A stretch of DNA of 64,000 bases, taken from positions 5,184,001-5,248,000 of the forward strand of contig OX638351.1 in NCBI GenBank assembly GCA_951813565.1, written 5' to 3'. The notes under the pieces are model-generated. The model ran no database searches, was not told the origin of the DNA, and was given only the letters and a program-made list of their open reading frames with translations. Positions 1-64,000 of the stretch are shown piece after piece. Both the position numbers and the translations under genes were made by a program. How positions within the stretch are numbered: position 1 is the stretch's first letter; the number at the start of each line of letters is the position of its first letter. This DNA comes from an uncultured Poribacteria bacterium. Lineage in GTDB: Bacteria; Poribacteria; WGA-4E; WGA-3G.

Positions 1-27
1 TAGACTACTCAAAGGAGATTGTAAACA

Positions 28-828
28 ATGACTGATGAAGAAAAATTTAGATTTGACTTAACCGGTTTCCTCGTGCGTCCGGCTATTCTCAGCAAGGACG
101 AAGTGGATGCAATCGTTGATCAACTTGATCGTATCAGACACAACCGCGAATCGCTGCCGCCAGAACACCGCGCTGTTCCGGGTGGTGCTTCAAGTGTTCT
201 AATTGATCATCCGAAGGTGATTGAAGTATTGCACCAAATTATAGGGCCAGATGTTCGGATGGAAAGCACCTTTTCTGTGTGGCGTAAAAAGGGACAAGAA
301 CACGGTGGACTCCATGGTGGCGGTCCCCGTCAGGGAGACCCAATCTTCGGTTACCGTGTCAATAATGGCAGAATTCACGCGGGAATGGTGCGCGTCGTCT
401 TTGAACTTACGGATATATCTAAAAATGACGGTGCAACGCATTTTATTGTTGGCAGCCATAAGTCGAACTTCCCTATGCATCCAGATCACATGTCATTGGA
501 AGAAGGAAAAAAGAGTCCGTACTTAATGACTTATGAATGTCCTGCTGGTAGTGCGATATTTTTTACGGAAAACCTTTGCCATGCTGGCCCCGTGTGGCAA
601 CGTGAAACCCCGCGCATCGCGATTCTGAACGCTTACGCGCATCTTGCAACGCATTGGCACAGGCTCCGTATTCCGCCAGAGGTGCTAAATGGACTTTCAC
701 GTGAGAAGCAGGCATACTTCCGTGAACCTTGGATTGCCGATTTTCGTACGAGCCCTGCTACCCGTAACACAATAGAACGTTTTATAGAAAAAGACGAACC
801 TCCTATTAACACGAAACATAGCCCGTAA
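28..828 (+). CDS. PhyH-family Fe(II)/2-oxoglutarate dioxygenase
   Basis: N-terminal FDLTGFLV, G.T.F..GSHK and distal LCHAG motifs; AAGGAG RBS upstream. Confidence 0.85.
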   Translation: MTDEEKFRFDLTGFLVRPAILSKDEVDAIVDQLDRIRHNRESLPPEHRAVPGGASSVLIDHPKVIEVLHQIIGPDVRMESTFSVWRKKGQEHGGLHGGGPRQGDPIFGYRVNNGRIHAGMVRVVFELTDISKNDGATHFIVGSHKSNFPMHPDHMSLEEGKKSPYLMTYECPAGSAIFFTENLCHAGPVWQRETPRIAILNAYAHLATHWHRLRIPPEVLNGLSREKQAYFREPWIADFRTSPATRNTIERFIEKDEPPINTKHSP

Positions 829-911
829 GAAACGTCTTTTGTTTTTTATTTTCTTTAGGTAGAACTCCATAAAACCATTCAGTTTTTGTGTTTTCTCAAT
901 ATTTCAGGTAT

Positions 912-937
912 GGTCGCGAGCTGGAGCTCGCTCCTAC
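912..937. repeat. GTAG-type REP-like hairpin. Related copies near 5508-5571, 8472-8495, 17699-17740, 17829-17854, 40680-40703, 40748-40773 and 52510-52533
   Basis: Imperfect GC-rich palindromes ending in CTAC or beginning with GTAG, all intergenic. Confidence 0.7.
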
Positions 938-1123
938 AGAAAGAGTTTTTAGGAAGAAGGAAGAAATTATTGGAGAATTGAATAGCTCTGGGAAAACCCG
1001 ATTTCACTTCTCAATTCACATAATTTATGGTAAACTGACATCACGTATGCTGAATATAATGAGGGTTCAAGGGAACTCACGCTTTCAGAGATTAGAAAAC
1101 GTCAGCGCAGTTATGGGTAGATA

Positions 1124-2242
1124 ATGGCACATATTAAATTACAAAATATTGAAAAACGGTTCGGCGATGTTGTTGCTGTCAAAGATTTTAACTTGGAAAT
1201 TGAAGATAAGGAGTTTGTCGTATTCTTAGGTCCATCGGGTTGTGGAAAAACGACGACGCTGCGATTGATCGCTGGGTTGGAGCATCCTGAAGTAGGTGAT
1301 ATTCTGATTGACGGACATCGTGTCAACGATTTGTCGCCAGCGGACCGGGATATTGCTTTCGTATTTCAATTCTATGCACTTTATCCACATCTGAGTGTAT
1401 ACGATAACATTGCATTTCCGCTTAAAGCAGTGAAGGTTGAAAAATCAGAGATTGATGAACAGGTTAAAAAAGTCGCAAAGATTTTACAGATAGCTGACGT
1501 TTTAAATCGGAAACCGAGTGTGCTAAGCGGAGGGGAGATGCAACGCGTTGCGCTTGGACGTGCAATGGTCCGCCAACCGAAAGTTTATCTGCTTGATGAA
1601 CCGATGGCAAATTTAGACGCCAAACTGCGAATTGATACACGAGCAGAAATCAAACGACTCCAACACGAAATCGGTGCAACCACTATTTTTGTAACACATG
1701 ATCAAGTTGAAGCGATGTCTCTCGCGGACCGGATTGCAGTAATCCATCAAGGCGTGCTACAACAAATTGGCGCACCTCATGAGGTATATAACAAACCGAA
1801 AAGTCTTTTTGTTGCAGGATTTATGGGTATGCCAGCTATGAATCTGCTTGATGCCGAGCTCACCTCTCATGAAGGCAAAACCGCGTTGCAACTAAGTCAT
1901 ACCGATGTGCTGTTAGAACTCTCTCAGCAACAGCAGTCTCACCTAAACGCCAATACTCAGAAGAAAGATTGTGTTTTAGGTATCCGACCTGAGCATATTT
2001 CTGCATCCAGAAAACCGATTGGACGTGAAATCGCTGCGGATGTTCATCTCATTGAACCCCTTGGTTCTGTGAACATCCTTGACCTGCTACTCGGAACACA
2101 TCAGGATACGCAAGAGTCTATCCTTCTCCGAGTTAGAACACATCCTACATTTCAGGTTGAAGTTGGGGATACAATTTGGTTGGATTTTGATGACGATCAG
2201 ATGCACCTTTTTGATCGGGAAACTGAACAGGCTATTTGGTAA
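1124..2242 (+). CDS. Carbohydrate ABC transporter ATP-binding subunit (MalK/UgpC type)
   Basis: Walker A GPSGCGKT, signature LSGGEMQR, Walker B LLDEP, C-terminal GIRPEH. Confidence 0.95.
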   Translation: MAHIKLQNIEKRFGDVVAVKDFNLEIEDKEFVVFLGPSGCGKTTTLRLIAGLEHPEVGDILIDGHRVNDLSPADRDIAFVFQFYALYPHLSVYDNIAFPLKAVKVEKSEIDEQVKKVAKILQIADVLNRKPSVLSGGEMQRVALGRAMVRQPKVYLLDEPMANLDAKLRIDTRAEIKRLQHEIGATTIFVTHDQVEAMSLADRIAVIHQGVLQQIGAPHEVYNKPKSLFVAGFMGMPAMNLLDAELTSHEGKTALQLSHTDVLLELSQQQQSHLNANTQKKDCVLGIRPEHISASRKPIGREIAADVHLIEPLGSVNILDLLLGTHQDTQESILLRVRTHPTFQVEVGDTIWLDFDDDQMHLFDRETEQAIW

Positions 2243-2420
2243 TTTGTTTTACCGCCAGTTATATCAATAGGTATGGTAGAATCTAACTATTGTAAGGTGG
2301 ACTCTATGCCTTGTCCAGTGTTGTACGTGCTTTTGGCGTTGTTTAGCGTAAGCGCATTACAATGCACATCTGCAAGCAAATGTTTATATTCAGATTTCAC
2401 TATAAATCAAGGCAACATCT

Positions 2421-3935
2421 TTAGGCGTAGGATAACCGCTCAACCCTTCTTTCCAACGTCTCCATTTCCTCAAGAATTGCGCCGATGAGTTCTGCTTTAT
2501 CAGATGCACAAGTAGGGTTATCCCACTGATTGACTCGCTCTGCAGGATCATTTTCTAAATCGTAGAGTTCACCATACGGATGTCCACAATACCATGTTAA
2601 CTTGCGTGTGTCGGTTACGATAGTTTTAAGACGTAAACCTTGTGGATCGTCCACGCATTCAACCAACAATGAATCTCGTACAGACTCCTTTTCTCCCGTA
2701 AGCATTGGCATTGCATCTACACCATCAATGTCTGACGGGATCGGCAGTCCAACAGCGGCAAGCACAGTGGCCACAATATCAACATGGCTGAACAGTCCCT
2801 TTGTGCGCTGTCCAGATGGAATGGCGGCAGGATACCTTATCAAAGTCGGTACACGGACAAGTTGTTCGTAATGAAATGGTCCCTTCATCCAAAGTCCGTG
2901 GTCACCAAGCAGTTCACCGTGGTCGGTGGTGAAAAGCACTAATGTATTTTCGCTCAATCCATATGTATCAAGACATTCCAAGATCCGTCCCATCTGCTGA
3001 TCGATAATCTTCACCATATTGTAATAGTATGCTCTCCCCAACCGAGCATCGTGTTCTGAAACTTTGCGAAAATCGGCACCGCCACCTTGCCCAGCGATTG
3101 CAAACCTGCCACGGATTTTTGACTTACTAAGTTGTCCGCAGCGCGCTTCCATAAAATGGGGCGGTTTATCGTCTAATTCACCTTCAACAAAGTCTGGTAA
3201 TGGAACGCCTGCAGGATCAACACGTTCCGCAAATTCGGTTGGCACGCAATGTGGGTGATGTGGGTCTTGAAATCCGACTGCCAATAAGAACGGCTTATCA
3301 GCAGGATGGTTAGTCAAAAAGTCTATCGTACGGTCAGCAGTCCAAATGCTGTTGTGGTATTTCAGAGGTATATCCCAATCGTGCGCCCCACCACCAAACC
3401 CTACTTGCGAGAGACGTCTCGCTTTGCTGTAGCTTGCAAATGTCTCTTCAGAAACTTGAGATCGCACCCATTCCCCGTAATGTCCGGCGATGCCATAAGT
3501 TGCATGTCCCAACGCAAGTTCTATCGTCTCAAATCCGTAATATGGACCGCGAAAATCGGGATACCGATCTGTATTGTTTCGTGTTTCAATTGATTGCTCT
3601 GGGGACGCACCGAAGGGTTGAAAGTGCGCTTTCCCAATATAATGTGTGCGATACCCGACATCCGATAACCGATGTGAGATCATCGGTTCATCGTCGGGGA
3701 CGTTCATACCGACATTCCACGCACCATGCCGACTGACATACTTTCCAGAAAAAATTGAGGCGCGGGCAGGCGTACACACTGGATTTGCACAATAAGCACG
3801 TTCAAAACAGACACCTTCTGAAGCGAATTTATCCAAGTGCGGTGTGTCTGTAAATGTTGAACCGTAGCAACTGAGACTATCTGTCCGCTGCTGATCAGTC
3901 GTGATAATGAGGATATTAGGACGTTGTGTACTCAT
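2421..3935 (-). CDS. Formylglycine-dependent sulfatase
   Basis: RPNILIITTDQ, CTPAR motif, GKAH, TDHGE..G.HGL..KG. Confidence 0.93.
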   Translation of the reverse strand: MSTQRPNILIITTDQQRTDSLSCYGSTFTDTPHLDKFASEGVCFERAYCANPVCTPARASIFSGKYVSRHGAWNVGMNVPDDEPMISHRLSDVGYRTHYIGKAHFQPFGASPEQSIETRNNTDRYPDFRGPYYGFETIELALGHATYGIAGHYGEWVRSQVSEETFASYSKARRLSQVGFGGGAHDWDIPLKYHNSIWTADRTIDFLTNHPADKPFLLAVGFQDPHHPHCVPTEFAERVDPAGVPLPDFVEGELDDKPPHFMEARCGQLSKSKIRGRFAIAGQGGGADFRKVSEHDARLGRAYYYNMVKIIDQQMGRILECLDTYGLSENTLVLFTTDHGELLGDHGLWMKGPFHYEQLVRVPTLIRYPAAIPSGQRTKGLFSHVDIVATVLAAVGLPIPSDIDGVDAMPMLTGEKESVRDSLLVECVDDPQGLRLKTIVTDTRKLTWYCGHPYGELYDLENDPAERVNQWDNPTCASDKAELIGAILEEMETLERRVERLSYA

Positions 3936-3963
3936 AGATATTCTTCTTTTGACATTGAGAGCC

Positions 3964-4563
3964 TTAATTTTGCTGAACTGCTTTGAAAACAGAATTCACA
4001 GCACCGAATAGAGACGGTAAATTATCCAAACTAAAGTTCGTTCTGTTCCGGGTAAAGGCATCCCCTACAAGTCTACCGAATTGCCACATGATTCCATCGG
4101 TTACAATACCATACACAGGAAAATCAAGATTGTCATTCATTTTTTGTGCAGCAACCAACTCAGCCAAACATTGTCCCCACCCCTGTTCAAAGTCGTTCTT
4201 TTTTGCTTCAACCATCATTATCAAAGGCATTCCGACAACAGTAATGCCCAATTCAGACCGTGTAGCAATAAGATAATCTGGCGTACCATTCAAAATCTCA
4301 TCATAGGTAATGGTTTTCTTTACCCAAAGTCCATATTTTTCGGCGTAATCTTTGTAGACCTCTCTTAAAATAGGGAATATAACCACTTCACATCTTGATC
4401 CCTCTGATGTAAAAAAATCGATATGTTGCTGACTAAATTCAAGTTCTTTCAGAAATTGCTCTGAAGGTTTTTTCGCCTCAACACCGAAAAAATCATTATA
4501 CGAGTATTTGATGTTAAATTTTTCTTGAACTTCAGAAATTGTCTTGAAATCGCTAAAAGCCAT
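3964..4563 (-). CDS. PD-(D/E)XK-fold hypothetical protein (HsdR N-terminal-like)
   Basis: GTPDY...VEAKK...QCLAEL...YGIVTDG; start moved to the ATG at 4563 behind GGAGGT. Confidence 0.65.
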   Translation of the reverse strand: MAFSDFKTISEVQEKFNIKYSYNDFFGVEAKKPSEQFLKELEFSQQHIDFFTSEGSRCEVVIFPILREVYKDYAEKYGLWVKKTITYDEILNGTPDYLIATRSELGITVVGMPLIMMVEAKKNDFEQGWGQCLAELVAAQKMNDNLDFPVYGIVTDGIMWQFGRLVGDAFTRNRTNFSLDNLPSLFGAVNSVFKAVQQN

Positions 4564-4621
4564 GAGTGCTACCTCCCACAATTTCACGGTGAATTTAAGC
4601 GCGTTTTCAGCAAATTATAGA

Positions 4622-5443
4622 TTACGAACAAAACGGCTTTAAATACAGATAACTCTGTTCTGCGGCATCTTCAGGTTCCATGATCTCTCGGAATGCCTGA
4701 TGCACCGTCACATAACCGTCATAACTGATCGCTTCTAAACCGCGAAACACTAACGAAAAATCAATCCCACCTTCATCTTGTAGACGGATAGGATCATGCG
4801 GAACCTCGCCTTGAATCCACGTCAATAGACGTGTCTTCCCTTCTGGGCGACGAATGTGATTTTGAAGATAGACATTAAAAAGATATGGCGAAAAACGTTT
4901 GAGCGTCTCAATGCCGTAATCCTGCACACACAAATCAAGATTAGCAGGTTCATAGATAATGCCAAAGTTTTCTCTACCAACACGTTTTAGCACATCAATT
5001 GAACCTTCAACCGTTTCAAATAGGCTTTGTGTATGCGACTGATGCGCGAGACGAATTCCACGCTCTGCTGCTTCGTCGGATGCACGTTGTGCCCATTGAA
5101 TGTCTTCCTCAACCTTCATTGCGATACGAATAAGGTTAGCACCGAGAAGTTCTGTTAAATCGAGATAAGGGGTTATATTGCGAAGTCCATCAGGTCCTTC
5201 ATCGTTGTTGAGCGGCACCGGAAAATCACCAGTCACCATAGAGATTTTTAGGTTAAGCGAATCTGCCTGTTTGCGTGCAGCGGTAATCTGATCCAGAGGT
5301 GAATGGGTCCCGACTTGGGATGCACGCATACACACTGCCTCGTAGCCAAGGTTCGCTGCGAGTTCTGTTAGTTGCACAAAAGTGTGGGTGGCATCTCTCT
5401 TTGAAGCGTTCTCTGCAACACGAACAGAAAGTGATAGTTTCAT
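4622..5443 (-). CDS. Sugar phosphate isomerase/epimerase (xylose isomerase-like TIM barrel)
   Basis: FGIIYEPANL and G.IDF......L..ISYDGYVT pattern. Confidence 0.8.
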   Translation of the reverse strand: MKLSLSVRVAENASKRDATHTFVQLTELAANLGYEAVCMRASQVGTHSPLDQITAARKQADSLNLKISMVTGDFPVPLNNDEGPDGLRNITPYLDLTELLGANLIRIAMKVEEDIQWAQRASDEAAERGIRLAHQSHTQSLFETVEGSIDVLKRVGRENFGIIYEPANLDLCVQDYGIETLKRFSPYLFNVYLQNHIRRPEGKTRLLTWIQGEVPHDPIRLQDEGGIDFSLVFRGLEAISYDGYVTVHQAFREIMEPEDAAEQSYLYLKPFCS

Positions 5444-5473
5444 GTAATCCTTTTCTCCAAAGTTTGTAATATA

Positions 5474-5608
5474 TGGTGAAATCTATGATTAATGAGACAC
5501 TAATTCTGCAGGAGCGATCTCCGAATCGCGACTAACCGCTTTGATAGTCGGGAATCGGAGTTCCCTCCTACAGATCAATAATGTCTAATTAATTCTGAAA
5601 TCTACCAT
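5474..5608. mobile_element. Small MITE-like element containing a REP pair
   Basis: Imperfect terminal inverted repeats (TGGTGAAATCTATGATTAATGAGACA ... TGTCTAATTAATTCTGAAATCTACCA) around two REP hairpins. Confidence 0.45.
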
Positions 5609-5618
5609 AAATCCACTG

Positions 5619-6470
5619 CTACAATAGAATATCGGCAATTGAAAGTGCCATTAGAACCAAACTAATCATACCATTCAGTGTAAAAAATGCAAGATTAACT
5701 CGGGACAGGTCATTCGGTTTGACGATCGCATGCTCATAGATGAAAATCAGGACGACAATTCCAACGCCAATGTAGTAGAAAAGTCCCAATTCGGTAAGAA
5801 GAGGGATGCCAAAAAGAAGTAAAACTGCAACCCCGTGAAGCACAGACGAAACCCACAATGCCCAACGGATACCGAGTCGCGCAGGAATAGAATGGAGTCC
5901 ATGTTTTCTGTCAAAATTGACATCTTGGCACGCATAGATGATGTCAAACCCAGCTGTCCAGAGCAACACAACACAGCAGAGAATTATTGGGGTCCAATCA
6001 AATCTGCCCTTAATTGCAATCCACGCACCAACCGGTGAAATGGAAAGCGCAAGTCCTAACCACAAATGCGAAAGTGCGGTGAAACGTTTGGTATACGAAT
6101 ACCCCATAATCACGGCAAGCGCAACTGGAGATAGCGCAAAAGCAAGCGGATTCAATCGCCATGCAGCAAAGACCAACAATCCTGCCGAAATGAGGGTAAA
6201 AGCCAATACCGCGCCTTTTGTGATTAAGCCAGCTGGGATTGCCCGCATTGCCGTACGCGGATTTTTGCTATCAATTTCCGCATCGGCCAGACGATTAAAC
6301 GCCATGGCGCTACTACGGGCACCAACCATCGCCATAAGTATCCAACCGAGTTTCGGTAGTGATGGAAGTCCTTCCGCAGCAATAAAAGCACTCATGATTG
6401 CAAACGGAAGTGCGAACACGGTATGTTCAAATTTGATCATCTCAAGGATAATTTTGAGTTTTCGTATCAA
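5619..6470 (-). CDS. ubiA: UbiA-family polyprenyltransferase (MqnP-like)
   Basis: IKFEHTVFALPF, NRLADAEIDSKNPRT, FDIIYACQD; multiple TM segments. Confidence 0.9.
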   Translation of the reverse strand: MIRKLKIILEMIKFEHTVFALPFAIMSAFIAAEGLPSLPKLGWILMAMVGARSSAMAFNRLADAEIDSKNPRTAMRAIPAGLITKGAVLAFTLISAGLLVFAAWRLNPLAFALSPVALAVIMGYSYTKRFTALSHLWLGLALSISPVGAWIAIKGRFDWTPIILCCVVLLWTAGFDIIYACQDVNFDRKHGLHSIPARLGIRWALWVSSVLHGVAVLLLFGIPLLTELGLFYYIGVGIVVLIFIYEHAIVKPNDLSRVNLAFFTLNGMISLVLMALSIADILL

Positions 6471-6474
6471 CCGC

Positions 6475-7065
6475 TTACTCTTTCCAACGTTGTGTTAGTC
6501 CCGAATCTATTTCAAACTGATCTAATATTTTTGTTACAACAAAGTTGATCTGGTCGTCCACCGTTTTTGGAAAATGGTAAAATCCTGGCATCGCGGGCAG
6601 GACACACACACCAACGCGTGATAATTTGAGCATGTTTTCAAGGTGGATGGAACTCAGCGGTGTTTCACGAGGCACTATTACAAGTTTGCGGCGTTCTTTG
6701 ATACATACGTCTGCTGCCCGTTGGATAAGGTTACGCGAAATACCCGCTGCAATTGAGGCAACCGTCCCCATACTACACGGCACTACAATCATCCCTTCCG
6801 TGCGGAAAGAACCACTGGCAATTGATGCTCCAATGTCGGATTCAGGGTGGTAAATGATTTCTGCTGTAGAAGTATCAATGAGTGATTCTAATTGAAAATT
6901 ATCAATATCTACTTCAATCTTTAGTTCTTCCCACAATGCACGCGCACCAGATTTTGAGATCGTTAGATGCACCTCTATATTTTCCCGCTCCGCAAGGACT
7001 TCAAGAAGGCGCACACCGTAAATGACCGCGCTTGCACCTGTGATACCGACAATCAACCGCTTCAA
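6475..7065 (-). CDS. ubiX: Flavin prenyltransferase
   Basis: GITGAS, IASGS, PCSMGT, RAADVCIKE, PRETP. Confidence 0.95.
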   Translation of the reverse strand: MKRLIVGITGASAVIYGVRLLEVLAERENIEVHLTISKSGARALWEELKIEVDIDNFQLESLIDTSTAEIIYHPESDIGASIASGSFRTEGMIVVPCSMGTVASIAAGISRNLIQRAADVCIKERRKLVIVPRETPLSSIHLENMLKLSRVGVCVLPAMPGFYHFPKTVDDQINFVVTKILDQFEIDSGLTQRWKE

Positions 7066-8346
7066 TTAGTGTGTCTCCGATACAAATTGTGAAAGGTTAC
7101 CTGTTACGTCAAATTCAAAAGGAAGGGTTTCACCGATAACCTCAAGACTTGAATGCAGTTTGGCATCTGTGAGAAGTGCCTCAGAAATGTCAAGTTCCGT
7201 TAATCTAAGCGTGCTCTCAATACGGATGACGCGTGCATTCTCCGGTTTTGTCAAGCCAATGGTGTCAAGGGCAACCTCAATTGCTTCTTGGTCAGTATCG
7301 TAGTAAAATGGAATCTTTGACTTCTGCGGTCCAAGCGCGGTAATACCGTTCATATAGGTTGCGTGTCGGTCAATCTGTTCAACGAGACGTGTTGTCGTGA
7401 AGTCTGCAAGACCGATACCTGTTGCATTGCCATCACTCTCTTCGGTGAGATCACGGACAAATATACGTAGAATTGCAGGTTTAAGAGGTTCTGGTTCAAA
7501 ATTCTGCATCATTCTGCCGATGACATTTGTATCCATACCTGTCCCACTGATATTTTTTCCTGCCCAATCCACAATCAACAGGTCAAGTTCATCAAAAGGG
7601 AGTTTTCCCATTAATGATTTTGCTTCAACAAGAAGTTCGCGTTCGGTTTGGAGGAGTTGTGTGGCAGGCATCGCCACGGCTTTGGCGGTCTCTTCATGTG
7701 CATTTTCAATGAGTCCCAACCCAAAAGCGATCTTACCAGTGTCAAGAATGAAACTGCCTGCCGCTGTGATAACGTGTTCAAATCCGTATTGAAAGAAAGC
7801 GCGATGATAGAAGTTTGCCCCTTGCTGTTTACCAAGACCGATAACCATCATTTTCATCAGACCACTCTCAATAGAACCGTTGAAATCTGTATGTGCCTTA
7901 ATGCGATTGAGCGGCACAACATGGTCTGCTTCTGCGGCATACCTATCCATGAAAACAGGCAAGTCATCTGCTCCTGCATGCTGTAAAGTGCCGAGTTTCA
8001 CGACCTCCATTGTCGCTTTTACTGGCGCGCCGATGGTCGCTTCAGTAATTCCGTAATGCTCCAATACGCTTCTTTGTCCTTCCGCGGTTGCCCCACCGTG
8101 GCTGCCCATTGCAGGAACAACAAAAGGTTTCGCGCCAATACTTTTGAGATAATCCGCAGTCGCCTTGACTGCGGTCGCGATGTTGGCTACACCACGACTG
8201 CCTGCAGTAATCGCAACAGTCTCACCAGGGCGAACAATAGATGCAGCGTCAATCCGATCTAATTCTGCGTGAATTGCTGCAGAAAGATCAGTGAGAACTG
8301 GTGCCTCAAAATGTTGTCGGACCCGTGCCATTTTTGGAAGTGCCAT
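7066..8346 (-). CDS. LarA-like / DUF2088-domain protein
   Basis: GSRG, PAMGSHGGAT, NRIKAHT, GKNISGTGMD motifs. Confidence 0.75.
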   Translation of the reverse strand: MALPKMARVRQHFEAPVLTDLSAAIHAELDRIDAASIVRPGETVAITAGSRGVANIATAVKATADYLKSIGAKPFVVPAMGSHGGATAEGQRSVLEHYGITEATIGAPVKATMEVVKLGTLQHAGADDLPVFMDRYAAEADHVVPLNRIKAHTDFNGSIESGLMKMMVIGLGKQQGANFYHRAFFQYGFEHVITAAGSFILDTGKIAFGLGLIENAHEETAKAVAMPATQLLQTERELLVEAKSLMGKLPFDELDLLIVDWAGKNISGTGMDTNVIGRMMQNFEPEPLKPAILRIFVRDLTEESDGNATGIGLADFTTTRLVEQIDRHATYMNGITALGPQKSKIPFYYDTDQEAIEVALDTIGLTKPENARVIRIESTLRLTELDISEALLTDAKLHSSLEVIGETLPFEFDVTGNLSQFVSETH

Positions 8347-8361
8347 TCGTTCTGTCCTTCT

Positions 8362-8547
8362 TATAGTAGATTTTGGAATTACTTGGGCACTCAGCGCTAG
8401 CGAGGTTAGTAAACCTCCAAATCAACGGTATGAATGCGCGTATGGCATTCACCACCTACTGGTGAATGTAAGAGGCGCAATAAATTGCGCGACTACAAAC
8501 GTCGCAAATGCCAAGAAAATGTTAACTTATTTTTATAATTCACTATA
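8362..8547. mobile_element. MITE family A copy 1 (TATAGTA.ATT...TTCACTATA ends)
   Basis: Terminal inverted repeats shared with 38080-39618 and 59493-59606; internal GCGAGGTTAG.AAACCTC hairpin. Confidence 0.6.
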
Positions 8548-8638
8548 AATGATTAAATTCCTTGTCTTCTTAAACTCAACTTTGTTGGGAATTTTATCAG
8601 AAACAGATTAGAAATGCAAGAAAAATCAACGCTGCACA

Positions 8639-9233
8639 CAGAGTTATTAGTTTTAAGAATTATCAGTTACTGAGTGTTACTTAAAGTTTATATCGTCCGT
8701 CGGGTAGAGCTTGCGAAACCTATAAATCAACGGTCTGAATGCCTGTTGGCATTCCCCGGCATGTGCCTACTACTTTGCATCGCACATCTTTTTTCTAAGT
8801 TGAGACTATGGATAGAGTGATAGCGAAACCCACCTATGATACTATTATAACGTGAGTTTGATAAAAGAATTCAATTTTGAATGTTGTGTTTCGTTTACGT
8901 TCATCTTGGCACCAAAATCAGAACAAGTGCCTTTGTTCCGTGAATCAACGCCAAATGCGCGTTTGGCATTTGGCGGGTGCGGTATGTCCGCTGAAGCCAC
9001 ATAGCACTCCTACGGAGCGCAAGAACTTGAAAACCTAACTTCTATAAACATAGCACGCCGCTGGCGTGCTGCAACATATTCGGCATCAAATTTGGATAGC
9101 CATGATATCGTGTTGGATTCCTCTAAATCATTAAGTCAAACTTACGTTAATATTATTATCAAACTCACGTTATTATAAAGTATTAACGTTTGTGATGAAA
9201 TACGCCAGAAAAACCGAAAACTGAATAACCCTG
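8639..9233. mobile_element. ISAs1-derived MITE carrying nested elements
   Basis: Ends CAGAGTTATT... and ...CTGAATAACCCTG match the IRs of the ISAs1 at 61089-62138; the left ~80 bp recurs at 48202. Confidence 0.6.
8847..9171. mobile_element. Nested MITE with an 18-bp perfect TIR
   Basis: ATAACGTGAGTTTGATAA ... TTATCAAACTCACGTTAT. Confidence 0.6.
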
Positions 9234-9251
9234 TCTTAACACAAAGTCATG

Positions 9252-9280
9252 TTGACCTAAGTATCATTATATTATATAAT
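9252..9280 (+). promoter_or_regulatory. Sigma70 promoter, probably leaderless mRNA
   Basis: TTGACC-17bp-TATAAT; ATG 6 nt downstream with no SD. Confidence 0.65.
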
Positions 9281-9286
9281 ATATGT

Positions 9287-10147
9287 ATGGGTATTGAAGT
9301 TTTCTTTAGTGATGATGCAAGTTGGGTGATGAATGAAGCGCGTGTATTTCTCAGTTCAGAGCCAGTTGACCACAATCTAATTTTGACACTTTTGCACACG
9401 CGAATTGCACGCTGTGAACCTGGACGATACTGGGTGGCAACAAACAGTAATGAGATAGTCGGTGTTGTCGTTCAGTCTCCTCTAAACTCTCGTGTACTAA
9501 TCACACCTATGACATCCGAGGTGGTTTTCGCGGTAGTAAATGCCATATCAGACGCGAACATAGCATTGCCGGGGGTAGCAGGAGAAGCTGCAACAGCGGC
9601 ATGCTTCGCTGGAGAGTGGGCAGAGCGACACAAGTCCCCTGTGTTCCCATTTTTAGGACTCCGCCTGTATGAAGTCAATGGAGTACAGGAAGCTTCAGAT
9701 GTAAAGGGGCACTTTCGTAAAGCGGTTTTGGATGACCGAGAACTTCTTATTGACTGGGTTAGCCGCTTTTCGGTAGATATAGGAGAGAAAGAAAACACTT
9801 CTGACGATGACGAATTGCAAAAGCGCAAGATTACTTCCTCACATATTGTTGACAGTTACCTATCTGATGAACATCTCTGGTTATGGGAGGATACAGAACC
9901 CGTGTCAATGGTAGCGCGGACAACCGCTGTTGTCGGTGTTGTCCAAGTGAGACTCGTCTATACGCCACAAGAGCACCGAAACCGTGGTTACGCTACTGCC
10001 TGTGTCAGTAAAATCTCAAAACAAATTCGAGACGAAGGAAATCGCTGTATCCTCTACACCGATTTATGCAATCCAATTTCTAACGCTATCTACCGTAGAA
10101 TCGGCTATCGTGCTGTAGCCGAAGCGATTCAATACCGATTTGAGTGA
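9287..10147 (+). CDS. GNAT-family N-acetyltransferase
   Basis: VYTP.EHRNRGYA acetyl-CoA motif; LYTD..NPISN.IY.RIGY. Confidence 0.9.
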   Translation: MGIEVFFSDDASWVMNEARVFLSSEPVDHNLILTLLHTRIARCEPGRYWVATNSNEIVGVVVQSPLNSRVLITPMTSEVVFAVVNAISDANIALPGVAGEAATAACFAGEWAERHKSPVFPFLGLRLYEVNGVQEASDVKGHFRKAVLDDRELLIDWVSRFSVDIGEKENTSDDDELQKRKITSSHIVDSYLSDEHLWLWEDTEPVSMVARTTAVVGVVQVRLVYTPQEHRNRGYATACVSKISKQIRDEGNRCILYTDLCNPISNAIYRRIGYRAVAEAIQYRFE

Positions 10148-10193
10148 GCCAATTGAATGGCTGTACTATTCTTAAAACTGATAAGGACAGACT

Positions 10194-12119
10194 ATGAAAT
10201 TGAAACTTTTCGTGCCAGGACGTATCTGCTTGTTTGGTGAACACAGCGATTGGGCAGGAGGGCATCGGCGGACCAATGCCGAGCTTGAGAAAGGTTATAC
10301 CTTAATCACGAGTACGAACCAAGGGGTCTATGCTGAAGTACAACCGCACCCCACAAACCTCATTCTGAAAACAACACTCAGTGATGGCACACGTCACGGT
10401 CCTTATACATTACCGATGGAACCAGCAGCATTGCTTGCGGAAGCAGAAAAAGGCAGTTTCTTCAGTTATGCTGCGGGCGTTGCTTATCAAATACTCACCA
10501 ATTACCGCGTCCAAGGATTAGAGATTGATAACTATCTAACAGATTTACCTGTTAAAAAAGGACTTTCTTCAAGTGCGGCTATCTGTGTATTGGTTGCGCG
10601 TGCTTTTAATCGGATATATGATCTTAAAATGACGACGCGCGGAGAAATGGAATACGCCTATCAAGGCGAGATTAAGACACCATCTCGTTGCGGCAGAATG
10701 GATCAAGGCTGTGCATATCAACACCCAATCCTAATGAGTTTTGATGGGGAAAACATTGAGGTTAAAGAATTTAATGTCCCAACAAACTTATATATGGTAA
10801 TTATAGACTTAGGTGCAGGTAAAGATACACGGCTTATATTAAAGCAGTTAAATCACTGTTATCCGTTTGCCGAAAATGAACTTCAAAAAAATGTGCAGTA
10901 CTATCTCGGTCCCTTGAGTAAAAAAATTACCGATTTAGCTCATGACGCGCTTCGCCAGGGCGATGCTGAAGCAGTTGGAAAGTTGATGACACGCGCACAA
11001 CAGGAATTTGATAAACATCTGATACCTGCATGTCCATCGCAATTGACTGCGCCTGTCCTTCACAAAGTTTTAAATTATGAACCGATTCAACCGTATATTT
11101 GGGGCGGCAAGGGAGTCGGTTCACAAGGTGACGGGTCAGCACAGTTCATTGTCAAAGACGAAGAGAGTCAAGGACGAGTCATTGAAATCATTGAAAGAGA
11201 CTTACAGATGTCTTGTCTAAAACTCGTTATTGAGGCAAGCAGACATGTGCGTAAAGCTGTTATCCCTGCGGCAGGGTTTGGCACTCGACTTTTCCCGGCT
11301 TCAAAGGCAATAAAAAAGGAGCTTTTTCCTATTATCGACAGCGCTGGACGCGCTAAACCAGCAATTATGGCAATTGTTGAAGAGGCTGTCAACGCTGGCA
11401 TTGAGGAAGTGTGTCTGATTGTGCAGAATAGAGATATAGACCTATTTGAGTCCTTCTTTAAAACACGCCCTCGTATTGAACACTACAACAAGCTAAGCAA
11501 AGAAAATAAGGCTTATTGCGATTATTTAGTAGAATTAGGCAGCCGCATTTCACTGGTCACCCAAGATGTTCAAGAAGGTTTTGGTCATGCTGTCTATTGT
11601 ACGCGGGACTGGGTCGGCAATGAGCCTTTTCTGTTAATGTTAGGCGACCATCTCTACGGTTCAGATGAACCAGACTCATGTGCAAAACAGGTCTTAGATG
11701 CTTATGAACGGGTGGGGCACAGTGTAGTCGGATTAAAAGAAACACCAATAGAAGAGCTGTCGAACTTTGGATGTGTTACTGGTGTATGGCAGGAAGACGC
11801 GTCAATGCTGTCTGTGACAGAGTTTTACGAAAAACCCGATCCAGAATATGCAAGGGAACATCTTCATGTTGATGGCATGGACGCTGACAGTTTTCTTACT
11901 GTTTTTGGTATCTACGTGATAGAACCGCAGATTTTTGGGTTTCTTGAGCAGAATATAGAACACAATTTCCGGGAGCGAGGCGAATTTCAACTCACCTCTT
12001 GCTTGGATGAATTACGAAAGACGGATGGATTTTCTGGTTATGTTGTGAAAGGGCGGCGATTTGACATCGGGCTTCCAGAGGAATATCGGCAAACCGTCAT
12101 CGGCTTTGGAAATGTATAG
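10194..12119 (+). CDS. Fusion of a GHMP (galactokinase-like) sugar kinase and a GalU-like sugar-1-phosphate nucleotidyltransferase
   Basis: N-half PGRICLFGEH, PVKKGLSSSAA, CGRMDQ; C-half KAVIPAAGFGTRL.P, GFGHAV, LGD, EKP, GEFQLT. Confidence 0.88.
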   Translation: MKLKLFVPGRICLFGEHSDWAGGHRRTNAELEKGYTLITSTNQGVYAEVQPHPTNLILKTTLSDGTRHGPYTLPMEPAALLAEAEKGSFFSYAAGVAYQILTNYRVQGLEIDNYLTDLPVKKGLSSSAAICVLVARAFNRIYDLKMTTRGEMEYAYQGEIKTPSRCGRMDQGCAYQHPILMSFDGENIEVKEFNVPTNLYMVIIDLGAGKDTRLILKQLNHCYPFAENELQKNVQYYLGPLSKKITDLAHDALRQGDAEAVGKLMTRAQQEFDKHLIPACPSQLTAPVLHKVLNYEPIQPYIWGGKGVGSQGDGSAQFIVKDEESQGRVIEIIERDLQMSCLKLVIEASRHVRKAVIPAAGFGTRLFPASKAIKKELFPIIDSAGRAKPAIMAIVEEAVNAGIEEVCLIVQNRDIDLFESFFKTRPRIEHYNKLSKENKAYCDYLVELGSRISLVTQDVQEGFGHAVYCTRDWVGNEPFLLMLGDHLYGSDEPDSCAKQVLDAYERVGHSVVGLKETPIEELSNFGCVTGVWQEDASMLSVTEFYEKPDPEYAREHLHVDGMDADSFLTVFGIYVIEPQIFGFLEQNIEHNFRERGEFQLTSCLDELRKTDGFSGYVVKGRRFDIGLPEEYRQTVIGFGNV

Positions 12120-12239
12120 ATGGCTATACCACTAACGTTTTAATTAGATGAGGGTGTGCCTAAATAATTCGGATGTTAAATATGCGCTTAAAGGTAATAG
12201 GCACACGCCGTGGGTTTCCGTCCACAAATTCAAAGAGGC

Positions 12240-12392
12240 GCAGCATGCCACACGGGGAATGCCATAAGGCATTCGGACCCGCTGAATGACTAAAGACGAA
12301 TGCGCTTGGTAGAATACGCTTTTGGTATTCTACATGATTCGCCATGATTCATACCGTTGATTTCTTGATTTGGCGCATGCTGCGTTGATTTG
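12240..12392 (-). repeat. Nested CAAATCA micro-insertion stack inside a REP hairpin
   Basis: A 34-nt outer unit split by a 119-nt composite (12254-12372) nearly identical to 28060-28178. Confidence 0.8.
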
Positions 12393-12491
12393 GCAATGAA
12401 TTGCGCGACTACAAACGCATTTCTATAAATCAAGCGGCACCTGGCGTCTGTCCCTGTCTGTGTTGATGCGCCAAATATTTATGCACACCTC

Positions 12492-15400
12492 TCAATTAGA
12501 TGTAGATAGCCGTTTGAGCACAACAAGTGTCAAGTCATCATACTGTTCAGCTTCTTGAACAAAACTCTGAACATCTTCAACGATGCGCTGAATTACCTCC
12601 TCAGCAGTGCATTCGTTAGGAATTTGGGCAGTCAATTCTTTGAAACGATCTGTTCCGTACATGTCGTGGTTGGCATTGAGAGCCTCAATCAGCCCATCCG
12701 TATGGAAGATAAGAACATCTCCTTCATTTAAATCAAATGTAATAGATTCATATTGCACGTTCTTCATACCTCCCAAGGGAAGATCACTATTTTCAATTTC
12801 AATAATTTCAGATCCTCTTTTGAGAATGGGGTAAGGCTGTCCACCGTTGGCGTAGTCAACACGTTTTTCGGATTCGTTGAGAACTGCTAAGTTGAGTGCG
12901 ATAAAACTGGGTCCATACATCCGGGGTGCCAATCCAGCATTGAGATCGCTCAAAATGACATCTGCATCTGATTTAAATCGGGCAACTTCATGTAGCATTC
13001 CATTTGTAAGCACAGCATTCATCGCCCCACGTATACCCTTTCCTGCCGCGTCTGCCACAGCAATAGCAGTTTGTCCGTTTGCCACAGTCAAATAGTCGAA
13101 AAAATCACCTCCTACCTGTGTGGCCGGAATTGACATCCCCGCAATATCAAATTCTTGTGTTTGCGGTGATTCAGGAGGCAAGAGTCCCATTTGGATATTT
13201 TGCGCTTCATCTAACTCAGCACGGATTCGTTGCATTTCCGCTTCTTCTTTTTCGCGCATTTCAAGACGTAGCTGCGCGGTTTGTCTTCGGTTCACAATCA
13301 ATCTAAAAAGCAGAGAACCTGCAGCTGCGAGTAAAATTAGAGAGGGTAGGTAATTCCGCCATCGGGTCCAAATAGGTTGATCAATAGTAAAATTCAAAAC
13401 CGCAGGTCGTTGTGTGTAGGGCCATCCTTCACGAAAAGCTTTTATCAAAAATGTATAACTTCCAGATTTTAAACCTTCATAGCGTATTCGCTGCATCCTC
13501 TTGACTGTACCAACATCTGGCGACAGAACCCTTTGCTCAAAAAATTGTTCAACGTTGTCCTTAAACGTGGTCTGATTACCTTGCATTTTGCCTGAAGAAA
13601 TAGTTGTCCATCTGTTGTTGTCGATCCCAATTAGCCTAAATTTGTACTCAACATCATCTCTAAGTGGACTAACGCCCTGAAAATGGATAGTAACATTTTT
13701 GAGCCCCGCAGGCAGTAGTTCTTTTATCTCAGTAAAGGTGCGTTTGCCGGATTCTGCCATAGAAGGTTCTGTGAAAGATTTTCCCGCATCAACCGAGATA
13801 ATACGACAAAACGGAAGCGCTCCAAGGCTCGCGCGATACTGCGTGGCACCGCCTTCCGTGCCAAACCAAAGTTCTTCCTCGTTAGATGCATGAATGCTTG
13901 ATACATTATTATGAATGAGACCATCTTTGGTCGTAACAGATTGGAAGGTATCACCATCATACCTTACAACGCCACCACCCCATGTAGCAAACCATAAGTT
14001 GCCCCAATGATCTTCATGCACATCGCGTAAATCATCAACAAGAAAACCGTCAGTTGTTGTGTAAGTCTTAACTTCATTGCCATTATAACGAATTGCACCT
14101 TGTGAAGTCGCTAACCAAAGATCGCCATTCGTTGCAGTAAGTGCACCTCTGACCTTATCAAGTTCAATAGATACAGCATTTTTCAACTCGGCACCTTGGT
14201 ATGTTTTGATACTGTCCTTAAAAACAAAAGTAATTAATTCTGATGATTTTTGAGAAGGTTCAACCACCCCGTTATTCTGTAGGTTTGATGCATCAGTAGA
14301 ATTTTGAACAGTCCAGAGCGGCAATCCACTCGCTGCCCCAGGAAGTTCGGTTAACGTCTTTCCGAGGTCAGGATTCTCCCAATACATTAACTGACCACTT
14401 ACGGAATTGTAAAACCATTTTACATCTTTTGCTTCAGTAATACCTAAGACCGGAATGACTGATTTAAATGGAAGCACCTCAACTTTTGGCTGGCTTACCC
14501 TACTACGAAGATTGGTGAACCGTTTTACTTCTCCAGTTTCAAAATAGCACCATAGTCGATCTTGGCTATCGGTATGCAGTGCTGTTATCACATCGGTTGA
14601 CGGTGGTAAAGATTCTGTGGTTTTAAACGGTATAATTTTTGATGCCCGATTTAGTGAGAACTGGTACAACCCATCGCTTCTTGGCAGAAAAAGCCATCCA
14701 CCTAAAACGATCCAAGGTTCAACTCCTGAAGACACGAGTGCTGAATCATTATAAATTTTTTCACCGCCTGGACCGATCTCAGCACTAATATAGAGAGAAA
14801 GCTTTTCAAATTCTCCATTCCTATAGCGGAAGATTCTGAAAAGGCTAAAACCATCTTGGTGCTGAATAGGTTTATCCAGAAACCAGATGTCGCCATCTGC
14901 CTCAAAAATTTTGATAATTTCAGGACGTCTATTTAATTCCTGATCATCAAAAGTGATCTCAATTTTTAGGCTTCCGATTTGCCCAGCAAAGTTTGTTAAT
15001 GGAATTTGATGAAGTATATCTGTTTTTGCATCGTATCTCGCGACACCACCAGGAATGCTCAACCACAGTCCGCCTGTACTATCCGAATACATCATTCGAA
15101 CACTGTTACTTCCTAAATTAGTACGTGTTGTATGATTAATAAATGCTGGTTGTTGTTCAAATGCCGTTACACCATTGTCATGACCAAACCAAATTTTACC
15201 ATCCATCCCTTCAAAAATAGTCAAGATATTATCACTACCGAGTCCATCGTCAACTCCGTAAACTTTGTGTGCCGATTCTAATGGTTCAGTAAGCGAGGAT
15301 TCCAATTGAAAGACACCAGCTGCGTTATTTTCAAAATATTTGTAATTGTATCGGTGTGCACCCGTTTCACTGGCAAACCAGAGTTTATTCCAAGCATCTT

Positions 15401-16403
15401 CAATTTCAAAGGCACCATCAAGATAGGGATCTTGATTTGTTTCCAGAGTTTTCTTTTTTAAACGTTGAAGATTTTGACCATCCCACCAACTCAATTGATC
15501 ACTATCGCTAAACCAGATTTTCCCGCGTGTATCACTCTTTACAGATACATTACTCGTTTGTAAATTACCAAGTGTTTGAGATGAAGTTGATTGTCTGTTG
15601 ATACCAGTTTCAGATTTTAATATTTCCTCAAATTGTGTGCCGTTATAACGAAGAAGGAATGATTGTCCACCAAACCAGAGATTGTCATCTGTATCTTGGA
15701 CAATCACTTGAATTGCGCGGTCTTTTGGAAGTTTCGGGAGGTTATCCAAACGTTGTAGGTTGGCAGTTTGCCAAACGTTTACGTCACCTTGAAAACGCAT
15801 AATAAGTGCGCCTTGGGCATCGTTTCCACCTATCCATATTGTCCCGTCTCGACTTTGGAAAATGACATTTACCTTCGCGACAGAAGCACCAGCGATGCTG
15901 AGTTGGAAAGGTTGCGGAGGATCTTGGCTACTTATTGCGGTGTATCGCGTTACAGTATTATTTCCACCTACCCAAATATCTCCTTCATTATCAACGGCAA
16001 GACAGGTGCCATCGCTAATATATTCAAATTCTGATTCTTTTTGATCTTCGGAAGTATTTCTTTTATATCTACTGACAATGCCTGTGCCTTCTGCTGGGTG
16101 TTTGCTTAAAAACCAAATATGTCCCCATTTATCCTCAACAATCTGTATAGTCCGACCACGGAAAGCCTCTGAATCGCCAGAGTAGGGGTCAAAAGTATTA
16201 CCGTCAAAACGGCTTACCCCGCCCCGATCAGAACCAAACCAAAGGACGCCTCGGCTATCTTGAAATATAACGGGAACTATCGGGCCTACTAAGCCATCTG
16301 CGACGGTATAGGTTTTCATCTGTTCAAAAGCTGCAACGTGTTCAGCAAATCCAAAGCAGAAACTTAATATTAAAATGGAGACAATTTTCTTCAAAAGGTT
16401 CAC
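12492..16403 (-). CDS. Membrane sensor: beta-propeller (Reg_prop-like repeats), Y_Y_Y-like domain, TM helix and SpoIIE/PP2C phosphatase
   Basis: Signal peptide; repeated D..G.LWFGT.GG; C-terminal VGGDFFD, VADAAGKG, HTDGL.E, DDLT. Confidence 0.9.
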   Translation of the reverse strand: MNLLKKIVSILILSFCFGFAEHVAAFEQMKTYTVADGLVGPIVPVIFQDSRGVLWFGSDRGGVSRFDGNTFDPYSGDSEAFRGRTIQIVEDKWGHIWFLSKHPAEGTGIVSRYKRNTSEDQKESEFEYISDGTCLAVDNEGDIWVGGNNTVTRYTAISSQDPPQPFQLSIAGASVAKVNVIFQSRDGTIWIGGNDAQGALIMRFQGDVNVWQTANLQRLDNLPKLPKDRAIQVIVQDTDDNLWFGGQSFLLRYNGTQFEEILKSETGINRQSTSSQTLGNLQTSNVSVKSDTRGKIWFSDSDQLSWWDGQNLQRLKKKTLETNQDPYLDGAFEIEDAWNKLWFASETGAHRYNYKYFENNAAGVFQLESSLTEPLESAHKVYGVDDGLGSDNILTIFEGMDGKIWFGHDNGVTAFEQQPAFINHTTRTNLGSNSVRMMYSDSTGGLWLSIPGGVARYDAKTDILHQIPLTNFAGQIGSLKIEITFDDQELNRRPEIIKIFEADGDIWFLDKPIQHQDGFSLFRIFRYRNGEFEKLSLYISAEIGPGGEKIYNDSALVSSGVEPWIVLGGWLFLPRSDGLYQFSLNRASKIIPFKTTESLPPSTDVITALHTDSQDRLWCYFETGEVKRFTNLRSRVSQPKVEVLPFKSVIPVLGITEAKDVKWFYNSVSGQLMYWENPDLGKTLTELPGAASGLPLWTVQNSTDASNLQNNGVVEPSQKSSELITFVFKDSIKTYQGAELKNAVSIELDKVRGALTATNGDLWLATSQGAIRYNGNEVKTYTTTDGFLVDDLRDVHEDHWGNLWFATWGGGVVRYDGDTFQSVTTKDGLIHNNVSSIHASNEEELWFGTEGGATQYRASLGALPFCRIISVDAGKSFTEPSMAESGKRTFTEIKELLPAGLKNVTIHFQGVSPLRDDVEYKFRLIGIDNNRWTTISSGKMQGNQTTFKDNVEQFFEQRVLSPDVGTVKRMQRIRYEGLKSGSYTFLIKAFREGWPYTQRPAVLNFTIDQPIWTRWRNYLPSLILLAAAGSLLFRLIVNRRQTAQLRLEMREKEEAEMQRIRAELDEAQNIQMGLLPPESPQTQEFDIAGMSIPATQVGGDFFDYLTVANGQTAIAVADAAGKGIRGAMNAVLTNGMLHEVARFKSDADVILSDLNAGLAPRMYGPSFIALNLAVLNESEKRVDYANGGQPYPILKRGSEIIEIENSDLPLGGMKNVQYESITFDLNEGDVLIFHTDGLIEALNANHDMYGTDRFKELTAQIPNECTAEEVIQRIVEDVQSFVQEAEQYDDLTLVVLKRLSTSN

Positions 16404-16439
16404 AACAAACCACCTATAATAGTTTGGCGATATAGAGAT

Positions 16440-17624
16440 TTATATAGTCTTACTCGAAAAATCACTTATCCGACTAATAGCTTCTTCAATCACCTCATTA
16501 GGATACGTAAGCGAAATTCGGAAATAGCCTTCGCTCCATTGTCCATATCCGAGTCCTGGGGTTACGACAACACCTGCTTCTTCAAGAAGTGCCGTAGCAA
16601 AGGCACGACTTGAACCGTTAAAACGTTCTGGCACTGGTGCCCAAACATACATTGTTGCCTTCGGTTTTTCAAGAATCCATCCGCTTTGTGTCAGCGCATC
16701 AACTACCATATCTCTACGTTTTTGGTAGATTACATTCAGTTTAGGTGTAATTTCATCAGCGATTGAAAGCGCTTTTGCTCCAGAAAATTGTAAAGCACGT
16801 AGTGAGCCGTTATCAATATTATCTTTTACCTTTTTCACTGCCTCAACAGCAGTTGGATTGCCCACTACAAATCCTAATCGCCATCCGGTCATATTGAACG
16901 CTTTGCTCAAGGAAAAGAATTCTACCGCAACCTCATCAGCTCCATCCACTTGTAGTATACTGGGTGAACGATAACCGTCATAAGTATTTTCACTATAAGC
17001 GTTGTCGTGTGCGATGAGAATATTGTTTTGACGTCCAAATTCAACTGCACGTTGAAAGAAATCCAGATCGGCGATTGCTGTTGTTGGATTGTTCGGATAG
17101 TTAATCCAAAGCACTTTTGCGAGACGTTTTACGTCGTCTGGAATAGAATCAAAATCAACATAGAAGTTGTTTTCTCTTAAAAGCGGTGCATAGTATGTGG
17201 TTGCACTGGCAAACACGTGACCAATGTTATAGGTAGGATAGCCAGGACTTGCAGCGATCCCAATGTCGCCAGGATTCAATATACCCAACGCCATTTTAAC
17301 AATTGCATCTTTGCTACCGAGCGTTGTTACGATCTGTTCTTCAGACAAAGAAACTCCATAGCGATGTTGATAAAACTCGCGTACTGCCTCAGGAAATTCG
17401 GGTACAGGGCTGTCACAACCGTAACGATGTCTATCAGGGTCTGATGTATTTTGAATTGCGTTACACAAAGTTTCCACTACCGGATCGGGTGTCGGAAAAT
17501 CTGGATCCCCGATGCCAAGGCTTATGACATCAACACCGCGTTCTTTGGCAGCAGCCATTTTTTGGCGTAAATCCACAAAAAGATACGGTGGAAGTTTCTG
17601 TAACCGTTCTGCAAGTGTAATCAA
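16440..17624 (-). CDS. dapL: LL-diaminopimelate aminotransferase
   Basis: LPPYLF, LGIGDPD, NYPNNPT, HDNAYSE, SLSKAFNMTGWRLG. Confidence 0.8.
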   Translation of the reverse strand: MITLAERLQKLPPYLFVDLRQKMAAAKERGVDVISLGIGDPDFPTPDPVVETLCNAIQNTSDPDRHRYGCDSPVPEFPEAVREFYQHRYGVSLSEEQIVTTLGSKDAIVKMALGILNPGDIGIAASPGYPTYNIGHVFASATTYYAPLLRENNFYVDFDSIPDDVKRLAKVLWINYPNNPTTAIADLDFFQRAVEFGRQNNILIAHDNAYSENTYDGYRSPSILQVDGADEVAVEFFSLSKAFNMTGWRLGFVVGNPTAVEAVKKVKDNIDNGSLRALQFSGAKALSIADEITPKLNVIYQKRRDMVVDALTQSGWILEKPKATMYVWAPVPERFNGSSRAFATALLEEAGVVVTPGLGYGQWSEGYFRISLTYPNEVIEEAISRISDFSSKTI

Positions 17625-17918
17625 GATAGTTTTCGCTCCTTTATGTTTGAGTATTATACCATTTCTAATATATAATGTGTCATTTTCTGGAATATCCTGT
17701 AGGAGCGACCTCCTGGTCGCGACCGGGAGGTCGCTCCTACAGAAGAAAGGTATCTTCAGCAGACAATAACAGTTGAATTTCTTAATGAAATAGTATTTAT
17801 TAGAATTGGTATCTTAAAATTTTAGTCCAGTCGGGAATCGGAATTCCCTCCTACCGTAGAATCAACTCAGTATCACGACCTATAACACAAAATGGTTGCT
17901 TTTGTCATTTCATAATCC

Positions 17919-19817
17919 TTAATTTCCGAACGCATTTGCGACAATCACTAAATCTTGTATATTCACAACGCCATCACCATTCACGTCTACCCTCGGATTG
18001 CTGGGCTTTTCTATGCCGATATGTTGTGCCACCATTACCAGATCCAGCACATTGATGATGCCATCAACGTTGACATCGGCTAGGACCTCCATACCTACTA
18101 TATCTATGTTCCACGTCTGTTCCCAACTCTGCCCTTCTCGGACACTTTTCAGGAATCCTTGTGTTTTAACCATGAGTGGATCCCTCAACATCCAACGCGC
18201 GCGGATCCGAATGGTTGGTAAGACACCCCATACTATATAAGCCTCTTGAAATGCTTGGTAGCGTTCAGGTTCTCCATCTGGGTTTGGCACATGAAAACCG
18301 TAGGGGATCGTCCAAGGTGAAAAGAGAAAAGAACTGATGGGATGTGGCTGTTTGTTCCGATAAATTCCCTGTTGCGCTAAGTTCGTATTGAAGAATGTGC
18401 CTTCATGAATACCTTCGCCACCGAGCACAATCCCCGGCATCGCCTCCCTTAATTCCTGATGCATCAGGATGTTTCCTTCTGGAAAGGTTAATCCGTCTAC
18501 AAGCCCATTGGGATCATTTCTAAAAAGTGTATTGATATCCAAGTGGAATCCGTCTATCGGATAGGCTTCGTACACTTTTTTATGTTGCGTAACGGTATAT
18601 TTTCTAAATGCTTTTGACGCTGGATTGATATAAGCCACAGAGTCCGGGTATGACGGATCATCCCATCTGTAGCCGAGTTTGTGTCCTCTGAATGGATGTC
18701 GAAGGTGAAACTTCTCAAACTCTGGATAGAGTGGATCCTCCGGTGACATCACGACAACATTTGTATAAGGCATAACCCGAAACCCATAGGCATGTGCCAT
18801 CTTGAGAAAATCACCAAATTCGGGTCTGGGTGTAGGGAAATTCGCCTTCTCTGCCCTTTGCCAACCGAGTAGATATATCAAGGTCGTTGACGGATTTACA
18901 TGTTCTACTAATTTCGGTAAAATATCCATCTGCAAATTCAGGTAAACAACCAATTCAAGTTCTTTGACCCATACGGGGGGTTGCTTGGGTTGGAAAGCAG
19001 TTTCCATCCAGTCTCGATAAATCCGTGCGGGCACTTGCCAGTCGCCTCGGTAGGCGTTCAAACGCCACTCAACCGATGTAACCTCATTCTTATCTCGGAA
19101 GGGTGCGAAATTGTCTGTCCGAAAACTGATGCCAAAATGTTCGGCAGTTGGATTATAACCGACACCTTTGAACCGAAATGTTGTATCCGTGCTCCGCACA
19201 AAGAACCCGCCATCTCCACCTTGTAGTATGGCGAGTTGTGCCGCCCATCCCTCTGGATACTCAAAACCCCTATGATCGGTATCAGTGGCGGCATCAATGA
19301 TTTCACCACCACTGGCAGGTAATATGATATCCATTTTCTGGCTATTGAGGTATCCGCATCCCCACATAATGCTTACAACACGTTCTGAGGTGCCGTGCTG
19401 TCGAATAACGAGTTCCCCTGTATCGGCATCTATACTGATGCGGATCCGAACCGTTTTATCTACTCTATAATCAGAATAATACGCAACTTCTACACTCAGA
19501 GGGGTCAACCTTTTCGATTCTACTACTTCCCAATGATCATCTATGAGGATATACTTTCCATATTCTCCTTCGTTATATTGTATTGAGATACCACTTTGCT
19601 CATTTGAATCGCCTTGCTGTGGGAGTGTATAAGTCTCCTGTGTGAGTTTGTTGTGGAAGTGCACCAGCACGCCATGTTCAAAGCGCACCTGATACCGATC
19701 CGTCTCCGCGAGGACATTTCCCGCTTCATCAACCGTCAAAGTGTTTGACAACGCAGCAGGTATTAAAACAAACTGTAACAGCAAGATACAAGCACATTTA
19801 ATCCAGAAATCTCTCAC
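17919..19817 (-). CDS. Secreted glycoside hydrolase-like protein with C-terminal dockerin
   Basis: Signal peptide, IDGFHLD barrel motif, two Ca-binding repeats DVNVDGIINVLDL and DVNGDGVVNIQDL. Confidence 0.7.
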   Translation of the reverse strand: MRDFWIKCACILLLQFVLIPAALSNTLTVDEAGNVLAETDRYQVRFEHGVLVHFHNKLTQETYTLPQQGDSNEQSGISIQYNEGEYGKYILIDDHWEVVESKRLTPLSVEVAYYSDYRVDKTVRIRISIDADTGELVIRQHGTSERVVSIMWGCGYLNSQKMDIILPASGGEIIDAATDTDHRGFEYPEGWAAQLAILQGGDGGFFVRSTDTTFRFKGVGYNPTAEHFGISFRTDNFAPFRDKNEVTSVEWRLNAYRGDWQVPARIYRDWMETAFQPKQPPVWVKELELVVYLNLQMDILPKLVEHVNPSTTLIYLLGWQRAEKANFPTPRPEFGDFLKMAHAYGFRVMPYTNVVVMSPEDPLYPEFEKFHLRHPFRGHKLGYRWDDPSYPDSVAYINPASKAFRKYTVTQHKKVYEAYPIDGFHLDINTLFRNDPNGLVDGLTFPEGNILMHQELREAMPGIVLGGEGIHEGTFFNTNLAQQGIYRNKQPHPISSFLFSPWTIPYGFHVPNPDGEPERYQAFQEAYIVWGVLPTIRIRARWMLRDPLMVKTQGFLKSVREGQSWEQTWNIDIVGMEVLADVNVDGIINVLDLVMVAQHIGIEKPSNPRVDVNGDGVVNIQDLVIVANAFGN

Positions 19818-20146
19818 AAATTTACCTCCTTACGTTTTCTCCAGCTTTTATTCCGATAAACAATTCTAAATTGATTTATGTTACTTCGTGTTTCCTATAA
19901 GATTTTAAACACAGAGTGCCATTTTTAATAGAGAACAGTTCGTTATTGGTGAAATATTGTAGCGCAAACTTTCAATTTGCGTCGTTTTATGCACAAACTA
20001 AATGAAGATTAATTTATTTATTCGGTAATTTTATGCCATGCACGAGGCAGTTGTGCCTCCTGCTGGCAAGGTTTCCTAACCTTGCCACATTACCGATTTA
20101 TTTTCTTAATCTTCATACAGTTTGTGCTACTATGTGGCAACTTAGG

Positions 20147-20890
20147 TTATTTCAGTTGAAGAATCGCCTGTTGTGCCTGATTGAGTTGATTCATTATGTT
20201 TGGACTAAAATGCAATCCTTGACCGCCCCAATCCGGCATATAACCGATGCTATAGCAGTAGTAAAGCGTTCTACGCGGTTTTCCTGAGACATTGATGACA
20301 GAACCATGCGTGAGTGCCTCTGTGAAGATGATAGCGTCACCTGCCTTAGCAGGAATCGGTGCCAACACAGGATTTTCATCGGGATGGCTACCCCACGGCT
20401 TCGGAAAATTGCTCTTATGCGCACCAGGGATTACTGCAAAACATCCGTCCTCAACATCGCAGTCAATCATTGGGAAAACGGCTTTTGTCAATGTGGAAAC
20501 CATTTCTCCATTTTTACAATGATACTGACACTTAGGAATAATCGGTGTTCCGTGCATGTGTAAACCGGTATAACCACCACCCCAACGATAAATCGTGTAG
20601 GTATGATTGAGACGATATGGCCCACCAGTCACCCCTTCAACCACGTCCAACACCTCTGGAATATCAACGAGGGCATTAAATACGTTATCTGCCTCCAATA
20701 TGTTGGAGATATAGAGTTCTTTCTCCGTTTTTTCTGTGCCGAGACATAACGGCTCTGGATAATCGCTGGGATTCATATTTTCATACGAATCAAGCACAGC
20801 ATTACATGATTCGATCACTGTCTGAGGAATAACATCTTTCAAAACGATGAAGCCTTGTAAATCAAATAAATACTTTTGTTCACCTGTCAT
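20147..20890 (-). CDS. PhyH-family Fe(II)/2-oxoglutarate dioxygenase
   Basis: FDLQGFIV, IPGAHK, AGDAIIF...LTHGS, RRTL. Confidence 0.85.
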   Translation of the reverse strand: MTGEQKYLFDLQGFIVLKDVIPQTVIESCNAVLDSYENMNPSDYPEPLCLGTEKTEKELYISNILEADNVFNALVDIPEVLDVVEGVTGGPYRLNHTYTIYRWGGGYTGLHMHGTPIIPKCQYHCKNGEMVSTLTKAVFPMIDCDVEDGCFAVIPGAHKSNFPKPWGSHPDENPVLAPIPAKAGDAIIFTEALTHGSVINVSGKPRRTLYYCYSIGYMPDWGGQGLHFSPNIMNQLNQAQQAILQLK

Positions 20891-20901
20891 AATTCACATC
20901 C

Positions 20902-22980
20902 TTATTCAGACTCAATAACCTCATATTTTAGAATTGTTCCACCTTGTCCTGCCACTAAACCACTGTGAGAGCTGCTCATGTGGATTGACGTTAAATCTGT
21001 TCGCGTGTCAGTTCGCTGCGGTCTCCAGTTTTTACCACTATCCTTCGTATGCAGCACAAGCCCATCTTTTCCTACGATCCAACCTTCGTCCTTAGAGATA
21101 AAAAACACGTCATAAAGGAAATTTTGAGTATGGGTCTCTTGACGAGACCAACTTTTTCCACCATCATCGGTATGAAATACCGTTCCGTTTTCACCAACTA
21201 CCCATCCTATTTGGGGAGAAACAAAATAAACAGCGTTTAACCAGATATTCTTGTTTATATCCATTTTTGAGAGTTGACGACTTAGTGTTGAAAGTTGCCA
21301 CCGATTACCGCCATCAACCGTATATAATAGTGTTCCAAAAAGTCCAACAACCCACCCTTCTTTTTTTGATGTAAAGTGAATATCAAACAGGTTATAGGGA
21401 ACACCGCTTTGTTGTCGAGACCATGTTTTGCCACCATCGGAGGTATGGACAATTTCACCTGCGCTTCCCACGCACCAGCCAGTTTCTTCATCTATAAAGA
21501 AAACAGCGAGCAGGTCCTGTTTCGTATTTGAGGTTTGTTGCTGCCAAACGGCACCACCGTTTGTTGTGTGCAGAATAACACCTGTCTCCGCGACCGCCCA
21601 CCCTTTTTGAGGTGACACAAAATGTGTAGCACCGAAGCATTCTGCAGTACGGCTATCCTGCGCTTGCCACTTTGTTCCGCCATCGTCGGTTTGTAGGATC
21701 GCGCCTCGGTCACCGACAACAAACCCCTTGTCCTTCCCGACTATACAAACATCAAAGAGCAAGTGAGTTGGACTTGATTGTGCCTCCCACGTTACGCCGC
21801 CGTTACGCGTATGTAGAATCGTGCCGTTTTCACCAACCGCCCAACCAAGTTTTTTAGATACGAAGTCAACGCCTAATAAGAGACCGTCAGCACTGTTATG
21901 AAAACGTGGACCGCCGCGCTGATGTTTCCATACGCTACTACCATCTTTCTTGATTCCAGTCGTAGTATGCAGGATAACACCCAAGTCTCCTACAATCCAG
22001 CCATGCTTATTGTCTGCGAAGTCAACATCATAAAGAGTAAACGTATGTAAAGGTTCTTTGCCGAGATAATCAGGTTGTCCGTATTCTTCTTTGTGGCGTT
22101 GGTTGCTTCCGTCAGTGATGAATTTCCACGTTTTACCGCTTTCAGTTGTAACATAAAGGCTGCGCTTATCCCCAACCGCCCAACCTGTTAACTTGTCAAC
22201 GAAATGTAGACTAAACAGTGCGGATTTTGTAGCGAATTGTTCTTCCCATGTCTTTCCACCATCCGTGGTGTGATAAATGTACCCTGAGTTTTCACTGTCA
22301 TTAGGTGTGCTGTAGGTAATGATCCAGCCATAAGTATTGTCAACAAAATGAATATCTTTTAATGACTTTTCTCCGAAGGCACTTCCATCAACTTTTTGAA
22401 ATGTCTTTCCGCCATCTGTTGTTTTGAGTAGGGTCCCCCAATCACCAACTATCCACCCTGTGACTTTACCCAAATATAGACTGTGCAGATTATATTCTGT
22501 GTCTGTTTCAATCCGTTGCCAGGTCTTTCCACCATCGGAAGTGTGTATGACAATGCCTGCTTCCCCTACACACCACCCTTCAGATGCGTTGCGAAAATAC
22601 ACCTTTTTCAAAGGTTTTCCAAAAATTCCGCTGTTTTGCCTATTCCAACTCTCACCGCCATCTGCTGTATACAGGATAATGCTCTCTGCACCTTCAGTGT
22701 AAGATCGGTCTGTTTCATCAACCTCAGCAACAGTATGAGCAGAGATCATTCCCACCGAATTCCCAACTGTCCATCCCTGCGTTTCAGAAATAAAGTGAAC
22801 ATCGTATAGATGTGCACTCCAATCTCCTTTCAATACGGTTTTCCACACACCTATCGTATTTTTTGGTGTGTTCGAACAACCCAGAAAAGACAAAATTGTT
22901 ATAAGATGAAAGAGAAACAGATACGGAAGTGCTCGATTTCCGTAACTATTTACTATTTCCAAAAAGGACTTCACTAACAT
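20902..22980 (-). CDS. YCF48/BNR-repeat beta-propeller protein, probable lipoprotein; start uncertain
   Basis: Many GW.VG..G.ILHT.DGG.TW repeats; FLGC lipobox. Confidence 0.85.
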   Translation of the reverse strand: MLVKSFLEIVNSYGNRALPYLFLFHLITILSFLGCSNTPKNTIGVWKTVLKGDWSAHLYDVHFISETQGWTVGNSVGMISAHTVAEVDETDRSYTEGAESIILYTADGGESWNRQNSGIFGKPLKKVYFRNASEGWCVGEAGIVIHTSDGGKTWQRIETDTEYNLHSLYLGKVTGWIVGDWGTLLKTTDGGKTFQKVDGSAFGEKSLKDIHFVDNTYGWIITYSTPNDSENSGYIYHTTDGGKTWEEQFATKSALFSLHFVDKLTGWAVGDKRSLYVTTESGKTWKFITDGSNQRHKEEYGQPDYLGKEPLHTFTLYDVDFADNKHGWIVGDLGVILHTTTGIKKDGSSVWKHQRGGPRFHNSADGLLLGVDFVSKKLGWAVGENGTILHTRNGGVTWEAQSSPTHLLFDVCIVGKDKGFVVGDRGAILQTDDGGTKWQAQDSRTAECFGATHFVSPQKGWAVAETGVILHTTNGGAVWQQQTSNTKQDLLAVFFIDEETGWCVGSAGEIVHTSDGGKTWSRQQSGVPYNLFDIHFTSKKEGWVVGLFGTLLYTVDGGNRWQLSTLSRQLSKMDINKNIWLNAVYFVSPQIGWVVGENGTVFHTDDGGKSWSRQETHTQNFLYDVFFISKDEGWIVGKDGLVLHTKDSGKNWRPQRTDTRTDLTSIHMSSSHSGLVAGQGGTILKYEVIESE

Positions 22981-23755
22981 CGTGTAATCCTCGGGAAGCA
23001 TTCACCACCCATCTTGCCGCTCGAATAGCACCTTTAGCAAATGCTTCAGGGCTATGTGCGCGGTGCACAACACTTAACGTTTCACCTTCAGTCGCAAACA
23101 TGACAGTGTGATCACCAGCAATGTCACCACCGCGAATTGCGTGAACGCCGATCTGCTTTTTAGGGCGAGGACCGATAATACCGTGCCGACCATAGACACC
23201 TACTTCATCCAAATCGCGTCCAACGGCATCGGCAACCGTTTCTGCTAATCGGAGTGCAGTGCCGCTCGGTGAATCTGCTTTATGGTTATGATGCGCTTCT
23301 ATTATTTCTATATCATAGTCATCGCCGAGTGCTTTTGCAATTAATTCCAGTGCTTGGATCATGACGTTAACACCAAGACTCATGTTCGGTGCCATCACAC
23401 AGCGGATCTTTGAGGCAAGTTCTCGGACTTCAGCTAACTCTTCAGTGCTAAATCCAGTCGTAGCAATTATCATAGCTTTATCTGCATCTACAACTTGCTG
23501 CAAATGCTGTAATGTGGCGTCCGGTTTTGAGAATTCGATGACAACATCCGCGCTTGCAATAACATCGTTGAGTTCACTGGTGATTAAAACACCCAATTCA
23601 CCTATACCTGCAACGACACCGACATCGTTCCCCATTTCAGGGTGGGAGGGAAACTCAATCGCCCCTACAAGTTCCATATCATCTTGTTGTGCAACGCCTT
23701 GGGTAATCAGTCTTCCCATACGTCCACATGCGCCATTCACTACTACATTGATCAT
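22946..23755 (-). CDS. dapB: 4-hydroxy-tetrahydrodipicolinate reductase
   Basis: GACGRMG, EAHHNHKADSPSGTA. Confidence 0.96.
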   Translation of the reverse strand: MINVVVNGACGRMGRLITQGVAQQDDMELVGAIEFPSHPEMGNDVGVVAGIGELGVLITSELNDVIASADVVIEFSKPDATLQHLQQVVDADKAMIIATTGFSTEELAEVRELASKIRCVMAPNMSLGVNVMIQALELIAKALGDDYDIEIIEAHHNHKADSPSGTALRLAETVADAVGRDLDEVGVYGRHGIIGPRPKKQIGVHAIRGGDIAGDHTVMFATEGETLSVVHRAHSPEAFAKGAIRAARWVVNASRGLHDVSEVLFGNSK

Positions 23756-23843
23756 TGTTTTTCCTTTTGCCGCTGTTGCTGTTTACTTTTGATAACGAAG
23801 GATTTGGATACCTTTCGGTATTGAAGTATGTGTTTTTATTAAG

Positions 23844-23999
23844 TAACCTAAGTTGCTACGGACAAGATTTCAAGCTTGCAGACATTGCTTTTTACTGAAA
23901 AACAAGGATTTCCAGCTAATTCTTATGCTTTCTTTTCTAAATCGGGGTTAGAAACCCCTCCTACAAGAGCATTCGCGATATAGGTAGCAACTTGGGTTA
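23844..23999. mobile_element. MITE family B copy 1 (156 bp)
   Basis: TIR TAACC.AAGTTGCTAC; similar copies at 39620-39775 and 62407-62597. Confidence 0.75.
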
Positions 24000-24063
24000 A
24001 GTATATCATATTCAAGGAAAATTCACACAAAATTCTATTTCTAAAGTGAGTCTGACCTATACG

Positions 24064-24975
24064 CTACAACAAACTTGATAGTTGCAACTGTTCACCTGCA
24101 TGGTAGGAACTTCGCACTAATGGACCCGACTCCACATGCCGAAAGCCCATCTCAATACCAGCCTCTTTGAGTTCATCAAATTCGTCTGGTGTATAGTAAC
24201 GTTGAATCGGTAGATGGCGTGGAGAAGGTGAGAGATATTGCCCAATAGTAAGAATATCACAACCCGTCCTTTGAATGTCTTGCATCGTTTCTAAAAGTTC
24301 AATTACTGTCTCTCCTAACCCCACCATTAGACCAGATTTTGTTAGCATTTCTGGATTCAGTTTTTTGCCGATTTTGAGAAGTGTGAGCGTTTGTTGGTAA
24401 TTTGCGTACGGACGCGCGCGGCGGTATAGACGTTGAACTGTTTCTGTATTGTGATTGAGCACCTCCGGACCCGCTTGCACGATTACTTTAAGCGCATCCC
24501 AATTGCCTTCAAGATCGGGAATAAGAACCTCTATAGTACAACCCGGGCGGTGCTTTCGTGCTGCTGTAATACAATCTGCAAATATACCCGCACCACCATC
24601 AGCTAAATCGTCCCGGTTAACGGAGGTAATGACAACGTGGTTTAGCTTCAAGTGTGCAACTGCTTCACCCAACCTTCGCGGTTCATCTGTATCTACGACA
24701 TTAGGATTGCCTTTCTTCACTGCACAGAACATGCACCTGCGTGTACAGATATCCCCTAATATCATAAAGGTAGCCGTGCGACTGTTCCAGCATTCCCCGA
24801 TATTAGGACACCGTGCTTCTTCGCAGACAGTGTGAAGATCAAGATCACGCATTAATTTTTTAAGTTCTGTGTAGTTCCCTCCGCCGGGAATACGTGCCTT
24901 AATCCATGATGGATGCCTACGTTGAAGGGGATCAGGGGAAAGTATCGGAAGGGTTTTAAACATACTATTTTCCAT
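24064..24975 (-). CDS. lipA: Lipoyl synthase
   Basis: CEEARCPNIGEC, CTRRCMFC, RSSY; start trimmed so it does not overlap the tRNA. Confidence 0.96.
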   Translation of the reverse strand: MENSMFKTLPILSPDPLQRRHPSWIKARIPGGGNYTELKKLMRDLDLHTVCEEARCPNIGECWNSRTATFMILGDICTRRCMFCAVKKGNPNVVDTDEPRRLGEAVAHLKLNHVVITSVNRDDLADGGAGIFADCITAARKHRPGCTIEVLIPDLEGNWDALKVIVQAGPEVLNHNTETVQRLYRRARPYANYQQTLTLLKIGKKLNPEMLTKSGLMVGLGETVIELLETMQDIQRTGCDILTIGQYLSPSPRHLPIQRYYTPDEFDELKEAGIEMGFRHVESGPLVRSSYHAGEQLQLSSLL

Positions 24976-25003
24976 AATCAGGGAGGCAAAATACTGTATA
25001 AAA

Positions 25004-25097
25004 TGGCGGGAGAGGGTGGGAGTCGAACCCACCTATCCACTTGCATGGACAAGCCGGTTTTGAAGACCGGTAGGGCCACCGGACCCTATCCTCCCCC
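25004..25097 (-). tRNA. selC: tRNA-Sec (anticodon UCA)
   Basis: 94 nt; 8-bp acceptor GGGGGAGG/CCTCTCCC, 6-bp D stem, loop CTTCAAA, long variable arm, GTTCGA, encoded GCCA; next to selB. Confidence 0.95.
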
Positions 25098-25202
25098 ATA
25101 AGTTAGAAGCATGTTTGATAGTTATGGTAAGCTAAAGAACAATATATTTTTATTTGGGTTGACAACGTTGGTAGTCGCCAAATGTCATACGCGCATTCAG
25201 CA

Positions 25203-27137
25203 CTAATTTTGTCTTGATGACAATCTGCGGACGTTACCATCTCGAATTGTGACATTTTGCGTGTCACAGTACTCCAAGAACGGCACTGCATATTTACGTG
25301 AAGTTTGCGCCAATTCCCGAAACTCCCCAACCGTTATTGTCCCATTTTCTCGGAGATAATTGGTTAATAATTCTTTTATTTCTTCAAACACCTCTCTGTG
25401 GATAAAGAAATTATCGGCTGCTTTGATAAATTGCCCAAGGTTTAATAAAGCGAAAAACGTTGATTCAATCACTTGGGGGGTATACTCTGGAAATAGCGTT
25501 TTCAGTTCATTAAGTCCAGGAGAATTGATTCCCACATCCAAAAATAATTTTTCAAGTGTTTCTTTAGCAGTTGACTCTTCTGCAGAGAATTGAATTTCAT
25601 GTGAAGCTAACCGTATTAGATTTCCATCCTTAACTAATTGCTTCGTTTTAATCAGTTCATTCGTAAGTTTTTCAAAACCTATCTCATCAAGTTCAAGTTC
25701 ACGGCTTAATTGCGATGCATTCTGCCCAGCGAGAAGCGGTTCTTTTTTGTGAAATTCTGACAACACTGTTAAAAGTTTCTCTGTAAATTCTGCAGTACGC
25801 GCAGCATCTGAAACAAGAGGCGTTTTACCCGATGTATCCCATCTTACAATTTTTTTTTCGGATGCCAAGGTTTCTAAAATGTTTCCGACTTCTGCTTGTG
25901 AATACGGCATATAATAATAGAGAAATGATTCGGCAACACATAGTGAAGGACTATTTTCTAAAACGGCATTTACAACTTGTGTGTCGTCCGCTTCTTCCCA
26001 CTGTGCTAAGGTTGTAATAGTTTCTTGTGTAAACCGCTTGTGCTTTGGTGCAAATGGGTTGATTACTTCACCACCACCAACAGTATGTTGTGCGGAAAAA
26101 TCTCGCAAAATGATGCGATCACCTCTAAATGTTAAAATCGGCTGCTCTAAGCGGAGTTGGACTTGGACTCTGTCCCCAGGTAGAATTGCTTCGTCAACTA
26201 ATAAAATCAATCGACAAAATATCTCACGCGTCCCAAGGTACGCACGAAAACGTCCCCAATGTTCAAGCATCCTTGGAAATGAGGATAAAACCTGCAACGA
26301 CACATCAATATTATCAGTAACACGTGAGAAGTTAATCGGACATAACACATCGCCACGTTGAATATCATGGACAGTAGTACCGGATAGGTTAAGCGCAGTT
26401 CTTTGTCCAGCTTGCGCAACATCAGCATGTTCGTTATGCACCTGTATACCTCGCACCCGTACCACATCATCTTGTGGTAGGATAACCATCCGCTGATCCC
26501 GATTTACTGAACCACCTATGAGCGTTCCTGTAACTACTACGCCAAAACCTTGAACAGTAAAAACACGGTCAACATACAACCGCGGAATGCCATCATGTTC
26601 TTGTGCTTTCGTTGCCAGATCAACCTGTTCAACGATCATCTGCTTTAAGGTGTCAATCCCTTCACCGGTTATAGATGAAACACTAACGGAAGGAATTCCC
26701 TCAAGCGATGTGCCAACTAACATTTCCTGTGTCATTTCTGTTGCTTCAGTTAGTTCTTCACGGGTTGCCAAATCTGACTTCGTCATCACAAGTATGCCAT
26801 TTGAGATTCCAAGCAGATCTAAAATTGCTAAGTGTTCAAGCGTCTGTTCCTGAACACCTTCCTTGGCATCAACAACAAAAAGCACAATATCCATCCCATA
26901 AGCACCGGACAGCATGTTCCGGATGAATTTCTCATGTCCAGGCACATCAACAATCCCTGCGCGTGAATTATCGGGAAGGTCAAAATAAGCAAAACCTAAC
27001 TCAATAGATAAGCCGCGCTCCCGTTCTTCTTTGAGTCGGTCTGTCTCAATGCCTGTGAGTGTGCCAACCAGGGCGGTTTTTCCGTGGTCCACATGCCCTG
27101 CTGTCCCGATGATAAGGTGTCGTCTATCTTGATGCAT
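25203..27137 (-). CDS. selB: Selenocysteine-specific elongation factor
   Basis: GTAGHVDHGKT, DVPGHEKF, C-terminal winged helix SRKYAVPFLEY.D. Confidence 0.96.
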   Translation of the reverse strand: MHQDRRHLIIGTAGHVDHGKTALVGTLTGIETDRLKEERERGLSIELGFAYFDLPDNSRAGIVDVPGHEKFIRNMLSGAYGMDIVLFVVDAKEGVQEQTLEHLAILDLLGISNGILVMTKSDLATREELTEATEMTQEMLVGTSLEGIPSVSVSSITGEGIDTLKQMIVEQVDLATKAQEHDGIPRLYVDRVFTVQGFGVVVTGTLIGGSVNRDQRMVILPQDDVVRVRGIQVHNEHADVAQAGQRTALNLSGTTVHDIQRGDVLCPINFSRVTDNIDVSLQVLSSFPRMLEHWGRFRAYLGTREIFCRLILLVDEAILPGDRVQVQLRLEQPILTFRGDRIILRDFSAQHTVGGGEVINPFAPKHKRFTQETITTLAQWEEADDTQVVNAVLENSPSLCVAESFLYYYMPYSQAEVGNILETLASEKKIVRWDTSGKTPLVSDAARTAEFTEKLLTVLSEFHKKEPLLAGQNASQLSRELELDEIGFEKLTNELIKTKQLVKDGNLIRLASHEIQFSAEESTAKETLEKLFLDVGINSPGLNELKTLFPEYTPQVIESTFFALLNLGQFIKAADNFFIHREVFEEIKELLTNYLRENGTITVGEFRELAQTSRKYAVPFLEYCDTQNVTIRDGNVRRLSSRQN

Positions 27138-27916
27138 CAGTTGAGTCCATGTTGTGAGTGGATTAGTTTTCCGATTCGATTGAACCGTATATTACCAATA
27201 AGTTTCCACACCTCCCATATCTTCGCGGGGCGATCCTTAAAGGACCAGTATACCATGAAGGCTTGTCCCTTAATATCATCAACATCAACAGGTCCCCACG
27301 TGCGGCTGTCACTACTCTGATCACGGTTATCTCCCATCGCAAAAACCTTGCCTTTTGGAACAGTAAACGGTTTGCCATCAGGAAATTCCCGTTTAAATTG
27401 GTTGTCTGTCAGGATAAAATCATCGTAAATTTCATTATCTTCCATGTATTTCTCTGGCTGGCGGAAAGGAGGGAAGTCACCACGTCTAATAAAACGACCC
27501 CCTACGTGCTTAGTGTAACTGCTTTCTTCAACAGCTTTACCGTTAACATATAGCGTTTTGCCCTCTGTGTGAACCGTATCGCCTTCAGCGGCTACAATAC
27601 GCTTAATGAAATTCCGATCAGTTTCGTGTGGTGGAATAAAAACAAAAACGTCTCCTCGGGCAGGCTTATGAAAATCGAAGACTCTCATATCTGTTCCAGG
27701 AATTTTAAACCCGTAAATAAACTTGCATACCAGAATCCGGTCTCCAATAAGAAGTGTATCTTCCATTGAACCGGATGGGATTTTAAATGCTTCCACAACA
27801 AAGGGACGTATAAACCCAAAAACAAGAATAAGTGCAACTACAATAACTTGGGTATATTCCCAGACGACCGTTTTCCGAAATTTCTGCCATTTTGATAATT
27901 GGATATCAGTACTCAT
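27137..27916 (-). CDS. lepB: Signal peptidase I (copy 1)
   Basis: IPSGSME, FIKRI, MGDNRD.S.DSR. Confidence 0.95.
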   Translation of the reverse strand: MSTDIQLSKWQKFRKTVVWEYTQVIVVALILVFGFIRPFVVEAFKIPSGSMEDTLLIGDRILVCKFIYGFKIPGTDMRVFDFHKPARGDVFVFIPPHETDRNFIKRIVAAEGDTVHTEGKTLYVNGKAVEESSYTKHVGGRFIRRGDFPPFRQPEKYMEDNEIYDDFILTDNQFKREFPDGKPFTVPKGKVFAMGDNRDQSSDSRTWGPVDVDDIKGQAFMVYWSFKDRPAKIWEVWKLIGNIRFNRIGKLIHSQHGLN

Positions 27917-28039
27917 GATGTTTGAACCGCCGTAATAAGACGGTATCCCTTTCTTACTTTTACGACTTGTGTTAGTTAACTATTTGTTTGTATTCTTTTC
28001 ACACATATTGAACTCATGTTATACACATATCGTCCCTAC

Positions 28040-28192
28040 CAAATCAACGCCAAATGCGCCAAATCAAGAAATCAACGGTATGAATCATGGCGAATCATGT
28101 AGAATACCAAAAGCGTATTCTACCAAGCGCATTCGTCTTTAGTCATTCACCGGGTATGAATGCCTTTTGGCATTCCCCGTATGGCATTTGTC
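28040..28192 (+). repeat. Nested CAAATCA micro-insertion stack
   Basis: 34-nt unit in CCCTAC^GGGAC split by a 119-nt composite; an unsplit sister unit lies at 28244-28277. Confidence 0.8.
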
Positions 28193-28397
28193 GGGACTAA
28201 AGATAGGGTGTTCAACGTTTTTCTATAAACATATCGTCCCTACCAAATCAACGTCAAATGCGCTTATGGCATTTGTCGGGACTGAAGAAGGAATCAACTA
28301 ATGATAAAAACTAACAAAACGTCATGCAATTGTGAGACAATATTTTACAAATAGTTATTTAGCACAACTCGTTACTTTTAGATGATTTTTCATTTTT

Positions 28398-29153
28398 TTA
28401 ACGGATGAGTTTGCCTATGCGATTCAAACGGATATTACCTACTATTTTCCATATCTCCCACATTTTTGCAGGTCGGTTGCGAGTTGACCACATAACCATA
28501 AAAGCTTGTCCTTTAATATCGTCTACATCCACAGGTCCCCATGTGCGGCTATCACTACTTTGGTCACGGTTGTCTCCCATAGCAAAGACCATGTTCTTTG
28601 GAATAGTAAACGGTTTACCTTCTGGAAATTTATGTCTGAACTGACTTTCTGTCAAGGTGAAATCGCTGTATGTTTCATCTTGAGAAAGATATTCAGAACT
28701 ACGGAACGGTGGAAAATCCTTCCGAAAATGACTATAAGGTAAGTGTTTCGTATAACTTTGTTCGTCAACCCGCTGACCATTAACATACAGTCTCTCGCCT
28801 TCAGTAAAGACTCTATCTCCTGCAACGGCAACAATACGTTTGATGAAATGGAGATTTCTCTCATGTGGTGGGATGAAAACAAAAACATCTCCACGGGCAG
28901 GTTCATGAAAATCAAAAACCTTGATATCTGTGCCTGGAATTTTAAACCCATACATAAACTTACAAACTAAAATCCGATCGCCTACGAGTAGTGTATCTTC
29001 CATAGAGCCAGATGGAATTAGATAGGCATCTACTATAAATGGACGAAAGAATCCAAAAACAAAAATAAGCGTAAATATAATGCCTTTTAATTGTTGAAAT
29101 CTGGACAATCTGGACTTGGTTGGCTGATTATGATTTTGTGTATTGCGATCCAT
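28398..29153 (-). CDS. lepB: Signal peptidase I (copy 2)
   Basis: Same catalytic boxes; close paralog of the adjacent copy. Confidence 0.93.
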   Translation of the reverse strand: MDRNTQNHNQPTKSRLSRFQQLKGIIFTLIFVFGFFRPFIVDAYLIPSGSMEDTLLVGDRILVCKFMYGFKIPGTDIKVFDFHEPARGDVFVFIPPHERNLHFIKRIVAVAGDRVFTEGERLYVNGQRVDEQSYTKHLPYSHFRKDFPPFRSSEYLSQDETYSDFTLTESQFRHKFPEGKPFTIPKNMVFAMGDNRDQSSDSRTWGPVDVDDIKGQAFMVMWSTRNRPAKMWEIWKIVGNIRLNRIGKLIR

Positions 29154-29221
29154 AATTGACATCCTTTGGAAAATCGTCCTACTTTAGGGTTATAGTAGTG
29201 TCAATTTCTATGAAATTTGTA

Positions 29222-31027
29222 TTATTCATCAGTTGCCAACATTGCTGTAAACGCTTCTTGCGGAACATCAACACTGCCAATCTGTTTGAGTCGTTTTTTG
29301 CCTTCTTTCTGCCTTTCCAACAATTTCCGTTTTCTGGTAATATCGCCACCGTAACATTTTGCAGTAACGTTTTTCCGAAGTGCTCTGACACTTTCACGGG
29401 CAACAATTTTGTTTCCTATCGCTGCCTGCACAGGAATTTCAAACATCTGCCGAGGAATTAACTCTCTCAATTTACTAACTAAACTTTTTCCACGCGTCTC
29501 CGCCATTTCGCGAGGCAAAATAGTTGAGAGCGCATCTACCGACTTCCCATTGAGTAAAACATCTAACTTTACAAGATCCTCTGTTTTGTATTCACCTATA
29601 TCGTATTCGAGTGAGGCATATCCGCGAGTAAGCGATTTGAGTTTTGGGAAAAAGTCCATCAACATCTCACTTAGCGGCAGTTCATAAAGTAGCTGCACCC
29701 GTGCAGCATCAAGTTGATTCATCCGTTTATATATACCCCGCCGCTTCTGACAAAGTTCCATCGCATTTCCGATATACTCTCGTGGAACAATTATATCTAT
29801 ATTGACATACGGTTCCTCAATTCGTTCGATATTCTGTATTTCAGGAAGATGGGCAGGATTGTCCACTAACACATGGTCACTCGATTTTAGAAATACCTTA
29901 TACATGACACTGGGTGCTGTCCGAACAAGTGAGAGTTCGAATTCACGCTCAAGTCGTTCATGGATAATTTCCATGTGAAGTAAACCTAAAAATCCACACC
30001 GAAATCCAAAACCGAGGGCGACAGAGGTTTCCGGTTCATAAGTGAAAGAAGCATCGTTGAGGCGAAGTTTATCAAGAGCCTCGCGTAGTGCATGAAATTG
30101 ATTGGTGTCTGCTGGATAAAGCCCACTAAATACAAGCGGTTTTATCTCTTGATATCCGGGAAGTGGTTGTGCGGTAGGCTGTAGATGATGTGTAATTGTA
30201 TCCCCAATTTTTGCGTGGTCTATTTCTCGAATCCCAGCAATGATATACCCAACTGCGCCCGTTTGGAGTTCAGTTGTTGGTTGCATCTGGGGCGTAAAAA
30301 TGCCGACTTCTTCTATCTCATAGGAACGTTTCGTCTGCATCAGTTGAATTTTCTCTCCCGGTGCCACACTCCCATCAAAAATGCGGGTATACATAATCAC
30401 ACCGCGATAGTTATTATAGACTGAATCAAGCACAAGTGCTTTTAGGGGAGCATTAGATTCGCCGGCAGGTGGTGGAATTCGTTTGACAACCGCCTCTAAT
30501 ATCGCTGGAATTCCGATACCGGCTTTAGCACTTACGAGGAGCGCATCATCGGCAGGGATGCCGACTACCTCTTCAATCTGTCGTTTGACTTCATCAGGTT
30601 GTGCAGCTGGCAGGTCAATTTTATTGATAACGGGGACAATCTCAAGTTCATTTTCAATTGCAAGGTATGCGTTTGCTAAGGTTTGTGCTTCAACACCTTG
30701 TGCTGCATCAACAATTAAAATTACCCCTTCGCATGCTGCGAGGCTTCGAGATACCTCATAAGTAAAATCAACATGTCCAGGAGTATCAATCAAATTGAGT
30801 TCATAGAGGTTTTCATCTTCAGCACGATATTTCAGTTTTACTGCAGTAGCCTTGATCGTGATCCCACGTTCCCGTTCCAAGTCCATTAAATCAAGCACCT
30901 GTTCCCGCATCTCTCTTTCAGCAAGCGTGTTCGTCCGCTCTAAGAGTCGGTCACTCAGTGTGCTTTTTCCGTGGTCAATATGTCCTAAAATACAGAAGTT
31001 GCGTATGTTTTGAAGTTCGGTTGACAT
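29222..31027 (-). CDS. lepA: Elongation factor 4
   Basis: [39 protein letters not shown]. Confidence 0.97.
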
Positions 31028-31035
31028 GATATAAT

Positions 31036-31065
31036 AGTATACCACAATTTAGGTCAATTTATCAA
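31036..31065 (-). promoter_or_regulatory. Extended -10 sigma70 promoter of lepA, near-leaderless
   Basis: TTGATA-18bp-TATACT with TGn; ATG 8 nt downstream. Confidence 0.55.
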
Positions 31066-31133
31066 AAAATTGTGTATGTGCATCTTGTAGCAACACATTG
31101 CTTGTTGCGTCCCTGTCAATTCTATCTCAAAAC

Positions 31134-31163
31134 AAAGAGGCACAACATGTTGCGCCTCTTTTC
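31134..31163. terminator. Intrinsic terminator-like hairpin
   Basis: AAAGAGGCACAACATGTTGCGCCTCTTTT downstream of the DUF1080 gene. Confidence 0.55.
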
Positions 31164-31238
31164 TAATTCGGTATTCAATTATCTGAACAAGGATTCCCAG
31201 GATTAGTTGGATTTCGCATGCTCAGGCCAACGGACGAA

Positions 31239-31841
31239 CTACAAAGGCTTAACCTTGATATTCCGGAACCAAAGTTTCCCGCCATGGTCTTGAAGACCGA
31301 TATGTCCTTTCCGCGGAAAATCCTTGAGGGCAATACCAAATTTGTTCCTGCTGCCATCAGGATTCTGGTGCGGTGTATCCCACAAATCCAGATCGGCACG
31401 GACAATCTCTTCGCCGTTCATTTCCACTGCAACGATGCTACCGTCGCAAGTGATTATCATCTCATTCCACTCACCTGCCGGTTTACACACGTTCCGAGTC
31501 GGTTCAAGTGCATCATAGAGTGCACCACAACAGTGTTTCGTAGCGGGTTCTCTACCGTGCGTGTCTAAAATCTGGATTTCAAGTCCTGTTTGCACGGGGC
31601 GTTGCAGGTCTTCCCAACGAATAAAAACACCACTATTCACTGTCGGCTCACTCATATACTCTAACGACAAAACAAAGTTGTCAAATTGTTCTTCTGAATA
31701 GAGCATCTGACCACCTTTGACAGTGCAGAGAATAGCACCATCATCAACAACCCAACCTTCTTCTTTACCAGTGGCACCCCATCCGTTTAGTGTTTCACCA
31801 TCAAAGAGGGATTTCCAGCCATTATTTTGATTTGCTGCCAT
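31239..31841 (-). CDS. DUF1080 (3-keto-disaccharide hydrolase family) protein
   Basis: W.SLFDG..L.GW, NSGVF, EIQILD, GEWN, GHIGLQDHG...FRNIK. Confidence 0.9.
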   Translation of the reverse strand: MAANQNNGWKSLFDGETLNGWGATGKEEGWVVDDGAILCTVKGGQMLYSEEQFDNFVLSLEYMSEPTVNSGVFIRWEDLQRPVQTGLEIQILDTHGREPATKHCCGALYDALEPTRNVCKPAGEWNEMIITCDGSIVAVEMNGEEIVRADLDLWDTPHQNPDGSRNKFGIALKDFPRKGHIGLQDHGGKLWFRNIKVKPL

Positions 31842-31875
31842 ATTTATATTTTCCTTTCTCAAAGTGTAATACGAT

Positions 31876-32985
31876 CTAATGCAAACTTTCCAAAAAAAGT
31901 CTACCAACATCAAGATTATATTCAAAATCTGTTGCCGACCACGGACTGTTATATCCAATAATCGGCACATAACTCTCGTGACGCGAACCGTGTGAACGCA
32001 CTGAAATAGACTCTGACGCTACTTCCAATTCGCCAAAAACTGTGTCTTTGTCTGTCAATACAAAAATATCTCCAATCCTATTCGGGTGAAGACGGAATAT
32101 ACGGGCGGCATCTTCTGCAGAATGAACCTCTTCAATACCCGTTGTGTTTAGAAGTGTCCGCACTGCTTGTTCAATATCACTTCTATTATTGAGAAAAACA
32201 TACGCTGCACCGCCTAAGTTGCCGTGATGTACTACATACCGATCTTTAATTATAGGTATAGAGATAGCAGGAATACTATGTTGCCTTAAAATACGCCCGG
32301 GGTCGAGAGCAAATGTCTTGTCCATCATCCCATGATCAGCGGTGATATATATCTCGCGGTTAGGGTTATCATCTACGATCTCTCCGATGATGCGATCAAG
32401 TTCCGCCATGTGCTGTTGGGATAATTCATCTTGCGGGGCATATTTGTGCTGCACCCAATCTGTTGTTGAACAATACACCAGTTCTGGATTATAAGTCTGT
32501 AAAGCATAACGGACTGCACGTAGTAACCACCAGTTAATCTCACATGAATAAATCGGTTCAACATGACCCACAGCATCAACATATTCAGATGGTGGTTCTT
32601 CTGCTGCAACGGCAATATCAGTTCCGCTTTCCAAAATCCGTAACAACTTCTGTTTTGTCACAAACAGTGCGGTTTTATCTGCAAACTTCGTATTTTTGGC
32701 AACCTCAAACAGTGTCGGCGCAAGGAGAAAACGGTTATCCTCAATAAATTCCCCTTTGCCAGTTTTTCTATCAACATAGTAATTAGATGTAATGCCGTGT
32801 GTATCAGGAAACGTCCCCGTTGCGATACTCACATTGTTGACATTTGTCACAGACGGGATGACAGCGTTTGCATGCTGATAAAAACCTGCATCTGCTAACT
32901 TTTTGATATTTGGTATATCGCTGGCTGCCAAATAATCATGACTTCCCGCATCAATACAGAGTATAAGAATTTTCCGTCTTTTCAC
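31876..32985 (-). CDS. phnA: Phosphonoacetate hydrolase-like alkaline phosphatase superfamily enzyme
   Basis: PSVTNVNNVSIATG, TDWVQHKYAP, TADHGM, RSHG resemble PhnA motifs. Confidence 0.7.
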   Translation of the reverse strand: MKRRKILILCIDAGSHDYLAASDIPNIKKLADAGFYQHANAVIPSVTNVNNVSIATGTFPDTHGITSNYYVDRKTGKGEFIEDNRFLLAPTLFEVAKNTKFADKTALFVTKQKLLRILESGTDIAVAAEEPPSEYVDAVGHVEPIYSCEINWWLLRAVRYALQTYNPELVYCSTTDWVQHKYAPQDELSQQHMAELDRIIGEIVDDNPNREIYITADHGMMDKTFALDPGRILRQHSIPAISIPIIKDRYVVHHGNLGGAAYVFLNNRSDIEQAVRTLLNTTGIEEVHSAEDAARIFRLHPNRIGDIFVLTDKDTVFGELEVASESISVRSHGSRHESYVPIIGYNSPWSATDFEYNLDVGRLFLESLH

Positions 32986-33182
32986 ACTATGTTTACGCTT
33001 CCTCTATCCGTTTATGTTGATTAGTACACGCTAATCTGAAAAGCATTATAGCACATACCTTTTTAGTTTATCAAGGGTTTCTAAATGCGGTGTAAATATT
33101 TGTAAATTTCTGAATGTCATAGCACCCACAGCGTAAACGCTGGGGCTTGTGCTTCGTAGCAGTTAGCCTTTTTTCAAAGGTC

Positions 33183-34304
33183 TCACATCTGCTCCACAAG
33201 GGGTTCTAAGCAGCCCCGAAGTATATTGATAGCAGCGTTTATATCTCTATCGTGGTGTGAACCACATTCATTGCATATCCACTGCCTATCTGCAAGAGAA
33301 AGATTATTGTTAGAATGTCCGCAGTTGCTACAAGGTTTTGTTGTAGGTGACCACTGTCCGACTTGATGGCATGCACGATTATGTTTGAAACATTTGAACT
33401 TCACAATCTGAACAAACTGATAGAAACCGAGGTCGGAGACTTTACGTCCCCAGAGTCTTTTCATTCCGTCAAGGTTGAGCGTTTCGGTGACGATAATGTC
33501 AAAGCGTCTGCAAAGGTCTGTAGCAAGTTTCCAGTGCCAATCTCTGCGTTGGTTGCTAACTTTGATATAGAGCCGTGTGAGTTGTCTGATAGCACGATAC
33601 CAGTTGTTAGACCCCTTGACTTTGCGACTAAGGGACTTATTCAGTTTGCGAAGTTGTTTCAAAGATTGTTTATGGAACTGCGGAGACTCTATTTTTTCAC
33701 CAGTGCTGATTGTCAGAAAAGTTTTCAAACCGAAGTCTACGCCCACGCTCTCACCTGTTTGTTGCATAGGTTCGGTAGAAGTATTATCGGTGATGATATA
33801 GAGCCAGTATTCACCAGCATTATCACGAAGGATTTGGATATATCGGACATCTCCGTGCCAGTTGCGGTGTTGATGGAAAGAGAACCAAACACGATTGACT
33901 TTCAAAGATTTAGAATGCATGTCCCACGATTTGAAAGAGAGACGCACACGCCCATCTTCAAGTTTGTAGCCTGTTTGGAACTTAGCAGAACGGTATCTAT
34001 GTTTTCGCTTCGGTTTCGGATGACCGCCTTGACCAGCAAAGAAACGTTGGTATGCGTCATGGATACGGATAATCGCAGCGTCAAGGGTGTCACGAGGTAT
34101 CCAAGCCCAATGTTTATGGGTGCGTTTCAGCAACTTGGTAAGATGCGGTTGCAACTTGTATCTACCAGCATATTTGCCGTAGATGCGGTAATATCGCTTT
34201 TCAAGACGCAGAAAGTGATTATGCACATCACACAAGTCATCAAGCATGTTGCCCAAACGTTTGTTCTTTGGGTGATTGCGTCCCTTATATTTATAGGTTC
34301 GCAT
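33183..34304 (-). CDS. tnpB: RNA-guided endonuclease TnpB
   Basis: RuvC GVDFG / TETL / DRDINAA; zinc finger CSNC..CNEC. Confidence 0.95.
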   Translation of the reverse strand: MRTYKYKGRNHPKNKRLGNMLDDLCDVHNHFLRLEKRYYRIYGKYAGRYKLQPHLTKLLKRTHKHWAWIPRDTLDAAIIRIHDAYQRFFAGQGGHPKPKRKHRYRSAKFQTGYKLEDGRVRLSFKSWDMHSKSLKVNRVWFSFHQHRNWHGDVRYIQILRDNAGEYWLYIITDNTSTEPMQQTGESVGVDFGLKTFLTISTGEKIESPQFHKQSLKQLRKLNKSLSRKVKGSNNWYRAIRQLTRLYIKVSNQRRDWHWKLATDLCRRFDIIVTETLNLDGMKRLWGRKVSDLGFYQFVQIVKFKCFKHNRACHQVGQWSPTTKPCSNCGHSNNNLSLADRQWICNECGSHHDRDINAAINILRGCLEPLVEQM

Positions 34305-34314
34305 TACTTTACTC

Positions 34315-34394
34315 CAGCATTACTTCCGATTCCATTCGGTTTCGGTAGAGACCACCTCATGCGAGGTGGATGGAATTCTCTACCTGTAATGCTG
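34315..34394 (-). ncRNA. Putative structured 5' leader RNA of tnpB1
   Basis: Four stems plus a pseudoknot; same architecture as 39403-39473. Confidence 0.6.
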
Positions 34395-34399
34395 AGAAT

Positions 34400-34429
34400 A
34401 GTTTAACACACTTGGCACATAATTGTCAA
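34400..34429 (-). promoter_or_regulatory. tnpB1 promoter
   Basis: TTGACA-18bp-TAAACT with TGn, immediately upstream of the leader. Confidence 0.6.
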
Positions 34430-34557
34430 GCAAAAAAAAGAACGGGCATTCCTCCCCGACCTAAAGCAACGGGGTCTCCTGCCCGAAGATTGATGAATAA
34501 CGGACTTGCGAGGATGAGGATTTCACAGGTTTTTGTTGGGTTTCGCTTCGCTCTACC

Positions 34558-34732
34558 TATAGGTGTCAACTTAAGAAAAATGCTGGATTTTCTCTTGTGG
34601 GAGGGAAACCTTGAAAGCCCGATTTTGTGAGTGTTAACCTGTTAAATCGGGGTTGAAAACCCGCCAAATGCCAAAAAGCGCATTTGGCGTTGATTCACTC
34701 CCACAAGAAGGTATCCTTAAGTTGACATTTAT
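34558..34732. mobile_element. MITE family C copy 1
   Basis: TIR ATAGGTGTCAACTTAAG; inverted homolog at 42404-42577. Confidence 0.75.
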
Positions 34733-34789
34733 GGGTTTCGCTTCGCTCTACCCAACCTACAAACGAAGATACCATTCCAATGATAACTA

Positions 34790-35896
34790 TTAATCTTTCA
34801 ACGGGTCTACAGCAATACGAATAGCGTCTTGACGGAACGCATGTGCAAAAGCATCGTCAATATCAGACAAAGGATAAATCTCTCCAATAAGTCCTGCAAA
34901 TGGATACTGCTTCCTACTTCTTTCTATAAAACTCAGAGCAGATTTCAGCACACTGGGATGATAGTTGTGAATACCCCGCAGATTTATACATTTTGTAACA
35001 AGTTGATGAACATTAAACGGAATGTTTTCAAGTGGATAGACATACCCAAGCGTCAAACATCTCCCACCGATTCCCAACCACTCAATCAAATCAGGGAGGG
35101 CAGACGGTGCCCCACTCACTTCAACAGCAAGGTCAACACCGCGTCCACGCGTCAGTTCTTTTAACTTTTCAGAAATGTCTTCGGCAGATGTACTACTTGT
35201 ATTAAATGTGTGTGTTGCACCGAACTGTTCAGCAATCTGTAAGCGGTTTGCGTTTTTATCTACAATTGCTACGATGTCGTAACCTTGCTCTTGCAGAAAA
35301 CATACAGCATAGATGCCCAACATACCAGCACCGTGTATAATCGCTGTCTCACCCGGATATGTTCCAATTGTTTCCAAACCGTTAATAACTGTTGCAAGAG
35401 CACAATTAATAGGGACCGCTTCCTCATCTTTTATCGCATCAGGAATATGATAGATTGTTGTCCCCGCTTTCAACTGAATATGTGATGCAAATCCACCAGA
35501 TAACGTATTTTCATCTGCACACTGGGCATGCCCGTATTTAAACATCGTTTCGCATTTTTGTGGTAGGTTTTTATTTAAACAATAATGACATGCACTACAA
35601 GAAGTCGTCAGACTCCAAATAATTCTGTCGCCTGCACGAAGTAATTTTCCTTCAGCAGAACGCAGACGTGTAGATGCTGCGACAGTACCGACTACCTCAT
35701 GTCCAAGTACACATGGCACTTCCGCGCTGCGTCTGCCCGATACAGTGTGAAGGTCAGAACCACAAATAGTTGCTAACGCAACCTGCACCAGAACAGTGTC
35801 TGCAGTAGCCTTCACAGGCACTTCGCAAATCCCAAATAGGGTGTCTACACCCTGAAATAATGCAATCTGGGCAGCTTCCTTTATGTTTTTAGACAT
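34790..35896 (-). CDS. Zn-dependent alcohol dehydrogenase, possibly the phosphonate-catabolism-associated type
   Basis: ICGSDLHT, LGHE, C..C..C.......C, KYGH, GAGMLG, G.HNY. Confidence 0.85.
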   Translation of the reverse strand: MSKNIKEAAQIALFQGVDTLFGICEVPVKATADTVLVQVALATICGSDLHTVSGRRSAEVPCVLGHEVVGTVAASTRLRSAEGKLLRAGDRIIWSLTTSCSACHYCLNKNLPQKCETMFKYGHAQCADENTLSGGFASHIQLKAGTTIYHIPDAIKDEEAVPINCALATVINGLETIGTYPGETAIIHGAGMLGIYAVCFLQEQGYDIVAIVDKNANRLQIAEQFGATHTFNTSSTSAEDISEKLKELTRGRGVDLAVEVSGAPSALPDLIEWLGIGGRCLTLGYVYPLENIPFNVHQLVTKCINLRGIHNYHPSVLKSALSFIERSRKQYPFAGLIGEIYPLSDIDDAFAHAFRQDAIRIAVDPLKD

Positions 35897-35951
35897 TTAT
35901 TCTCCTATCCTAAAATTTGAAAACTAATATATGAATTGTCTAACATTTTAC

Positions 35952-35980
35952 TTGCCACGTCAAGTATTATTTCGTATAAT
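35952..35980 (+). promoter_or_regulatory. Sigma70 promoter of argB
   Basis: TTGCCA-17bp-TATAAT. Confidence 0.65.
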
Positions 35981-36019
35981 TTATCAACAAGATACATTAT
36001 CAAAAGGAAATAAAATTAA

Positions 36020-36898
36020 ATGAGCCGAACTGCCGACGTTCTTATTGAAGCTTTACCTTATATCCAACGCTTTTACAACCGTAGAATTGTGATAAAATAT
36101 GGCGGTGCAGCGATGGAGGACGAATTACTCATTCACTCCGTAATGGAAGACATTGTTTTGATGAAATATGTTGGTATGCGTCCAATTGTCGTGCACGGCG
36201 GCGGTCCCAAAATCAATACTTGGATGGACAAAGTAGGAAAAGAAGCAGAATTTGTGCAGGGGTTGCGTGTAACCGATGCCGAAACCGTCGAAATTGCTGA
36301 AATGGTCTTAGCAGGAACTATCAACAAAGGCATTGTTGCACGTATCAATCAACATGGCGGTAAGGCGATCGGGCTTTGTGGTAAGGACGCGAATCTAATC
36401 GTTGCTGAAAAACATACTCCGAAAATAATGGATGAAGATGGAAACGAAACCACAGTAGATATCGGATACGTCGGCAAAATCATCGGTGTCAACACGCAGC
36501 CGATTATCACACTTGATGAGGCAGGATACATCCCTGTAATTGCGCCTAACGGAACAGGGGTTGATGGACAAACCTATAATATTAATGCGGATACAATGGC
36601 AGGTGAAATCGCTTCGGCACTTCAAGCCGAAAAACTGATTTTATTGACAGATACCCGTGGAATCTGTAAAGATGCTGAAGATATTTCTACACTTATCCCA
36701 ACTATACGTATGAAGCAAATAAACGCCCTTATTGATGACGGTGTAATTAAGGACGGGATGATACCCAAAATTGAAGCATGTGCCACGGCACTTCTCGGCG
36801 GCGTATCAAAAACACATATTATTGATGGCAAAATTCAGCATTCCCTCCTACTTGAAGTTCTCACAGAAGGCGGTATCGGGACCGAAATTATTAGGTAA
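36020..36898 (+). CDS. argB: Acetylglutamate kinase
   Basis: EALPYI, IKYGG, VHGGGP, GLRVTD, NINAD, GMIPK. Confidence 0.97.
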   Translation: MSRTADVLIEALPYIQRFYNRRIVIKYGGAAMEDELLIHSVMEDIVLMKYVGMRPIVVHGGGPKINTWMDKVGKEAEFVQGLRVTDAETVEIAEMVLAGTINKGIVARINQHGGKAIGLCGKDANLIVAEKHTPKIMDEDGNETTVDIGYVGKIIGVNTQPIITLDEAGYIPVIAPNGTGVDGQTYNINADTMAGEIASALQAEKLILLTDTRGICKDAEDISTLIPTIRMKQINALIDDGVIKDGMIPKIEACATALLGGVSKTHIIDGKIQHSLLLEVLTEGGIGTEIIR

Positions 36899-36917
36899 AC
36901 TTCAGAGAGAAAACACT

Positions 36918-38084
36918 ATGGAAAACCGAAAGAAAATCGCAGCAATCATCACTACCTATTTTCAACACTCTCATGCAGATGTAATCGCAACAAAATACAT
37001 GAAAGGCTTTCCGACAGATGAAGGGCATCGAATGCCGCGTGTTGAATTGGTATCCATCTATCTGGATCAGGTAGATTCACGAGACATAGGGGTCGGTTTA
37101 GCAAAAGAACATGGAGTGCCGATATATCCCAGCATTCGGCAAGCGTTAACGCTCGGTGGCGGTGAACTTGCAGTCGATGGTGTGCTCCTTATCGGTGAAC
37201 ACGGTGACTATCCGCATAACGAGTTTGAACAACACATGTATCCGCGCCGTTATATGTTTGAACAAATTTGCGGTGTGTTTGCCTCAAGTGGTCGATCTGT
37301 TCCTGTGTTCTGTGACAAACACCTTTCATATAATTGGGATGATGCTAATTGGATGTACGAGCGAGCTAAAGCGCTTGAAGTGCCATTCATGGCGGGTTCT
37401 TCGCTGCCGACTTGTTGGCGACAACCTTTTTTGGAACACACACTTGACATGTCTTTGGAATCGGCTATTGGGATAGGTTACGGCGGCGTAGAGTCGTACG
37501 GCTTTCACGCACTTGAGACGTTGCAATGTATGACGGAACGCCGACAAGGCGGCGAATCTGGTGTGGTTGCTATTCAATGTCTTGAAGGTGAGACTGTTTG
37601 GGAAGCAGCTGAGACAGGTCAATGGTCAATGGAGTTAGCAGATGCTGCGTGCGCCCAAATCAAAAATCGTCCGGACAAAACGATTAATGAAGGATGTCCG
37701 AACCCAACTCTGTTCCTAATAGAGCATCGGGATGGTTTTCATTCCGCAGTGCTGATGTTGAATGGCTATGTCACGGACTTCGCTTATGCGGGGAAACATG
37801 GTGATAATATCTATGCAACGGAATTTTATCTACAAAACGGCCCACCACATGCGCATTTTAGCTATTTGAGTCTTAACATTGAGGAGATGTTTGTGACAGG
37901 CACGCCGCAATATCCTGTGGAACGCACCTTGTTGACAACCGGCATTCTGGATGCCATCATGCACTCGCGCGCGCAAGGAAATATCCGACTTCAAACGCCA
38001 CATTTAGCGGAACTTGCGTATCGTTCCTACGACCATACACTTATCCGACCAACAGCACCACGCCCAGAAGGTGCTACATTATAG
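36918..38084 (+). CDS. Conserved hypothetical protein, Gfo/Idh/MocA-like oxidoreductase fold
   Basis: SHADVI, VLLIGEHGDYP, DKHL, AGSSLP, YGFHALE; start moved to the ATG at 36918. Confidence 0.65.
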   Translation: MENRKKIAAIITTYFQHSHADVIATKYMKGFPTDEGHRMPRVELVSIYLDQVDSRDIGVGLAKEHGVPIYPSIRQALTLGGGELAVDGVLLIGEHGDYPHNEFEQHMYPRRYMFEQICGVFASSGRSVPVFCDKHLSYNWDDANWMYERAKALEVPFMAGSSLPTCWRQPFLEHTLDMSLESAIGIGYGGVESYGFHALETLQCMTERRQGGESGVVAIQCLEGETVWEAAETGQWSMELADAACAQIKNRPDKTINEGCPNPTLFLIEHRDGFHSAVLMLNGYVTDFAYAGKHGDNIYATEFYLQNGPPHAHFSYLSLNIEEMFVTGTPQYPVERTLLTTGILDAIMHSRAQGNIRLQTPHLAELAYRSYDHTLIRPTAPRPEGATL

Positions 38085-38232
38085 TAGATTTTACAATTAC
38101 TTATACACTACGACAAGCGAGGTTAGGAAACCTCCAAATCAAGAAATCAACGGTATGAATCATGGCATTCACATTAAACGCATCAAACTTTTGACATACT
38201 CCCCAAGCTAAAGCATGGGGATTCTTCTATCA

Positions 38233-39390
38233 TCAGAGACTGCCTGCCGAGGCAGGTGTTACGTCTCCTCCTGAAAAGGTTGACGCCCCAACCTTATGAA
38301 TGTTTATAGCAGCGTTTATATCGCGGTCATGAGAGATTTTACAATTATGGCAATACCAATCGCGCACACTCAAATTAAAGAACATTTGGATTTGTCCGCA
38401 GGAATGGCAAACTTTACTTGTGGGTGTCCATCTGTCAATCTGCTTGACATGCTTGCATCGTTTTTGTGCTTGCCATTCGAATTTCTGCATGAAGTCTGCA
38501 AAGCCGTAGTCAGAGACTTTTCGTCCCCAGAGGCGTTTCATGCCGTCAAGGTTCAAGTCTTCAAAGAAACAGACATCAAACTTTCTGACAAGTTCAAGCG
38601 CGAGTTTCCAATGATGGTCTTCACGTTGCCGATTGATTTTCCTGTGTACCCGTGCAAGGTCTTTCCTCGCACACTCGCGATTGTTGCTGCCTTTCTGCTT
38701 CCGAGACAACGCACGGCTCGCACGTTTTATCAGTTTAGCAGCAGATTTATAGCATTCAGGAGATTGATATTTCGTGCCATCGGAACAGGTGAGGAAGTGC
38801 TTGAGTCCAAAGTCAAACCCTGCTGTCCTACCAGTCTTAGGTGCAGGCTCAAGTCCCTCAGTGTCTGTTGTGATAGTGATATACCAATCCCCTACAAAGT
38901 CTTTCTTAACGGTAACCTGTTTGATGTTGCCTTCAATAGGTCGGCTATACCAGAATCGGTACCAGCGTCTATTGATACGGATTTTCGCAACGGGGCAGCC
39001 ATCTATTTTGTCAATAGTTTCTATCTTAACTTGGCTACCATCAAAAGTCATAGATTTGTATTTATACCGACTTCTAAATTTAGGCGGACGCTTGGCTCTA
39101 CCTTCAAAGAAGTTTTGCCAACCTCTGTCAACACGTTGGATACATTCCTGCAAACACCAAGAATACGGAACAGTCCAGTGTTGATATTTAGCAAGTCGTT
39201 TCAGTTTCGTCAGATGTTTAATCATTCTGTAGCAGCTTGGACGCTTATAGTCTTCGCAATGTCCGTAGATGCGATAGTGACGCTGCCACAACGCAATAAA
39301 ATGGTTGTGGACATGCGCAATGATACGCAGGTCTTTTTGCAGATGACGATTGCGTTTATGTTTTTGTCCCTTGTATTTGTAGGTTCGCAT
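38233..39390 (-). CDS. tnpB: RNA-guided endonuclease TnpB
   Basis: GFDFG / FEDL / DRDINAA; CHSC..CHNC. Confidence 0.95.
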   Translation of the reverse strand: MRTYKYKGQKHKRNRHLQKDLRIIAHVHNHFIALWQRHYRIYGHCEDYKRPSCYRMIKHLTKLKRLAKYQHWTVPYSWCLQECIQRVDRGWQNFFEGRAKRPPKFRSRYKYKSMTFDGSQVKIETIDKIDGCPVAKIRINRRWYRFWYSRPIEGNIKQVTVKKDFVGDWYITITTDTEGLEPAPKTGRTAGFDFGLKHFLTCSDGTKYQSPECYKSAAKLIKRASRALSRKQKGSNNRECARKDLARVHRKINRQREDHHWKLALELVRKFDVCFFEDLNLDGMKRLWGRKVSDYGFADFMQKFEWQAQKRCKHVKQIDRWTPTSKVCHSCGQIQMFFNLSVRDWYCHNCKISHDRDINAAINIHKVGASTFSGGDVTPASAGSL

Positions 39391-39402
39391 TACATATCCT
39401 TC

Positions 39403-39473
39403 GCATTACAATACCACTTTCAAATGGTGCGGTGGCACTCTCAAGCGAGAGGTGAAATCCACCGCTGTAATAC
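39403..39473 (-). ncRNA. Putative structured 5' leader RNA of tnpB2
   Basis: Covarying counterpart of 34315-34394; G-U wobbles favour the minus strand. Confidence 0.6.
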
Positions 39474-39480
39474 TGGAGAT

Positions 39481-39509
39481 AGTATAACACAAACGCAAGG
39501 AAAAATCAA
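39481..39509 (-). promoter_or_regulatory. tnpB2 promoter
   Basis: TTGATT-17bp-TATACT with TGn. Confidence 0.6.
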
Positions 39510-39619
39510 CAAAAAAATGGAGACGTTAGCGGTGTCTACATCCCCGAGCTAAAGCAACGGGGTTTTGACACCGAAGATTGATAAAGAACTTGTAAAGATA
39601 ATTTTAGATTTCACTATAA

Positions 39620-39775
39620 TAACGCAAGTTGCTACTTACAAAATTTTGAACAAAAAGACGATGTTTTTCCTAAAAAACAAGGGTTTTTCGTTGATTCTGG
39701 ATGTCTTTTGTTATAAATCGGGGTTAGAAACCCCTCCTACAAGAGAATTTACGAAATCGGTAGCAACTTGGGTTA
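39620..39775. mobile_element. MITE family B copy 2 (156 bp)
   Basis: Same TIR and interior as 23844-23999. Confidence 0.75.
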
Positions 39776-39803
39776 TAATATAGATAATGCGAAGTTAACT
39801 TTT

Positions 39804-40304
39804 CTATGCATCTGCTTTCAGTTCCTGAAATATCTGCGCGAGTTTTTCTTGCGTAGCATTCGGATCTTCAATGATAATCCTTGCTCCCCCGATAACATCC
39901 ATAAACCCTAATTCGCGTGGATAGCGCGGAACAACGTGCAAGTGTAGATGTGGAATACTCGCGCCAGAGGATTCTCCCATATTATAACCTACGTTAAAAC
40001 CACGTGGTTGATAGGCACGCGTCAAAACCTCAAAACTGAGACATTGTAGATCATGAAGTTCCTGAACCTCCTCGGAACGCAATTCCCTCGTATCAATTAT
40101 ATGCCGATTCGGAAAGATGAGGAGGTGTCCAGGGCTATACGGATAAAGATTGAGTGAAATTGTAAAAAGTTCTGTCCGATGGACTTCAAGACGTTCAACT
40201 TTTTCATCTTTTTCAACAATTGCACACAGAATACACGCTACGTCTGGTCTGTTTTTTCCTTTAGCATAGGGCATTTTGTTCGGCACAAAAAGGTTTTTTC
40301 GCAT
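39804..40304 (-). CDS. HIT-family nucleotide hydrolase
   Basis: NLYPY..GHL, HLHLH histidine triad, VPR. Confidence 0.92.
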   Translation of the reverse strand: MRKNLFVPNKMPYAKGKNRPDVACILCAIVEKDEKVERLEVHRTELFTISLNLYPYSPGHLLIFPNRHIIDTRELRSEEVQELHDLQCLSFEVLTRAYQPRGFNVGYNMGESSGASIPHLHLHVVPRYPRELGFMDVIGGARIIIEDPNATQEKLAQIFQELKADA

Positions 40305-40816
40305 TCAGGATTCCTATGAAATAGGGGTTATGATCGTAATACATATCATAATATAGAATTTTCTTGATACTTGCAAGCGTTATTCATGGGTGTACAGGGT
40401 TATACCGAATTAACTTGATCCTACTCGGTAGAAGCCAAATCATGGAGAATGTCAAACGCGCATTCTCCATGATTTGGCAATGAATAGCGGACTACAACAC
40501 GTTTCTTGTTATTGATAGGAAATCATTCAGAAATGGTGTTAGAGCCTTTATAGAATGAGGTGTTTGGCATAGTAGCATAACGAAAGGATTCAACGACTTC
40601 TATTAGGTTTTAACGTCTGTGAAGAGGTTAAGTTATACCAATTCTATGAATTATTTTCTCTTTTGAAATGAGATGTAAGAGGCGCAATGAATTGCGCGAC
40701 TACGAACAGGCTATTTTTTTTGAGATGTTATTTTTTAGAAACCGAAAAGTCGCGACCAGGAGGTCGCTCCTACAGGGAAGAGAAGAGCGTTAAGAATATG
40801 GGCTTACAAAGCCTTT

Positions 40817-42277
40817 TTACATTCTTTGCCGAAGTTTAAGGATTTTGAGCCACTTTTGCGCTTTAGGTATACTTATGTCAAGCGGTTCTTTCATCTCATA
40901 ACATTCGGTTTGCCCAGCATAGATGTGATGCCAATCAACAATGCACGGCATTTTCTGTTTTTTAAGGTTTCGCATGAGGTATCCGCGAACTCTTGCACGC
41001 GTATTGCAAGGTGCGTTACTGATAGCATCGCTAATTTGCTGGTCTGTGATAACCTGTCTCATACACCCTTCGCTTTGAAGTGCGTAAAAGATACTATTCT
41101 CAGGGTCAATATTGTGGTATTCTAAATCCAAACTTTTGAGCCATGGATCATCCCACGTCAACTCCTCTTCGTCTACTAAAGCATCAAGAAACCATTTCTT
41201 TGCTGCCCAATCAAGCCGCGTTGTAAGTCGTGTCCAATCCGTTTCAAGATCGTTGAGCACAGTTTCCCATTCGGTAAGAATCCACTTAGCAGTTTCGTCA
41301 AGTTCCGTTAATACGTTTTGGACAAAGTTGAGATATACGCGTTGAATGTCAATAGCAGAAACAGTGCTGCCGTTCTGCAAATCGACCTCCCATTTGAGAG
41401 AAGTATCCCGTGAGATGTGTCTGATAGCAGCAATAGGGTCAGCAAGATCGAGATTCGGTATCGGAAGTTTTTCTCCATGAATTTCATAATGCCGCTCAAT
41501 TGCATCAAGGATAAGTGCTGTTGTCCCAACTTTAAGGGCAGTCGCATATTCCGACATATTAGAGTCTCCTACAAGAAGATGGAGTCTGCGGTATTTTGTA
41601 TAATCACTAAGAGGCTCGTCACGAGTATTGATTATCGCTCGGCTAAACTGAATCCATTCATAGATTTCAGTGACGATGTGATCCGCCCGTTGGGAAATTT
41701 GGTATCCGAGAAAATCGTCAACGCTATATTGCCCATCTCCAAATTCAAGGATGTCATCGTATCCACCGACTCTGCCAGCACCAGCGTATATTTGGCGAGT
41801 CACAAAGAATGGGAGTAGTGTTGGGATGACGATCCTATAAAACGGAACATCACGGCGCGCCTGAAAGTTTTCGTGGCATCCGAAAGTTGCTCCTGTGAAA
41901 TGGTCTATGTTGTTTTTATAAAAGGCTACGTGTGCGGAAAGACCGGTATCCCGCAAAATTGCTGTGATGATGTGTTCAATGGCTTTATCGTAAGCGATGA
42001 GGTCAAACAGGTTTGCACATTCCGGCGTAGCATATTCAAGATGTCCCATATCAATGTAGAGCCTGCCGCCGTTGAAGAGGAAACCGCCATTGCCGGGTGG
42101 TTCACCCCAATCGCGATAGTGGAGATCGGGGATACCGAGTTCAAGTGTTTTAAAAACATAGTCTCTGACGCGCGCAGCAATACCTTCAGGTGATATTTTG
42201 ATACGTTGTGTCTGTATCGCCTGCGACTGTATCATGCACCCAAATTCGGTTTCGATACCCATTATTCTGTGTGTCAC
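40817..42277 (-). CDS. pafA: Pup/UBact-protein ligase
   Basis: GIETEFG, NGGRLYID.GH.EYATPEC, GCHENF, IINTRDEP, RRLH...GDSN, DLEYH. Confidence 0.88.
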   Translation of the reverse strand: MTHRIMGIETEFGCMIQSQAIQTQRIKISPEGIAARVRDYVFKTLELGIPDLHYRDWGEPPGNGGFLFNGGRLYIDMGHLEYATPECANLFDLIAYDKAIEHIITAILRDTGLSAHVAFYKNNIDHFTGATFGCHENFQARRDVPFYRIVIPTLLPFFVTRQIYAGAGRVGGYDDILEFGDGQYSVDDFLGYQISQRADHIVTEIYEWIQFSRAIINTRDEPLSDYTKYRRLHLLVGDSNMSEYATALKVGTTALILDAIERHYEIHGEKLPIPNLDLADPIAAIRHISRDTSLKWEVDLQNGSTVSAIDIQRVYLNFVQNVLTELDETAKWILTEWETVLNDLETDWTRLTTRLDWAAKKWFLDALVDEEELTWDDPWLKSLDLEYHNIDPENSIFYALQSEGCMRQVITDQQISDAISNAPCNTRARVRGYLMRNLKKQKMPCIVDWHHIYAGQTECYEMKEPLDISIPKAQKWLKILKLRQRM

Positions 42278-42403
42278 GGATTGTCCCTCAATTTGGCTAT
42301 AGGCAATTGGTTATCAGCAGTGTAGATTAGGTAGAGCTTGCGAAACCCAACATGTTATGAATTTTTCAACGGTTGAGTTGTTGGGTTTCATGATTTTCTA
42401 CCC

Positions 42404-42577
42404 ATAGGCGTCAACTTAAGGATAGATTTTCTTGTAGGAGTGAATCAACGCCAAATGCGCTTTTTGGCATTTGTCGGGTTTTCAACCCGATTTAACAGTT
42501 TGAGTCTCACAAAATCGAGCTTGAAAAGCCCTCCCACAAGAGAAAATCCAGCATTTTTTTCTTAAGTTGACATCTAT
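42404..42577. mobile_element. MITE family C copy 2
   Basis: Inverted homolog of 34558-34732, lying between prcA and pafA. Confidence 0.75.
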
Positions 42578-42620
42578 GAGTTTTGCTTACGCTCTACCCA
42601 ACCTACGGGTTCCTGAGAAG

Positions 42621-43391
42621 TCAATTTGTTTCGCGTGCTGCCTGAATTTCGTCCTGTGTCAGGAGACGGAATTTTGTGTCACTGGACAAGGAAGAATCCA
42701 GTACACCTACCTCAATTTCCCTATCCTCTAATTCAGTTTTAATGGTTTCGTTTATCTGTTCGTCTGTTACTTCGGTATTGTCTTCTGCTTCTTCAAATCG
42801 TTGGCTTAACTCTCTACCGACTGCCCACGTTTTGAGTGCCAACGCAAGTGCATCAGCGAGATCATGTTTCGTCCCATTTTGTTCGGCTGCGAGGTAGTTT
42901 TGCATCGCGTTTTCAATTTCCGCGGTGCCGGCAATTACCGCTAATTCGTGTTGTACTTTAACGTTCCCGTCATAGTTAATATGCGTAAATTGTGTTTCTG
43001 ACTCACCATTACCGATTTCAACGAGGAGCATTTTTATTATGTAAGCTTCACCGACTATCGCTTCGAACGCTTGTTTGAAGGTGTGTGCCAAAACATAATG
43101 GGTCAATCGGTGTAGGTTTACATCTTCGGTAGCACTCTGAAAGGCTTGGACGCTTGCAGTATCTGTCACAAGCATTCGGAGGCGTTCGATATCAGCGGGG
43201 TGTCCGATAGCGGAGAGCGCAATTCTGTCATGAACTTCAAAGATTTTTTGAGCACTTTTACTAACAGTCAGTAGGAGGCTGCCTTGTGCGTAAGATAGTC
43301 CAACAACGGGACTTCCGGGTCTAAGTTGGTCTTCAATGTAGTCGCGCCGGTCCTGAATTGCTTCAATCCAACGATACGGCATATCGCGCAT
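42621..43391 (-). CDS. prcA: 20S proteasome alpha subunit
   Basis: GSPVV, KIFEVHDRIA; follows prcB with a TAATG overlap. Confidence 0.88.
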   Translation of the reverse strand: MRDMPYRWIEAIQDRRDYIEDQLRPGSPVVGLSYAQGSLLLTVSKSAQKIFEVHDRIALSAIGHPADIERLRMLVTDTASVQAFQSATEDVNLHRLTHYVLAHTFKQAFEAIVGEAYIIKMLLVEIGNGESETQFTHINYDGNVKVQHELAVIAGTAEIENAMQNYLAAEQNGTKHDLADALALALKTWAVGRELSQRFEEAEDNTEVTDEQINETIKTELEDREIEVGVLDSSLSSDTKFRLLTQDEIQAARETN

Positions 43392-44272
43392 TATGTCGCC
43401 TCCGCGTAACATTCTAATAAGTATTGGTCAGTGAGTGTTTCCACCCCTTGTTGTGTGATAGTTTTGAGAGTAGGAAAAATTTCGGCTTTTGCGTTGTATC
43501 CGCTGGTTGCTGCATCATACTCACTTGCGGTGTCAAGCAGTCTTAAAATAGTAATGGTTGCTTGTCGTTGATCCATCTGCTCCAATCGGGTTTCACCCCA
43601 TCGGTCAAGATAGCGTAGCACCCCACGTATCCAAATTGAACCGGAACCCGTCGTAGCGAAATCCACGTTTTCAAAGTGTGCACCGAGCGCGTCATAGAAG
43701 TATATTTTACCGCCGTTTTTTGATTCGTCAACTTGCGGCGCATACAAAGCAAAGATCGGTATAACTGCACCGATACCCTGCATTGCCATGGGAAGGTTTT
43801 CACGGATAAGACGTGAAAGCGTCCGCAATTTTCCTTCAACGCTGAGTTCTTGGAGTTGGCTCCGACGAAAATATTGGAATGAATGCTTTAAGACACGCGC
43901 TATCTCATAAGCCGTTGCTGGTGCACCAGAGATGGCGAGAACAGAATGTGTATCAATAGGAAGGACTTTCTCAGCACGGTCATGAACAACGGCAGTGCCA
44001 GCAGTTGCCCGCCTGTCGCCTGCAATAATAATACCTTCTTGATAACGCATAGCGACAACCGTCGTGGCTTCCGGTATTTCTAATGTAGTGCCGTGGGTTT
44101 GTCTTCCCTGCGATGGCAACTGAAAAGCATCGCGCATCGGTTCTTTTGCAGTTCGGAAAAGGTCTTGTGTTCCGTGTATATCAACTTCCGAAGTATCACG
44201 AGTCGTTTCAGCATCAAGTTGCAAGGTGTCTGCGTGTTTTAAAAGGCTGAGAAAGTCGCCTTTATGGTTCAT
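43391..44272 (-). CDS. prcB: 20S proteasome beta subunit
   Basis: Propeptide then TTVVA...AGDRRAT with Thr1/Asp17/Lys33 spacing; GSGS. Confidence 0.92.
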   Translation of the reverse strand: MNHKGDFLSLLKHADTLQLDAETTRDTSEVDIHGTQDLFRTAKEPMRDAFQLPSQGRQTHGTTLEIPEATTVVAMRYQEGIIIAGDRRATAGTAVVHDRAEKVLPIDTHSVLAISGAPATAYEIARVLKHSFQYFRRSQLQELSVEGKLRTLSRLIRENLPMAMQGIGAVIPIFALYAPQVDESKNGGKIYFYDALGAHFENVDFATTGSGSIWIRGVLRYLDRWGETRLEQMDQRQATITILRLLDTASEYDAATSGYNAKAEIFPTLKTITQQGVETLTDQYLLECYAEAT

Positions 44273-44469
44273 TATTCCCCCGTTCTTTGACGGTATCGCC
44301 GTGATTGGTCTTTGTCAACGCGGCGCATACGTTTGAGGAGTTCTTGCGTGTCCGGTCTGTTAACATCCGGGCGTTTAGGTGTGTTGTTATCGTCTCCACC
44401 ATCGCCGGGTTCAACCGGTTTTACCGGTCTCTGTTTGCGTTCTGGAAAATAGACAATCTGGTCTTTCAT
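44272..44469 (-). CDS. ubact: Ubiquitin-like protein UBact
   Basis: 65 aa, disordered, ends LLKRMRRVD...RYRQRTGE; sits between dop and prcB. Confidence 0.9.
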   Translation of the reverse strand: MKDQIVYFPERKQRPVKPVEPGDGGDDNNTPKRPDVNRPDTQELLKRMRRVDKDQSRRYRQRTGE

Positions 44470-44535
44470 CGGAAATTCTCCTTAATTGCTTTATGGAAGC
44501 AGTTTTTGGATTACAATCCCTCATACAGATTGGGG

Positions 44536-46053
44536 TTAGTGTAAACCAAGTTTTTCAACGAGGGTTTGGAGGTTTGGGGATAAGTCAAGCGCTTCATTAT
44601 ATTTTTGTGCGATTTCAGGGTTTGCGAGTGCGTTCATGTTGACTGTAACAGGTTTGCCTTTGATCTCAAAAGTAATGCTGTCCCACTGGACAGTTTTGAT
44701 TGCGTCTTCAAACTTGTTGAGGGACTTGCCACGAAAATAAGCACGTGTGTTCAATGGCGGTGTGTGTATAGCAGTCTGGATCTGTTCATCGGTTACAACT
44801 CGTTGCATCTGTAACCCGTAGAATAAACTCTCTTCAAGGTCAATGTTGTGGTATTCTAAATCAATGCTTTGCAGCCATGGGTCGTCCCACTCAATATCTT
44901 CTGATTCGACAAAGGTTTCCAGCAACCATTTTTTGGCGACCCAATCGATGCGGTCAGTAAGCATCATCGGGTCATTTTCAAGTGCGTTCAGTGTTTCCTC
45001 CCACTGTGTCAAGACCCAATCGGTGTCACCATTTTGATGTGTCAGATGTTTTTGTGCAAGTGCAAGATATTCGCGTTGATGGTCAATCGCGGAAATTATC
45101 TCACCATCAACTTTCTGTAGCAACCATCGATACGTTTGGTCGTGTGAAATCATTTTGATGGTATCAATTGGATTTGCAATTGCTAACGTTGTAGGAATAA
45201 GCCGCTGTTCAATTAGATCAATGACAAGTGCAGTTGTTCCCACCTTGAGTGCTGTTGCGTATTCAGACATGTTTGCGTCACCGACGATACCGTGAAGTCT
45301 GCGATATGTAGCAGGATCCGCATGCGGTTCGTCTCGGGTGTTAACGATGGGACGTTTGTGCATTGTATCCACACTTGCTTCAACGTGAAAAAAGTCGGAG
45401 CGTTGTGTGAGTTGAAAATGTCCGGGTGTTGCGAGTCCTGCTTCGGTTTCAATACCTATTTTGCCTGCTCCAGCAAAAATTTGCCGCGTAACGAAAAAGG
45501 GCAGAATGCAAGCTTTAAGATAATCAAAAGGCACCTCGCGTGCCATAAGGTAATTATCGTGGCACCCGTAACTATGTCCGTAAAAATCGGTATTATTTTT
45601 GTATAAAATAACGCGTTCGCCAAGCTCCTGACTACGTCTTTCGGCACATTTTTGGAGGATTCTTTCACCAGCTTTGTCGTGTGCAACGAGATCAAAGAGG
45701 TTTTGACATTCCGGTGTTGAATATTCCGGATGTGCGTGGTCATTGTAAAGTCGCGCACCGTTAATAAGGATACGGTCGCTTTTAATCTCGCGGAAAGAAC
45801 GTTCGGGTTGTTTGGCAAATCGCTCTCGGTCGCGTTTTTCTTCCTCCACTTCATCAGGATGATTATTGAGTTGCTTTGCTCGGAAACCACGGTCATCTCG
45901 AAATGGATCTTCACCACCATAATCCCAGAGCGGTAAGAACGGGTCGCGCCGATAATTCTTTATAAGCTCAATGGATTCCTTAACAGGATCAATTTGTTCA
46001 GCACTTTCGAGTGTGATGCCGTATTCGGTTTCGATTCCAAAAAGTCTTTGCAT
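44536..46053 (-). CDS. dop: Depupylase/deamidase Dop (PafA2)
   Basis: NGARLYNDHAHPEYSTPEC, KNNTD..GHSYGCHDNY, RPIVNTRDEPHAD. Confidence 0.9.
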   Translation of the reverse strand: MQRLFGIETEYGITLESAEQIDPVKESIELIKNYRRDPFLPLWDYGGEDPFRDDRGFRAKQLNNHPDEVEEEKRDRERFAKQPERSFREIKSDRILINGARLYNDHAHPEYSTPECQNLFDLVAHDKAGERILQKCAERRSQELGERVILYKNNTDFYGHSYGCHDNYLMAREVPFDYLKACILPFFVTRQIFAGAGKIGIETEAGLATPGHFQLTQRSDFFHVEASVDTMHKRPIVNTRDEPHADPATYRRLHGIVGDANMSEYATALKVGTTALVIDLIEQRLIPTTLAIANPIDTIKMISHDQTYRWLLQKVDGEIISAIDHQREYLALAQKHLTHQNGDTDWVLTQWEETLNALENDPMMLTDRIDWVAKKWLLETFVESEDIEWDDPWLQSIDLEYHNIDLEESLFYGLQMQRVVTDEQIQTAIHTPPLNTRAYFRGKSLNKFEDAIKTVQWDSITFEIKGKPVTVNMNALANPEIAQKYNEALDLSPNLQTLVEKLGLH

Positions 46054-46112
46054 TATTTATGTCTTTCTATGATATCCAGACAGTGTGTTGGACCTACGAT
46101 GAAGGTAGAGAC

Positions 46113-47891
46113 CTAAATCACCGGACTCGGAGTTTTTCGAGACTCTTTCTTTTCAGGTTGAATAGGCGTAACTTTGACAACATTCACAGGATCGTAATCC
46201 AAGAGTTTGAGCCAATCCTCAGTAGCCTCGGTCGGTGGGAAAATGTCATTTTCGCTATATTCGGCGTTAAGTGCGTCTAAGAGATCGTCTAAAGAAATAC
46301 CGGTCTCTGTATCAGGGTCAGCAATGGCGCGTTTCATTGCAGATTCTTTCGCTCTTTGAACAATAGACTCAATAATTGCGCCGCTACAAAGATGACCGCG
46401 ATAGAGAACGTCGCGTCTACCGCTGCGAAGGGCAACCTCAAGAAATCGGTTTTCTGTTGTTTCGCGAAACATTTCATCAACGATTCGTTCGATCAATCCG
46501 CCAACGATTTCTTTGTTAGCAGTTTGACCGGGTTCTGTTTCAATGGGGAGGTCCGGGGTTAGGTAGATACTGAATATGTCTTTGGCAGCGCCTTTATTCG
46601 GACGAATCACTTTGATTTTTCTATCAATTCGTCCTGGTCGAAGAATAGCAGGATCAATTAAGTCTGGACGGTTGGTTGCCAGAATGATGACAACCTCATG
46701 CAACGGTTCAATACCGTCCATTTCTGCACAAAACATCGGGACCAACGTGTTAGAGATGCTGTGTGAGCGCATAGCACGCCGAGTACCCAAAATGGATTCT
46801 GCTTCGTCAATAAAGACAAATGCAAGTTTACCTTCATCGCGTTTTTCGCGTGCCATCTGAAAAATTTCTCTGACTTTCCGCTCCGACTCACCAAGCCACA
46901 TGTTAAGAATTTCGGGTCCTTTAATGTGAAGGAATGTGCCTTCAATCTCTTCACCTGTTTCTGTTTTTAGACGTTCGGTTAAGTTGTAAGCAGTTGCTTT
47001 TCCGATAAGCGTTTTTCCACAACCAGGGGGGCCGTGGAGAAGAAATCCTTTTGGCACCGTATACTGAAACCGTTTGAAGAGTTCAGGATGCAGAATCGGT
47101 TGTTCAATGGTATCCTTAATCCGCTGAATGGTATCGTCAAGTCCGCCAACTTTTTCCCATGGAATTTGGGGGACAGCTTCAAGCGCATAGTCTTTCTGTT
47201 CTTTTGAGGCGATCCGTTCAATAGCAACTTTTAAACTTGCATCAAGGCGTACCTCGTCACCGGACTTTAGTTTGACATCTACTAAGTCGGAAGCGCGTTC
47301 TATAATAACAGATTGTAGGCTCGGTTCAGAGCCAACGCGTAGCCTGCCATCCGGAAGCACATCGGCAATTTTGGCAATTGGACCTGATTCTGTATAGCCA
47401 AGTTCCCCGATAACGACAAAAGCTTCGTTTAGGAGCACACTCACGCCTTTTTTTAGGTTTTTAGTCTCCAGTTGCGGGTCAATATTGGCATAGTATTCGG
47501 ATCCGCCAACGGTAACGCGCGCAGTATCGTCTTTAGGTATTGCGAGGAGTGTTCCGATACGGTTCGCGGGTGCGGTCAGTTTTTCAATTTGTTCTTCCAT
47601 CTCAGCGTGTATGCGGATTGCTTCCTGCTCAATTGCCTGGACTCTTTGGCGAAATTCGCCCTCATCACTGATGATAGAACGACGTAATTCAATTAGCCAA
47701 CGTCTTCTCTGGTCCTCCACAGGTGTTTCCGAGATGATGTGGTGAATTAGTTGCAAGGAATAACCAGAACTCGCCTCTTCCTCTTCAATATCTTCATCCT
47801 CATCAAGTTCCAACTCATCCTCGTCTTCAAAAAACAGTTTGTGATCGTCGGGGCTTGCGCCAGCATCGCTACGTTTCTTCTTATCGTACAT
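46113..47891 (-). CDS. arc: Proteasome-associated AAA ATPase (ARC/Mpa)
   Basis: Coiled coil, OB domains (LNE), GPPGCGKT, IKGPEILN, DEAES, RPGRIDRKI. Confidence 0.93.
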   Translation of the reverse strand: MYDKKKRSDAGASPDDHKLFFEDEDELELDEDEDIEEEEASSGYSLQLIHHIISETPVEDQRRRWLIELRRSIISDEGEFRQRVQAIEQEAIRIHAEMEEQIEKLTAPANRIGTLLAIPKDDTARVTVGGSEYYANIDPQLETKNLKKGVSVLLNEAFVVIGELGYTESGPIAKIADVLPDGRLRVGSEPSLQSVIIERASDLVDVKLKSGDEVRLDASLKVAIERIASKEQKDYALEAVPQIPWEKVGGLDDTIQRIKDTIEQPILHPELFKRFQYTVPKGFLLHGPPGCGKTLIGKATAYNLTERLKTETGEEIEGTFLHIKGPEILNMWLGESERKVREIFQMAREKRDEGKLAFVFIDEAESILGTRRAMRSHSISNTLVPMFCAEMDGIEPLHEVVIILATNRPDLIDPAILRPGRIDRKIKVIRPNKGAAKDIFSIYLTPDLPIETEPGQTANKEIVGGLIERIVDEMFRETTENRFLEVALRSGRRDVLYRGHLCSGAIIESIVQRAKESAMKRAIADPDTETGISLDDLLDALNAEYSENDIFPPTEATEDWLKLLDYDPVNVVKVTPIQPEKKESRKTPSPVI

Positions 47892-48285
47892 TGTGAACGT
47901 CTCCTCACACTGAAAAAACTGACTTTACGATAGAGTTTACCACAATTCTAATCAATTTTGTGACTTTTTATCGCATGATTGCAAAAATATCAATTATCCT
48001 CAATTTTTAGGCGGATTTTAACTAAAAATTGTCTCATCTGTTGCAATTGTCATTAGTTTAACATATTTTATAAAATAGGTGCAAGTTAAAAGTTGATGTT
48101 TCCAATATAGTTTGTTCTGGTCGTAATCCTTAAAAAATACAGTGAACCATGACAAGTTTGTGCAGTTTAACAGGTATTGTAATACAAGGCAAGTTAAAAG
48201 ACAGGGTTATTTAGTTTTAAGAATTATCAGTTCCTGAGTTTTACTGTGAGTTTATATCGTCCGTCGGGTAGAACTTGCGAAACCC

Positions 48286-48735
48286 ATAGGTATCAATTTA
48301 AAGATAAATCCCGTCAAACCTTGTAGGGCCAAATCACCGCCAAATGCGCTTTTTGGCATTTGGCGGTGTCTCAGTGCCCCGCCATTGCTGATGTATTCAA
48401 ACAACGGGCGGGCACCAAATCAAGAAATCAACGGTATGAACCATGGCGAATGCCATACGGGGAATGCCAAAGGGCATTCATACCGTTGATTTGGCGCATT
48501 CGTCTTTAGTCATTCACCGGGTCCGAATGCCTTTTGGCATTCCCCGGAGACCCGCCCCTACAATCGGATTACGGTGTTGTTTGGGTTAAAATGTGTGAAA
48601 CCTGAAATAAATCCTTAAGTTGACACCTTCTTGTGGGAGGGTTTTTCAACCCCGATATATCGCGCTTAGAAAGCGCTCCTACAAGAGGATGTCCGAGGCG
48701 CGTTTTGGAAACGCGCCTCTTAAATTGACGCCTAT
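48286..48735. mobile_element. MITE family C composite copy 3 with nested micro-insertions
   Basis: ATAGGTATCAATTTAA ... TTAAATTGACGCCTAT; extra internal right end near 48613-48628. Confidence 0.6.
48416..48545 (+). repeat. Nested CAAATCA micro-insertion stack
   Basis: 95-nt composite plus an inverted 35-nt unit (48459-48493), inserted in GGGCAC^GGAGACCGCCCCTAC. Confidence 0.8.
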
Positions 48736-48834
48736 GGGTAGAGCTTGCGAAACCCAACCTACAATATAAATTTTAGTCCACTCATCAACGGATAATTCTT
48801 AAAACTAAAATATTTGTCTGCCTTCCTTTTATTC

Positions 48835-48863
48835 TTGACACATGAAAAAAATAGAAGTATAAT
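48835..48863 (+). promoter_or_regulatory. Consensus sigma70 promoter
   Basis: TTGACA-17bp-TATAAT. Confidence 0.75.
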
Positions 48864-48907
48864 TTATTTGACAATCCGCGTTCTAAAATATACTTTCGGA
48901 GGAAAAA

Positions 48908-49144
48908 ATGTTTGACGATATCGGGAAAACTGCCGGCGAAATTTGGCATTATCTTGAAAAACATGAGGAGGCATCTGTCGGAAAATTGACAAAAGAACTG
49001 AGACAAACTGAACGTATGGTACTCCTTGGCATCGGTTGGTTAGCCCGCGAAGGAAAATTAAACATCGAAAAACGGCAAAGAGCCACCTATTTCATGTTAA
49101 ATACCGCTTCTACTTCTGATAATAGGGAGAATACTGTAGAATGA
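48908..49144 (+). CDS. Small winged-helix protein (DUF2582-like)
   Basis: IG.TAG.IW.YL ... GIGWLAREGK; GGAGG RBS. Confidence 0.8.
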   Translation: MFDDIGKTAGEIWHYLEKHEEASVGKLTKELRQTERMVLLGIGWLAREGKLNIEKRQRATYFMLNTASTSDNRENTVE

Positions 49145-51753
49145 AGCCAATTCGCCAATTATCAGTTGTGCCAACGTTGCCAGAGAATCTTGAACCACTG
49201 CGAGAGTTGGCATTGAACTTGTGGTGGACTTGGGATAATGAAGCACTTAGCCTATTTCGCCATCTCGATTCGGAACTATGGGAAGAGACCTATCACAACC
49301 CCGTTGCGATGCTTGGAAAAATTTCACAGAAACAGTTGCAAGTAGCAGCGAAAAACGAGGTCTTTTTAGCCCACCTTGATGTTATTCAGAAAAAGTTTAA
49401 ATCGTACCTTTCTGCCCCATCATGGTTTGAAAACTATTCAAACAACAAACCCCTCGCGAAGATACAAATTGCATATTTTTCTATGGAATTCGGACTGACA
49501 GAGTGCATGCCGCTTTACTCTGGCGGTCTGGGTGTTTTGGCGGGGGACCACCTGAAATCAACCAGTTATTTGGGACTTCCGTTTGTTGGCGTTGGGTTGC
49601 TTTATCAACACGGCTATTTTCGTCAAACGCTAACGTCGGACGGTTGGCAGATGGCAGATTATCCGACAAATGACTTTTACAATATGCCGATTCAACCTGC
49701 GCAAAAGACAGATGGAACGCAGCTTCTGGTTGAGGTTGATTATCCTGAAGGGAAGGCATTTGCCAAGGTCTGGCGTGCACAGGTCGGACGCGTGCCTTTA
49801 TATCTATTGGATACGAATATACCTGAGAATGAAAATATAGGACTGCGCGACATCACCGATTATTTATACGGTGGTGATGAACGGATGCGAATTAAGCAGG
49901 AGATTCTGCTTGGAATTGGCGGGTATCGTGCTTTAGCAGCACTTGGTATTCGTCCGACTGTATGCCACATGAACGAGGGGCACGCAGCGTTTTTGGCACT
50001 TGAACGGATACGCCAATTGATGGTAGAAAGCGGTATCGGTTTTGATGAAGCACGCGAAGCCACTACAGCAGGAAATATCTTTACAACCCACACACCTGTT
50101 CCCGCAGGGATTGATTGGTTTCCGCCCGATCTCGTAAAACATTATTTCAGAAATTACTTTGGCACACTCGGAATTTCAGAGGAGAAGTTCCTCGGTTTAG
50201 GAAGAAAAAATCCATCAGACAATAGCAGTGAATTCAGTCCAGCCTTAGTCGCGCTGCGATTTTCAACAATGTCTAACTGTGTTAGTCAATTACACGGACA
50301 TGTTTCCCGTAACATGTGGAAAGAACTTTGGCAAAATCTTCCTGTGCATGAAGTTCCTATTAAGGCGATAACAAATGGTATTCATACCCGATCTTGGGTT
50401 TCGGAGGATATGCAGAGTCTGTTTGACAGGTATCTTGGTCCTAAGTGGATTGTTGACCTCACAAATCAAGACGTTTGGACTCAGATTTCGCAGATTCCAG
50501 ATACGGAGTTGTGGCGAACCCACGAACGAAGGCGAGAACGTCTTATCGCTTTCGCACGGCAGCGACAAAGCCAAAAACGGCGCAAGAGTGCTGACCAAAC
50601 TTTGATGGCACAAGAGACTGATCAAGAACACGAAACTGGCCCAAAGACACTCAATTCTGCAGCATTAACGATTGGATTTGCCCGCCGGTTTGCCACTTAT
50701 AAGCGTGCTACACTACTGTTCAACGATCTTGACCGACTCGCGAAAATTCTCAACGATCCAGAACGTCCCGTGCAGCTTATCTTTGCCGGAAAAGCACACC
50801 CGCACGACCATGAGGGTAAAGTCTTAATTCAAAAGATTCATAAGATCGCTACAGAACTGAGATTCCAGCATAAAATTCTCTTTATTGAAAATTATGACAT
50901 CTGTGTTGGTCGCTACCTTGTTGAAGGCGTTGATGTATGGCTCAATACCCCGCTGCCACCGAATGAGGCAAGCGGCACAAGTGGAATGAAAGCGGCAGCA
51001 AACGGCGCACTCAATCTTAGTATGGCTGATGGATGGTGGGCAGAGGCGCAACATCTCGGCGGTGGTTGGACGATTGATGCTACACCTGAAGCGGATGACA
51101 CTAAATCCGTCAACAAAGCACATGCAAATGCAATCTATGACTTACTTGAAAACGAGGTTGTCCCGCTATTTTACGATCGAGACCCTGTTGACGATATTCC
51201 TTATGGATGGGTTGCAAGGATGAAGACAGCGATGCAGAACTTGGCACCAGTGTTCAACACAAAACGCATGGTCGCAGAATATGCAGAACGCCTCTATTTT
51301 CCAGCACACCAAAGATGGCTCAAACTGAATCAGGATGGTACACGCCGCAGCATCGCACTCGCCAATTGGAAAGCAAACATTCGAAAGCATTGGAGCAATT
51401 TGCGTATTGAGGAGCAAATTTCCAAAGCGCAGAGTGATATACCACAAAAAAGTGTCTCAGCACTTACTGTCGGAGAATCGGTTACAATTCAGGCTGTTGT
51501 TCGTACAGATGCGCTGTTCCCGAATGAACTCGCTGTCCAAATTTACCACGGCGTGTTAGATGCAACTGGCGAAATTCAGAACGGCAGCGTAACTGAGATG
51601 GAATATCAGGAAGACCTTGGCAGCGGAAAATATCTATTTGAAGGCACACTTAGTCTAAACCAAACAGGTCTGCATGGTTATACGTTACGTGTTTTACCAT
51701 CGCACGAGGATTTAGAATCTGTCTACGAACTCGGACTCATAACATGGGCATAA
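49141..51753 (+). CDS. glgP: Alpha-glucan (glycogen) phosphorylase
   Basis: YSGGLGVLAGD, HMNEGH, ARRFATYKR, EASGTSGMK. Confidence 0.96.
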   Translation: MKPIRQLSVVPTLPENLEPLRELALNLWWTWDNEALSLFRHLDSELWEETYHNPVAMLGKISQKQLQVAAKNEVFLAHLDVIQKKFKSYLSAPSWFENYSNNKPLAKIQIAYFSMEFGLTECMPLYSGGLGVLAGDHLKSTSYLGLPFVGVGLLYQHGYFRQTLTSDGWQMADYPTNDFYNMPIQPAQKTDGTQLLVEVDYPEGKAFAKVWRAQVGRVPLYLLDTNIPENENIGLRDITDYLYGGDERMRIKQEILLGIGGYRALAALGIRPTVCHMNEGHAAFLALERIRQLMVESGIGFDEAREATTAGNIFTTHTPVPAGIDWFPPDLVKHYFRNYFGTLGISEEKFLGLGRKNPSDNSSEFSPALVALRFSTMSNCVSQLHGHVSRNMWKELWQNLPVHEVPIKAITNGIHTRSWVSEDMQSLFDRYLGPKWIVDLTNQDVWTQISQIPDTELWRTHERRRERLIAFARQRQSQKRRKSADQTLMAQETDQEHETGPKTLNSAALTIGFARRFATYKRATLLFNDLDRLAKILNDPERPVQLIFAGKAHPHDHEGKVLIQKIHKIATELRFQHKILFIENYDICVGRYLVEGVDVWLNTPLPPNEASGTSGMKAAANGALNLSMADGWWAEAQHLGGGWTIDATPEADDTKSVNKAHANAIYDLLENEVVPLFYDRDPVDDIPYGWVARMKTAMQNLAPVFNTKRMVAEYAERLYFPAHQRWLKLNQDGTRRSIALANWKANIRKHWSNLRIEEQISKAQSDIPQKSVSALTVGESVTIQAVVRTDALFPNELAVQIYHGVLDATGEIQNGSVTEMEYQEDLGSGKYLFEGTLSLNQTGLHGYTLRVLPSHEDLESVYELGLITWA

Positions 51754-51785
51754 TTTCGTGGGAAGGTTTGTATCCCGTTTTTCCG

Positions 51786-51814
51786 TTGCGTAAACCTATT
51801 TTTGTGCGTATAAT
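51786..51814 (+). promoter_or_regulatory. Sigma70 promoter of hisB
   Basis: TTGCGT-17bp-TATAAT. Confidence 0.55.
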
Positions 51815-51885
51815 AGAATAGGTTGTGTAGGGTAAGATAGTATTGATTCAAACGAAGTTAGCACAGAATTAAAAAACACTCACAA

Positions 51886-52473
51886 ATGGAAAGAAAAGCA
51901 GAAATTACACGCGAAACCAGGGAAACCCAAATCCGCCTCAGTCTAAACCTTGACGGAAACGGAACGTCCAATATCAACACTGGCGTTGGATTTCTGGATC
52001 ACATGTTAGAACTTTTTGCAAAACACGGATTCTTTGATCTGGAAGTTGAAGCGAAGGGTGATTTGCATGTAGACGCACATCACACGACAGAGGATGTTGG
52101 TATCTGCTTAGGACAGGCATTGCAGAAGGCAGTAGGCGACAAAGCAGGGATGAGACGTTTTGGCAGTTTCGCTGTCCCAATGTACGAATCTCTTGCGAAA
52201 GTTGATCTGGATATCTGTGGACGACCCTTTCTACATTACGAAACACCCCTTGACTCTGGTAAAGTCGGTGAATTTGATATAGAATTGACTGAGGAATTTT
52301 TCCACGGATTTGTGAACAATAGCGGCACAACTTTACACATTAACGTCCCGTATGGCACAAATCAACATCACATTATTGAAGCGATTTTTAAGGCGGTTGC
52401 AAAAGCATTAGATATTGCAACTCAATTTGACGAGCGTATTACTGGTGTGCTTTCTACTAAAGGAAGTTTGTAG
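51886..52473 (+). CDS. hisB: Imidazoleglycerol-phosphate dehydratase
   Basis: [27 protein letters not shown]. Confidence 0.97.
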
Positions 52474-52761
52474 GAAACCAAAATATTTTCTTAAGAGTTT
52501 GTGGCATTTGTAGTCGCGCAATTCATTGCGCCTCGGACATTTATTTCTTTATAGTCGCACAATTTACTGTGCCTCCTACATTTACTAAACTTCGGACAAT
52601 TTATGTGTTTCAGAAAGCCTTATAAAAAGGTGACACCCAATAGAAAGCCCAGCGGGGCGATATGTGTATAATTATAGTGTTTCAATAATTGAAGGTCTTA
52701 CGAATACTTTAATTTTTTAGGCAAATACGAGTCCAATACCCATTCATCGTAGGAGAACTCT

Positions 52762-54054
52762 ATGAGTAACGGCAACGTTATCGCAGTAATTCTTGGAGGC
52801 GGACGCGGCGCACGCCTATTTCCATTAACACGCGACCGCGCAAAACCGAGTGTCCCGATTGCTGGTAAATTTCGGTTGGTTGACATCCCGATTAGCAACT
52901 GCCTACATTCAGGGTTAGAACGCATTTATGTTTTAACCCAGTTCAATTCCGTTTCTCTGAACAGACACATCGCACAAACTTATCGTTTTGACTCTTATCG
53001 CCGAGGGTTCGTCCAAATTTTGGCAGCACAACAAACGCTCATGGGCGATGAATGGTATCAGGGTACAGCGGATGCTGTTAAGCACAATCAACCTTATATT
53101 CTCAACCCACGTATAGCAGACGATCACGTTCTAATCCTTGCAGGCGACCATCTCTATCGGATGGATTATCGGAAAATGTTGGCAGTTCACACTGAAACCA
53201 ATGCGGACATAACGGTATCTGTGATTCCTGTGAAAAAAGAGGTTACAAGCGGACTTGGTATCCTCCAAGCTGATGCGAACGGACGTATAACCGATTTTGT
53301 CGAAAAACCGCAAACAGCGGAGGAACTACAGCAGTTATGTGTTGAACCTGATGTTTTTACCTCGCGTGGAATTGAGTCCAAAGGGAGAGAATACATCGCC
53401 TCTATGGGAATTTATATCTTTAACAGTGATGTCTTGCAAGAGGTCCTCCAAGATGATTCAAATGTGGATTTCGGAAAAAATATTATTCCGAAAAGCATTA
53501 AGACGCGCCAAGTTTCTGCATACTTTTTCGATGGGTATTGGGAGGATATTGGGACGATTCACTCCTTCTATTCTGCCAATATTGCCCTAACTGATGTATC
53601 ACCTGAATTCAATTTCTACGATGAACAAGCACCGATCTACACCAACCGCAGACATTTACCGAGCACCAAAGTAAATAGCAGTAGTGTCCGATCCTCTATT
53701 CTCGCTGAAGGTTCAATCATTGATGATTCGGAACTTGACAGAACGATTGTCGGTATTCGCAGTATTATCTCTAACGGTAGTAGAATTTATCAGTCTGTGC
53801 TTATGGGAGCAGATTACTATGAGTCCGATACACTCCGTGCAGAAAACACCAAAGCAGGGATTCCGAGTATTGGTATTGGGAGAAAATGCTTAATTCAAAA
53901 TGCAATTATTGACAAAAATGCGCGAATAGGTGATAATGCTGTCATAGCAAATACAAAAAATCTTGACAATCACGATGCGGTTAACTATTATATTCGTGAT
54001 GGAATTGTGATTGTCCCTAAAGACGCAACAATTCTACCTGATACGGTTATCTAA
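52762..54054 (+). CDS. glgC: Glucose-1-phosphate adenylyltransferase
   Basis: GGGRGARLFPLT..RAKP, LTQFNS.SL, GTADAV, YWEDIGT. Confidence 0.96.
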   Translation: MSNGNVIAVILGGGRGARLFPLTRDRAKPSVPIAGKFRLVDIPISNCLHSGLERIYVLTQFNSVSLNRHIAQTYRFDSYRRGFVQILAAQQTLMGDEWYQGTADAVKHNQPYILNPRIADDHVLILAGDHLYRMDYRKMLAVHTETNADITVSVIPVKKEVTSGLGILQADANGRITDFVEKPQTAEELQQLCVEPDVFTSRGIESKGREYIASMGIYIFNSDVLQEVLQDDSNVDFGKNIIPKSIKTRQVSAYFFDGYWEDIGTIHSFYSANIALTDVSPEFNFYDEQAPIYTNRRHLPSTKVNSSSVRSSILAEGSIIDDSELDRTIVGIRSIISNGSRIYQSVLMGADYYESDTLRAENTKAGIPSIGIGRKCLIQNAIIDKNARIGDNAVIANTKNLDNHDAVNYYIRDGIVIVPKDATILPDTVI

Positions 54055-54122
54055 ACCTAACGTTTAGCGAGTAGAGTTTACGCTCTACCGCTATGAAGCC
54101 TTTGGCAAAAGGAGCGTTTCAC

Positions 54123-54893
54123 ATGTCCAAAATGTTATCACTTCTATTTCTTAGTCTTTTGATAATTTCACCACAAGTCGTCGCACTTGATACAGATGGC
54201 TTGGTTGGCGCATGGCTGTTTGATGATGGCAAAGGGGAAACCGTTACCGATTCTTCAGATAATGGCTTAGATGGAAAAATAGCAAGAGGAAACCCAAAAT
54301 GGGTTGATGGAAAATTCGGTGGCGCAATGGAATTTGGTGGCGCAGACATGGTGACAGTTGCTGATGATGCTGCACTTGATCTCAAATCCTTTACACTCTC
54401 AGCGTGGGTGAATATTCCGAAAATTTCCGGTCCCTGGCAAATTATTGCATCAAAGGAGAATCGCAATCCAACTGGACGAAACTACGGAACGTTCGCGCAC
54501 ACTAACTCTGGTGTAGTTCATTATTCCTTCACAACAGGCGGCTGGAAGTCGTTTGATGCAAAAACTGTCATAACTGATGGAAAATGGCGTCATATCGTCG
54601 CAACCTATGCAAAGCCGGATTTCAAACTTTATGTTGATGGGGAGGTTGATGCGCAAACGGCACCAAATACCGATCCCGATAACCATGATAATTTCCTCTA
54701 TATCGGAGGATGTGACATCGGAAACTATTGGATGAGCGGTACTATTGACGAGGTCGTTCTCTACGATAGGGCCCTTGATGAGGCGGAAATCAACGAATTA
54801 ATGGAAAAAGGCATCACAGATGCTTTAGACGTAAAACCGGGTGGGAAACTGGTAACTACGTGGAGCCAGATTAAATCACACGCTACTCAGTAG
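54123..54893 (+). CDS. Secreted LamG-like jellyroll protein
   Basis: Signal peptide, W.FDDG.G, WRHIVATY, GTIDEV..Y.RAL; tail VKPGGKLVTTWSQIK. Confidence 0.88.
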   Translation: MSKMLSLLFLSLLIISPQVVALDTDGLVGAWLFDDGKGETVTDSSDNGLDGKIARGNPKWVDGKFGGAMEFGGADMVTVADDAALDLKSFTLSAWVNIPKISGPWQIIASKENRNPTGRNYGTFAHTNSGVVHYSFTTGGWKSFDAKTVITDGKWRHIVATYAKPDFKLYVDGEVDAQTAPNTDPDNHDNFLYIGGCDIGNYWMSGTIDEVVLYDRALDEAEINELMEKGITDALDVKPGGKLVTTWSQIKSHATQ

Positions 54894-55008
54894 TATTTTG
54901 TATCAACACTGTAAACTCCATAAGCGCGGTTGTATGCTGCGCTTATACTAATTATCACTTTACTAACCACACATATTTATGCGGTTATAATAAAATGAGG
55001 AGAATATA

Positions 55009-55773
55009 ATGAATAAGATCACAATTTTTGTAATTCTAACCCTTTTTGCTGTTTCACCAAATCTAATGGCAGTAACGACCGACGGACTTGTCGGTGCATG
55101 GTTGTTTGATGACGGTACAGGTAATGCGGTTTCGGATTCATCCGGTAATGATTTAGATGGCGAACTTGTAAATGGTGAACCTAAATGGGGCGATGGTAAA
55201 TTTGATGGTGCAATGGAATTTGGTGGGGCAGATATGGTAACCGTCCCTGACAATGATGCACTTGACCTAACATCCTTTACGATCGCTGCCTGGATTAATA
55301 GTCCGGAAACATCGGGAAGATGGCATGTTATCGCCGCAAAAGAAACGCGCAATCCCACCGGACGAAACTACGGCATTTTTGGCCACGTCAACAGCGGTGT
55401 AATTCATTATTCCTTCACATCTGGTGGTTGGAAATCGTATGATGCGAAAACCAATGTCACTGACGGTGCATGGCATCACGTCGCCGCAACCTATGAAAAA
55501 CCGAATTTCAAGCTCTACATAGATGGAGAACTCGATGCTGAAGTAGCCCCGAATGCAGACCCTGAGAGCAACGACAGTCCGCTGTATATTGGTGGGTGCG
55601 ACATCGGAAACTATTGGATGACTGGTACAATTGACGAGGTCGTTCTCTATGACAGAGCACTTAGCGAACAAGAAATTGCTGAATTGATTCAGGATGGGAT
55701 GGTTTCGGTGACTCCAGTGGAACCTATCGGAAAGTTGGCGACGACTTGGAGCCAGATCAAAGCAGTAAGGTAA
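55009..55773 (+). CDS. Secreted LamG-like jellyroll protein (tandem paralog)
   Basis: Highly similar to the upstream gene; tail VEPIGKLATTWSQIK. Confidence 0.88.
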   Translation: MNKITIFVILTLFAVSPNLMAVTTDGLVGAWLFDDGTGNAVSDSSGNDLDGELVNGEPKWGDGKFDGAMEFGGADMVTVPDNDALDLTSFTIAAWINSPETSGRWHVIAAKETRNPTGRNYGIFGHVNSGVIHYSFTSGGWKSYDAKTNVTDGAWHHVAATYEKPNFKLYIDGELDAEVAPNADPESNDSPLYIGGCDIGNYWMTGTIDEVVLYDRALSEQEIAELIQDGMVSVTPVEPIGKLATTWSQIKAVR

Positions 55774-55918
55774 ATTCTACTGTGCGCTTTGCGTTCCCGA
55801 AAAATTTGAGCGAATTTCGTGCACAAACACATGGATCTCGTCCTATTTTGGATGGACCCTAAAACTATAAGAACAATACAGCATATTTGCTTCTATTGAA
55901 GGAAGGCATACTCTTAAT

Positions 55919-56194
55919 ATGGCTGAAGTAAGACAGCAGCTACTTGTTCTACATTTACACACACCAGACCTCAACAGCCACGTCGTTGCATGGGCAATGT
56001 ACGATGGCACTGGCGAAAAACGCTATACTACTGGTGATAGCGAGGCTCCACCCTATAACTCCGTTATAGAAGCAATGCAGGATGGTTGGCGGGTTATTCA
56101 GTTTCCACAGCAATTTCCTGCTTTTCCCGGCATGGAGTATCACACTTCATATCTAAGATTCGAATATATCTTGGAGAAATTGGAGGAAATCTAA
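55919..56194 (+). CDS. Small hypothetical protein coupled to the downstream PhyH gene
   Basis: GAAGGAAGG RBS; TAATG overlap with the next gene. Confidence 0.7.
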   Translation: MAEVRQQLLVLHLHTPDLNSHVVAWAMYDGTGEKRYTTGDSEAPPYNSVIEAMQDGWRVIQFPQQFPAFPGMEYHTSYLRFEYILEKLEEI

Positions 56195-57012
56195 TGGTTG
56201 ATAAACAGTATCTCCTTACCACAGAACAGATGGCGAATTTTGTAGCCGACGGTTACCTTCGCTTTGACGATTTTATCCCCGATGAATTAAATAAAGCCGC
56301 ACATGCAGAAATGCAGTCTGGCGTTCAAGTTCGTGGTGGTGGTGGCACCGTATTAGACGATGTATGGCACGACGATTCCGCTGTAGGAAAAGTCTTTCGC
56401 CTCCCTCAGGTACAAGGCATTATTGAAAGCCTTGTCGGTGAGGCACCGTTGTTTGACCATCATGCTACTCACATTGTGCGACCACAGAGTCAACACGGAC
56501 AGATTTGGCACGCGGATGCTATCATTGATATTCGGATGCACTTCGACATTCAGTTCTTTTATTTTTCACACGACACACCACGCGAAATGGGTGGCACAAT
56601 GATTTTGCCCGGAAGCCATTTCAGACGGGTCTGTGAAACAGACATTGCGCGTTACCAAAACTTCCTTGGACAACATCCCATGGTATGTAATGCTGGCACA
56701 CTTGTCGTTGTTCACCACGGGATGTGGCACTGCGCACAACCGAATTTGACTGAAGATACCCGCTACATGTATAAACTACGTCTCAACCCGACTGTCCGCC
56801 AACTCAAACTTTGGAACACAGATGACATTGATGCTCCCGGTATCCGAGGCATTTTGAGTCGAAACCATAGATGGTATGGCAACGATGTTCGACTTGAAAT
56901 AGTCAACCGAATAAAACTTTGGCGGTTCCTTATCGGTGATGAATCGTACGATGTCGGTTATTGGCTATCTCGTCTTGAAAATATGCCGGAGAATGTCCCG
57001 AACGTTGCATAG
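56194..57012 (+). CDS. PhyH-family Fe(II)/2-oxoglutarate dioxygenase
   Basis: F..DGYL, WHAD, GGT.ILPGSH, MWH. Confidence 0.85.
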   Translation: MVDKQYLLTTEQMANFVADGYLRFDDFIPDELNKAAHAEMQSGVQVRGGGGTVLDDVWHDDSAVGKVFRLPQVQGIIESLVGEAPLFDHHATHIVRPQSQHGQIWHADAIIDIRMHFDIQFFYFSHDTPREMGGTMILPGSHFRRVCETDIARYQNFLGQHPMVCNAGTLVVVHHGMWHCAQPNLTEDTRYMYKLRLNPTVRQLKLWNTDDIDAPGIRGILSRNHRWYGNDVRLEIVNRIKLWRFLIGDESYDVGYWLSRLENMPENVPNVA

Positions 57013-57051
57013 TTTGGACACGTCAGCGTGTTTAAACAACCTTCAAATATA

Positions 57052-57102
57052 ACAAAAACGAACCCACATGAACTTGCAAAAGTTCATGTGGGTTCGTTTT
57101 TA
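57052..57102. terminator. Bidirectional terminator hairpin
   Basis: AAAAACGAACCCACATGAACTT-GCAA-AAGTTCATGTGGGTTCGTTTTT between convergent genes; diverged copy near 59664-59714. Confidence 0.8.
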
Positions 57103-57127
57103 TAAAGTTAATGTAAAATTATAGTTG

Positions 57128-57904
57128 TTAATCAATAGAAAAAGTAACAATTTCGCTACCATCCCCTCTGAGAATACCACGCTCCCGAAGTTGACGGATT
57201 ATCCGTTCACGATCCTCTTGCGAAACACCCCCAGATCTTCGAGGTGTATCTTGTGCTTTTTTCATCGCTTCTTCTTTGGCTTTTTTCATAGCAGCCTCTT
57301 TATCAAAGGATTCCTTATTGTTGCTACTTACGTTCTGATTAGAATTTTCTGATCTGGATGAACTACTGCGACGCGAACCACTACTATTGAGAAACGGCGT
57401 ATTTCTAATTCTAATTGTTATAGTTTCACCATTCTTGTCCAAAATTACTTTCTTCTCTTGAATTTCTTTTACGACTGCATCACCAACTTTATCGCCAAAA
57501 CCAGCTATATAAAATTTGTTTGAACGTTCCTCTAATATAAACGCTTCTGATAGACTACCGTTCGGGTCAATTGCAGTGCCAATCAGCGTATACTGAGGTT
57601 CTCTATTAGGTGGTCTCCAACCGAGCGGACGAAAGAGGTTATTATCAACAATTACTTTATAGAAATCTGAACTATCATCAGATTTTGCACTTTTCGAAAG
57701 TCTTTTTACACTCCAATTAGAACTTTTTTCAAGGTTTCGAAATTGACCCATCCGAGGTGTTGCTTGTAATTTCATTTCGTTTACTTTTGCTGTGGTGATT
57801 TCCTTTTTCATCGCATTCTGAGCTTGGAGTCGGACCCCAATTACAAGTAGTAGGATTGCTATACAACCTATTCCTGAAAAAATGAGGATTTTTGAATGTC
57901 TCAC
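57128..57904 (-). CDS. Membrane-anchored GspC/PilP-like domain protein
   Basis: N-terminal TM, N.F.P..., L.GT......AFI, GD.VGD..VKEI....V.L..NG; low-complexity tail. Confidence 0.6.
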   Translation of the reverse strand: MRHSKILIFSGIGCIAILLLVIGVRLQAQNAMKKEITTAKVNEMKLQATPRMGQFRNLEKSSNWSVKRLSKSAKSDDSSDFYKVIVDNNLFRPLGWRPPNREPQYTLIGTAIDPNGSLSEAFILEERSNKFYIAGFGDKVGDAVVKEIQEKKVILDKNGETITIRIRNTPFLNSSGSRRSSSSRSENSNQNVSSNNKESFDKEAAMKKAKEEAMKKAQDTPRRSGGVSQEDRERIIRQLRERGILRGDGSEIVTFSID

Positions 57905-58088
57905 TATATTCTCCTTATTTCAGAGCAAGCGACCATTATAAAAACGTAATGTATCATTAATTATATCATGATTAATTATGATTTGTAAAATCTACTTTAA
58001 ATCATCCTTCATATTTAAAGACGCGAATATATGGAAAAATTGTTGCATAATTTCCGCACTTTGTGAATCAACAGCGAGTGTGTAGTTT

Positions 58089-59444
58089 GTGATACCACCC
58101 ACTACCTAAAGGTAGGGGCTTCGGTTTCATCGCGATTGCGCTGTTTCCGAAGAAATCAGCGTCTTACTTTCGCTCCACCAGCAGGCTCTTATGCCGTATC
58201 AGAACGGTTTTATCGTGCATTATCACACGGGTACCCCAGCCTGCAATATATTGATAGCAGCGTTGATGTCTCTATCGTGATGCGTCTGACATTGTTGGCA
58301 CGTCCAGTGCCTATCGGTGAGTTGTAAATCGTTGTTGCTGTGTCCGCAATGATGACACGGTTTGGTTGTGGGTTGCCATTTATCTGTTTTGGCAAGCACT
58401 TTCCCATATTTGTGGCAAGTCCATTCAAGAATGAGTGCAAACTCACCGAAGGCAATATCGGAGACTTTACGACCCCACAATCGTTTCATCGCATCAAGAT
58501 GAAGCGTTTCAATCGCAATGTAATCATATTTGTGAACGAGACGCAATGCTACCTTGAAAAACCAGTCTCTTCGTTGATTCGCTATCTTCTTATACGCGCG
58601 AGAAAGGTGGCGTTTCGCTTTATACCATCCATTAGATAAGTATGTCTTGCGAGATAACCCTTTGTGCGCACAACGGATAGCCCTGAGACTGTTCTTATAG
58701 AACTCGGGAGACTTTATCTGCGTGCCATCTGACAATGTGAGAAATGTTTTGAGACCAAAATCTATCCCTGCTCTATGACCTGTCTTGGGAAGATGTGCTA
58801 TCGGTTCAGATGCATTACAAGTCAGTATAAGATAATAATCCCCGACATTATCACGCTTGATCGTGACGGTTTTGATTTGACACGTCCAATCGCAATGTTT
58901 CCAAAAAGTAAACCACTTTTTTAGACAACTGATATAGATACGATTACCTTCAATCTTATAGCCCGCTTGTGTGAATGTCATGGAGTTATATTTATGTTGT
59001 GGTTTGATATGCGGTTTACCGATCCTTTTGGTCGTTTTACCGGATCGACGGTCTTCTATGTTTTGAAAAAACCTTTGGTAGCCTTTATCAATACGAAACA
59101 CAACATCTTGAATAACTTGGCTCGGTAGTTGGTTCCAATGTGGTTTTGTCCGTTTCTTCAACTTCGCAATATGCTTGTTCATTGTATACACAGGTATGTA
59201 TTTGCCAAATAGACGATAATAACGCCTTTGCAACTTCAGAACATGCACATGCACCTGATGTAGATCATCAAGCAGGTTGCCAAGTCGGATTAGATTAGAT
59301 TGGTGAGATAACTCGTATTTATACGCTTTCATTGGTCGGTAAGTATATCATATCTATGAGGATAGACAAGGTTTTTTGTGTAAATAGTGGTCTGAGCCCG
59401 TCTACATCCCACAAGCTGAAGCATGGGGATTTGACGGGAAGGTG
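58089..59444 (-). mobile_element. IS200/IS605-family TnpB-only element 3
   Basis: LE after TTAA with hairpin CCCCATGCTTCAGCTTGTGGG; RE GAAGCCCCTACCTTTAGGTAGTGGGTGGTATCAC. Confidence 0.85.
58223..59332 (-). CDS. tnpB: RNA-guided endonuclease TnpB
   Basis: GIDFG / IETL / DRDINAA; CHHC..CQQC. Confidence 0.95.
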   Translation of the reverse strand: MKAYKYELSHQSNLIRLGNLLDDLHQVHVHVLKLQRRYYRLFGKYIPVYTMNKHIAKLKKRTKPHWNQLPSQVIQDVVFRIDKGYQRFFQNIEDRRSGKTTKRIGKPHIKPQHKYNSMTFTQAGYKIEGNRIYISCLKKWFTFWKHCDWTCQIKTVTIKRDNVGDYYLILTCNASEPIAHLPKTGHRAGIDFGLKTFLTLSDGTQIKSPEFYKNSLRAIRCAHKGLSRKTYLSNGWYKAKRHLSRAYKKIANQRRDWFFKVALRLVHKYDYIAIETLHLDAMKRLWGRKVSDIAFGEFALILEWTCHKYGKVLAKTDKWQPTTKPCHHCGHSNNDLQLTDRHWTCQQCQTHHDRDINAAINILQAGVPV

Positions 59445-59492
59445 TTAACACATATACGATCACTACCTGTCAGTTTCAATACTGTCAAGTGT

Positions 59493-59606
59493 TATAGTAA
59501 AATTCACAATTACCTTTACATTGGCGAGGTTAGGAAACCTCGCCAGCGCATGCGTGTGGGAATTGCTGTTCATTGAAATGTGAACATATTATTGGATTTT
59601 ACTATA
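59493..59606. mobile_element. MITE family A copy 3 (uninterrupted hairpin)
   Basis: TATAGTAAAATT ... GATTTTACTATA; intact GGCGAGGTTAGGAAACCTCGCC. Confidence 0.6.
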
Positions 59607-59748
59607 AGTGTAATTATAGGCTTTACTATAATCTTGACTTGCCTTCTACATATCTGTCTTTGTACAACAAAACCCCACAAGAACTTGCATAAGTCCCTGT
59701 GGGGTTCGTTTTTGTAAAGTTGCTGTAAATTATGTCTGTAAATCTAAA

Positions 59749-60561
59749 CTAACGATTTCCTCCACGACGTCCTCTGGTACCACCGCGCTCCCGAAATTCA
59801 CGGATCATCCGTTCACGATCCCCTCGCGAAGCATTTTGAAATCTCCTCTGCATCTCCCTCATCTTTGCCATCTCTTGCGCCTTCATTTTTTCAGCGGCTG
59901 CTTTTGCCTTATCATCATCTTTATCAGAGGATTTAGATGAGGATTCATTATTATCACTTTCGTTCCGATTAGCACTTTCCGATCTGGACGGACTACTGCG
60001 GCGCGAACCACCAGAACCCAGAAACTGTATATTTCCTCTTCTGAGCGTGATCGTTTCACCATTTTTGTCCAAAGTGACCTTCTTCTGTTCAATTTCCTTA
60101 ACGACAGTATCACCCACTTTATCGCCAACACGGGCTACATAAAATTGATTTGAACGTTGTTCTAACACAAACGCCTCCGATGGTCCACCGTTCGGGTCGA
60201 AAGCTGTACCGATTAGGGTATATTCAGGTTCTTTATTAGGTGGTCTCCAACCGAGCGGACGAAAAAGATTATTGTCAACAATCATACCGTAAAAATCGGA
60301 GCTATTATCTGCCTCAGAACTATTGGAACGTTGCTGTCCACCCCAGTTCGACGCTTGCTGACGACCTTGTGCTGACCAGTTCTGTTGACGGTTGCGAAAC
60401 TGTGCTGACCGTTGTGCCGCTTGCGGACTCATTTGTCTTTCTTTAACCGCAATAAGTTTCTCTTTAGTCTCATTCTGTGCTTGTAGTTTTACCCCAATTA
60501 AGAGTAGTAACCCTACTACACAACTTATTCCTAAAAAAACGAGAATTTTTGAATACTTCAC
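59749..60561 (-). CDS. Membrane-anchored GspC/PilP-like domain protein (paralog of 57128-57904)
   Basis: Shared IVDNNLFRPLGWRPPN.EP.YTLIGTA core; same AAGGAGAATATAGTG start context. Confidence 0.6.
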   Translation of the reverse strand: MKYSKILVFLGISCVVGLLLLIGVKLQAQNETKEKLIAVKERQMSPQAAQRSAQFRNRQQNWSAQGRQQASNWGGQQRSNSSEADNSSDFYGMIVDNNLFRPLGWRPPNKEPEYTLIGTAFDPNGGPSEAFVLEQRSNQFYVARVGDKVGDTVVKEIEQKKVTLDKNGETITLRRGNIQFLGSGGSRRSSPSRSESANRNESDNNESSSKSSDKDDDKAKAAAEKMKAQEMAKMREMQRRFQNASRGDRERMIREFRERGGTRGRRGGNR

Positions 60562-61088
60562 TATATTCTCCTTGTTTGCAGTACGATGTGAATCACTATA
60601 AACCTGCAAAGCATCTTTTCATTTAGTTTGACTATTTTGGTCGTAAAAAGTTCATTTTTTTTTAGATTCCACTATTAATAACTATAGTTTGGACATTTTT
60701 TTATATGTGAGTTCAATATAAGAGATCGATTTATACATCTGTTAACAATTTTGACGCAACACACAAAACAGAAACCCTCTTTGCTCCAGCAGAGCAATAT
60801 GTTTATAGCAACAGTATGAACCGTCATATCCGCTCCAGCGGAGCGGTCCGTAGTGAACTGGCACATAGCACTCTGCTGGAGTGCGAGAATGTGTACATTA
60901 TGTTTTCTATAGACATAGCACTCCGCTGGAGTGCAGCATTTTCGCGGGGTTCCATTGATATGAGAAACTCGCAAAAAAATAGATTCTCCATTGAAAACTC
61001 AACTATCACTGAACAAGAATTGTCAAAACTTTAGTATTAATAATTTTACTACATTTTTTACCTGATGTCAAGTTTCCTAATAATGAGG

Positions 61089-62138
61089 CAGGGTTATTCA
61101 GTGTTATGAATTTTCATTTTATAAGGTTAATTGCGAGTTTAGGTTTTGAAGCGAGATATTTGATTGTATCAGAGATAGCTGTATACCCTGCAAATCGTCC
61201 TACCGATAATGCTGTATTACGATTTGCTGCCATAACTTGTGGTATAGCACCGCATCGGACAGGAGAGGCATCTTCTACAAGCACCGTTCCTCGCATCCAG
61301 TGCGACTTGTTCTCTATTGACCAATGTCCACGCCGTCCAGTCAGTAAGCGTTCGGCAGATGCTGCTGCGGGTTTTAGACTTGTTATACCATAGTGGACTT
61401 TTGTGTGTTTCTTCTTTTGTGTTCAGACTTTTGTCCGTCCAATGATATTGGATCACTTGTGCTATCCCTGGCCAGTCCAGATACGCATTGAGGCTTGTGC
61501 TTGCTTTGGGACACCTTGTCTCAAGTCTCCCATGTGATTTTTCAACTGTCTCGTAAATGTGGATCGGTTTTCCTAAAACAGGGTGTGTTGTCTCCTCAGA
61601 AAGTGTGTCAGGAACGTCTTGAAAAAGTTTCTCAATCGCATCTAAAAGGTCAGGTTGGTTGTCTTTGACAGGGAGCACATAGTCGCCTTCACGCTCTATG
61701 ATGGCATGGCAGAAAGTTCGCTGTGTCAAATTCTTAGAGTTTCTTCTAATGCCTCAACATCTAACTTTTTCAATAGATTATGGATAGTTGCAGCACAAGG
61801 TGTTATCTTCTTTGTGAAACCGAGTGCTTTTGCGAGTGCTGGTTGTGAGCGTGCCCAAATAGCGATTGATGTCCACCCTTTATGTCCGCACATCAATCCG
61901 ATAACGACAAGTGCAAGGATTGATGTCAGCGGATGTCGTTTCCCTTTATTCTTGCGTGGGTCTTCAAGTTTTGCTAACATATCTATCAAGTGGCAAGATT
62001 TTCTTCTTGTCATTATTCACCTCAAAATAGGTCGTTTTAAGGTGAACTATAGCAGATATGGTGTAAAAAAACACGCTATATCTGCTTTTCATAAAAAATA
62101 AATACTTGTGAAAAAATTTCGAAAACTGAATAACCCTG
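61089..62138 (-). mobile_element. Degenerate ISAs1-family element
   Basis: IRs CAGGGTTATTCAG / CTGAATAACCCTG around transposase fragments. Confidence 0.85.
61110..62013 (-). pseudogene. ISAs1 transposase pseudogene with internal deletion and frameshifts; 3' limit approximate
   Basis: Fragments DPR...GKRHPL, GDYVL.VKDNQ, EKSHGRLETR in different frames; central catalytic region absent. Confidence 0.85.
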
Positions 62139-62406
62139 AACGGAAAGGGTGAGTGTTGAGGATGTTTGTCAACAACTCGGGATACATTGGTATCGTTCTG
62201 TGAACCTCACACTCGGATTGCGTGTCGCTTTTCTGCGCTTGCGAATAGCGCAAACGTTATTTTCTGTGAGTTCAAAACAAAAATCATACATGCAGAATAT
62301 TGCACATATCTTTCAACAAATCAAAGATAAACCTATGGACAAGCCTACTTGAATATAATAATATTGTCCAAACTTTAGCGTGCAGGTGCATAAGTCCTGA
62401 CTATAA

Positions 62407-62597
62407 TAACCTAAGTTGCTACGGACAAGATTTCAAGTTAGCAAACACTGCTTTTTACTGAAAAACAAGGCTTTTTCGCTGATTCTTATGTTTTTTGTTC
62501 TAAAATCCAAATCAACACCAAATGCGCGTTTGGTATTTGGCGGGGTTAGAAACCCCTCCTACAAGAGCATTTGCGAAATAGGTGGCAACTTGGGTTA
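62407..62597. mobile_element. MITE family B copy 3, carrying a 34-nt micro-insertion
   Basis: 191 bp versus 156 bp for its sisters; extra unit at 62508-62541. Confidence 0.78.
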
Positions 62598-62665
62598 TAA
62601 TAACAGGAATCTAATATTAACCACACTGATAATGTCAACATATCCTAACTATTGTAAAGAATTGA

Positions 62666-62983
62666 TCAATATGAACCGTGTGTATTAGATTCTCGGATTT
62701 TGCTTACTCGCGATCTTGGTGTTACAAAACGAGTTATAACAAAGTAGATTAGCCATGTCAAACCGAAAGGCACAGCAAAAGTAATAAGAAATTCAGCAGC
62801 AAAATATAGTTCCGTCCCCAACGGCCAGGGTGCGTTAAGCGGCATAGCACCCATTTTCCGATAAGACATTAATCTAAGAAAGTCCATGTAAAGATATGAT
62901 TTTGTTATCCCCCAAAACCCGAATAGAAGGGACGATATAAGAGTTAGGATGAAAAAACCTCGCTTCCAGATGATTGATTTCAT
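62666..62983 (-). CDS. Hypothetical two-TM membrane protein
   Basis: Two hydrophobic helices; AAGGGG RBS. Confidence 0.55.
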   Translation of the reverse strand: MKSIIWKRGFFILTLISSLLFGFWGITKSYLYMDFLRLMSYRKMGAMPLNAPWPLGTELYFAAEFLITFAVPFGLTWLIYFVITRFVTPRSRVSKIRESNTHGSY

Positions 62984-63059
62984 TGGATACCCCCTTGTGA
63001 GTTAGGTCTACTTACATTTTTCATGTTTGGTTATGTGGTGTTATAGTACCGCATAAGCG

Positions 63060-64000
63060 TTAATATCGCGTAATCGTTTCATGTAAGTTCAAAATTACCC
63101 GTGCGACAGAGGTCCATGCTGCGAGTTCAATAGGTTCAATACCTTGTGTTGCAGGTGTTTCACCCATTGCCATTAAAGTCTTCGCTGCGTCCGGGTTGTC
63201 GGTGTATTCGGTTTTGTGTTTTTCGAACAATCCTATCATAATTTCCAGCTCTTTCGGTTGTGGTAATCTTGACAGTGCTCGGTGATACGCCCAATTGATA
63301 CGGTTTTCTGGGGTCTGTCCACCTTCTTTGATAATTCGTGCAGCAAACACACGTGCCGCCTCAACGTAGGTTGGGTCATTGAGCAGTGTAAGTGCCTGCA
63401 TAGGCGTATTTGAAGTAGATCTTTCCGCAGTACACTCCTGCCTGCTCGGTGCGTCAAAAGCCATCATGCTTGGATGCAAGAAGGTGCGCTGCCAGTGGGT
63501 ATAAAGCCCTCGGCGGTACTGACTTTCACCTTTGTCATGGACATATTTGCGCTTCGGGAAGTTCAGATTTGAATAATATCCCACAGGTTGATACGGTCTA
63601 ACACTTGGCCCACCAATTTTTGGCACAAGAAGTCCGCTCAGAAGGAGTGCGTTGTCACGCACGATTTCTGCATCAAGTCGCCAGCGTGACTGACGTGCAA
63701 CAAGGCGGTTGTACGGGTCTTTTTCGCGTAACACTTCATTTGGTTTTGAAGATTGACGATAAGCGTTTGAAGTGACAATAAGTTTCACCATGTGCTTGAC
63801 GTTCCACCCACTTTCTATAAACTCTACCGCTAACCAGTCAAGTAGTTCTGAATGTACAGGTGGTTCACCTTGCGCGCCAAGGTCATCAAGAACACGGGAT
63901 ATGCCTGTTCCAAAGTAAAGCGCCCAAAGACGGTTAACAAATGTCCGTGCGGTCAATGGATTGTTCCGTGAAACAACCCATTTGGCGAGGTCAAGTCGTG
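63060..64000 (-). CDS. DUF1553 (PSD1)-domain protein, C-terminal part; gene begins beyond the window
   Basis: NPLTAR.FVNRLW, P.H.ELLDWLA, RLDAEIVRD, RR.LY, NTP.QAL.LLND. Confidence 0.9.
   Translation of the reverse strand, partial: RLDLAKWVVSRNNPLTARTFVNRLWALYFGTGISRVLDDLGAQGEPPVHSELLDWLAVEFIESGWNVKHMVKLIVTSNAYRQSSKPNEVLREKDPYNRLVARQSRWRLDAEIVRDNALLLSGLLVPKIGGPSVRPYQPVGYYSNLNFPKRKYVHDKGESQYRRGLYTHWQRTFLHPSMMAFDAPSRQECTAERSTSNTPMQALTLLNDPTYVEAARVFAARIIKEGGQTPENRINWAYHRALSRLPQPKELEIMIGLFEKHKTEYTDNPDAAKTLMAMGETPATQGIEPIELAAWTSVARVILNLHETITRY

What the first reader, a model, noticed from the sequence alone, without database searches (positions are those of the whole stretch)
8418..62541. Family of 34-41 nt CAAATCA-hairpin micro-insertion elements targeting C^G steps in REP hairpins
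Seen directly: at least 13 intergenic insertion sites share a (CA/TG/TA)AATCA leader, usually CAAATCAAC, followed by a hairpin with an ATGC...GCAT core. Sites: 8418-8453, 8723-8757, 8941-8974, 12240-12392, 28040-28192, 28244-28277, 34663-34697, 38135-~38172, 40436-40476, 42441-42475, 48330-48364, 48416-48545, 62508-62541. Removing a unit restores a host hairpin without a clear target duplication, usually at C^G: CCCTAC^GGGAC, AAATC^GGGG, GGC^GCAATG, GGGC^GGTG, GCAC^GGAG. Stems vary in a compensatory way (GCCAAATGC/GCATTTGGC versus GCAGCATGC/GCATGCTGC), so structure is conserved more than sequence. Inference: a minimal non-autonomous mobile unit, far smaller than a MITE and mostly lacking TIRs, plausibly moved by a ssDNA HUH enzyme (RAYT/TnpA-like) encoded elsewhere. 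I do not recognise it as a described element.
Basis: partly seen in the sequence, partly recalled or inferred. Interest (0 to 1): 0.88.

Follow-up and report, generated by a model that had tools for sequence, protein, structure and literature searches.

The report
Tiny tagged hairpin repeat nesting in REPs
This sponge-symbiont (Candidatus Poribacteria) genome carries hundreds of copies of a 34-36 base DNA unit, a fixed AATCAAC tag plus a small hairpin, slotted cleanly between a C and a G of other hairpin repeats and of its own copies; it looks like a very small mobile element whose enzyme is still unknown.

Summary
Twelve of the 13 listed sites carry a (YR)AATCA leader plus a hairpin, alone or nested; 38135-38172 is a degenerate stub.

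- **Abundance:** leader 10-mers are the commonest words of the 5.43 Mb genome (CAAATCAACG 550 vs 12 expected).
- **Structure:** 363 of 2358 AATCAAC sites have at least 9 of 10 stem pairs, vs 0 in controls. Stems covary.
- **Insertion signature:** removing the unit gives an exact "empty" 20-mer elsewhere for 192 of 363 units, at 47 distinct junctions, mostly C^G and without duplication.
- **Distribution:** one Poribacteria family only, 0-314 copies per genome.

- RAYT genes here are flanked by GTAG REPs, not by units.
- RAYTs also occur in unit-free families.
- Three unit-rich genomes show no Y1 gene.

New here: the first two leader bases track the flanking base.

Closest known are tagged REPs (PMC3733652) and, from recall, cyanobacterial SDRs. 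I rate it a new variant of a known kind. This scan has reported the same element before, in other windows of this genome and in other Poribacteria genomes.

The parts
8418..8453 (+). Simple unit. CA leader, GGTATGAATGC-type arm, imperfect stem; the right flank is not G.
   Evidence: 7-bp hairpin, -5.7 kcal/mol, z -1.55; only a shifted 16-mer empty site
8723..8757 (+). Simple unit. TA leader, GGTCTGAATGCC...GGCATTCCCC arm.
   Evidence: no empty-site match
8941..8974 (+). Simple unit. TG leader after a G flank. Perfect 10-bp stem whose last G (8975) belongs to the flank.
   Evidence: (-11.9 kcal/mol, z -3.57)
12240..12392 (-). 153-nt composite. The outer GCAGCATGC unit has its loop (GC^G) filled by a 119-nt block of further units. 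It sits at GGC^GCAATG of a GTAG-tagged REP.
   Evidence: exact empty 20-mer TCAAAGAGGC^GCAATGAATT, 3 copies; loop length 126 nt recurs 12 times in the genome
28040..28192 (+). 153-nt composite. The outer GCCAAATGC/GCATTTGTC unit carries the same 119-nt inner block in its loop. It sits at CCCTAC^GGGAC.
   Evidence: empty 20-mer TCGTCCCTAC^GGGACTAAAG, 4 copies
28244..28277 (+). Simple unit at CCCTAC^GGGAC.
   Evidence: -7.0 kcal/mol, z -3.5; empty 20-mer, 2 copies
34663..34697 (-). Simple unit, TG leader, between CTTGTGGGAG and the GGGTTTTCAACCCC hairpin of a GTRG-tagged REP.
   Evidence: empty 20-mer, 26 copies
38135..38172 (+). Degenerate stub: doubled leader CAAATCAAG-AAATCAAC plus a partial arm, with no stable hairpin.
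   Evidence: -1.3 kcal/mol, z 0.02; the doubled leader occurs 120 times in the genome
40436..40476 (.). 41-nt perfect palindrome in which a CAAATCATG leader forms part of both arms (sister AATCATG-tag family).
   Evidence: -15.3 kcal/mol, z -6.92; AATCATG-tag units listed
42441..42475 (+). Simple unit, TG leader, inside the left REP of a REPIN-like composite that fills the intergenic spacer 42278-42620.
   Evidence: empty 20-mer CTTGTAGGAG^GGGTTTTCAA, 10 copies; the orthologous spacer is 3-67 nt and repeat-free in 11 of 17 comparable relatives
48330..48364 (+). Simple unit with leader variant CAAATCACC and an 11-bp stem.
   Evidence: no empty-site match
48416..48545 (+). 130-nt composite of units in both orientations, sitting at GGGCAC^GGAGACCC of a host hairpin.
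   Evidence: 16-mer empty site GCGGGCAC^GGAGACCC, 1 copy
62508..62541 (+). Simple unit at AAATC^GGGGTTAGAAACCCC, the 5' foot of a REP hairpin.
   Evidence: 16-mer empty site, 1 copy

Best explanation
The sites belong to one family of very small, non-coding, non-autonomous insertion elements of Candidatus Poribacteria.

Anatomy (shown): a unit is 34-36 nt. It has two variable bases, a fixed tag AATCAAC (a sister tag is AATCATG), and then a 9-10 bp hairpin with a 7-8 nt loop. The last C of the tag pairs with the first G of the target.

Behaviour (shown): units lie without target duplication at a C^G step, less often G^G. The step is usually the 5' foot of a G-rich hairpin of another repeat (REP, REPIN or MITE), the 3' end of another unit, or the GC^G step in the loop of another unit. 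Units occur in either orientation. Once in place, units are also copied passively as parts of composites and tandem arrays.

Mechanism (inferred): the hairpin is what is recognised, probably on single-stranded DNA, by an enzyme supplied in trans that cuts and joins at the hairpin foot.

The enzyme is not identified. A Y1 HUH enzyme (RAYT) is only one candidate, at about one chance in four. The data fit an enzyme of another or unknown kind at least as well.
For: **Real and abundant.** CAAATCAACG occurs 550 times against 12 expected, and the top genome 10-mers come from this family. AATCA followed by a hairpin occurs 488 times against 22-64 for four control 5-mers. Of 2358 AATCAAC sites, 363 have at least 9 of 10 stem pairs, against 0 in controls.

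**Structure selected.** Stems such as GCCAAATGC, GCAGCATGC, GCTGAATGC, ACCGAATGC and GCCGAATAC each come with matching 3' arms. Covariation score is 0.178 against 0.080 in shuffles, 0 of 500 as high.

**Insertion signature.**
- Excision at one offset pair gives exact empty 20-mers for 132 of 478 units and for 192 of 363 on the main diagonal. Offsets outside the two main diagonals give 1-4.
- There are 47 distinct junction 20-mers. Position -1 is C in 40 of 47 and +1 is G in 33 of 47.
- There are 152 distinct contexts.
- There is no repeat of the target beyond the single C.
- Nested copies sit at GC^G in loops, in two outer unit types and in both orientations.

**Other genomes.** 87 of 89 CA-led units follow a C, and 77 of 89 precede GGG.

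**Non-essential and variable.**
- 414 of 488 lie outside ORFs of at least 100 aa, with no orientation bias to genes.
- A strict pattern gives 314 copies here, 0-262 in 35 of 37 congeners, 1-15 in 36 of 57 genomes of a sister genus, and 0 in 51 genomes of other families. The reversed control gives 0 everywhere.
- The orthologous spacer is 3-67 nt and repeat-free in 11 of 17 comparable relatives.
- Subfamilies are lineage-specific, with many identical copies.
Against: - No enzyme was found.
- No empty/filled polymorphism at one orthologous locus was seen.
- Much of the copy number is passive:
  - the same junction is filled 10-31 times;
  - the GG-led class, 35 copies and mostly the ACCGAATGC variant set inside a longer repeat, has 0 of 35 empty sites;
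  - loop fillings of 126, 102 and 42 nt recur 12, 8 and 17 times;
  - tandem arrays occur.
- The first two bases depend on the flank and not on unit lineage. A simple cut-and-paste of a fixed element does not predict this.

Against Y1 HUH specifically:
- RAYT genes are flanked by GTAG REPs.
- IS605 ends are unrelated to the unit.
- RAYT model matches occur in 135 of 151 phylum genomes, including unit-free families.
- G001, G010 and G023 give no Y1 match but carry 125, 93 and 160 leader copies.
- G001 also has almost no GTAG REPs, 13 against a control of 6.
- Units show no strand polarity along the chromosome, 433 against 384.
Confidence: 0.6

Rival explanations
1. The unit never moves by itself. 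It is a module of larger repeats (REPINs, MITEs, arrays). It spreads only when those are copied, and by slippage, unequal recombination and gene conversion between copies. On this view the empty sites are the unit-free relatives of those repeats, or precise hairpin deletions.
For: - Identical junctions are filled 10-31 times.
- 0 of 35 GG-class units have empty sites.
- Composite blocks recur 8-17 times.
- Arrays with 35-nt and 86-nt periods occur.
- In G001 most copies sit in one repeated GCGGATT context.
- The same hairpin and loop haplotypes occur with CA, TG and CG leaders, as conversion would give.
Against: - There are 47 distinct junction 20-mers with empty counterparts, across unrelated host repeats, all cut at the same C^G geometry.
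- Insertions into loops occur in two different outer units, with different inner variants and both orientations.
- The same C...GGG rule holds in other genomes in many contexts.
- Homology of 7-9 nt is short for recombination (general knowledge, not tested).
Confidence: 0.22
2. One reading: a mini-element moved in trans by a Y1 HUH transposase (RAYT or IS200/IS605 TnpA) acting on single-stranded hairpins.
For: - The genome has 10 Y1 matches, two of them intact RAYTs (NF047646, 116 and 132.5 bits against a cut-off of 80).
- Both intact RAYT genes have one unit 160-180 nt upstream in the gene's orientation.
- Units land between the GTRGGAG tag and the hairpin of GTAG REPs.
- No target duplication and a tag-plus-hairpin architecture are typical of substrates of this enzyme class (PMC3733652 abstract; enzyme mechanism recalled).
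Against: - RAYT genes are flanked on both sides by GTAG REPs, not by units.
- IS605 ends are unrelated to the unit, and most TnpB genes have no unit within 400 nt.
- RAYT model matches occur in 135 of 151 phylum genomes, including 39 of the 51 sampled genomes of families that have no units.
- G001 (97% complete), G010 (94%) and G023 (92%, one contig) have no PF01797 or NF047646 match, yet carry 93-160 leader copies with lineage-specific subfamilies.
- No strand polarity.
- Weakening this last set: G023 and G010 also keep about 115 GTAG REPs without a RAYT, so relics can persist after the enzyme is lost.
Confidence: 0.15
3. A host-selected structural motif, such as a terminator, a protein-binding hairpin or an RNA element, and not selfish DNA.
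For: The hairpin is kept by compensatory change, and units are mostly intergenic.
Against: - No orientation preference relative to flanking genes: 59 against 60 in +/+ spacers and 83 against 60 in -/- spacers.
- 0-314 copies among congeners.
- Missing from orthologous spacers in relatives.
- Nested in other repeats and in itself.
- No Rfam family at gathering score.
Confidence: 0.03

Closest known systems
Tagged REPs (GTAG- and CGTC-tagged palindromic repeats; Di Nocera et al. 2013, PMC3733652; abstract and sections 7 and 16 read)
   Same: - 20-40 bp palindromic repeats in high copy number between genes, with an unpaired tag at one end.
- Families specific to lineages.
- Some families are regularly inserted inside other palindromes, and for one of them hundreds of empty targets exist.
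- CGTC REPs lack a dedicated transposase.
   Different: - The tag here is AATCAAC (or AATCATG) preceded by two context-dependent bases. It fits neither GTAG nor CGTC.
- Units are mostly single, not inverted dimers.
- No preference for the downstream side of genes.
- Units nest inside GTAG REPs of the same genome and inside their own loops.
REPIN/RAYT systems (Bertels and Rainey 2011, PMC3116915; two passages read)
   Same: Short hairpin repeats treated as miniature mobile DNA. RAYT genes and GTAG REPs or REPINs are present in this genome and serve as hosts of the units.
   Different: The replicating entity there is an inverted REP pair tied to a flanked, single-copy RAYT. Here it is a single asymmetric unit with no flanked RAYT, and it is also present in genomes without any Y1 match.
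Small dispersed repeats SDR1-8 of Nostoc (Elhai et al. 2008, Genome Res 18:1484). The paper is not held, so its features are recalled. Only its citation and one mention were seen, in PMC3116915.
   Same: Recalled: 21-27 nt repeats that appear mobile, sit inside one another and inside other repeats, and have no known enzyme.
   Different: Recalled: they are shorter, occur in another phylum, and have different sequences. I could not check their target rule or structure against the paper.
IS200/IS605 elements and their hairpin-ended derivatives
   Same: No target duplication, and hairpins at the ends. The family is abundant in this genome: 51 TnpB and 10 Y1 matches.
   Different: - The ends of the main resident IS (hairpins CCCCTGCCTTTAGGTAGGGG and CCCCTACCTTTAGGTAGTGGG, and the terminal TACCTATGAC) are unrelated to the unit.
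- The unit has one hairpin, not two.
- Only one conserved target base is seen, not four or five.
- No strand polarity.

Membership tests
REP (tagged REP sensu PMC3733652) | Small (20-40 bp) palindromic repeat in high copy number | tested here: met
   34-36 nt; 363 copies with at least 9 of 10 pairs, and 550 leader 10-mers
REP (tagged REP sensu PMC3733652) | Unpaired terminal tag fitting GTAG or CGTC | tested here: not met
   The tag is YR-AATCAAC or AATCATG
REP (tagged REP sensu PMC3733652) | Extragenic location | tested here: met
   414 of 488 lie outside ORFs of at least 100 aa. The ORF call is crude.
REPIN/RAYT (REPtron) | A RAYT gene flanked by the repeat on both sides | tested here: not met
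   The RAYTs of L008, L009 and L010 are flanked by GTAG-type REPs. The two intact ones (L008, L010) have only one unit, upstream.
REPIN/RAYT (REPtron) | Repeat organised as inverted pairs (REPIN) | tested here: not met
   Most units are single or head-to-tail. Inverted pairs occur only in some composites, e.g. 48416-48545.
REPIN/RAYT (REPtron) | Presence of the repeat tracks presence of a RAYT across genomes | tested here: not met
   RAYT model matches in 135 of 151 genomes, including unit-free families. Three unit-rich genomes have no Y1 match.
IS200/IS605-derived mini-element | Ends related to a resident IS200/IS605 left and right end | tested here: not met
   The ends of the main IS are unrelated. 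Only the ~25-copy IS was examined; other TnpB groups were checked only for nearby units.
IS200/IS605-derived mini-element | Insertion 3' of a conserved 4-5 nt target, no duplication, strand bias | tested here: inconclusive
   No duplication is met. Only 1 nt is conserved on the left and GGG on the right. No strand bias was seen, but the replichores cannot be read from GC skew.
MITE of a DDE transposon | Terminal inverted repeats plus target-site duplication | tested here: not met
   The leader is asymmetric, and there is no direct repeat beyond a single C.
Integron attC site | Paired R''/R' boxes in a 57-141 nt hairpin, ordered arrays with cassettes, and an IntI integrase. The definition is recalled. 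| tested here: not met
   No integron integrase: best 33 bits against a cut-off of 265 in 5 genomes. Units are dispersed in both orientations. No attC model was available to run.
Small dispersed repeats (Elhai 2008) | 21-27 nt families of Nostocaceae, nested and apparently mobile (recalled) | not testable with these tools
   The paper is not held.

The most novel reading that the evidence does not exclude
The units are an active class of CpG-step-targeting single-hairpin micro-transposons moved by an enzyme that is not a Y1 HUH transposase, either a new kind of enzyme or a host replication or repair activity.

Two observations point this way. Units have expanded with lineage-specific subfamilies in genomes without any detectable Y1 gene. 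Their first two bases are set by the target (C gives CA; G gives TG, CG or GG) and not inherited from the donor. The second point would mean that part of the element is made at the moment of insertion.
Probability: 0.2. Interest if true: 0.85.

Novelty: new variant of a known kind. Interest (0 to 1): 0.58.

Why it matters
If the units do move, they are among the smallest mobile DNAs: about 35 nt, with one hairpin and one tag. They would extend the two known tag superfamilies of REPs by a third.

They also offer a natural system for asking how hairpin DNA is recognised, cut and joined.
- Hundreds of filled and empty sites exist within single genomes.
- Subfamilies carry compensatory stems.
- Related genomes range from 0 to more than 300 copies.
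- Some unit-rich genomes have no known candidate enzyme.

A practical point: these units and their host repeats break short-read assemblies of Poribacteria at intergenic regions.

Tried and rejected
- **Reads.** One search found 10 runs holding the stretch. Logan contigs of 4 runs were laid on 39500-58000. All contigs end at the repeat clusters (for example 42424-42539 and 48231-48721), so no record bridges a unit. Empty/filled polymorphism could be neither shown nor excluded. The joints listed there have sides of at most 33 letters and may come from paralogous repeats.
- **Replichore bias.** GC skew is not bipartite, so no test was possible. No local polarity of units was seen.
- **IS605 link.** No unit lies within 400 nt of 29 of the 43 TnpB genes that could be placed in an ORF, and the IS ends are unrelated.
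- **IS91 Y2 transposase.** 0 of 5 genomes matched, but the control genomes did not ring either, so this says little.
- **Integron integrase.** No match over the cut-off in 5 genomes.
- **Autonomous master copy with a gene in the loop.** Long-range arm pairs were only neighbouring or inverted units.
- **Methyl-CpG decay as the source of CA/TG leaders.** CpG observed/expected is 1.03, so this is rejected.
- **Short target duplication.** The second-last base of the flank and of the unit are not associated.
- **Rfam.** At gathering score the only match in the window is tRNA-Sec.
- **Literature.**
  - 'small dispersed repeats' + cyanobacteria gave 6 papers, none on this element.
  - Poribacteria + repeat/REP/transposase: 12 titles were read, none relevant.
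  - Poribacteria + 'extragenic palindrom' gave 1 irrelevant review.
  - Elhai 2008 is not held.

Full report
**What is there.** The window is G000:C1:5184001-5248000 of a single-contig 5.43 Mb genome with 43% G+C. Public records holding the same element are almost all titled Candidatus Poribacteria MAGs: of the 80 rows shown, 77 are. The runs holding the stretch are sponge metagenomes.

All 13 listed sites were read.
- Eight are simple 34-36 nt units.
- Three are nested composites: two of 153 nt and one of 130 nt.
- One is a 41-nt perfect palindrome with an AATCATG-type leader.
- One, 38135-38172, is a degenerate stub that does not fold.

The leader is far above chance in the window: CAAATCAAC 7 against 1.31 expected, and AATCAACG 18 against 3.26. 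In the genome CAAATCAACG occurs 550 times against 12 expected, and the commonest 10-mers of the whole genome come from this family.

**Anatomy.** I anchored on AATCAAC alone, with no hairpin required. Of 2358 sites, 363 have at least 9 of 10 Watson-Crick pairs in a fixed geometry (stem 10, loop 7 in 274 and 8 in 84), against 0 in a control with random 3' arms. At 8 or more pairs the figures are 461 against 7. AATCA followed by a strict hairpin occurs 488 times, against 22-64 for four control 5-mers.

The stem starts at the C of AAC, and its last G belongs to the flank. There are 133 distinct unit sequences. Stem types such as GCCAAATGC, GCAGCATGC, GCTGAATGC, ACCGAATGC and GTAGAATAC each carry the matching 3' arm. 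On 50 distinct units from the window and from other genomes:
- 91.4% of cells pair, against 25-41% when the partner is slid;
- 29 cells change on both sides, against 8.0 in shuffles (0 of 500 reach it);
- 4 of 10 pairs covary.

The top four pairs were fixed by the search pattern in 42 of those rows. A sister family with tag AATCATG has about 100 copies.

**Insertion signature.** I cut each unit out at every combination of offsets and looked for the joined 10+10 flank elsewhere in the genome.
- There is one sharp maximum: from 2 nt before AATCA to 1 nt before the end of the hairpin.
- 132 of 478 units match there, while offsets outside the two main diagonals give 1-4.
- In the geometry-anchored set, 192 of 363 units match on that diagonal.
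- The 47 distinct junctions have C at -1 in 40 and G at +1 in 33. The other 14 have the C of a following unit at +1.
- Flank and unit share no repeat beyond the single C.

Targets are the 5' foot of G-rich hairpins of other repeats: CTTGTRGGAG^GGGTTTTCAACCCC, AAATC^GGGGTT..., CCCTAC^GGGAC and ATTGC^GCCTC. Other targets are the 3' end of another unit and the GC^G step in the loop of another unit. Loop insertions occur in two outer unit types, with different inner variants and in both orientations.

In other Poribacteria genomes, 87 of 89 CA-led units follow a C and 77 of 89 precede GGG.

**Passive spread is large.**
- Single junctions are filled 10-31 times.
- The GG-led class has 35 copies, mostly the ACCGAATGC variant set in a longer repeat, and no empty site at all.
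- Loop fillings of 42, 102 and 126 nt recur 17, 8 and 12 times. The window's two 153-nt composites share one 119-nt inner block inside two different outer units.
- Tandem arrays occur in relatives.

So the number of independent insertions is far below the copy number.

**Not a host-function motif.**
- 414 of 488 units lie outside ORFs of at least 100 aa, by a crude ORF call.
- Orientation is indifferent to the flanking genes and to chromosome position.
- The spacer 42278-42620 holds a REPIN-like composite with unit 42441-42475. In 11 of 17 comparable congeners the orthologous spacer is 3-67 nt without repeats; three further loci lacked the second flank.

**Distribution.** A strict pattern (AATCAACG, four free bases, ATGCG, 4-8 free bases, GCAT) gave these counts:

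| Group | Genomes with a match | Copies per genome |
|---|---|---|
| This genome | - | 314 |
| Same genus | 35 of 37 | 0-262 |
| Sister genus | 36 of 57 | 1-15 |
| Two further genera of the family | 1 of 2 and 1 of 1 | - |
| Eight other families of the phylum | 0 of 51 | 0 |
| Reversed control pattern | 0 anywhere | 0 |

The leader 10-mer is enriched in all 24 congeners tested, at 29-319 against 5-18 for the control. Dominant variants differ between genomes.

**Who moves it.** The genome has 10 Y1 matches and 51 TnpB matches. Two ORFs are intact RAYTs by NCBIfam, and a third is broken by a stop.
- All three are flanked by GTAG-type REPs. The two intact ones have a single unit 160-180 nt upstream, which itself sits in a flanking repeat.
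- The ~25-copy IS200/IS605 has unrelated ends.
- The RAYT model matches 135 of 151 sampled genomes, including 39 of the 51 that belong to unit-free families.
- G001, G010 and G023 (97, 94 and 92% complete; G023 is one contig) give no match to NF047646 or PF01797. They carry 125, 93 and 160 leader copies with their own subfamilies and many identical copies.
- G023 and G010 also keep about 115 GTAG REPs without a RAYT, so relics can outlive the enzyme. G001, however, has almost no GTAG REPs (13 against a control of 6) and still has the units.
- In G001 most fetched copies lie at ACGC^GGAT of a short GCGGATT repeat, and two lie at the centre of a GCAAACAC^GTGTTTGC palindrome.
- No IS91-type enzyme and no integron integrase was found.

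I therefore keep a trans-acting hairpin enzyme as the inferred mechanism, but give a Y1 enzyme only about one chance in four.

**A new clue.** Across 152 distinct contexts, the two bases before AATCAAC follow the last base of the flank.
- After C they are CA in 64 of 76.
- After G they are TG in 35, GG in 8, CG in 6, CC in 2 and never CA, out of 51.

The same stem and loop haplotypes occur with CA, TG and CG. These two bases therefore behave as set by the site and not inherited with the unit. Methyl-CpG decay does not explain this, since CpG observed/expected is 1.03. I have no tested explanation. Conversion between units, or synthesis of the junction at insertion, would both fit.

**Comparison.**
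- By size, palindromy, copy number, extragenic position and a one-sided unpaired tag, the units are REP-like.
- PMC3733652 (abstract, sections 7 and 16) describes GTAG and CGTC tags, REPs nested in other palindromes with hundreds of empty targets, and CGTC REPs without a dedicated transposase.
- The tag here fits neither superfamily. The defining REPtron arrangement was tested and not met.
- The nesting recalls the small dispersed repeats of Nostoc (Elhai 2008). That paper is not held, so this is recall.
- My three literature searches found no description of this family.

**Earlier notes of this scan.** The same element was reported before in at least eight other windows of this genome and in other Poribacteria genomes. 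The verdict there was the same: real, tiny, enzyme unknown. My tests agree. They add the family-level distribution, the Y1-free carriers, the decoupling from GTAG REPs in G001, and the flank-dependent leader bases.

**Verdict.** It is a new variant of a known kind. The mover is unknown.

Noticed in passing
window 25008-25097 (-): A tRNA-Sec gene (Rfam RF01852, 78.1 bits against gathering score 47). It was the only Rfam match in the window.
   Followed up: no
window ORFs 33183-34304(-), 38233-39390(-), 58223-59332(-): Three TnpB-like genes (matches to PF07282). The genome has 51 such matches and one ~25-copy IS200/IS605 whose ends carry CCCCTRCCTTTAGGTAG hairpins.
   Followed up: partly
genome-wide; window examples 8941 (G|TG), 28244 (C|CA), 42441 (G|TG): The two bases before AATCAAC depend on the last flank base. 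After C they are CA in 64 of 76 contexts. After G they are TG, GG, CG or CC and never CA, in 51 contexts. The hairpin haplotypes are shared between the classes. Unexplained.
   Followed up: partly
window 42278-42620: A REPIN-like composite of about 240 nt with inverted ends GTCAACTTAAG...CTTAAGTTGAC and two inverted GTRGGAG-tagged REPs. Parts of it match many other places in this genome and in congeners.
   Followed up: partly
L010 1905-2261 (G000:C1 about 242490-242850): Directly downstream of a RAYT gene lies an array of about nine ~43-nt GTAG-REP copies (GTCGCGAGCTGGAG...CTCCTACA). It reads through as a spurious 118-aa ORF.
   Followed up: no
L074 (another Poribacteria MAG), 61-848: Eight units within 908 nt, five of the seven gaps being 86 nt: a tandem array of a composite that contains the unit.
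   Followed up: no
G023:C1:1044407-1044615: Six identical 35-nt units head to tail, in a genome with no detectable Y1 transposase.
   Followed up: no
whole genome: Cumulative GC skew is not bipartite and changes sign many times, so origin and terminus cannot be read from it. The genome is either heavily rearranged or the single-contig assembly has joins at repeats.
   Followed up: no
L006 1462-1962 (G000:C1 about 3097970-3098470): A single-copy IS200-like gene of 166 aa, flanked by its own repeat family (GCACC..GGTGCGAAAGGTGTATAGTAAAC). It may be a further RAYT-like system.
   Followed up: partly

Follow-up and report, generated by a model that had tools for sequence, protein, structure and literature searches.

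A five-deep stack of 28-36-nt leader-plus-hairpin units inside a MITE-like element of a Poribacteria genome: probable inward assembly and ready-made spread

How do five short hairpin units come to lie one inside another within 153 nt between two signal peptidase genes, and does the depth of such a stack record what happened at that place? The stack lies in a stretch of 64,000 nt, here called the window (contig C1, positions 5184001-5248000), from the genome of an uncultured Poribacteria bacterium that lives as a sponge symbiont (labelled G000; other G numbers denote relative genomes and L numbers relatives' loci). An earlier note on this DNA had described two tandem CATATCGTCCCTAC^GGGACT hairpins (28026-28039/28193-28198 and 28230-28243/28278-28283), each holding a 34-nt unit, with a 119-nt block (28060-28178) interrupting the first unit at TGCGC^GTATGG and the second (28244-28277) left unsplit; all of these coordinates proved exact. 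Its tentative parse of the block into further units was likewise correct, the pieces being the units that we call P, M, B1 and B2, and the five levels that it had thought possible were recovered by recursive unit removal, which yielded depth 5 at 28040-28192. The features are as follows.

27137-27916, minus strand: signal peptidase I gene, the downstream lepB paralogue (TIGR02227, 155 bits, cut-off 47)
27955-27961, unstranded: left copy of the 7-nt target site duplication of the MITE (from orthologous 82-90 nt spacers without the element)
27962-28372, unstranded: MITE-like carrier, 411 nt, with imperfect terminal inverted repeats (18 complete genome copies)
28026-28198, plus strand: first host hairpin repeat, with GTAG on the minus strand; interrupted at C^G after 28039 and resuming at 28193
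28040-28192, plus strand: level 1, unit A, 34 nt (28040-28059 and 28179-28192), a clean insertion with a GC^G-type loop
28060-28178, plus strand: level 2, unit P, 35 nt (leader 28060-28067 and bulged hairpin 28153-28178), a clean insertion into the loop of A
28068-28152, plus strand: level 3, unit M, 36 nt (28068-28085 and 28138-28151, plus G 28152), between the leader and the hairpin of P
28086-28137, plus strand: level 4, unit B1, CAT and a 25-nt hairpin (28086-28095 and 28124-28137), grafted after AAT of the left arm of M, net +24
28096-28123, plus strand: level 5, unit B2, CAT and a 25-nt hairpin, grafted after AAT of the left arm of B1, net +24
28230-28283, plus strand: second host hairpin repeat, interrupted at C^G after 28243
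28244-28277, plus strand: unsplit unit A with a GC^T loop, not a P target (from loop-base counts)
28373-28379, unstranded: right copy of the 7-nt target site duplication (from the duplication analysis)
28398-29162, minus strand: signal peptidase I gene, the upstream lepB paralogue, after lepA (TIGR02227, 145 bits)
12240-12392, minus strand: second five-deep stack in the window, with the same topology but another host repeat (from the recursive parser)

The spacer between the two lepB genes, stack included, measures 484 nt in this genome. Among 29 relatives' loci, 12 contain the end of the upstream lepB and form the comparable set; the units were absent from all 12 of these spacers, ten of which are 82-90 nt long and two of which, at 231 and 241 nt, hold other repeats. 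The 411-nt carrier has the properties of a MITE, namely terminal inverted repeats, a target duplication (exact over 7 nt at 15 of the 18 complete copies), the absence of genes, dispersed copies and an empty orthologous site. Its target duplications are AT-rich, and its copies fall into three or more subfamilies whose left ends are about 78-80% alike. A left flank common to three copies suggests a preferred site within another repeat. No long element sharing its ends, which could be an autonomous partner, was found among 35 terminal motif matches.

The minus-strand gene run around the stack (window positions 24064-31045) comprises lepA, the two lepB paralogues, selB, tRNA-Sec (25008-25097) and lipA, and many relatives carry a single lepB at the place of the two paralogues. 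The LepA encoded here shares up to 95% identity with Candidatus Poribacteria genomes. The tRNA-Sec was the sole Rfam match in the window, and a scan for promoters and terminators returned chance levels only. Farther along, at 40817-42277, lies a gene of the Pup ligase/deamidase family that scores under the cut-offs of both the PafA and the Dop models. The segment 28026-28200 folds stably (z -3.4 and -3.9), a result that is expected of stacked hairpins and is no evidence of function. A plasmid search for the units gave no match; viral contigs gave single matches only, three with arm pairing (among 80 of the 120 loci listed), which we read as chance.

The interval 28040-28192 is an exact nest, A>P>M>B1>B2, whose parts of 34, 35, 36, 24 and 24 nt add up to 153 nt. 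Simple units measure 33-36 nt including the leader, the CAT-leader graft adds 28 nt, and the leaders end in AATCAAC or AATCAT, followed by the G of the stem. Empty copies of the first host hairpin repeat number 19 genome-wide. The joints are of three types. Only the outer two rungs, A in the host hairpin and P in the loop of A, are clean; at the third, one C of P has been exchanged for the unit plus G, and the two innermost units are replacements rather than clean insertions, in which AAT is common to the unit and the host's left arm and 4-5 host bases are lost (net +24). Furthermore, several A-type insertions at GTAG tags also swap one base, so that clean joining at C^G is the most frequent outcome rather than a rule. 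The two ends of a unit behave differently. The hairpin-end joint is nearly fixed, with G following the A-type hairpin in 145 of 157 distinct contexts, and outside tandem and inverted pairs the base after these hairpins was G in 387 of 402 copies and T in none. At the leader end, the first bases vary with the left flank.

Why, then, was one unit A split and its neighbour left whole? The base that follows GC in the loop was G in 83 split units and another base in none (14 were unclassified), whereas unsplit units had G in 194 cases and another base in 169, a difference whose p-value is overstated since the split loops come from 25 distinct left contexts. P enters only GC^G loops. The unit at 28244-28277 is unsplit because its loop base is T and not G, and none of its ten counterparts in two-hairpin MITE copies is split. 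The proposal that each inserted hairpin makes a new target held in a stricter form, as loop, leader-junction and AAT-arm rules define the next unit type for each host. The five-rung ladder at one homologous site and a loop rule that predicts which units are split are what this locus adds.

To see intermediates, we removed units recursively across the genome, as the earlier note had proposed. This gave 980 units in 656 trees, against 0 units in a reversed-genome control; depths 1 to 5 were represented by 494, 86, 22, 28 and 26 trees (162 trees of depth 2 or more), 5 being the maximum depth reached by this parser. A simple unit pattern matched 554 times in the genome and 0 times in the backwards control, and 549 of the 554 matches lie outside open reading frames of at least 200 aa, which span 74% of the genome. 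Intermediates do occur: every state from 0 to 153 nt exists among the MITE copies, the first repeat of the 14 two-repeat copies holding 0 nt (one copy), 34 (two), 69 (four), 105 (one), 129 (three) or 153 nt (three). The same ladder appears in the units themselves. Of the 209 P hairpins, 115 are un-hit and the others are filled: 29 with M only (the inner 36/37-nt form), 17 with M and B1, 34 with M, B1 and B2, 11 with a 95/96-nt form whose B1 carries a reverse P, and three with other cargo. Of 95 B1 units, 40 contain B2, 21 a reverse P and seven something else, and 27 are empty. M with the GA leader follows the P leader in 121 of 122 cases in this genome. Two copies, with inner parts of 153 and 177 nt, carry a different 92-nt inverted-repeat element with a REP inside the loop of M.

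The inner segments exist as free units only in part. P (8723-8757) and an M-like unit (8418-8453) stand alone, as had been suggested, but B1 and B2 never do, and the third locus offered for comparison, 40436-40476, turned out to hold a double-headed form of the CAT-leader unit, seated in host arms, instead of the inner unit in a free state. Of 93 simple B copies, 87 lie inside another unit's hairpin, 5-6 nt before the host's right arm; four represent two double-headed loci counted on both strands, two have broken contexts, and none is a free unit at a C^G site. The double-headed form (40436-40476; G000 near 1541563; L133, L135 and L148) makes a near-perfect palindrome in the host stem and may have arisen from the single-headed form by palindrome correction.

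Does the stack grow inward? Unscarred parents of the inner rungs are common (119 intact P heads, 15 un-hit M and 26 un-hit B1) while the inner rungs are scarred, which favours insertion over loss and hence inward growth. The variant of the outer P points the same way. Un-hit and filled P occur together in 16 host clusters; of the 65 filled copies there, 41 had the variant that is usual for their host (17.5 on average in permutations) and 52 had the loop of that variant (24.4 on average); 0 of 20000 permutations reached either value, although these and the Fisher p-values overstate the case, as host clusters are related copies and their thresholds arbitrary, so that the test shows a direction and not a number of events. 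The outer P follows the host and not the cargo; consequently, P was resident first and the inner cassette came later. The 85-nt cassette, M with B1 and B2, occurs in 34 copies over 15 host clusters, and one copy has B1(B2) on a different M variant, which needs a cassette transfer. Movement of the whole 119-nt block (65 near-full matches of 199) was considered as the main route and set aside, since the outer P variant follows the host instead. The view that stacks grow from the inside is thus favoured, and since new units enter old ones, the nesting order is, with good support, the assembly order of the composite lineage. Entry of inner cassettes into resident outer units, for which this locus offers sequence evidence, would be a further addition.

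Taken together, we favour, with a probability of roughly 0.6, a composite of gene-less leader-plus-hairpin units that was assembled inward, spread ready-made and was built by single-strand nick-and-paste, perhaps catalysed by a Y1/HUH enzyme. Elements of 28-36 nt would paste into hairpin DNA without target duplication, and each settled unit would offer a defined site to another type: the GC^G loop would receive P cleanly, the junction of P's leader and hairpin would receive M with a one-base swap, and a left arm ending in AAT would receive a CAT-leader unit that shares those bases, with 4-5 host bases removed. The inner cassette (M with B1 and B2) would then move into P units already settled in other host repeats, and hosts, this MITE included, would be copied whole with the stack inside; we infer that composites spread by both routes. 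A structure-guided nick in single-stranded DNA would be followed by joining that is exact where the hairpin ends and, with the help of microhomology, less strict on the leader side; the catalyst, acting in trans, may be a RAYT-like Y1/HUH enzyme.

Could a RAYT-like enzyme be the catalyst? We propose this only tentatively. RAYT-type enzymes are described as nicking single-stranded hairpin DNA at a dinucleotide set by the four bases 5' of the stem, and the 3'-OH left behind as able to prime or join (PMC8266576, PMC3333891). RAYT-type genes are present in this genome, whose Y1 proteins include those encoded near 242059, 5070821 and 3098010 and the IS605 TnpA. A leader ending in AACG, as in A-type units, would by the guide rule direct joining to C^G, the joint seen most often. 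For the B-type leader, on the other hand, the rule predicts A or T next, and C was seen in 15 of 22 distinct contexts. The rule fits the right joint of A-type units only and leaves the leader-side joint unexplained. RAYT profiles match 135 of 151 genomes, including all 26 of a family in which the unit pattern matches 1 of 26, and they gave no match in four unit-rich genomes (G030, G021, G017 and G119). Within 1.5 kb of each of ten Y1 genes there were 0-1 pattern matches, located in host REPs. A recurrent neighbouring transposase or Y1 gene was absent at 30 loci of 18 low-copy genomes, with one weak match, and no autonomous copy of the units was found. TnpB-domain matches number 51 in the genome, and many of them belong to near-identical IS605-type elements, among which TnpA copies are few; two such IS605-type/TnpB elements lie in the window (33183-34304 and 38233-39390). 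Among the matches listed (17 of the 51), the ends of these elements bear no resemblance to the unit.

A rather unlikely variant of this account dispenses with the RAYT kinship: the units would be family-wide Poribacteria elements of 28-36 nt, moved in trans by a single-strand paste-in enzyme of unrecognised kind and forming a self-extending nesting grammar. Such an enzyme would recognise a short leader beside a hairpin, make no target duplication, graft by a 3-base match and carry nested cargo of at least 85 nt along. The basic unit was found in 92 of 99 genomes of the family, compared with 1 of 51 outside it. Within the genus, 39 of 40 genomes have B units and 15 of 40 have B in B, with many pairings of outer and inner hairpins; relatives also show other orders of unit types (L159, L291) and M entering a host REP after AA. 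The left half of the exact stack occurs in 4 of 40 genomes, 37 times in this one and 1-3 times elsewhere. A 17-nt pattern of the P/M junction matched 36 of 40 genus genomes, a figure that overcounts, as several of 11 relatives' loci proved to be a doubled leader with one hairpin, or chance.

Could the inner rungs have formed without a dedicated enzyme? On this explanation, which we regard as improbable, rare founders arose by template switching or slippage between similar hairpins, each composite a single time, and were spread by gene conversion or ectopic recombination between nearly identical repeats that number in the hundreds. The B joints do share 3-5 nt, the double-headed forms resemble palindrome correction, and leaders stutter in relatives, with tandem 9-nt or 8-nt repeats in up to four copies before one hairpin (L117, L118; also G000 697956). 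Moreover, 17 of 209 P copies (about 8%) have left and right flanks of different host classes, so that ordinary recombination among repeats also shuffles the stacks and contributes to their spread; these chimeric copies are consistent with rearrangement or conversion via the 35-nt homology. However, across the genus (39 of 40 genomes) many different inner and outer hairpins show this +24 geometry; the resident P variant is intact as far as the M joint, so that a crossover would have only a few bases to work with; and A-type ends are fixed in about 157 distinct contexts.

The stack had been read as a record of insertion order at its place, which would mean that the locus was struck five separate times in situ and that depth is a local clock. 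It is true that all rungs occur within the one MITE family, that the 129- and 153-nt copies of one MITE subfamily share a loop variant of A and that the outer P follows its host. But depth 5 is reached by 26 trees where geometric decay from depths 1-2 would give 0.45, an excess of about 58-fold, and 24 of the 26 share one topology. B2 is identical in 39 of 40 copies though B hairpins vary elsewhere, and the MITE copy at G000 700665 differs from the one at 27962-28372 at 8 of 409 sites, none of them in the block. The single B1(B2) on another M variant again requires cassette transfer. These results indicate that the deep stacks are copies, so that the claim of a local record did not survive and five strikes in place appear quite improbable. 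Most or all of the stack most likely reached this locus in one MITE insertion, and this copy most likely records the evolution of the composite rather than events at its locus.

RNA-mediated copying, in which a reverse transcriptase primes on the nicked hairpin and copies a short unit RNA, is highly doubtful. Target-primed reverse transcription leaves asymmetric junctions, and the precise hairpin-end and variable leader-end joints resemble them. This genome has two reverse transcriptase genes, one lying between a cas1-like open reading frame and a CRISPR array of about 54 repeats (G000 3988991-3996420). Yet the domain PF00078 occurs in only 18 of 40 genus genomes and was not found in G035, G064, G039 or G028, which have 324-514 pattern matches each and of which G039 is a single contig; we therefore rejected a retro-element dependent on such an enzyme. 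Further CRISPR arrays lie at 1198127 and 2830673. Identity with CRISPR arrays was also rejected, the repeats of the three arrays found being unrelated to the units. The same holds for a derivative of IS110/IS1111 elements, which target REPs: the IS110 transposase domain (PF02371) has 0 matches in this genome, which is 95% complete.

Finally, an artefact of assembly or sequencing can be dismissed: dense short hairpin repeats can confuse assemblers and short-read contigs break across the stack, but the units occur in 92 of 99 independently assembled family genomes, four sequencing runs, belonging to four studies, yielded contigs with sub-pieces of the block at high depth, and 549 of 554 pattern matches avoid the long open reading frames. 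In Logan contigs from these runs (4 of the 24 listed), the flanks 27300-27991 and 28345-28893 match without differences; none of the contigs spans the stack, the internal joints coming from other copies, and one contig has an 88-nt skip (26 letters on the short side) whose location is ambiguous.

How repeats shorter than 40 nt move in bacterial genomes has been called an open question, stated for REPs (PMC8266576). The locus offers a natural ladder of intermediates and three joint types with exact target rules, which could serve as substrates for a biochemical test, and its evidence argues against a required reverse transcriptase or IS110 enzyme. It also carries a warning, as nesting depth in such repeats reflects copied composites and not counts of local events. 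If nested cargo is indeed carried by an enzyme that makes no target duplication, such a system of insertion would be very compact; and if the paste-in reading were true, each insertion would specify the next and the nests would be a readable phylogeny of the elements.

How do the units compare with known systems? Like REP, BIME and REPIN sequences, they lie between genes, reach hundreds of copies and consist of a hairpin whose stem is preceded on the 5' side by a conserved leader (PMC3116915, PMC3333891, PMC8266576), and they likewise cluster by insertion into or beside existing repeats, the host repeats here carrying GTAG. Unlike REPs and REPINs, however, the units have no GTAG and are oriented singlets rather than inverted doublets, and unlike the REPIN-RAYT pairing they join mainly at C^G and not C^T (or C^A) and flank no transposase gene of their own. 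They are not REP or REPIN members by tag, joint or gene linkage, though their hosts are GTAG repeats. With IS200/IS605 ends and their non-autonomous derivatives they share a hairpin with a short leader, the lack of target duplication and a single-strand logic; the difference is that a unit here is one hairpin and not two ends. In nested transposon clusters and MITE-in-MITE arrangements, the inner element post-dates the outer one within a lineage and the outer element copies the whole nest. Here, by contrast, five levels fit in 153 nt and the inner units have neither terminal inverted repeats nor target duplication. A published description of these units was not found in the open-licence literature.

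In behaviour, the units appear most like the SDR repeats of Nostocaceae. The repeats SDR1-8 are reportedly 21-27 nt long, nest in their own copies and are said to have no known enzyme. Both are tiny, gene-less dispersed units inside other repeats, here also inside themselves. The units differ in length, 28-36 nt as against the reported 21-27 nt, and in architecture: the leader in front of the hairpin is fixed, joints are of three types, and the ladder has five rungs with defined targets. The SDR work (Elhai et al. 2008, Genome Res 18:1484) is cited in PMC3116915, and in the account of PMC5861425 SDR5 inserts into HIP1 and SDR repeats have been reported only in Nostocaceae.

What the first reader, a model, noticed from the sequence alone, without database searches (positions are those of the whole stretch)
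34302..39473. Covarying pseudoknotted 5' leader RNA in front of two divergent tnpB genes
Seen directly on the minus strand, between promoter and start codon. tnpB1 (34315-34394): P1 CAGCATTAC/GTAATGCTG, P2 GGTAGAGA/TCTCTACC, P3 CCACCTC/GAGGTGG, P4 CCGA/TCGG, with bulge TTCCAT complementary to P4 loop ATGGAA. tnpB2 (39403-39473): P1 GTATTACA/TGTAATGC, P2 GCGGTGG/CCACCGC, P3 CTCTC/GAGAG, P4 ACCAT/GTGGT, with bulge TTTCA complementary to loop TGAAA. The topology is the same while the stem sequences largely differ. Established: the TnpB omegaRNA lies at the 3'/right end. I do not know of a described 5' structured RNA like this. Inference: a cis-regulator of a toxic nuclease, such as an autoregulatory TnpB-binding site or a riboswitch-like element. 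tnpB3 lacks it.
Basis: partly seen in the sequence, partly recalled or inferred. Interest (0 to 1): 0.82.

Follow-up and report, generated by a model that had tools for sequence, protein, structure and literature searches.

The report
Two-register leader RNA before tnpB
Two transposon nuclease genes in this bacterium begin with a real, knotted RNA fold that matched no catalogued RNA family; its first few bases can pair in either of two places, one of which covers the translation start, so it most likely rations how much nuclease is made.

Summary
Observation confirmed. Both leaders fold far beyond chance (z -6.9, -4.5), match no Rfam family, and are the two top hits in the window of a covariance model built without them. 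They belong to a large family in Poribacteria (two main forms, in 47 and 87 of 151 genomes): a three-way junction with a 5-7 bp kissing helix, starting at the predicted +1. Best reading: a register slip that gates translation. TnpB-specific autoregulation is disfavoured: leader forms swap across TnpB clades and precede phage GIY-YIG endonucleases. Against translation-only: protein-free mini-elements keep the fold and mostly both registers. No expression data; trigger unknown. This scan reported the same family before on other Poribacteria DNA; I found no paper describing it.

The parts
33116..34492 (-). IS1341-type (tnpB-only) IS200/IS605 element 1, 4 copies in the genome; target motif TCAT 5' of the left end
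   Evidence: ends from comparison of copies
34443..34485 (-). left-end hairpin of element 1
   Evidence: sequence, shared by all 4 copies
34400..34429 (-). sigma-70-like promoter (-35 at 34429-34424, extended -10 at 34405-34400); predicted +1 at 34393
   Evidence: same spacing conserved over 175 family members; not mapped experimentally
34301..34393 (-). leader RNA 1, whole module
   Evidence: R3 hit E 2.8e-10
34386..34393 (-). leader 1: 5' strand of P1 (+1 to +8), the switching strand
34344..34384 (-). leader 1: P2 (34384-34377/34351-34344), 7-nt bulge (34376-34370), P3 (34369-34363/34358-34352)
34326..34339 (-). leader 1: P4 hairpin; 34335-34329 is complementary to the bulge (7-bp kissing helix)
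   Evidence: family covariation
34316..34323 (-). leader 1: proximal partner of the 5' strand (closes the junction)
34312..34315 (-). Shine-Dalgarno-like GGAG between the two partners
   Evidence: sequence
34301..34307 (-). leader 1: distal partner of the 5' strand, contains the tnpB1 AUG (34304-34302)
33183..34304 (-). tnpB1, 373 aa, three RuvC motifs present
   Evidence: Pfam PF01385 + PF07282; motifs
33116..33183 (-). right end with hairpin (33153-33121), expected 3' part of the omega-RNA scaffold
   Evidence: conserved among copies; omega-RNA role from established knowledge
38191..39580 (-). IS1341-type element 2, 5 copies in the genome; target motif TTAT
39530..39573 (-). left-end hairpin of element 2
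39481..39509 (-). sigma-70-like promoter; predicted +1 at 39474
39387..39474 (-). leader RNA 2: 5' strand 39474-39466; P2 39465-39459/39435-39429; bulge 39457-39453; P3 39451-39447/39442-39438; P4 39428-39424/39417-39413 with loop 39422-39418 kissing the bulge (5 bp)
   Evidence: R3 hit E 3.9e-5
39403..39410 (-). leader 2: proximal partner of the 5' strand
39387..39394 (-). leader 2: distal partner, contains the tnpB2 AUG (39390-39388); SD-like AAGGA at 39401-39397 lies between the partners
38233..39390 (-). tnpB2, 385 aa, three RuvC motifs present
58223..59332 (-). tnpB3, comparison: -10 box only about 9 nt before the AUG, no leader

Best explanation
A portable promoter-plus-leader cassette that Poribacteria selfish elements put at the very 5' end of their transcripts. 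Shown by sequence comparison: a three-way junction with a kissing helix; the first 7-9 transcribed bases can pair with a proximal or a distal partner, and the distal one always lies on the translation initiation region (about -12 to -4) or on the start codon. Inferred: the proximal helix forms first during transcription and leaves the start free; branch migration to the distal partner then closes it. As the two states are close in energy, each mRNA gets limited or short-lived ribosome access, which rations a genome-cutting nuclease, while the 5' end stays paired in both states. The kissing scaffold holds the 5' strand next to both partners. What shifts the balance (time alone, the 30S subunit, a host protein or ligand) is not shown.
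For: Distal helix: form B 88.5% of cells paired, 51 double-change cells vs 14 in shuffles; form A 98%; neither this helix nor the kissing helix was in the models used to align. Own 5' strand beats other cores on own distal window in 88 of 91 leaders, 34 distinct cores. Pattern-drawn form-A set: both registers 6/6 in 88 of 108; G-U-tolerated transitions 62 vs 7 pair-breaking ones. Partner spacing differs by form (7, 8, 16, 17, 19 nt) but the distal partner ends a median 5 nt before the AUG or covers it. ddG(distal-proximal) medians +1.5 (113 of 131 form A), -0.4 (35 of 44 form B), +1.1 for both window leaders. -35/-10 consensus with a purine at +1 at the start of P1. 110 of 123 pattern matches precede tnpB; others include GIY-YIG endonucleases. 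tnpB behind tnpA lacks it. Precedents: PMC4615214 (passages), PMC4513863 (abstract), PMC2988022 (passages).
Against: Protein-free mini-elements keep the fold (kissing helix of 6-7 bp in 14 of 14) and both registers in 10 of 14 without a conserved ORF, and an orphan copy in this genome has both registers and only a 3-codon ORF. Form A has no SD (0 of 37, vs 62% of 2756 genomic ORFs), so what is occluded there is less clear. In form A the proximal (open) state is predicted lower in energy in 95 of 113, which does not fit a simple timer. Energies omit the pseudoknot and stacking. Some intact tnpB genes have a single partner (L058, L191, G000:2447511). Sequences are related, so counts overstate independent events. 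No transcript or translation data.
Confidence: 0.5

Rival explanations
1. Mainly a 5'-end protector or processivity element: it keeps the first nucleotides paired (or helps RNA polymerase through) so that poorly translated or untranslated transcripts survive to yield the omega-RNA at their 3' end; the distal partner is a backup pairing site.
For: P1 starts at the predicted +1 in all forms; kept with 7 compensated kissing codes in protein-free left end-leader-omegaRNA-right end mini-elements in 13 of 111 genomes listed; form A mRNAs lack an SD. omega-RNA is cut from the tnpB mRNA (PMC10278001, abstract and passages).
Against: Does not explain why the second partner is anchored to the start codon across forms with different spacing; homing endonuclease genes carry it but have no omega-RNA; even the mini-elements keep a GTG at the distal partner in 13 of 14.
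Confidence: 0.22
2. A true riboswitch or host-protein switch: a ligand binds the junction, stabilises the proximal helix and turns translation on under some host condition.
For: Within each form P1, P2, P4 and linkers are conserved in sequence while P3 and the kissing helix vary freely, as in aptamers; the two states are balanced.
Against: No junction nucleotide pattern is common to all forms; downstream genes are nucleases with no metabolic theme; no Rfam similarity at E up to 10.
Confidence: 0.12
3. Autoregulation by TnpB: apo-TnpB or the RNP binds its own leader and locks the closed state.
For: Overwhelming association with tnpB (110 of 123); TnpB acts on its own mRNA (PMC10278001, abstract).
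Against: Leader forms are interspersed on the TnpB tree (form A needs at least 9 changes on strongly supported branches; quick tree); same leader before GIY-YIG nucleases and moeA; no match of the kissing code elsewhere in the element (18 vs 19 in swapped controls).
Confidence: 0.06
4. The kissing helix forms between molecules (as in phi29 pRNA; recalled), so leaders sharing a code oligomerise and sense element copy number, driving the slip to the closed register.
For: 40 different kissing codes among 108 form-A leaders, 98 with 7 of 7 Watson-Crick pairs; many copies per genome. Covariation cannot tell cis from trans.
Against: The kissing pairs vary about as much as the purely structural P3, so no diversifying selection is needed; single-copy and phage instances keep it.
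Confidence: 0.06
5. A self-cleaving or otherwise catalytic RNA on a hammerhead-like scaffold.
For: Order of helices (closing stem, long arm with bulge or loop, short hairpin kissing it) resembles a type III hammerhead with a loop-loop contact (recalled); ribozymes often accompany mobile elements (recalled).
Against: The two arms are joined by 1-4 nt with no CUGANGA core and no invariant catalytic residues across forms; no ribozyme family hit.
Confidence: 0.04

Closest known systems
5' UTR of the Levivirus (MS2) maturation gene (PMC4615214, passages read)
   Same: An upstream strand near the 5' end pairs over the ribosome-binding site across a multi-arm junction; an alternative pairing of that strand leaves a window for translation.
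   Different: There a metastable hairpin competes with one long-distance helix; here one strand has two near-identical partners in tandem, the arms kiss, and the host is a DNA transposon transcript. No sequence relation.
IS200 tnpA 5' UTR structure and art200 (PMC4513863, abstract read)
   Same: RNA structure in the leader represses translation of an IS200/IS605-family gene.
   Different: Acts on tnpA, one stem-loop plus an antisense RNA and Hfq; no pseudoknot or dual register. Here tnpB-only elements; no antisense partner for the kissing code found.
RBS-sequestering hairpins of T-even homing endonucleases (I-TevI-III, segB, mobE; PMC2988022, passages read)
   Same: 5' RNA structure limits translation of a selfish DNA nuclease; this family also precedes phage GIY-YIG genes.
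   Different: Simple hairpins relieved by a late internal promoter; here a pseudoknotted junction that begins at its own promoter's +1.
Purine-type riboswitches (three-way junction, loop-loop contact, P1 strand exchange; recalled)
   Same: Topology and a P1-based expression platform.
   Different: No conserved ligand pocket seen across forms; kissing is 5-7 freely covarying Watson-Crick pairs; no Rfam match.
TnpB omega-RNA and PATE-like mini-elements (PMC10055086, PMC10278001, passages read); Arc repressor of IS605 promoters (10.64898/2026.09.24.754181, abstract and term search)
   Same: Same elements; omega-RNA-only mini-elements are known; control of tnpB expression is known at the level of transcription and of mRNA-omegaRNA pairing.
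   Different: omega-RNA lies at the 3' end; none of the passages seen describes a structured 5' leader of tnpB or of such mini-elements.

Membership tests
Any Rfam 15 family (incl. IS605-orfB motifs, riboswitches, ribozymes) | covariance-model match at gathering score | tested here: not met
   only tRNA-Sec in the window; nothing on the leaders at E up to 10; mini-element only chance hits
IS1341-type IS200/IS605 element | tnpB with OrfB_IS605 and zinc-ribbon domains and RuvC motifs, no tnpA | tested here: met
IS1341-type IS200/IS605 element | subterminal hairpins, fixed 5' target motif, dispersed copies with different flanks | tested here: met
   4 and 5 copies with shared ends
TnpB omega-RNA | located at the 3' end of tnpB, running into the right end and guide | tested here: not met
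   the motif is at the 5' end; the right-end region is separate
Hammerhead ribozyme | CUGANGA and GAAA core around the three-way junction (recalled) | tested here: not met
   1-4 nt linker between the arms, no such core; no Rfam hit
Self-cleaving ribozyme (any) | site-specific self-cleavage | not testable with these tools
   needs in vitro assay
Riboswitch | mutually exclusive expression-platform helix over RBS or terminator | tested here: met
   covarying distal helix, balanced energies
Riboswitch | highly conserved ligand-binding nucleotides across the class | tested here: inconclusive
   conserved within forms, not across forms
Riboswitch | ligand-dependent structural change | not testable with these tools
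   needs in-line probing
MS2-type delayed-folding translational control | closed state is the thermodynamic end state, open state a kinetic trap | tested here: inconclusive
   closed state lower in 21 of 35 form B but 18 of 113 form A and 0 of 2 window leaders; pseudoknot not modelled
Protein-autoregulated leader (r-protein-leader type) | leader co-inherited with the protein it binds | tested here: not met
   forms swapped across TnpB clades; non-TnpB genes downstream

The most novel reading that the evidence does not exclude
A new class of portable RNA control module shared by unrelated selfish nucleases (TnpB, GIY-YIG) and by protein-free guide-RNA elements: a kissing three-way junction acts as a scaffold on which the transcript's first seven bases ratchet between two registers, coupling 5'-end protection to a gate on ribosome loading, with the switch thrown by a host signal or by code-specific pairing between transcripts that counts element copies.
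Probability: 0.2. Interest if true: 0.9.

Novelty: new variant of a known kind. Interest (0 to 1): 0.7.

Why it matters
How TnpB, the ancestor of Cas12, is kept from damaging its host is an open question; known controls are a transcriptional repressor and an mRNA-omegaRNA pairing. This is a directly testable post-transcriptional control with well over a thousand natural variants, and three-way covariation (one strand, two partners) is rare, direct comparative evidence of a natural bistable RNA. The orthogonal kissing codes and short length also make it a candidate part for synthetic translational switches. Limits: found only in one phylum and two viral contigs so far, no experimental data, and this scan has already reported the family from other genomes.

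Tried and rejected
Rfam at gathering and E-value thresholds: nothing. Metagenome and viral searches with the TnpB proteins: 2 near-identical partial loci and 0 loci. RNA evidence: only assembled contigs of poly(A)-selected libraries with scattered cover, which cannot show transcription, strand or start. Model R2 (one sub-family) missed both window leaders; the broader R3 found them, though in whole-genome mode with filters it missed the tnpB2 family and found only 1 of 6 mini-element loci given, so absence by these models is weak. First energy calculation used a start 3 nt too far upstream and overstated the proximal state in form A; redone with the promoter-derived +1. Idea that read-through transcripts favour the closed state: extra upstream bases extend the distal helix in form B but the proximal one in form A, so not general. 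Antisense or omega-RNA partner of the kissing code: none above swapped controls. Diversifying selection on the code: not needed. Eight nearest tnpB genes outside Poribacteria taken from plasmid and phage collections: no leader (descriptor scores none or 38-53, within the shuffle range; no R3 hit); this is a small sample. A wider search of other phyla with the RNA models was not done. The careful TnpB tree did not finish; the quick tree is used. The supplement of Weinberg et al. 2017 (PMC5737381) could not be read; its motifs that are in Rfam were covered, others might bear on novelty.
Full report
Observation. The two leaders fold with z-scores of -6.9 and -4.5 (0 of 200 shuffles as stable), and a descriptor of the whole topology (closing helix P1, arm P2 with bulge and P3, hairpin P4, kissing helix) was matched by 0 of 500 shuffles of either. 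Rfam gives nothing on them at gathering score or at E up to 10. Both genes are TnpB (Pfam) with RuvC motifs, in tnpB-only IS200/IS605 elements with 4 and 5 dispersed copies and clear ends. tnpB3 has its -10 box about 9 nt before the AUG and no leader.

The family. The genome has 47 tnpB loci; 17 carry such a leader. The largest family, whose tnpB follows tnpA or its remnant, has none. Two main forms appeared: form A, with a 7-nt bulge and P3 as in the window, and form B, where the loop of a plain P2 hairpin kisses the P4 loop. Covariance models gave matches in 47 of 151 (form B) and 87 of 151 (form A; over 1100 matches, capped per genome) genomes of the phylum, nearly all in one family. A model built from 48 matches that exclude the two window leaders (it includes three relatives of leader 1, none of leader 2) ranks them first and second in the 64-kb window (E 2.8e-10 and 3.9e-5; next 0.18), so both belong to the family.

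Covariation. Form B, 44 sequences: 95.5% of cells paired, 23 of 27 pairs with double changes, including 7 of 7 kissing pairs. Form A, 37 sequences: 98.6% paired, 18 of 33 pairs, 5 of 7 kissing pairs. The alignments were fitted to the nested helices, but the kissing helix was not part of either model. In a pattern-drawn set of 108 non-redundant form-A leaders the kissing helix has 7 of 7 Watson-Crick pairs in 98, with 40 different codes; mismatched pairs of leaders reach 7 of 7 in 0.1%. Related sequences inflate such counts, but slid controls fall to 35-55% paired. G-U-tolerant changes on this strand point to RNA rather than single-stranded DNA.

Position. Aligning 131 form-A and 44 form-B leaders on P1 gives a TTGACA-like box at -35 and an extended TATAAT-like box at -12 to -7, with A at the predicted +1 in 91% and 95%. 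The 5' strand of P1 is thus the first 7-9 nt of the transcript. This is a prediction; public RNA runs gave no usable evidence.

The 3' strand of P1 occurs twice. In the window the second copy contains the AUG of tnpB1 and of tnpB2, with the SD-like sequence between the copies. Across the family both copies change with the 5' strand: the distal helix is 88.5% paired in form B with 51 double-change cells (14 in shuffles) and 98% in form A; each leader's own 5' strand fits its distal window better than other cores in 88 of 91 cases over 34 cores; both registers are perfect over 6 bp in 88 of 108 pattern-drawn leaders, the distal one in 100, and departures are mostly G-U-tolerated (62 vs 7 pair-breaking transitions; 40 of the 62 are one type in the proximal copy). 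The period is 7, 8, 16, 17 or 19 nt by form, yet the distal copy ends a median 5 nt before the AUG or covers it. With the promoter-derived start the two states differ by a median +1.5 kcal/mol (form A, 113 of 131; 18 left out for a register under 5 bp), -0.4 (form B, 35 of 44) and +1.1 (both window leaders), pseudoknot not modelled.

What it precedes. 110 of 123 pattern matches have tnpB directly downstream; 6 end at a contig edge; the rest include moeA, unknown small proteins and a GIY-YIG/NUMOD3 homing endonuclease. Two viral contigs carry 3 and 2 copies, before a TnpB, an unknown protein, no clear ORF, and two GIY-YIG genes. On a quick tree of 61 TnpBs (thinned from 120) the forms are interspersed: form A needs 12 changes, at least 9 on strongly supported branches; one form spans TnpBs 25-26% identical, and TnpBs 83% identical carry different forms. 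The promoter-leader cassette is therefore exchanged between nuclease genes, which argues against recognition by a cognate TnpB. Eight tnpB genes from other phyla show no leader.

Evidence against a purely translational role. A promoter-anchored descriptor scan of the genome (10854 sites, 26 hits at score 60 or more: 15 known tnpB leaders, 1 new true copy, 10 that I judged chance or other repeats) found a copy in a 450-bp element made of left end, promoter, leader, a second structured domain, an omega-RNA like that of the tnpB3 family and right end. Full-length relatives at 70-82% identity are listed in 13 of 111 genomes (only 5 candidates scored per genome). In 14 loci the kissing helix is kept in all with 7 codes, both registers in 10, and there is no conserved ORF, though 13 keep a GTG at the distal partner followed by 10-79 codons in differing frames. 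Another copy in this genome has both registers, its own P1 core and only a 3-codon ORF. Form A also lacks an SD (0 of 37; 62% of genomic ORFs have one). These facts keep alive a role in protecting or completing the transcript from which the omega-RNA is cut.

Mechanism. Most likely (0.5): the proximal helix forms first and leaves the start open; slip to the distal partner closes it; the balance rations nuclease synthesis while the 5' end stays paired. Shown: fold, two registers, their position, modular spread. Inferred: order of folding, effect on ribosomes, purpose. Rivals: 5'-end protector or processivity element (0.22), ligand or host-protein switch (0.12), TnpB autoregulation (0.06), intermolecular kissing as a copy counter (0.06), ribozyme (0.04).

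Comparison with what is known. It works like the MS2 maturation-gene leader (PMC4615214, passages), the IS200 tnpA 5' UTR (PMC4513863, abstract) and the T-even homing endonuclease hairpins (PMC2988022, passages), but shares neither structure nor sequence with them and fails membership of every Rfam family. Literature searches (listings only) returned no paper describing a structured 5' leader of tnpB or this motif; term searches in PMC10691335, PMC5737381, PMC10055086, PMC10278001 and two 2026 preprints found none either. The library lacks most subscription papers and the supplement of PMC5737381 could not be read. Earlier notes of this scan describe the same family in other Poribacteria genomes; they are unchecked AI notes, and I tested their main claims here. 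The mini-element had no look-alike among those notes by sequence.

Verdict. Real, uncatalogued, strongly supported as a structure and as a two-state RNA; function inferred. New variant of a known kind (structured leader limiting a selfish gene), interest 0.7.

Noticed in passing
G000:C1:963510-963960 (L282 2011-2460, minus): Protein-free IS200/IS605 mini-element: left end, promoter, the leader, a second conserved structured domain of about 60-110 nt (4 of 18 predicted pairs with double changes; no Rfam hit), omega-RNA like the tnpB3 family, right end. Family in at least 13 genomes.
   Followed up: partly
G000:C1:5088712-5088805 (L303, minus): Orphan leader with promoter and both registers but no left end and no downstream gene.
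   Followed up: partly
G000:C1:2447430-2447520 (L038): tnpB2-family copy that lost one repeat unit, leaving the AUG inside the only P1 helix and no SD: predicted locked off. L058, L191, L285 and L286 also have a single partner.
   Followed up: partly
L022 1420-1476; L068 1676-1735: tnpB1-like elements whose leader has lost the P2/P3 arm but keeps both P1 partners.
   Followed up: no
L123 2377-2497: Leader with about 28 extra nt (a hairpin) inserted in the P3 loop, in front of an unknown membrane-protein-like ORF; P3 seems to tolerate insertions.
   Followed up: no
L179 1490-1610: Leader behind a decayed left end now sits in front of moeA, a possible capture of the cassette by a host gene.
   Followed up: partly
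L260-L273 (viral contigs G153, G154): Probable Poribacteria phages carry both leader forms before TnpB, GIY-YIG/NUMOD3 endonucleases and an unknown 123-aa protein.
   Followed up: partly
window 25008-25097 (minus): Selenocysteine tRNA gene (Rfam RF01852).
   Followed up: no
window 34500-34760: Cluster of short hairpin repeats between the alcohol dehydrogenase gene and element 1, at very high contig depth in a DNA run.
   Followed up: no
G000:C1 near 228811, 2159170, 3744599, 4319214: Complete IS605 copies with a Y1 tnpA, the likely transposase source for the tnpB-only elements; many related copies keep only the 3' tip of tnpA.
   Followed up: partly
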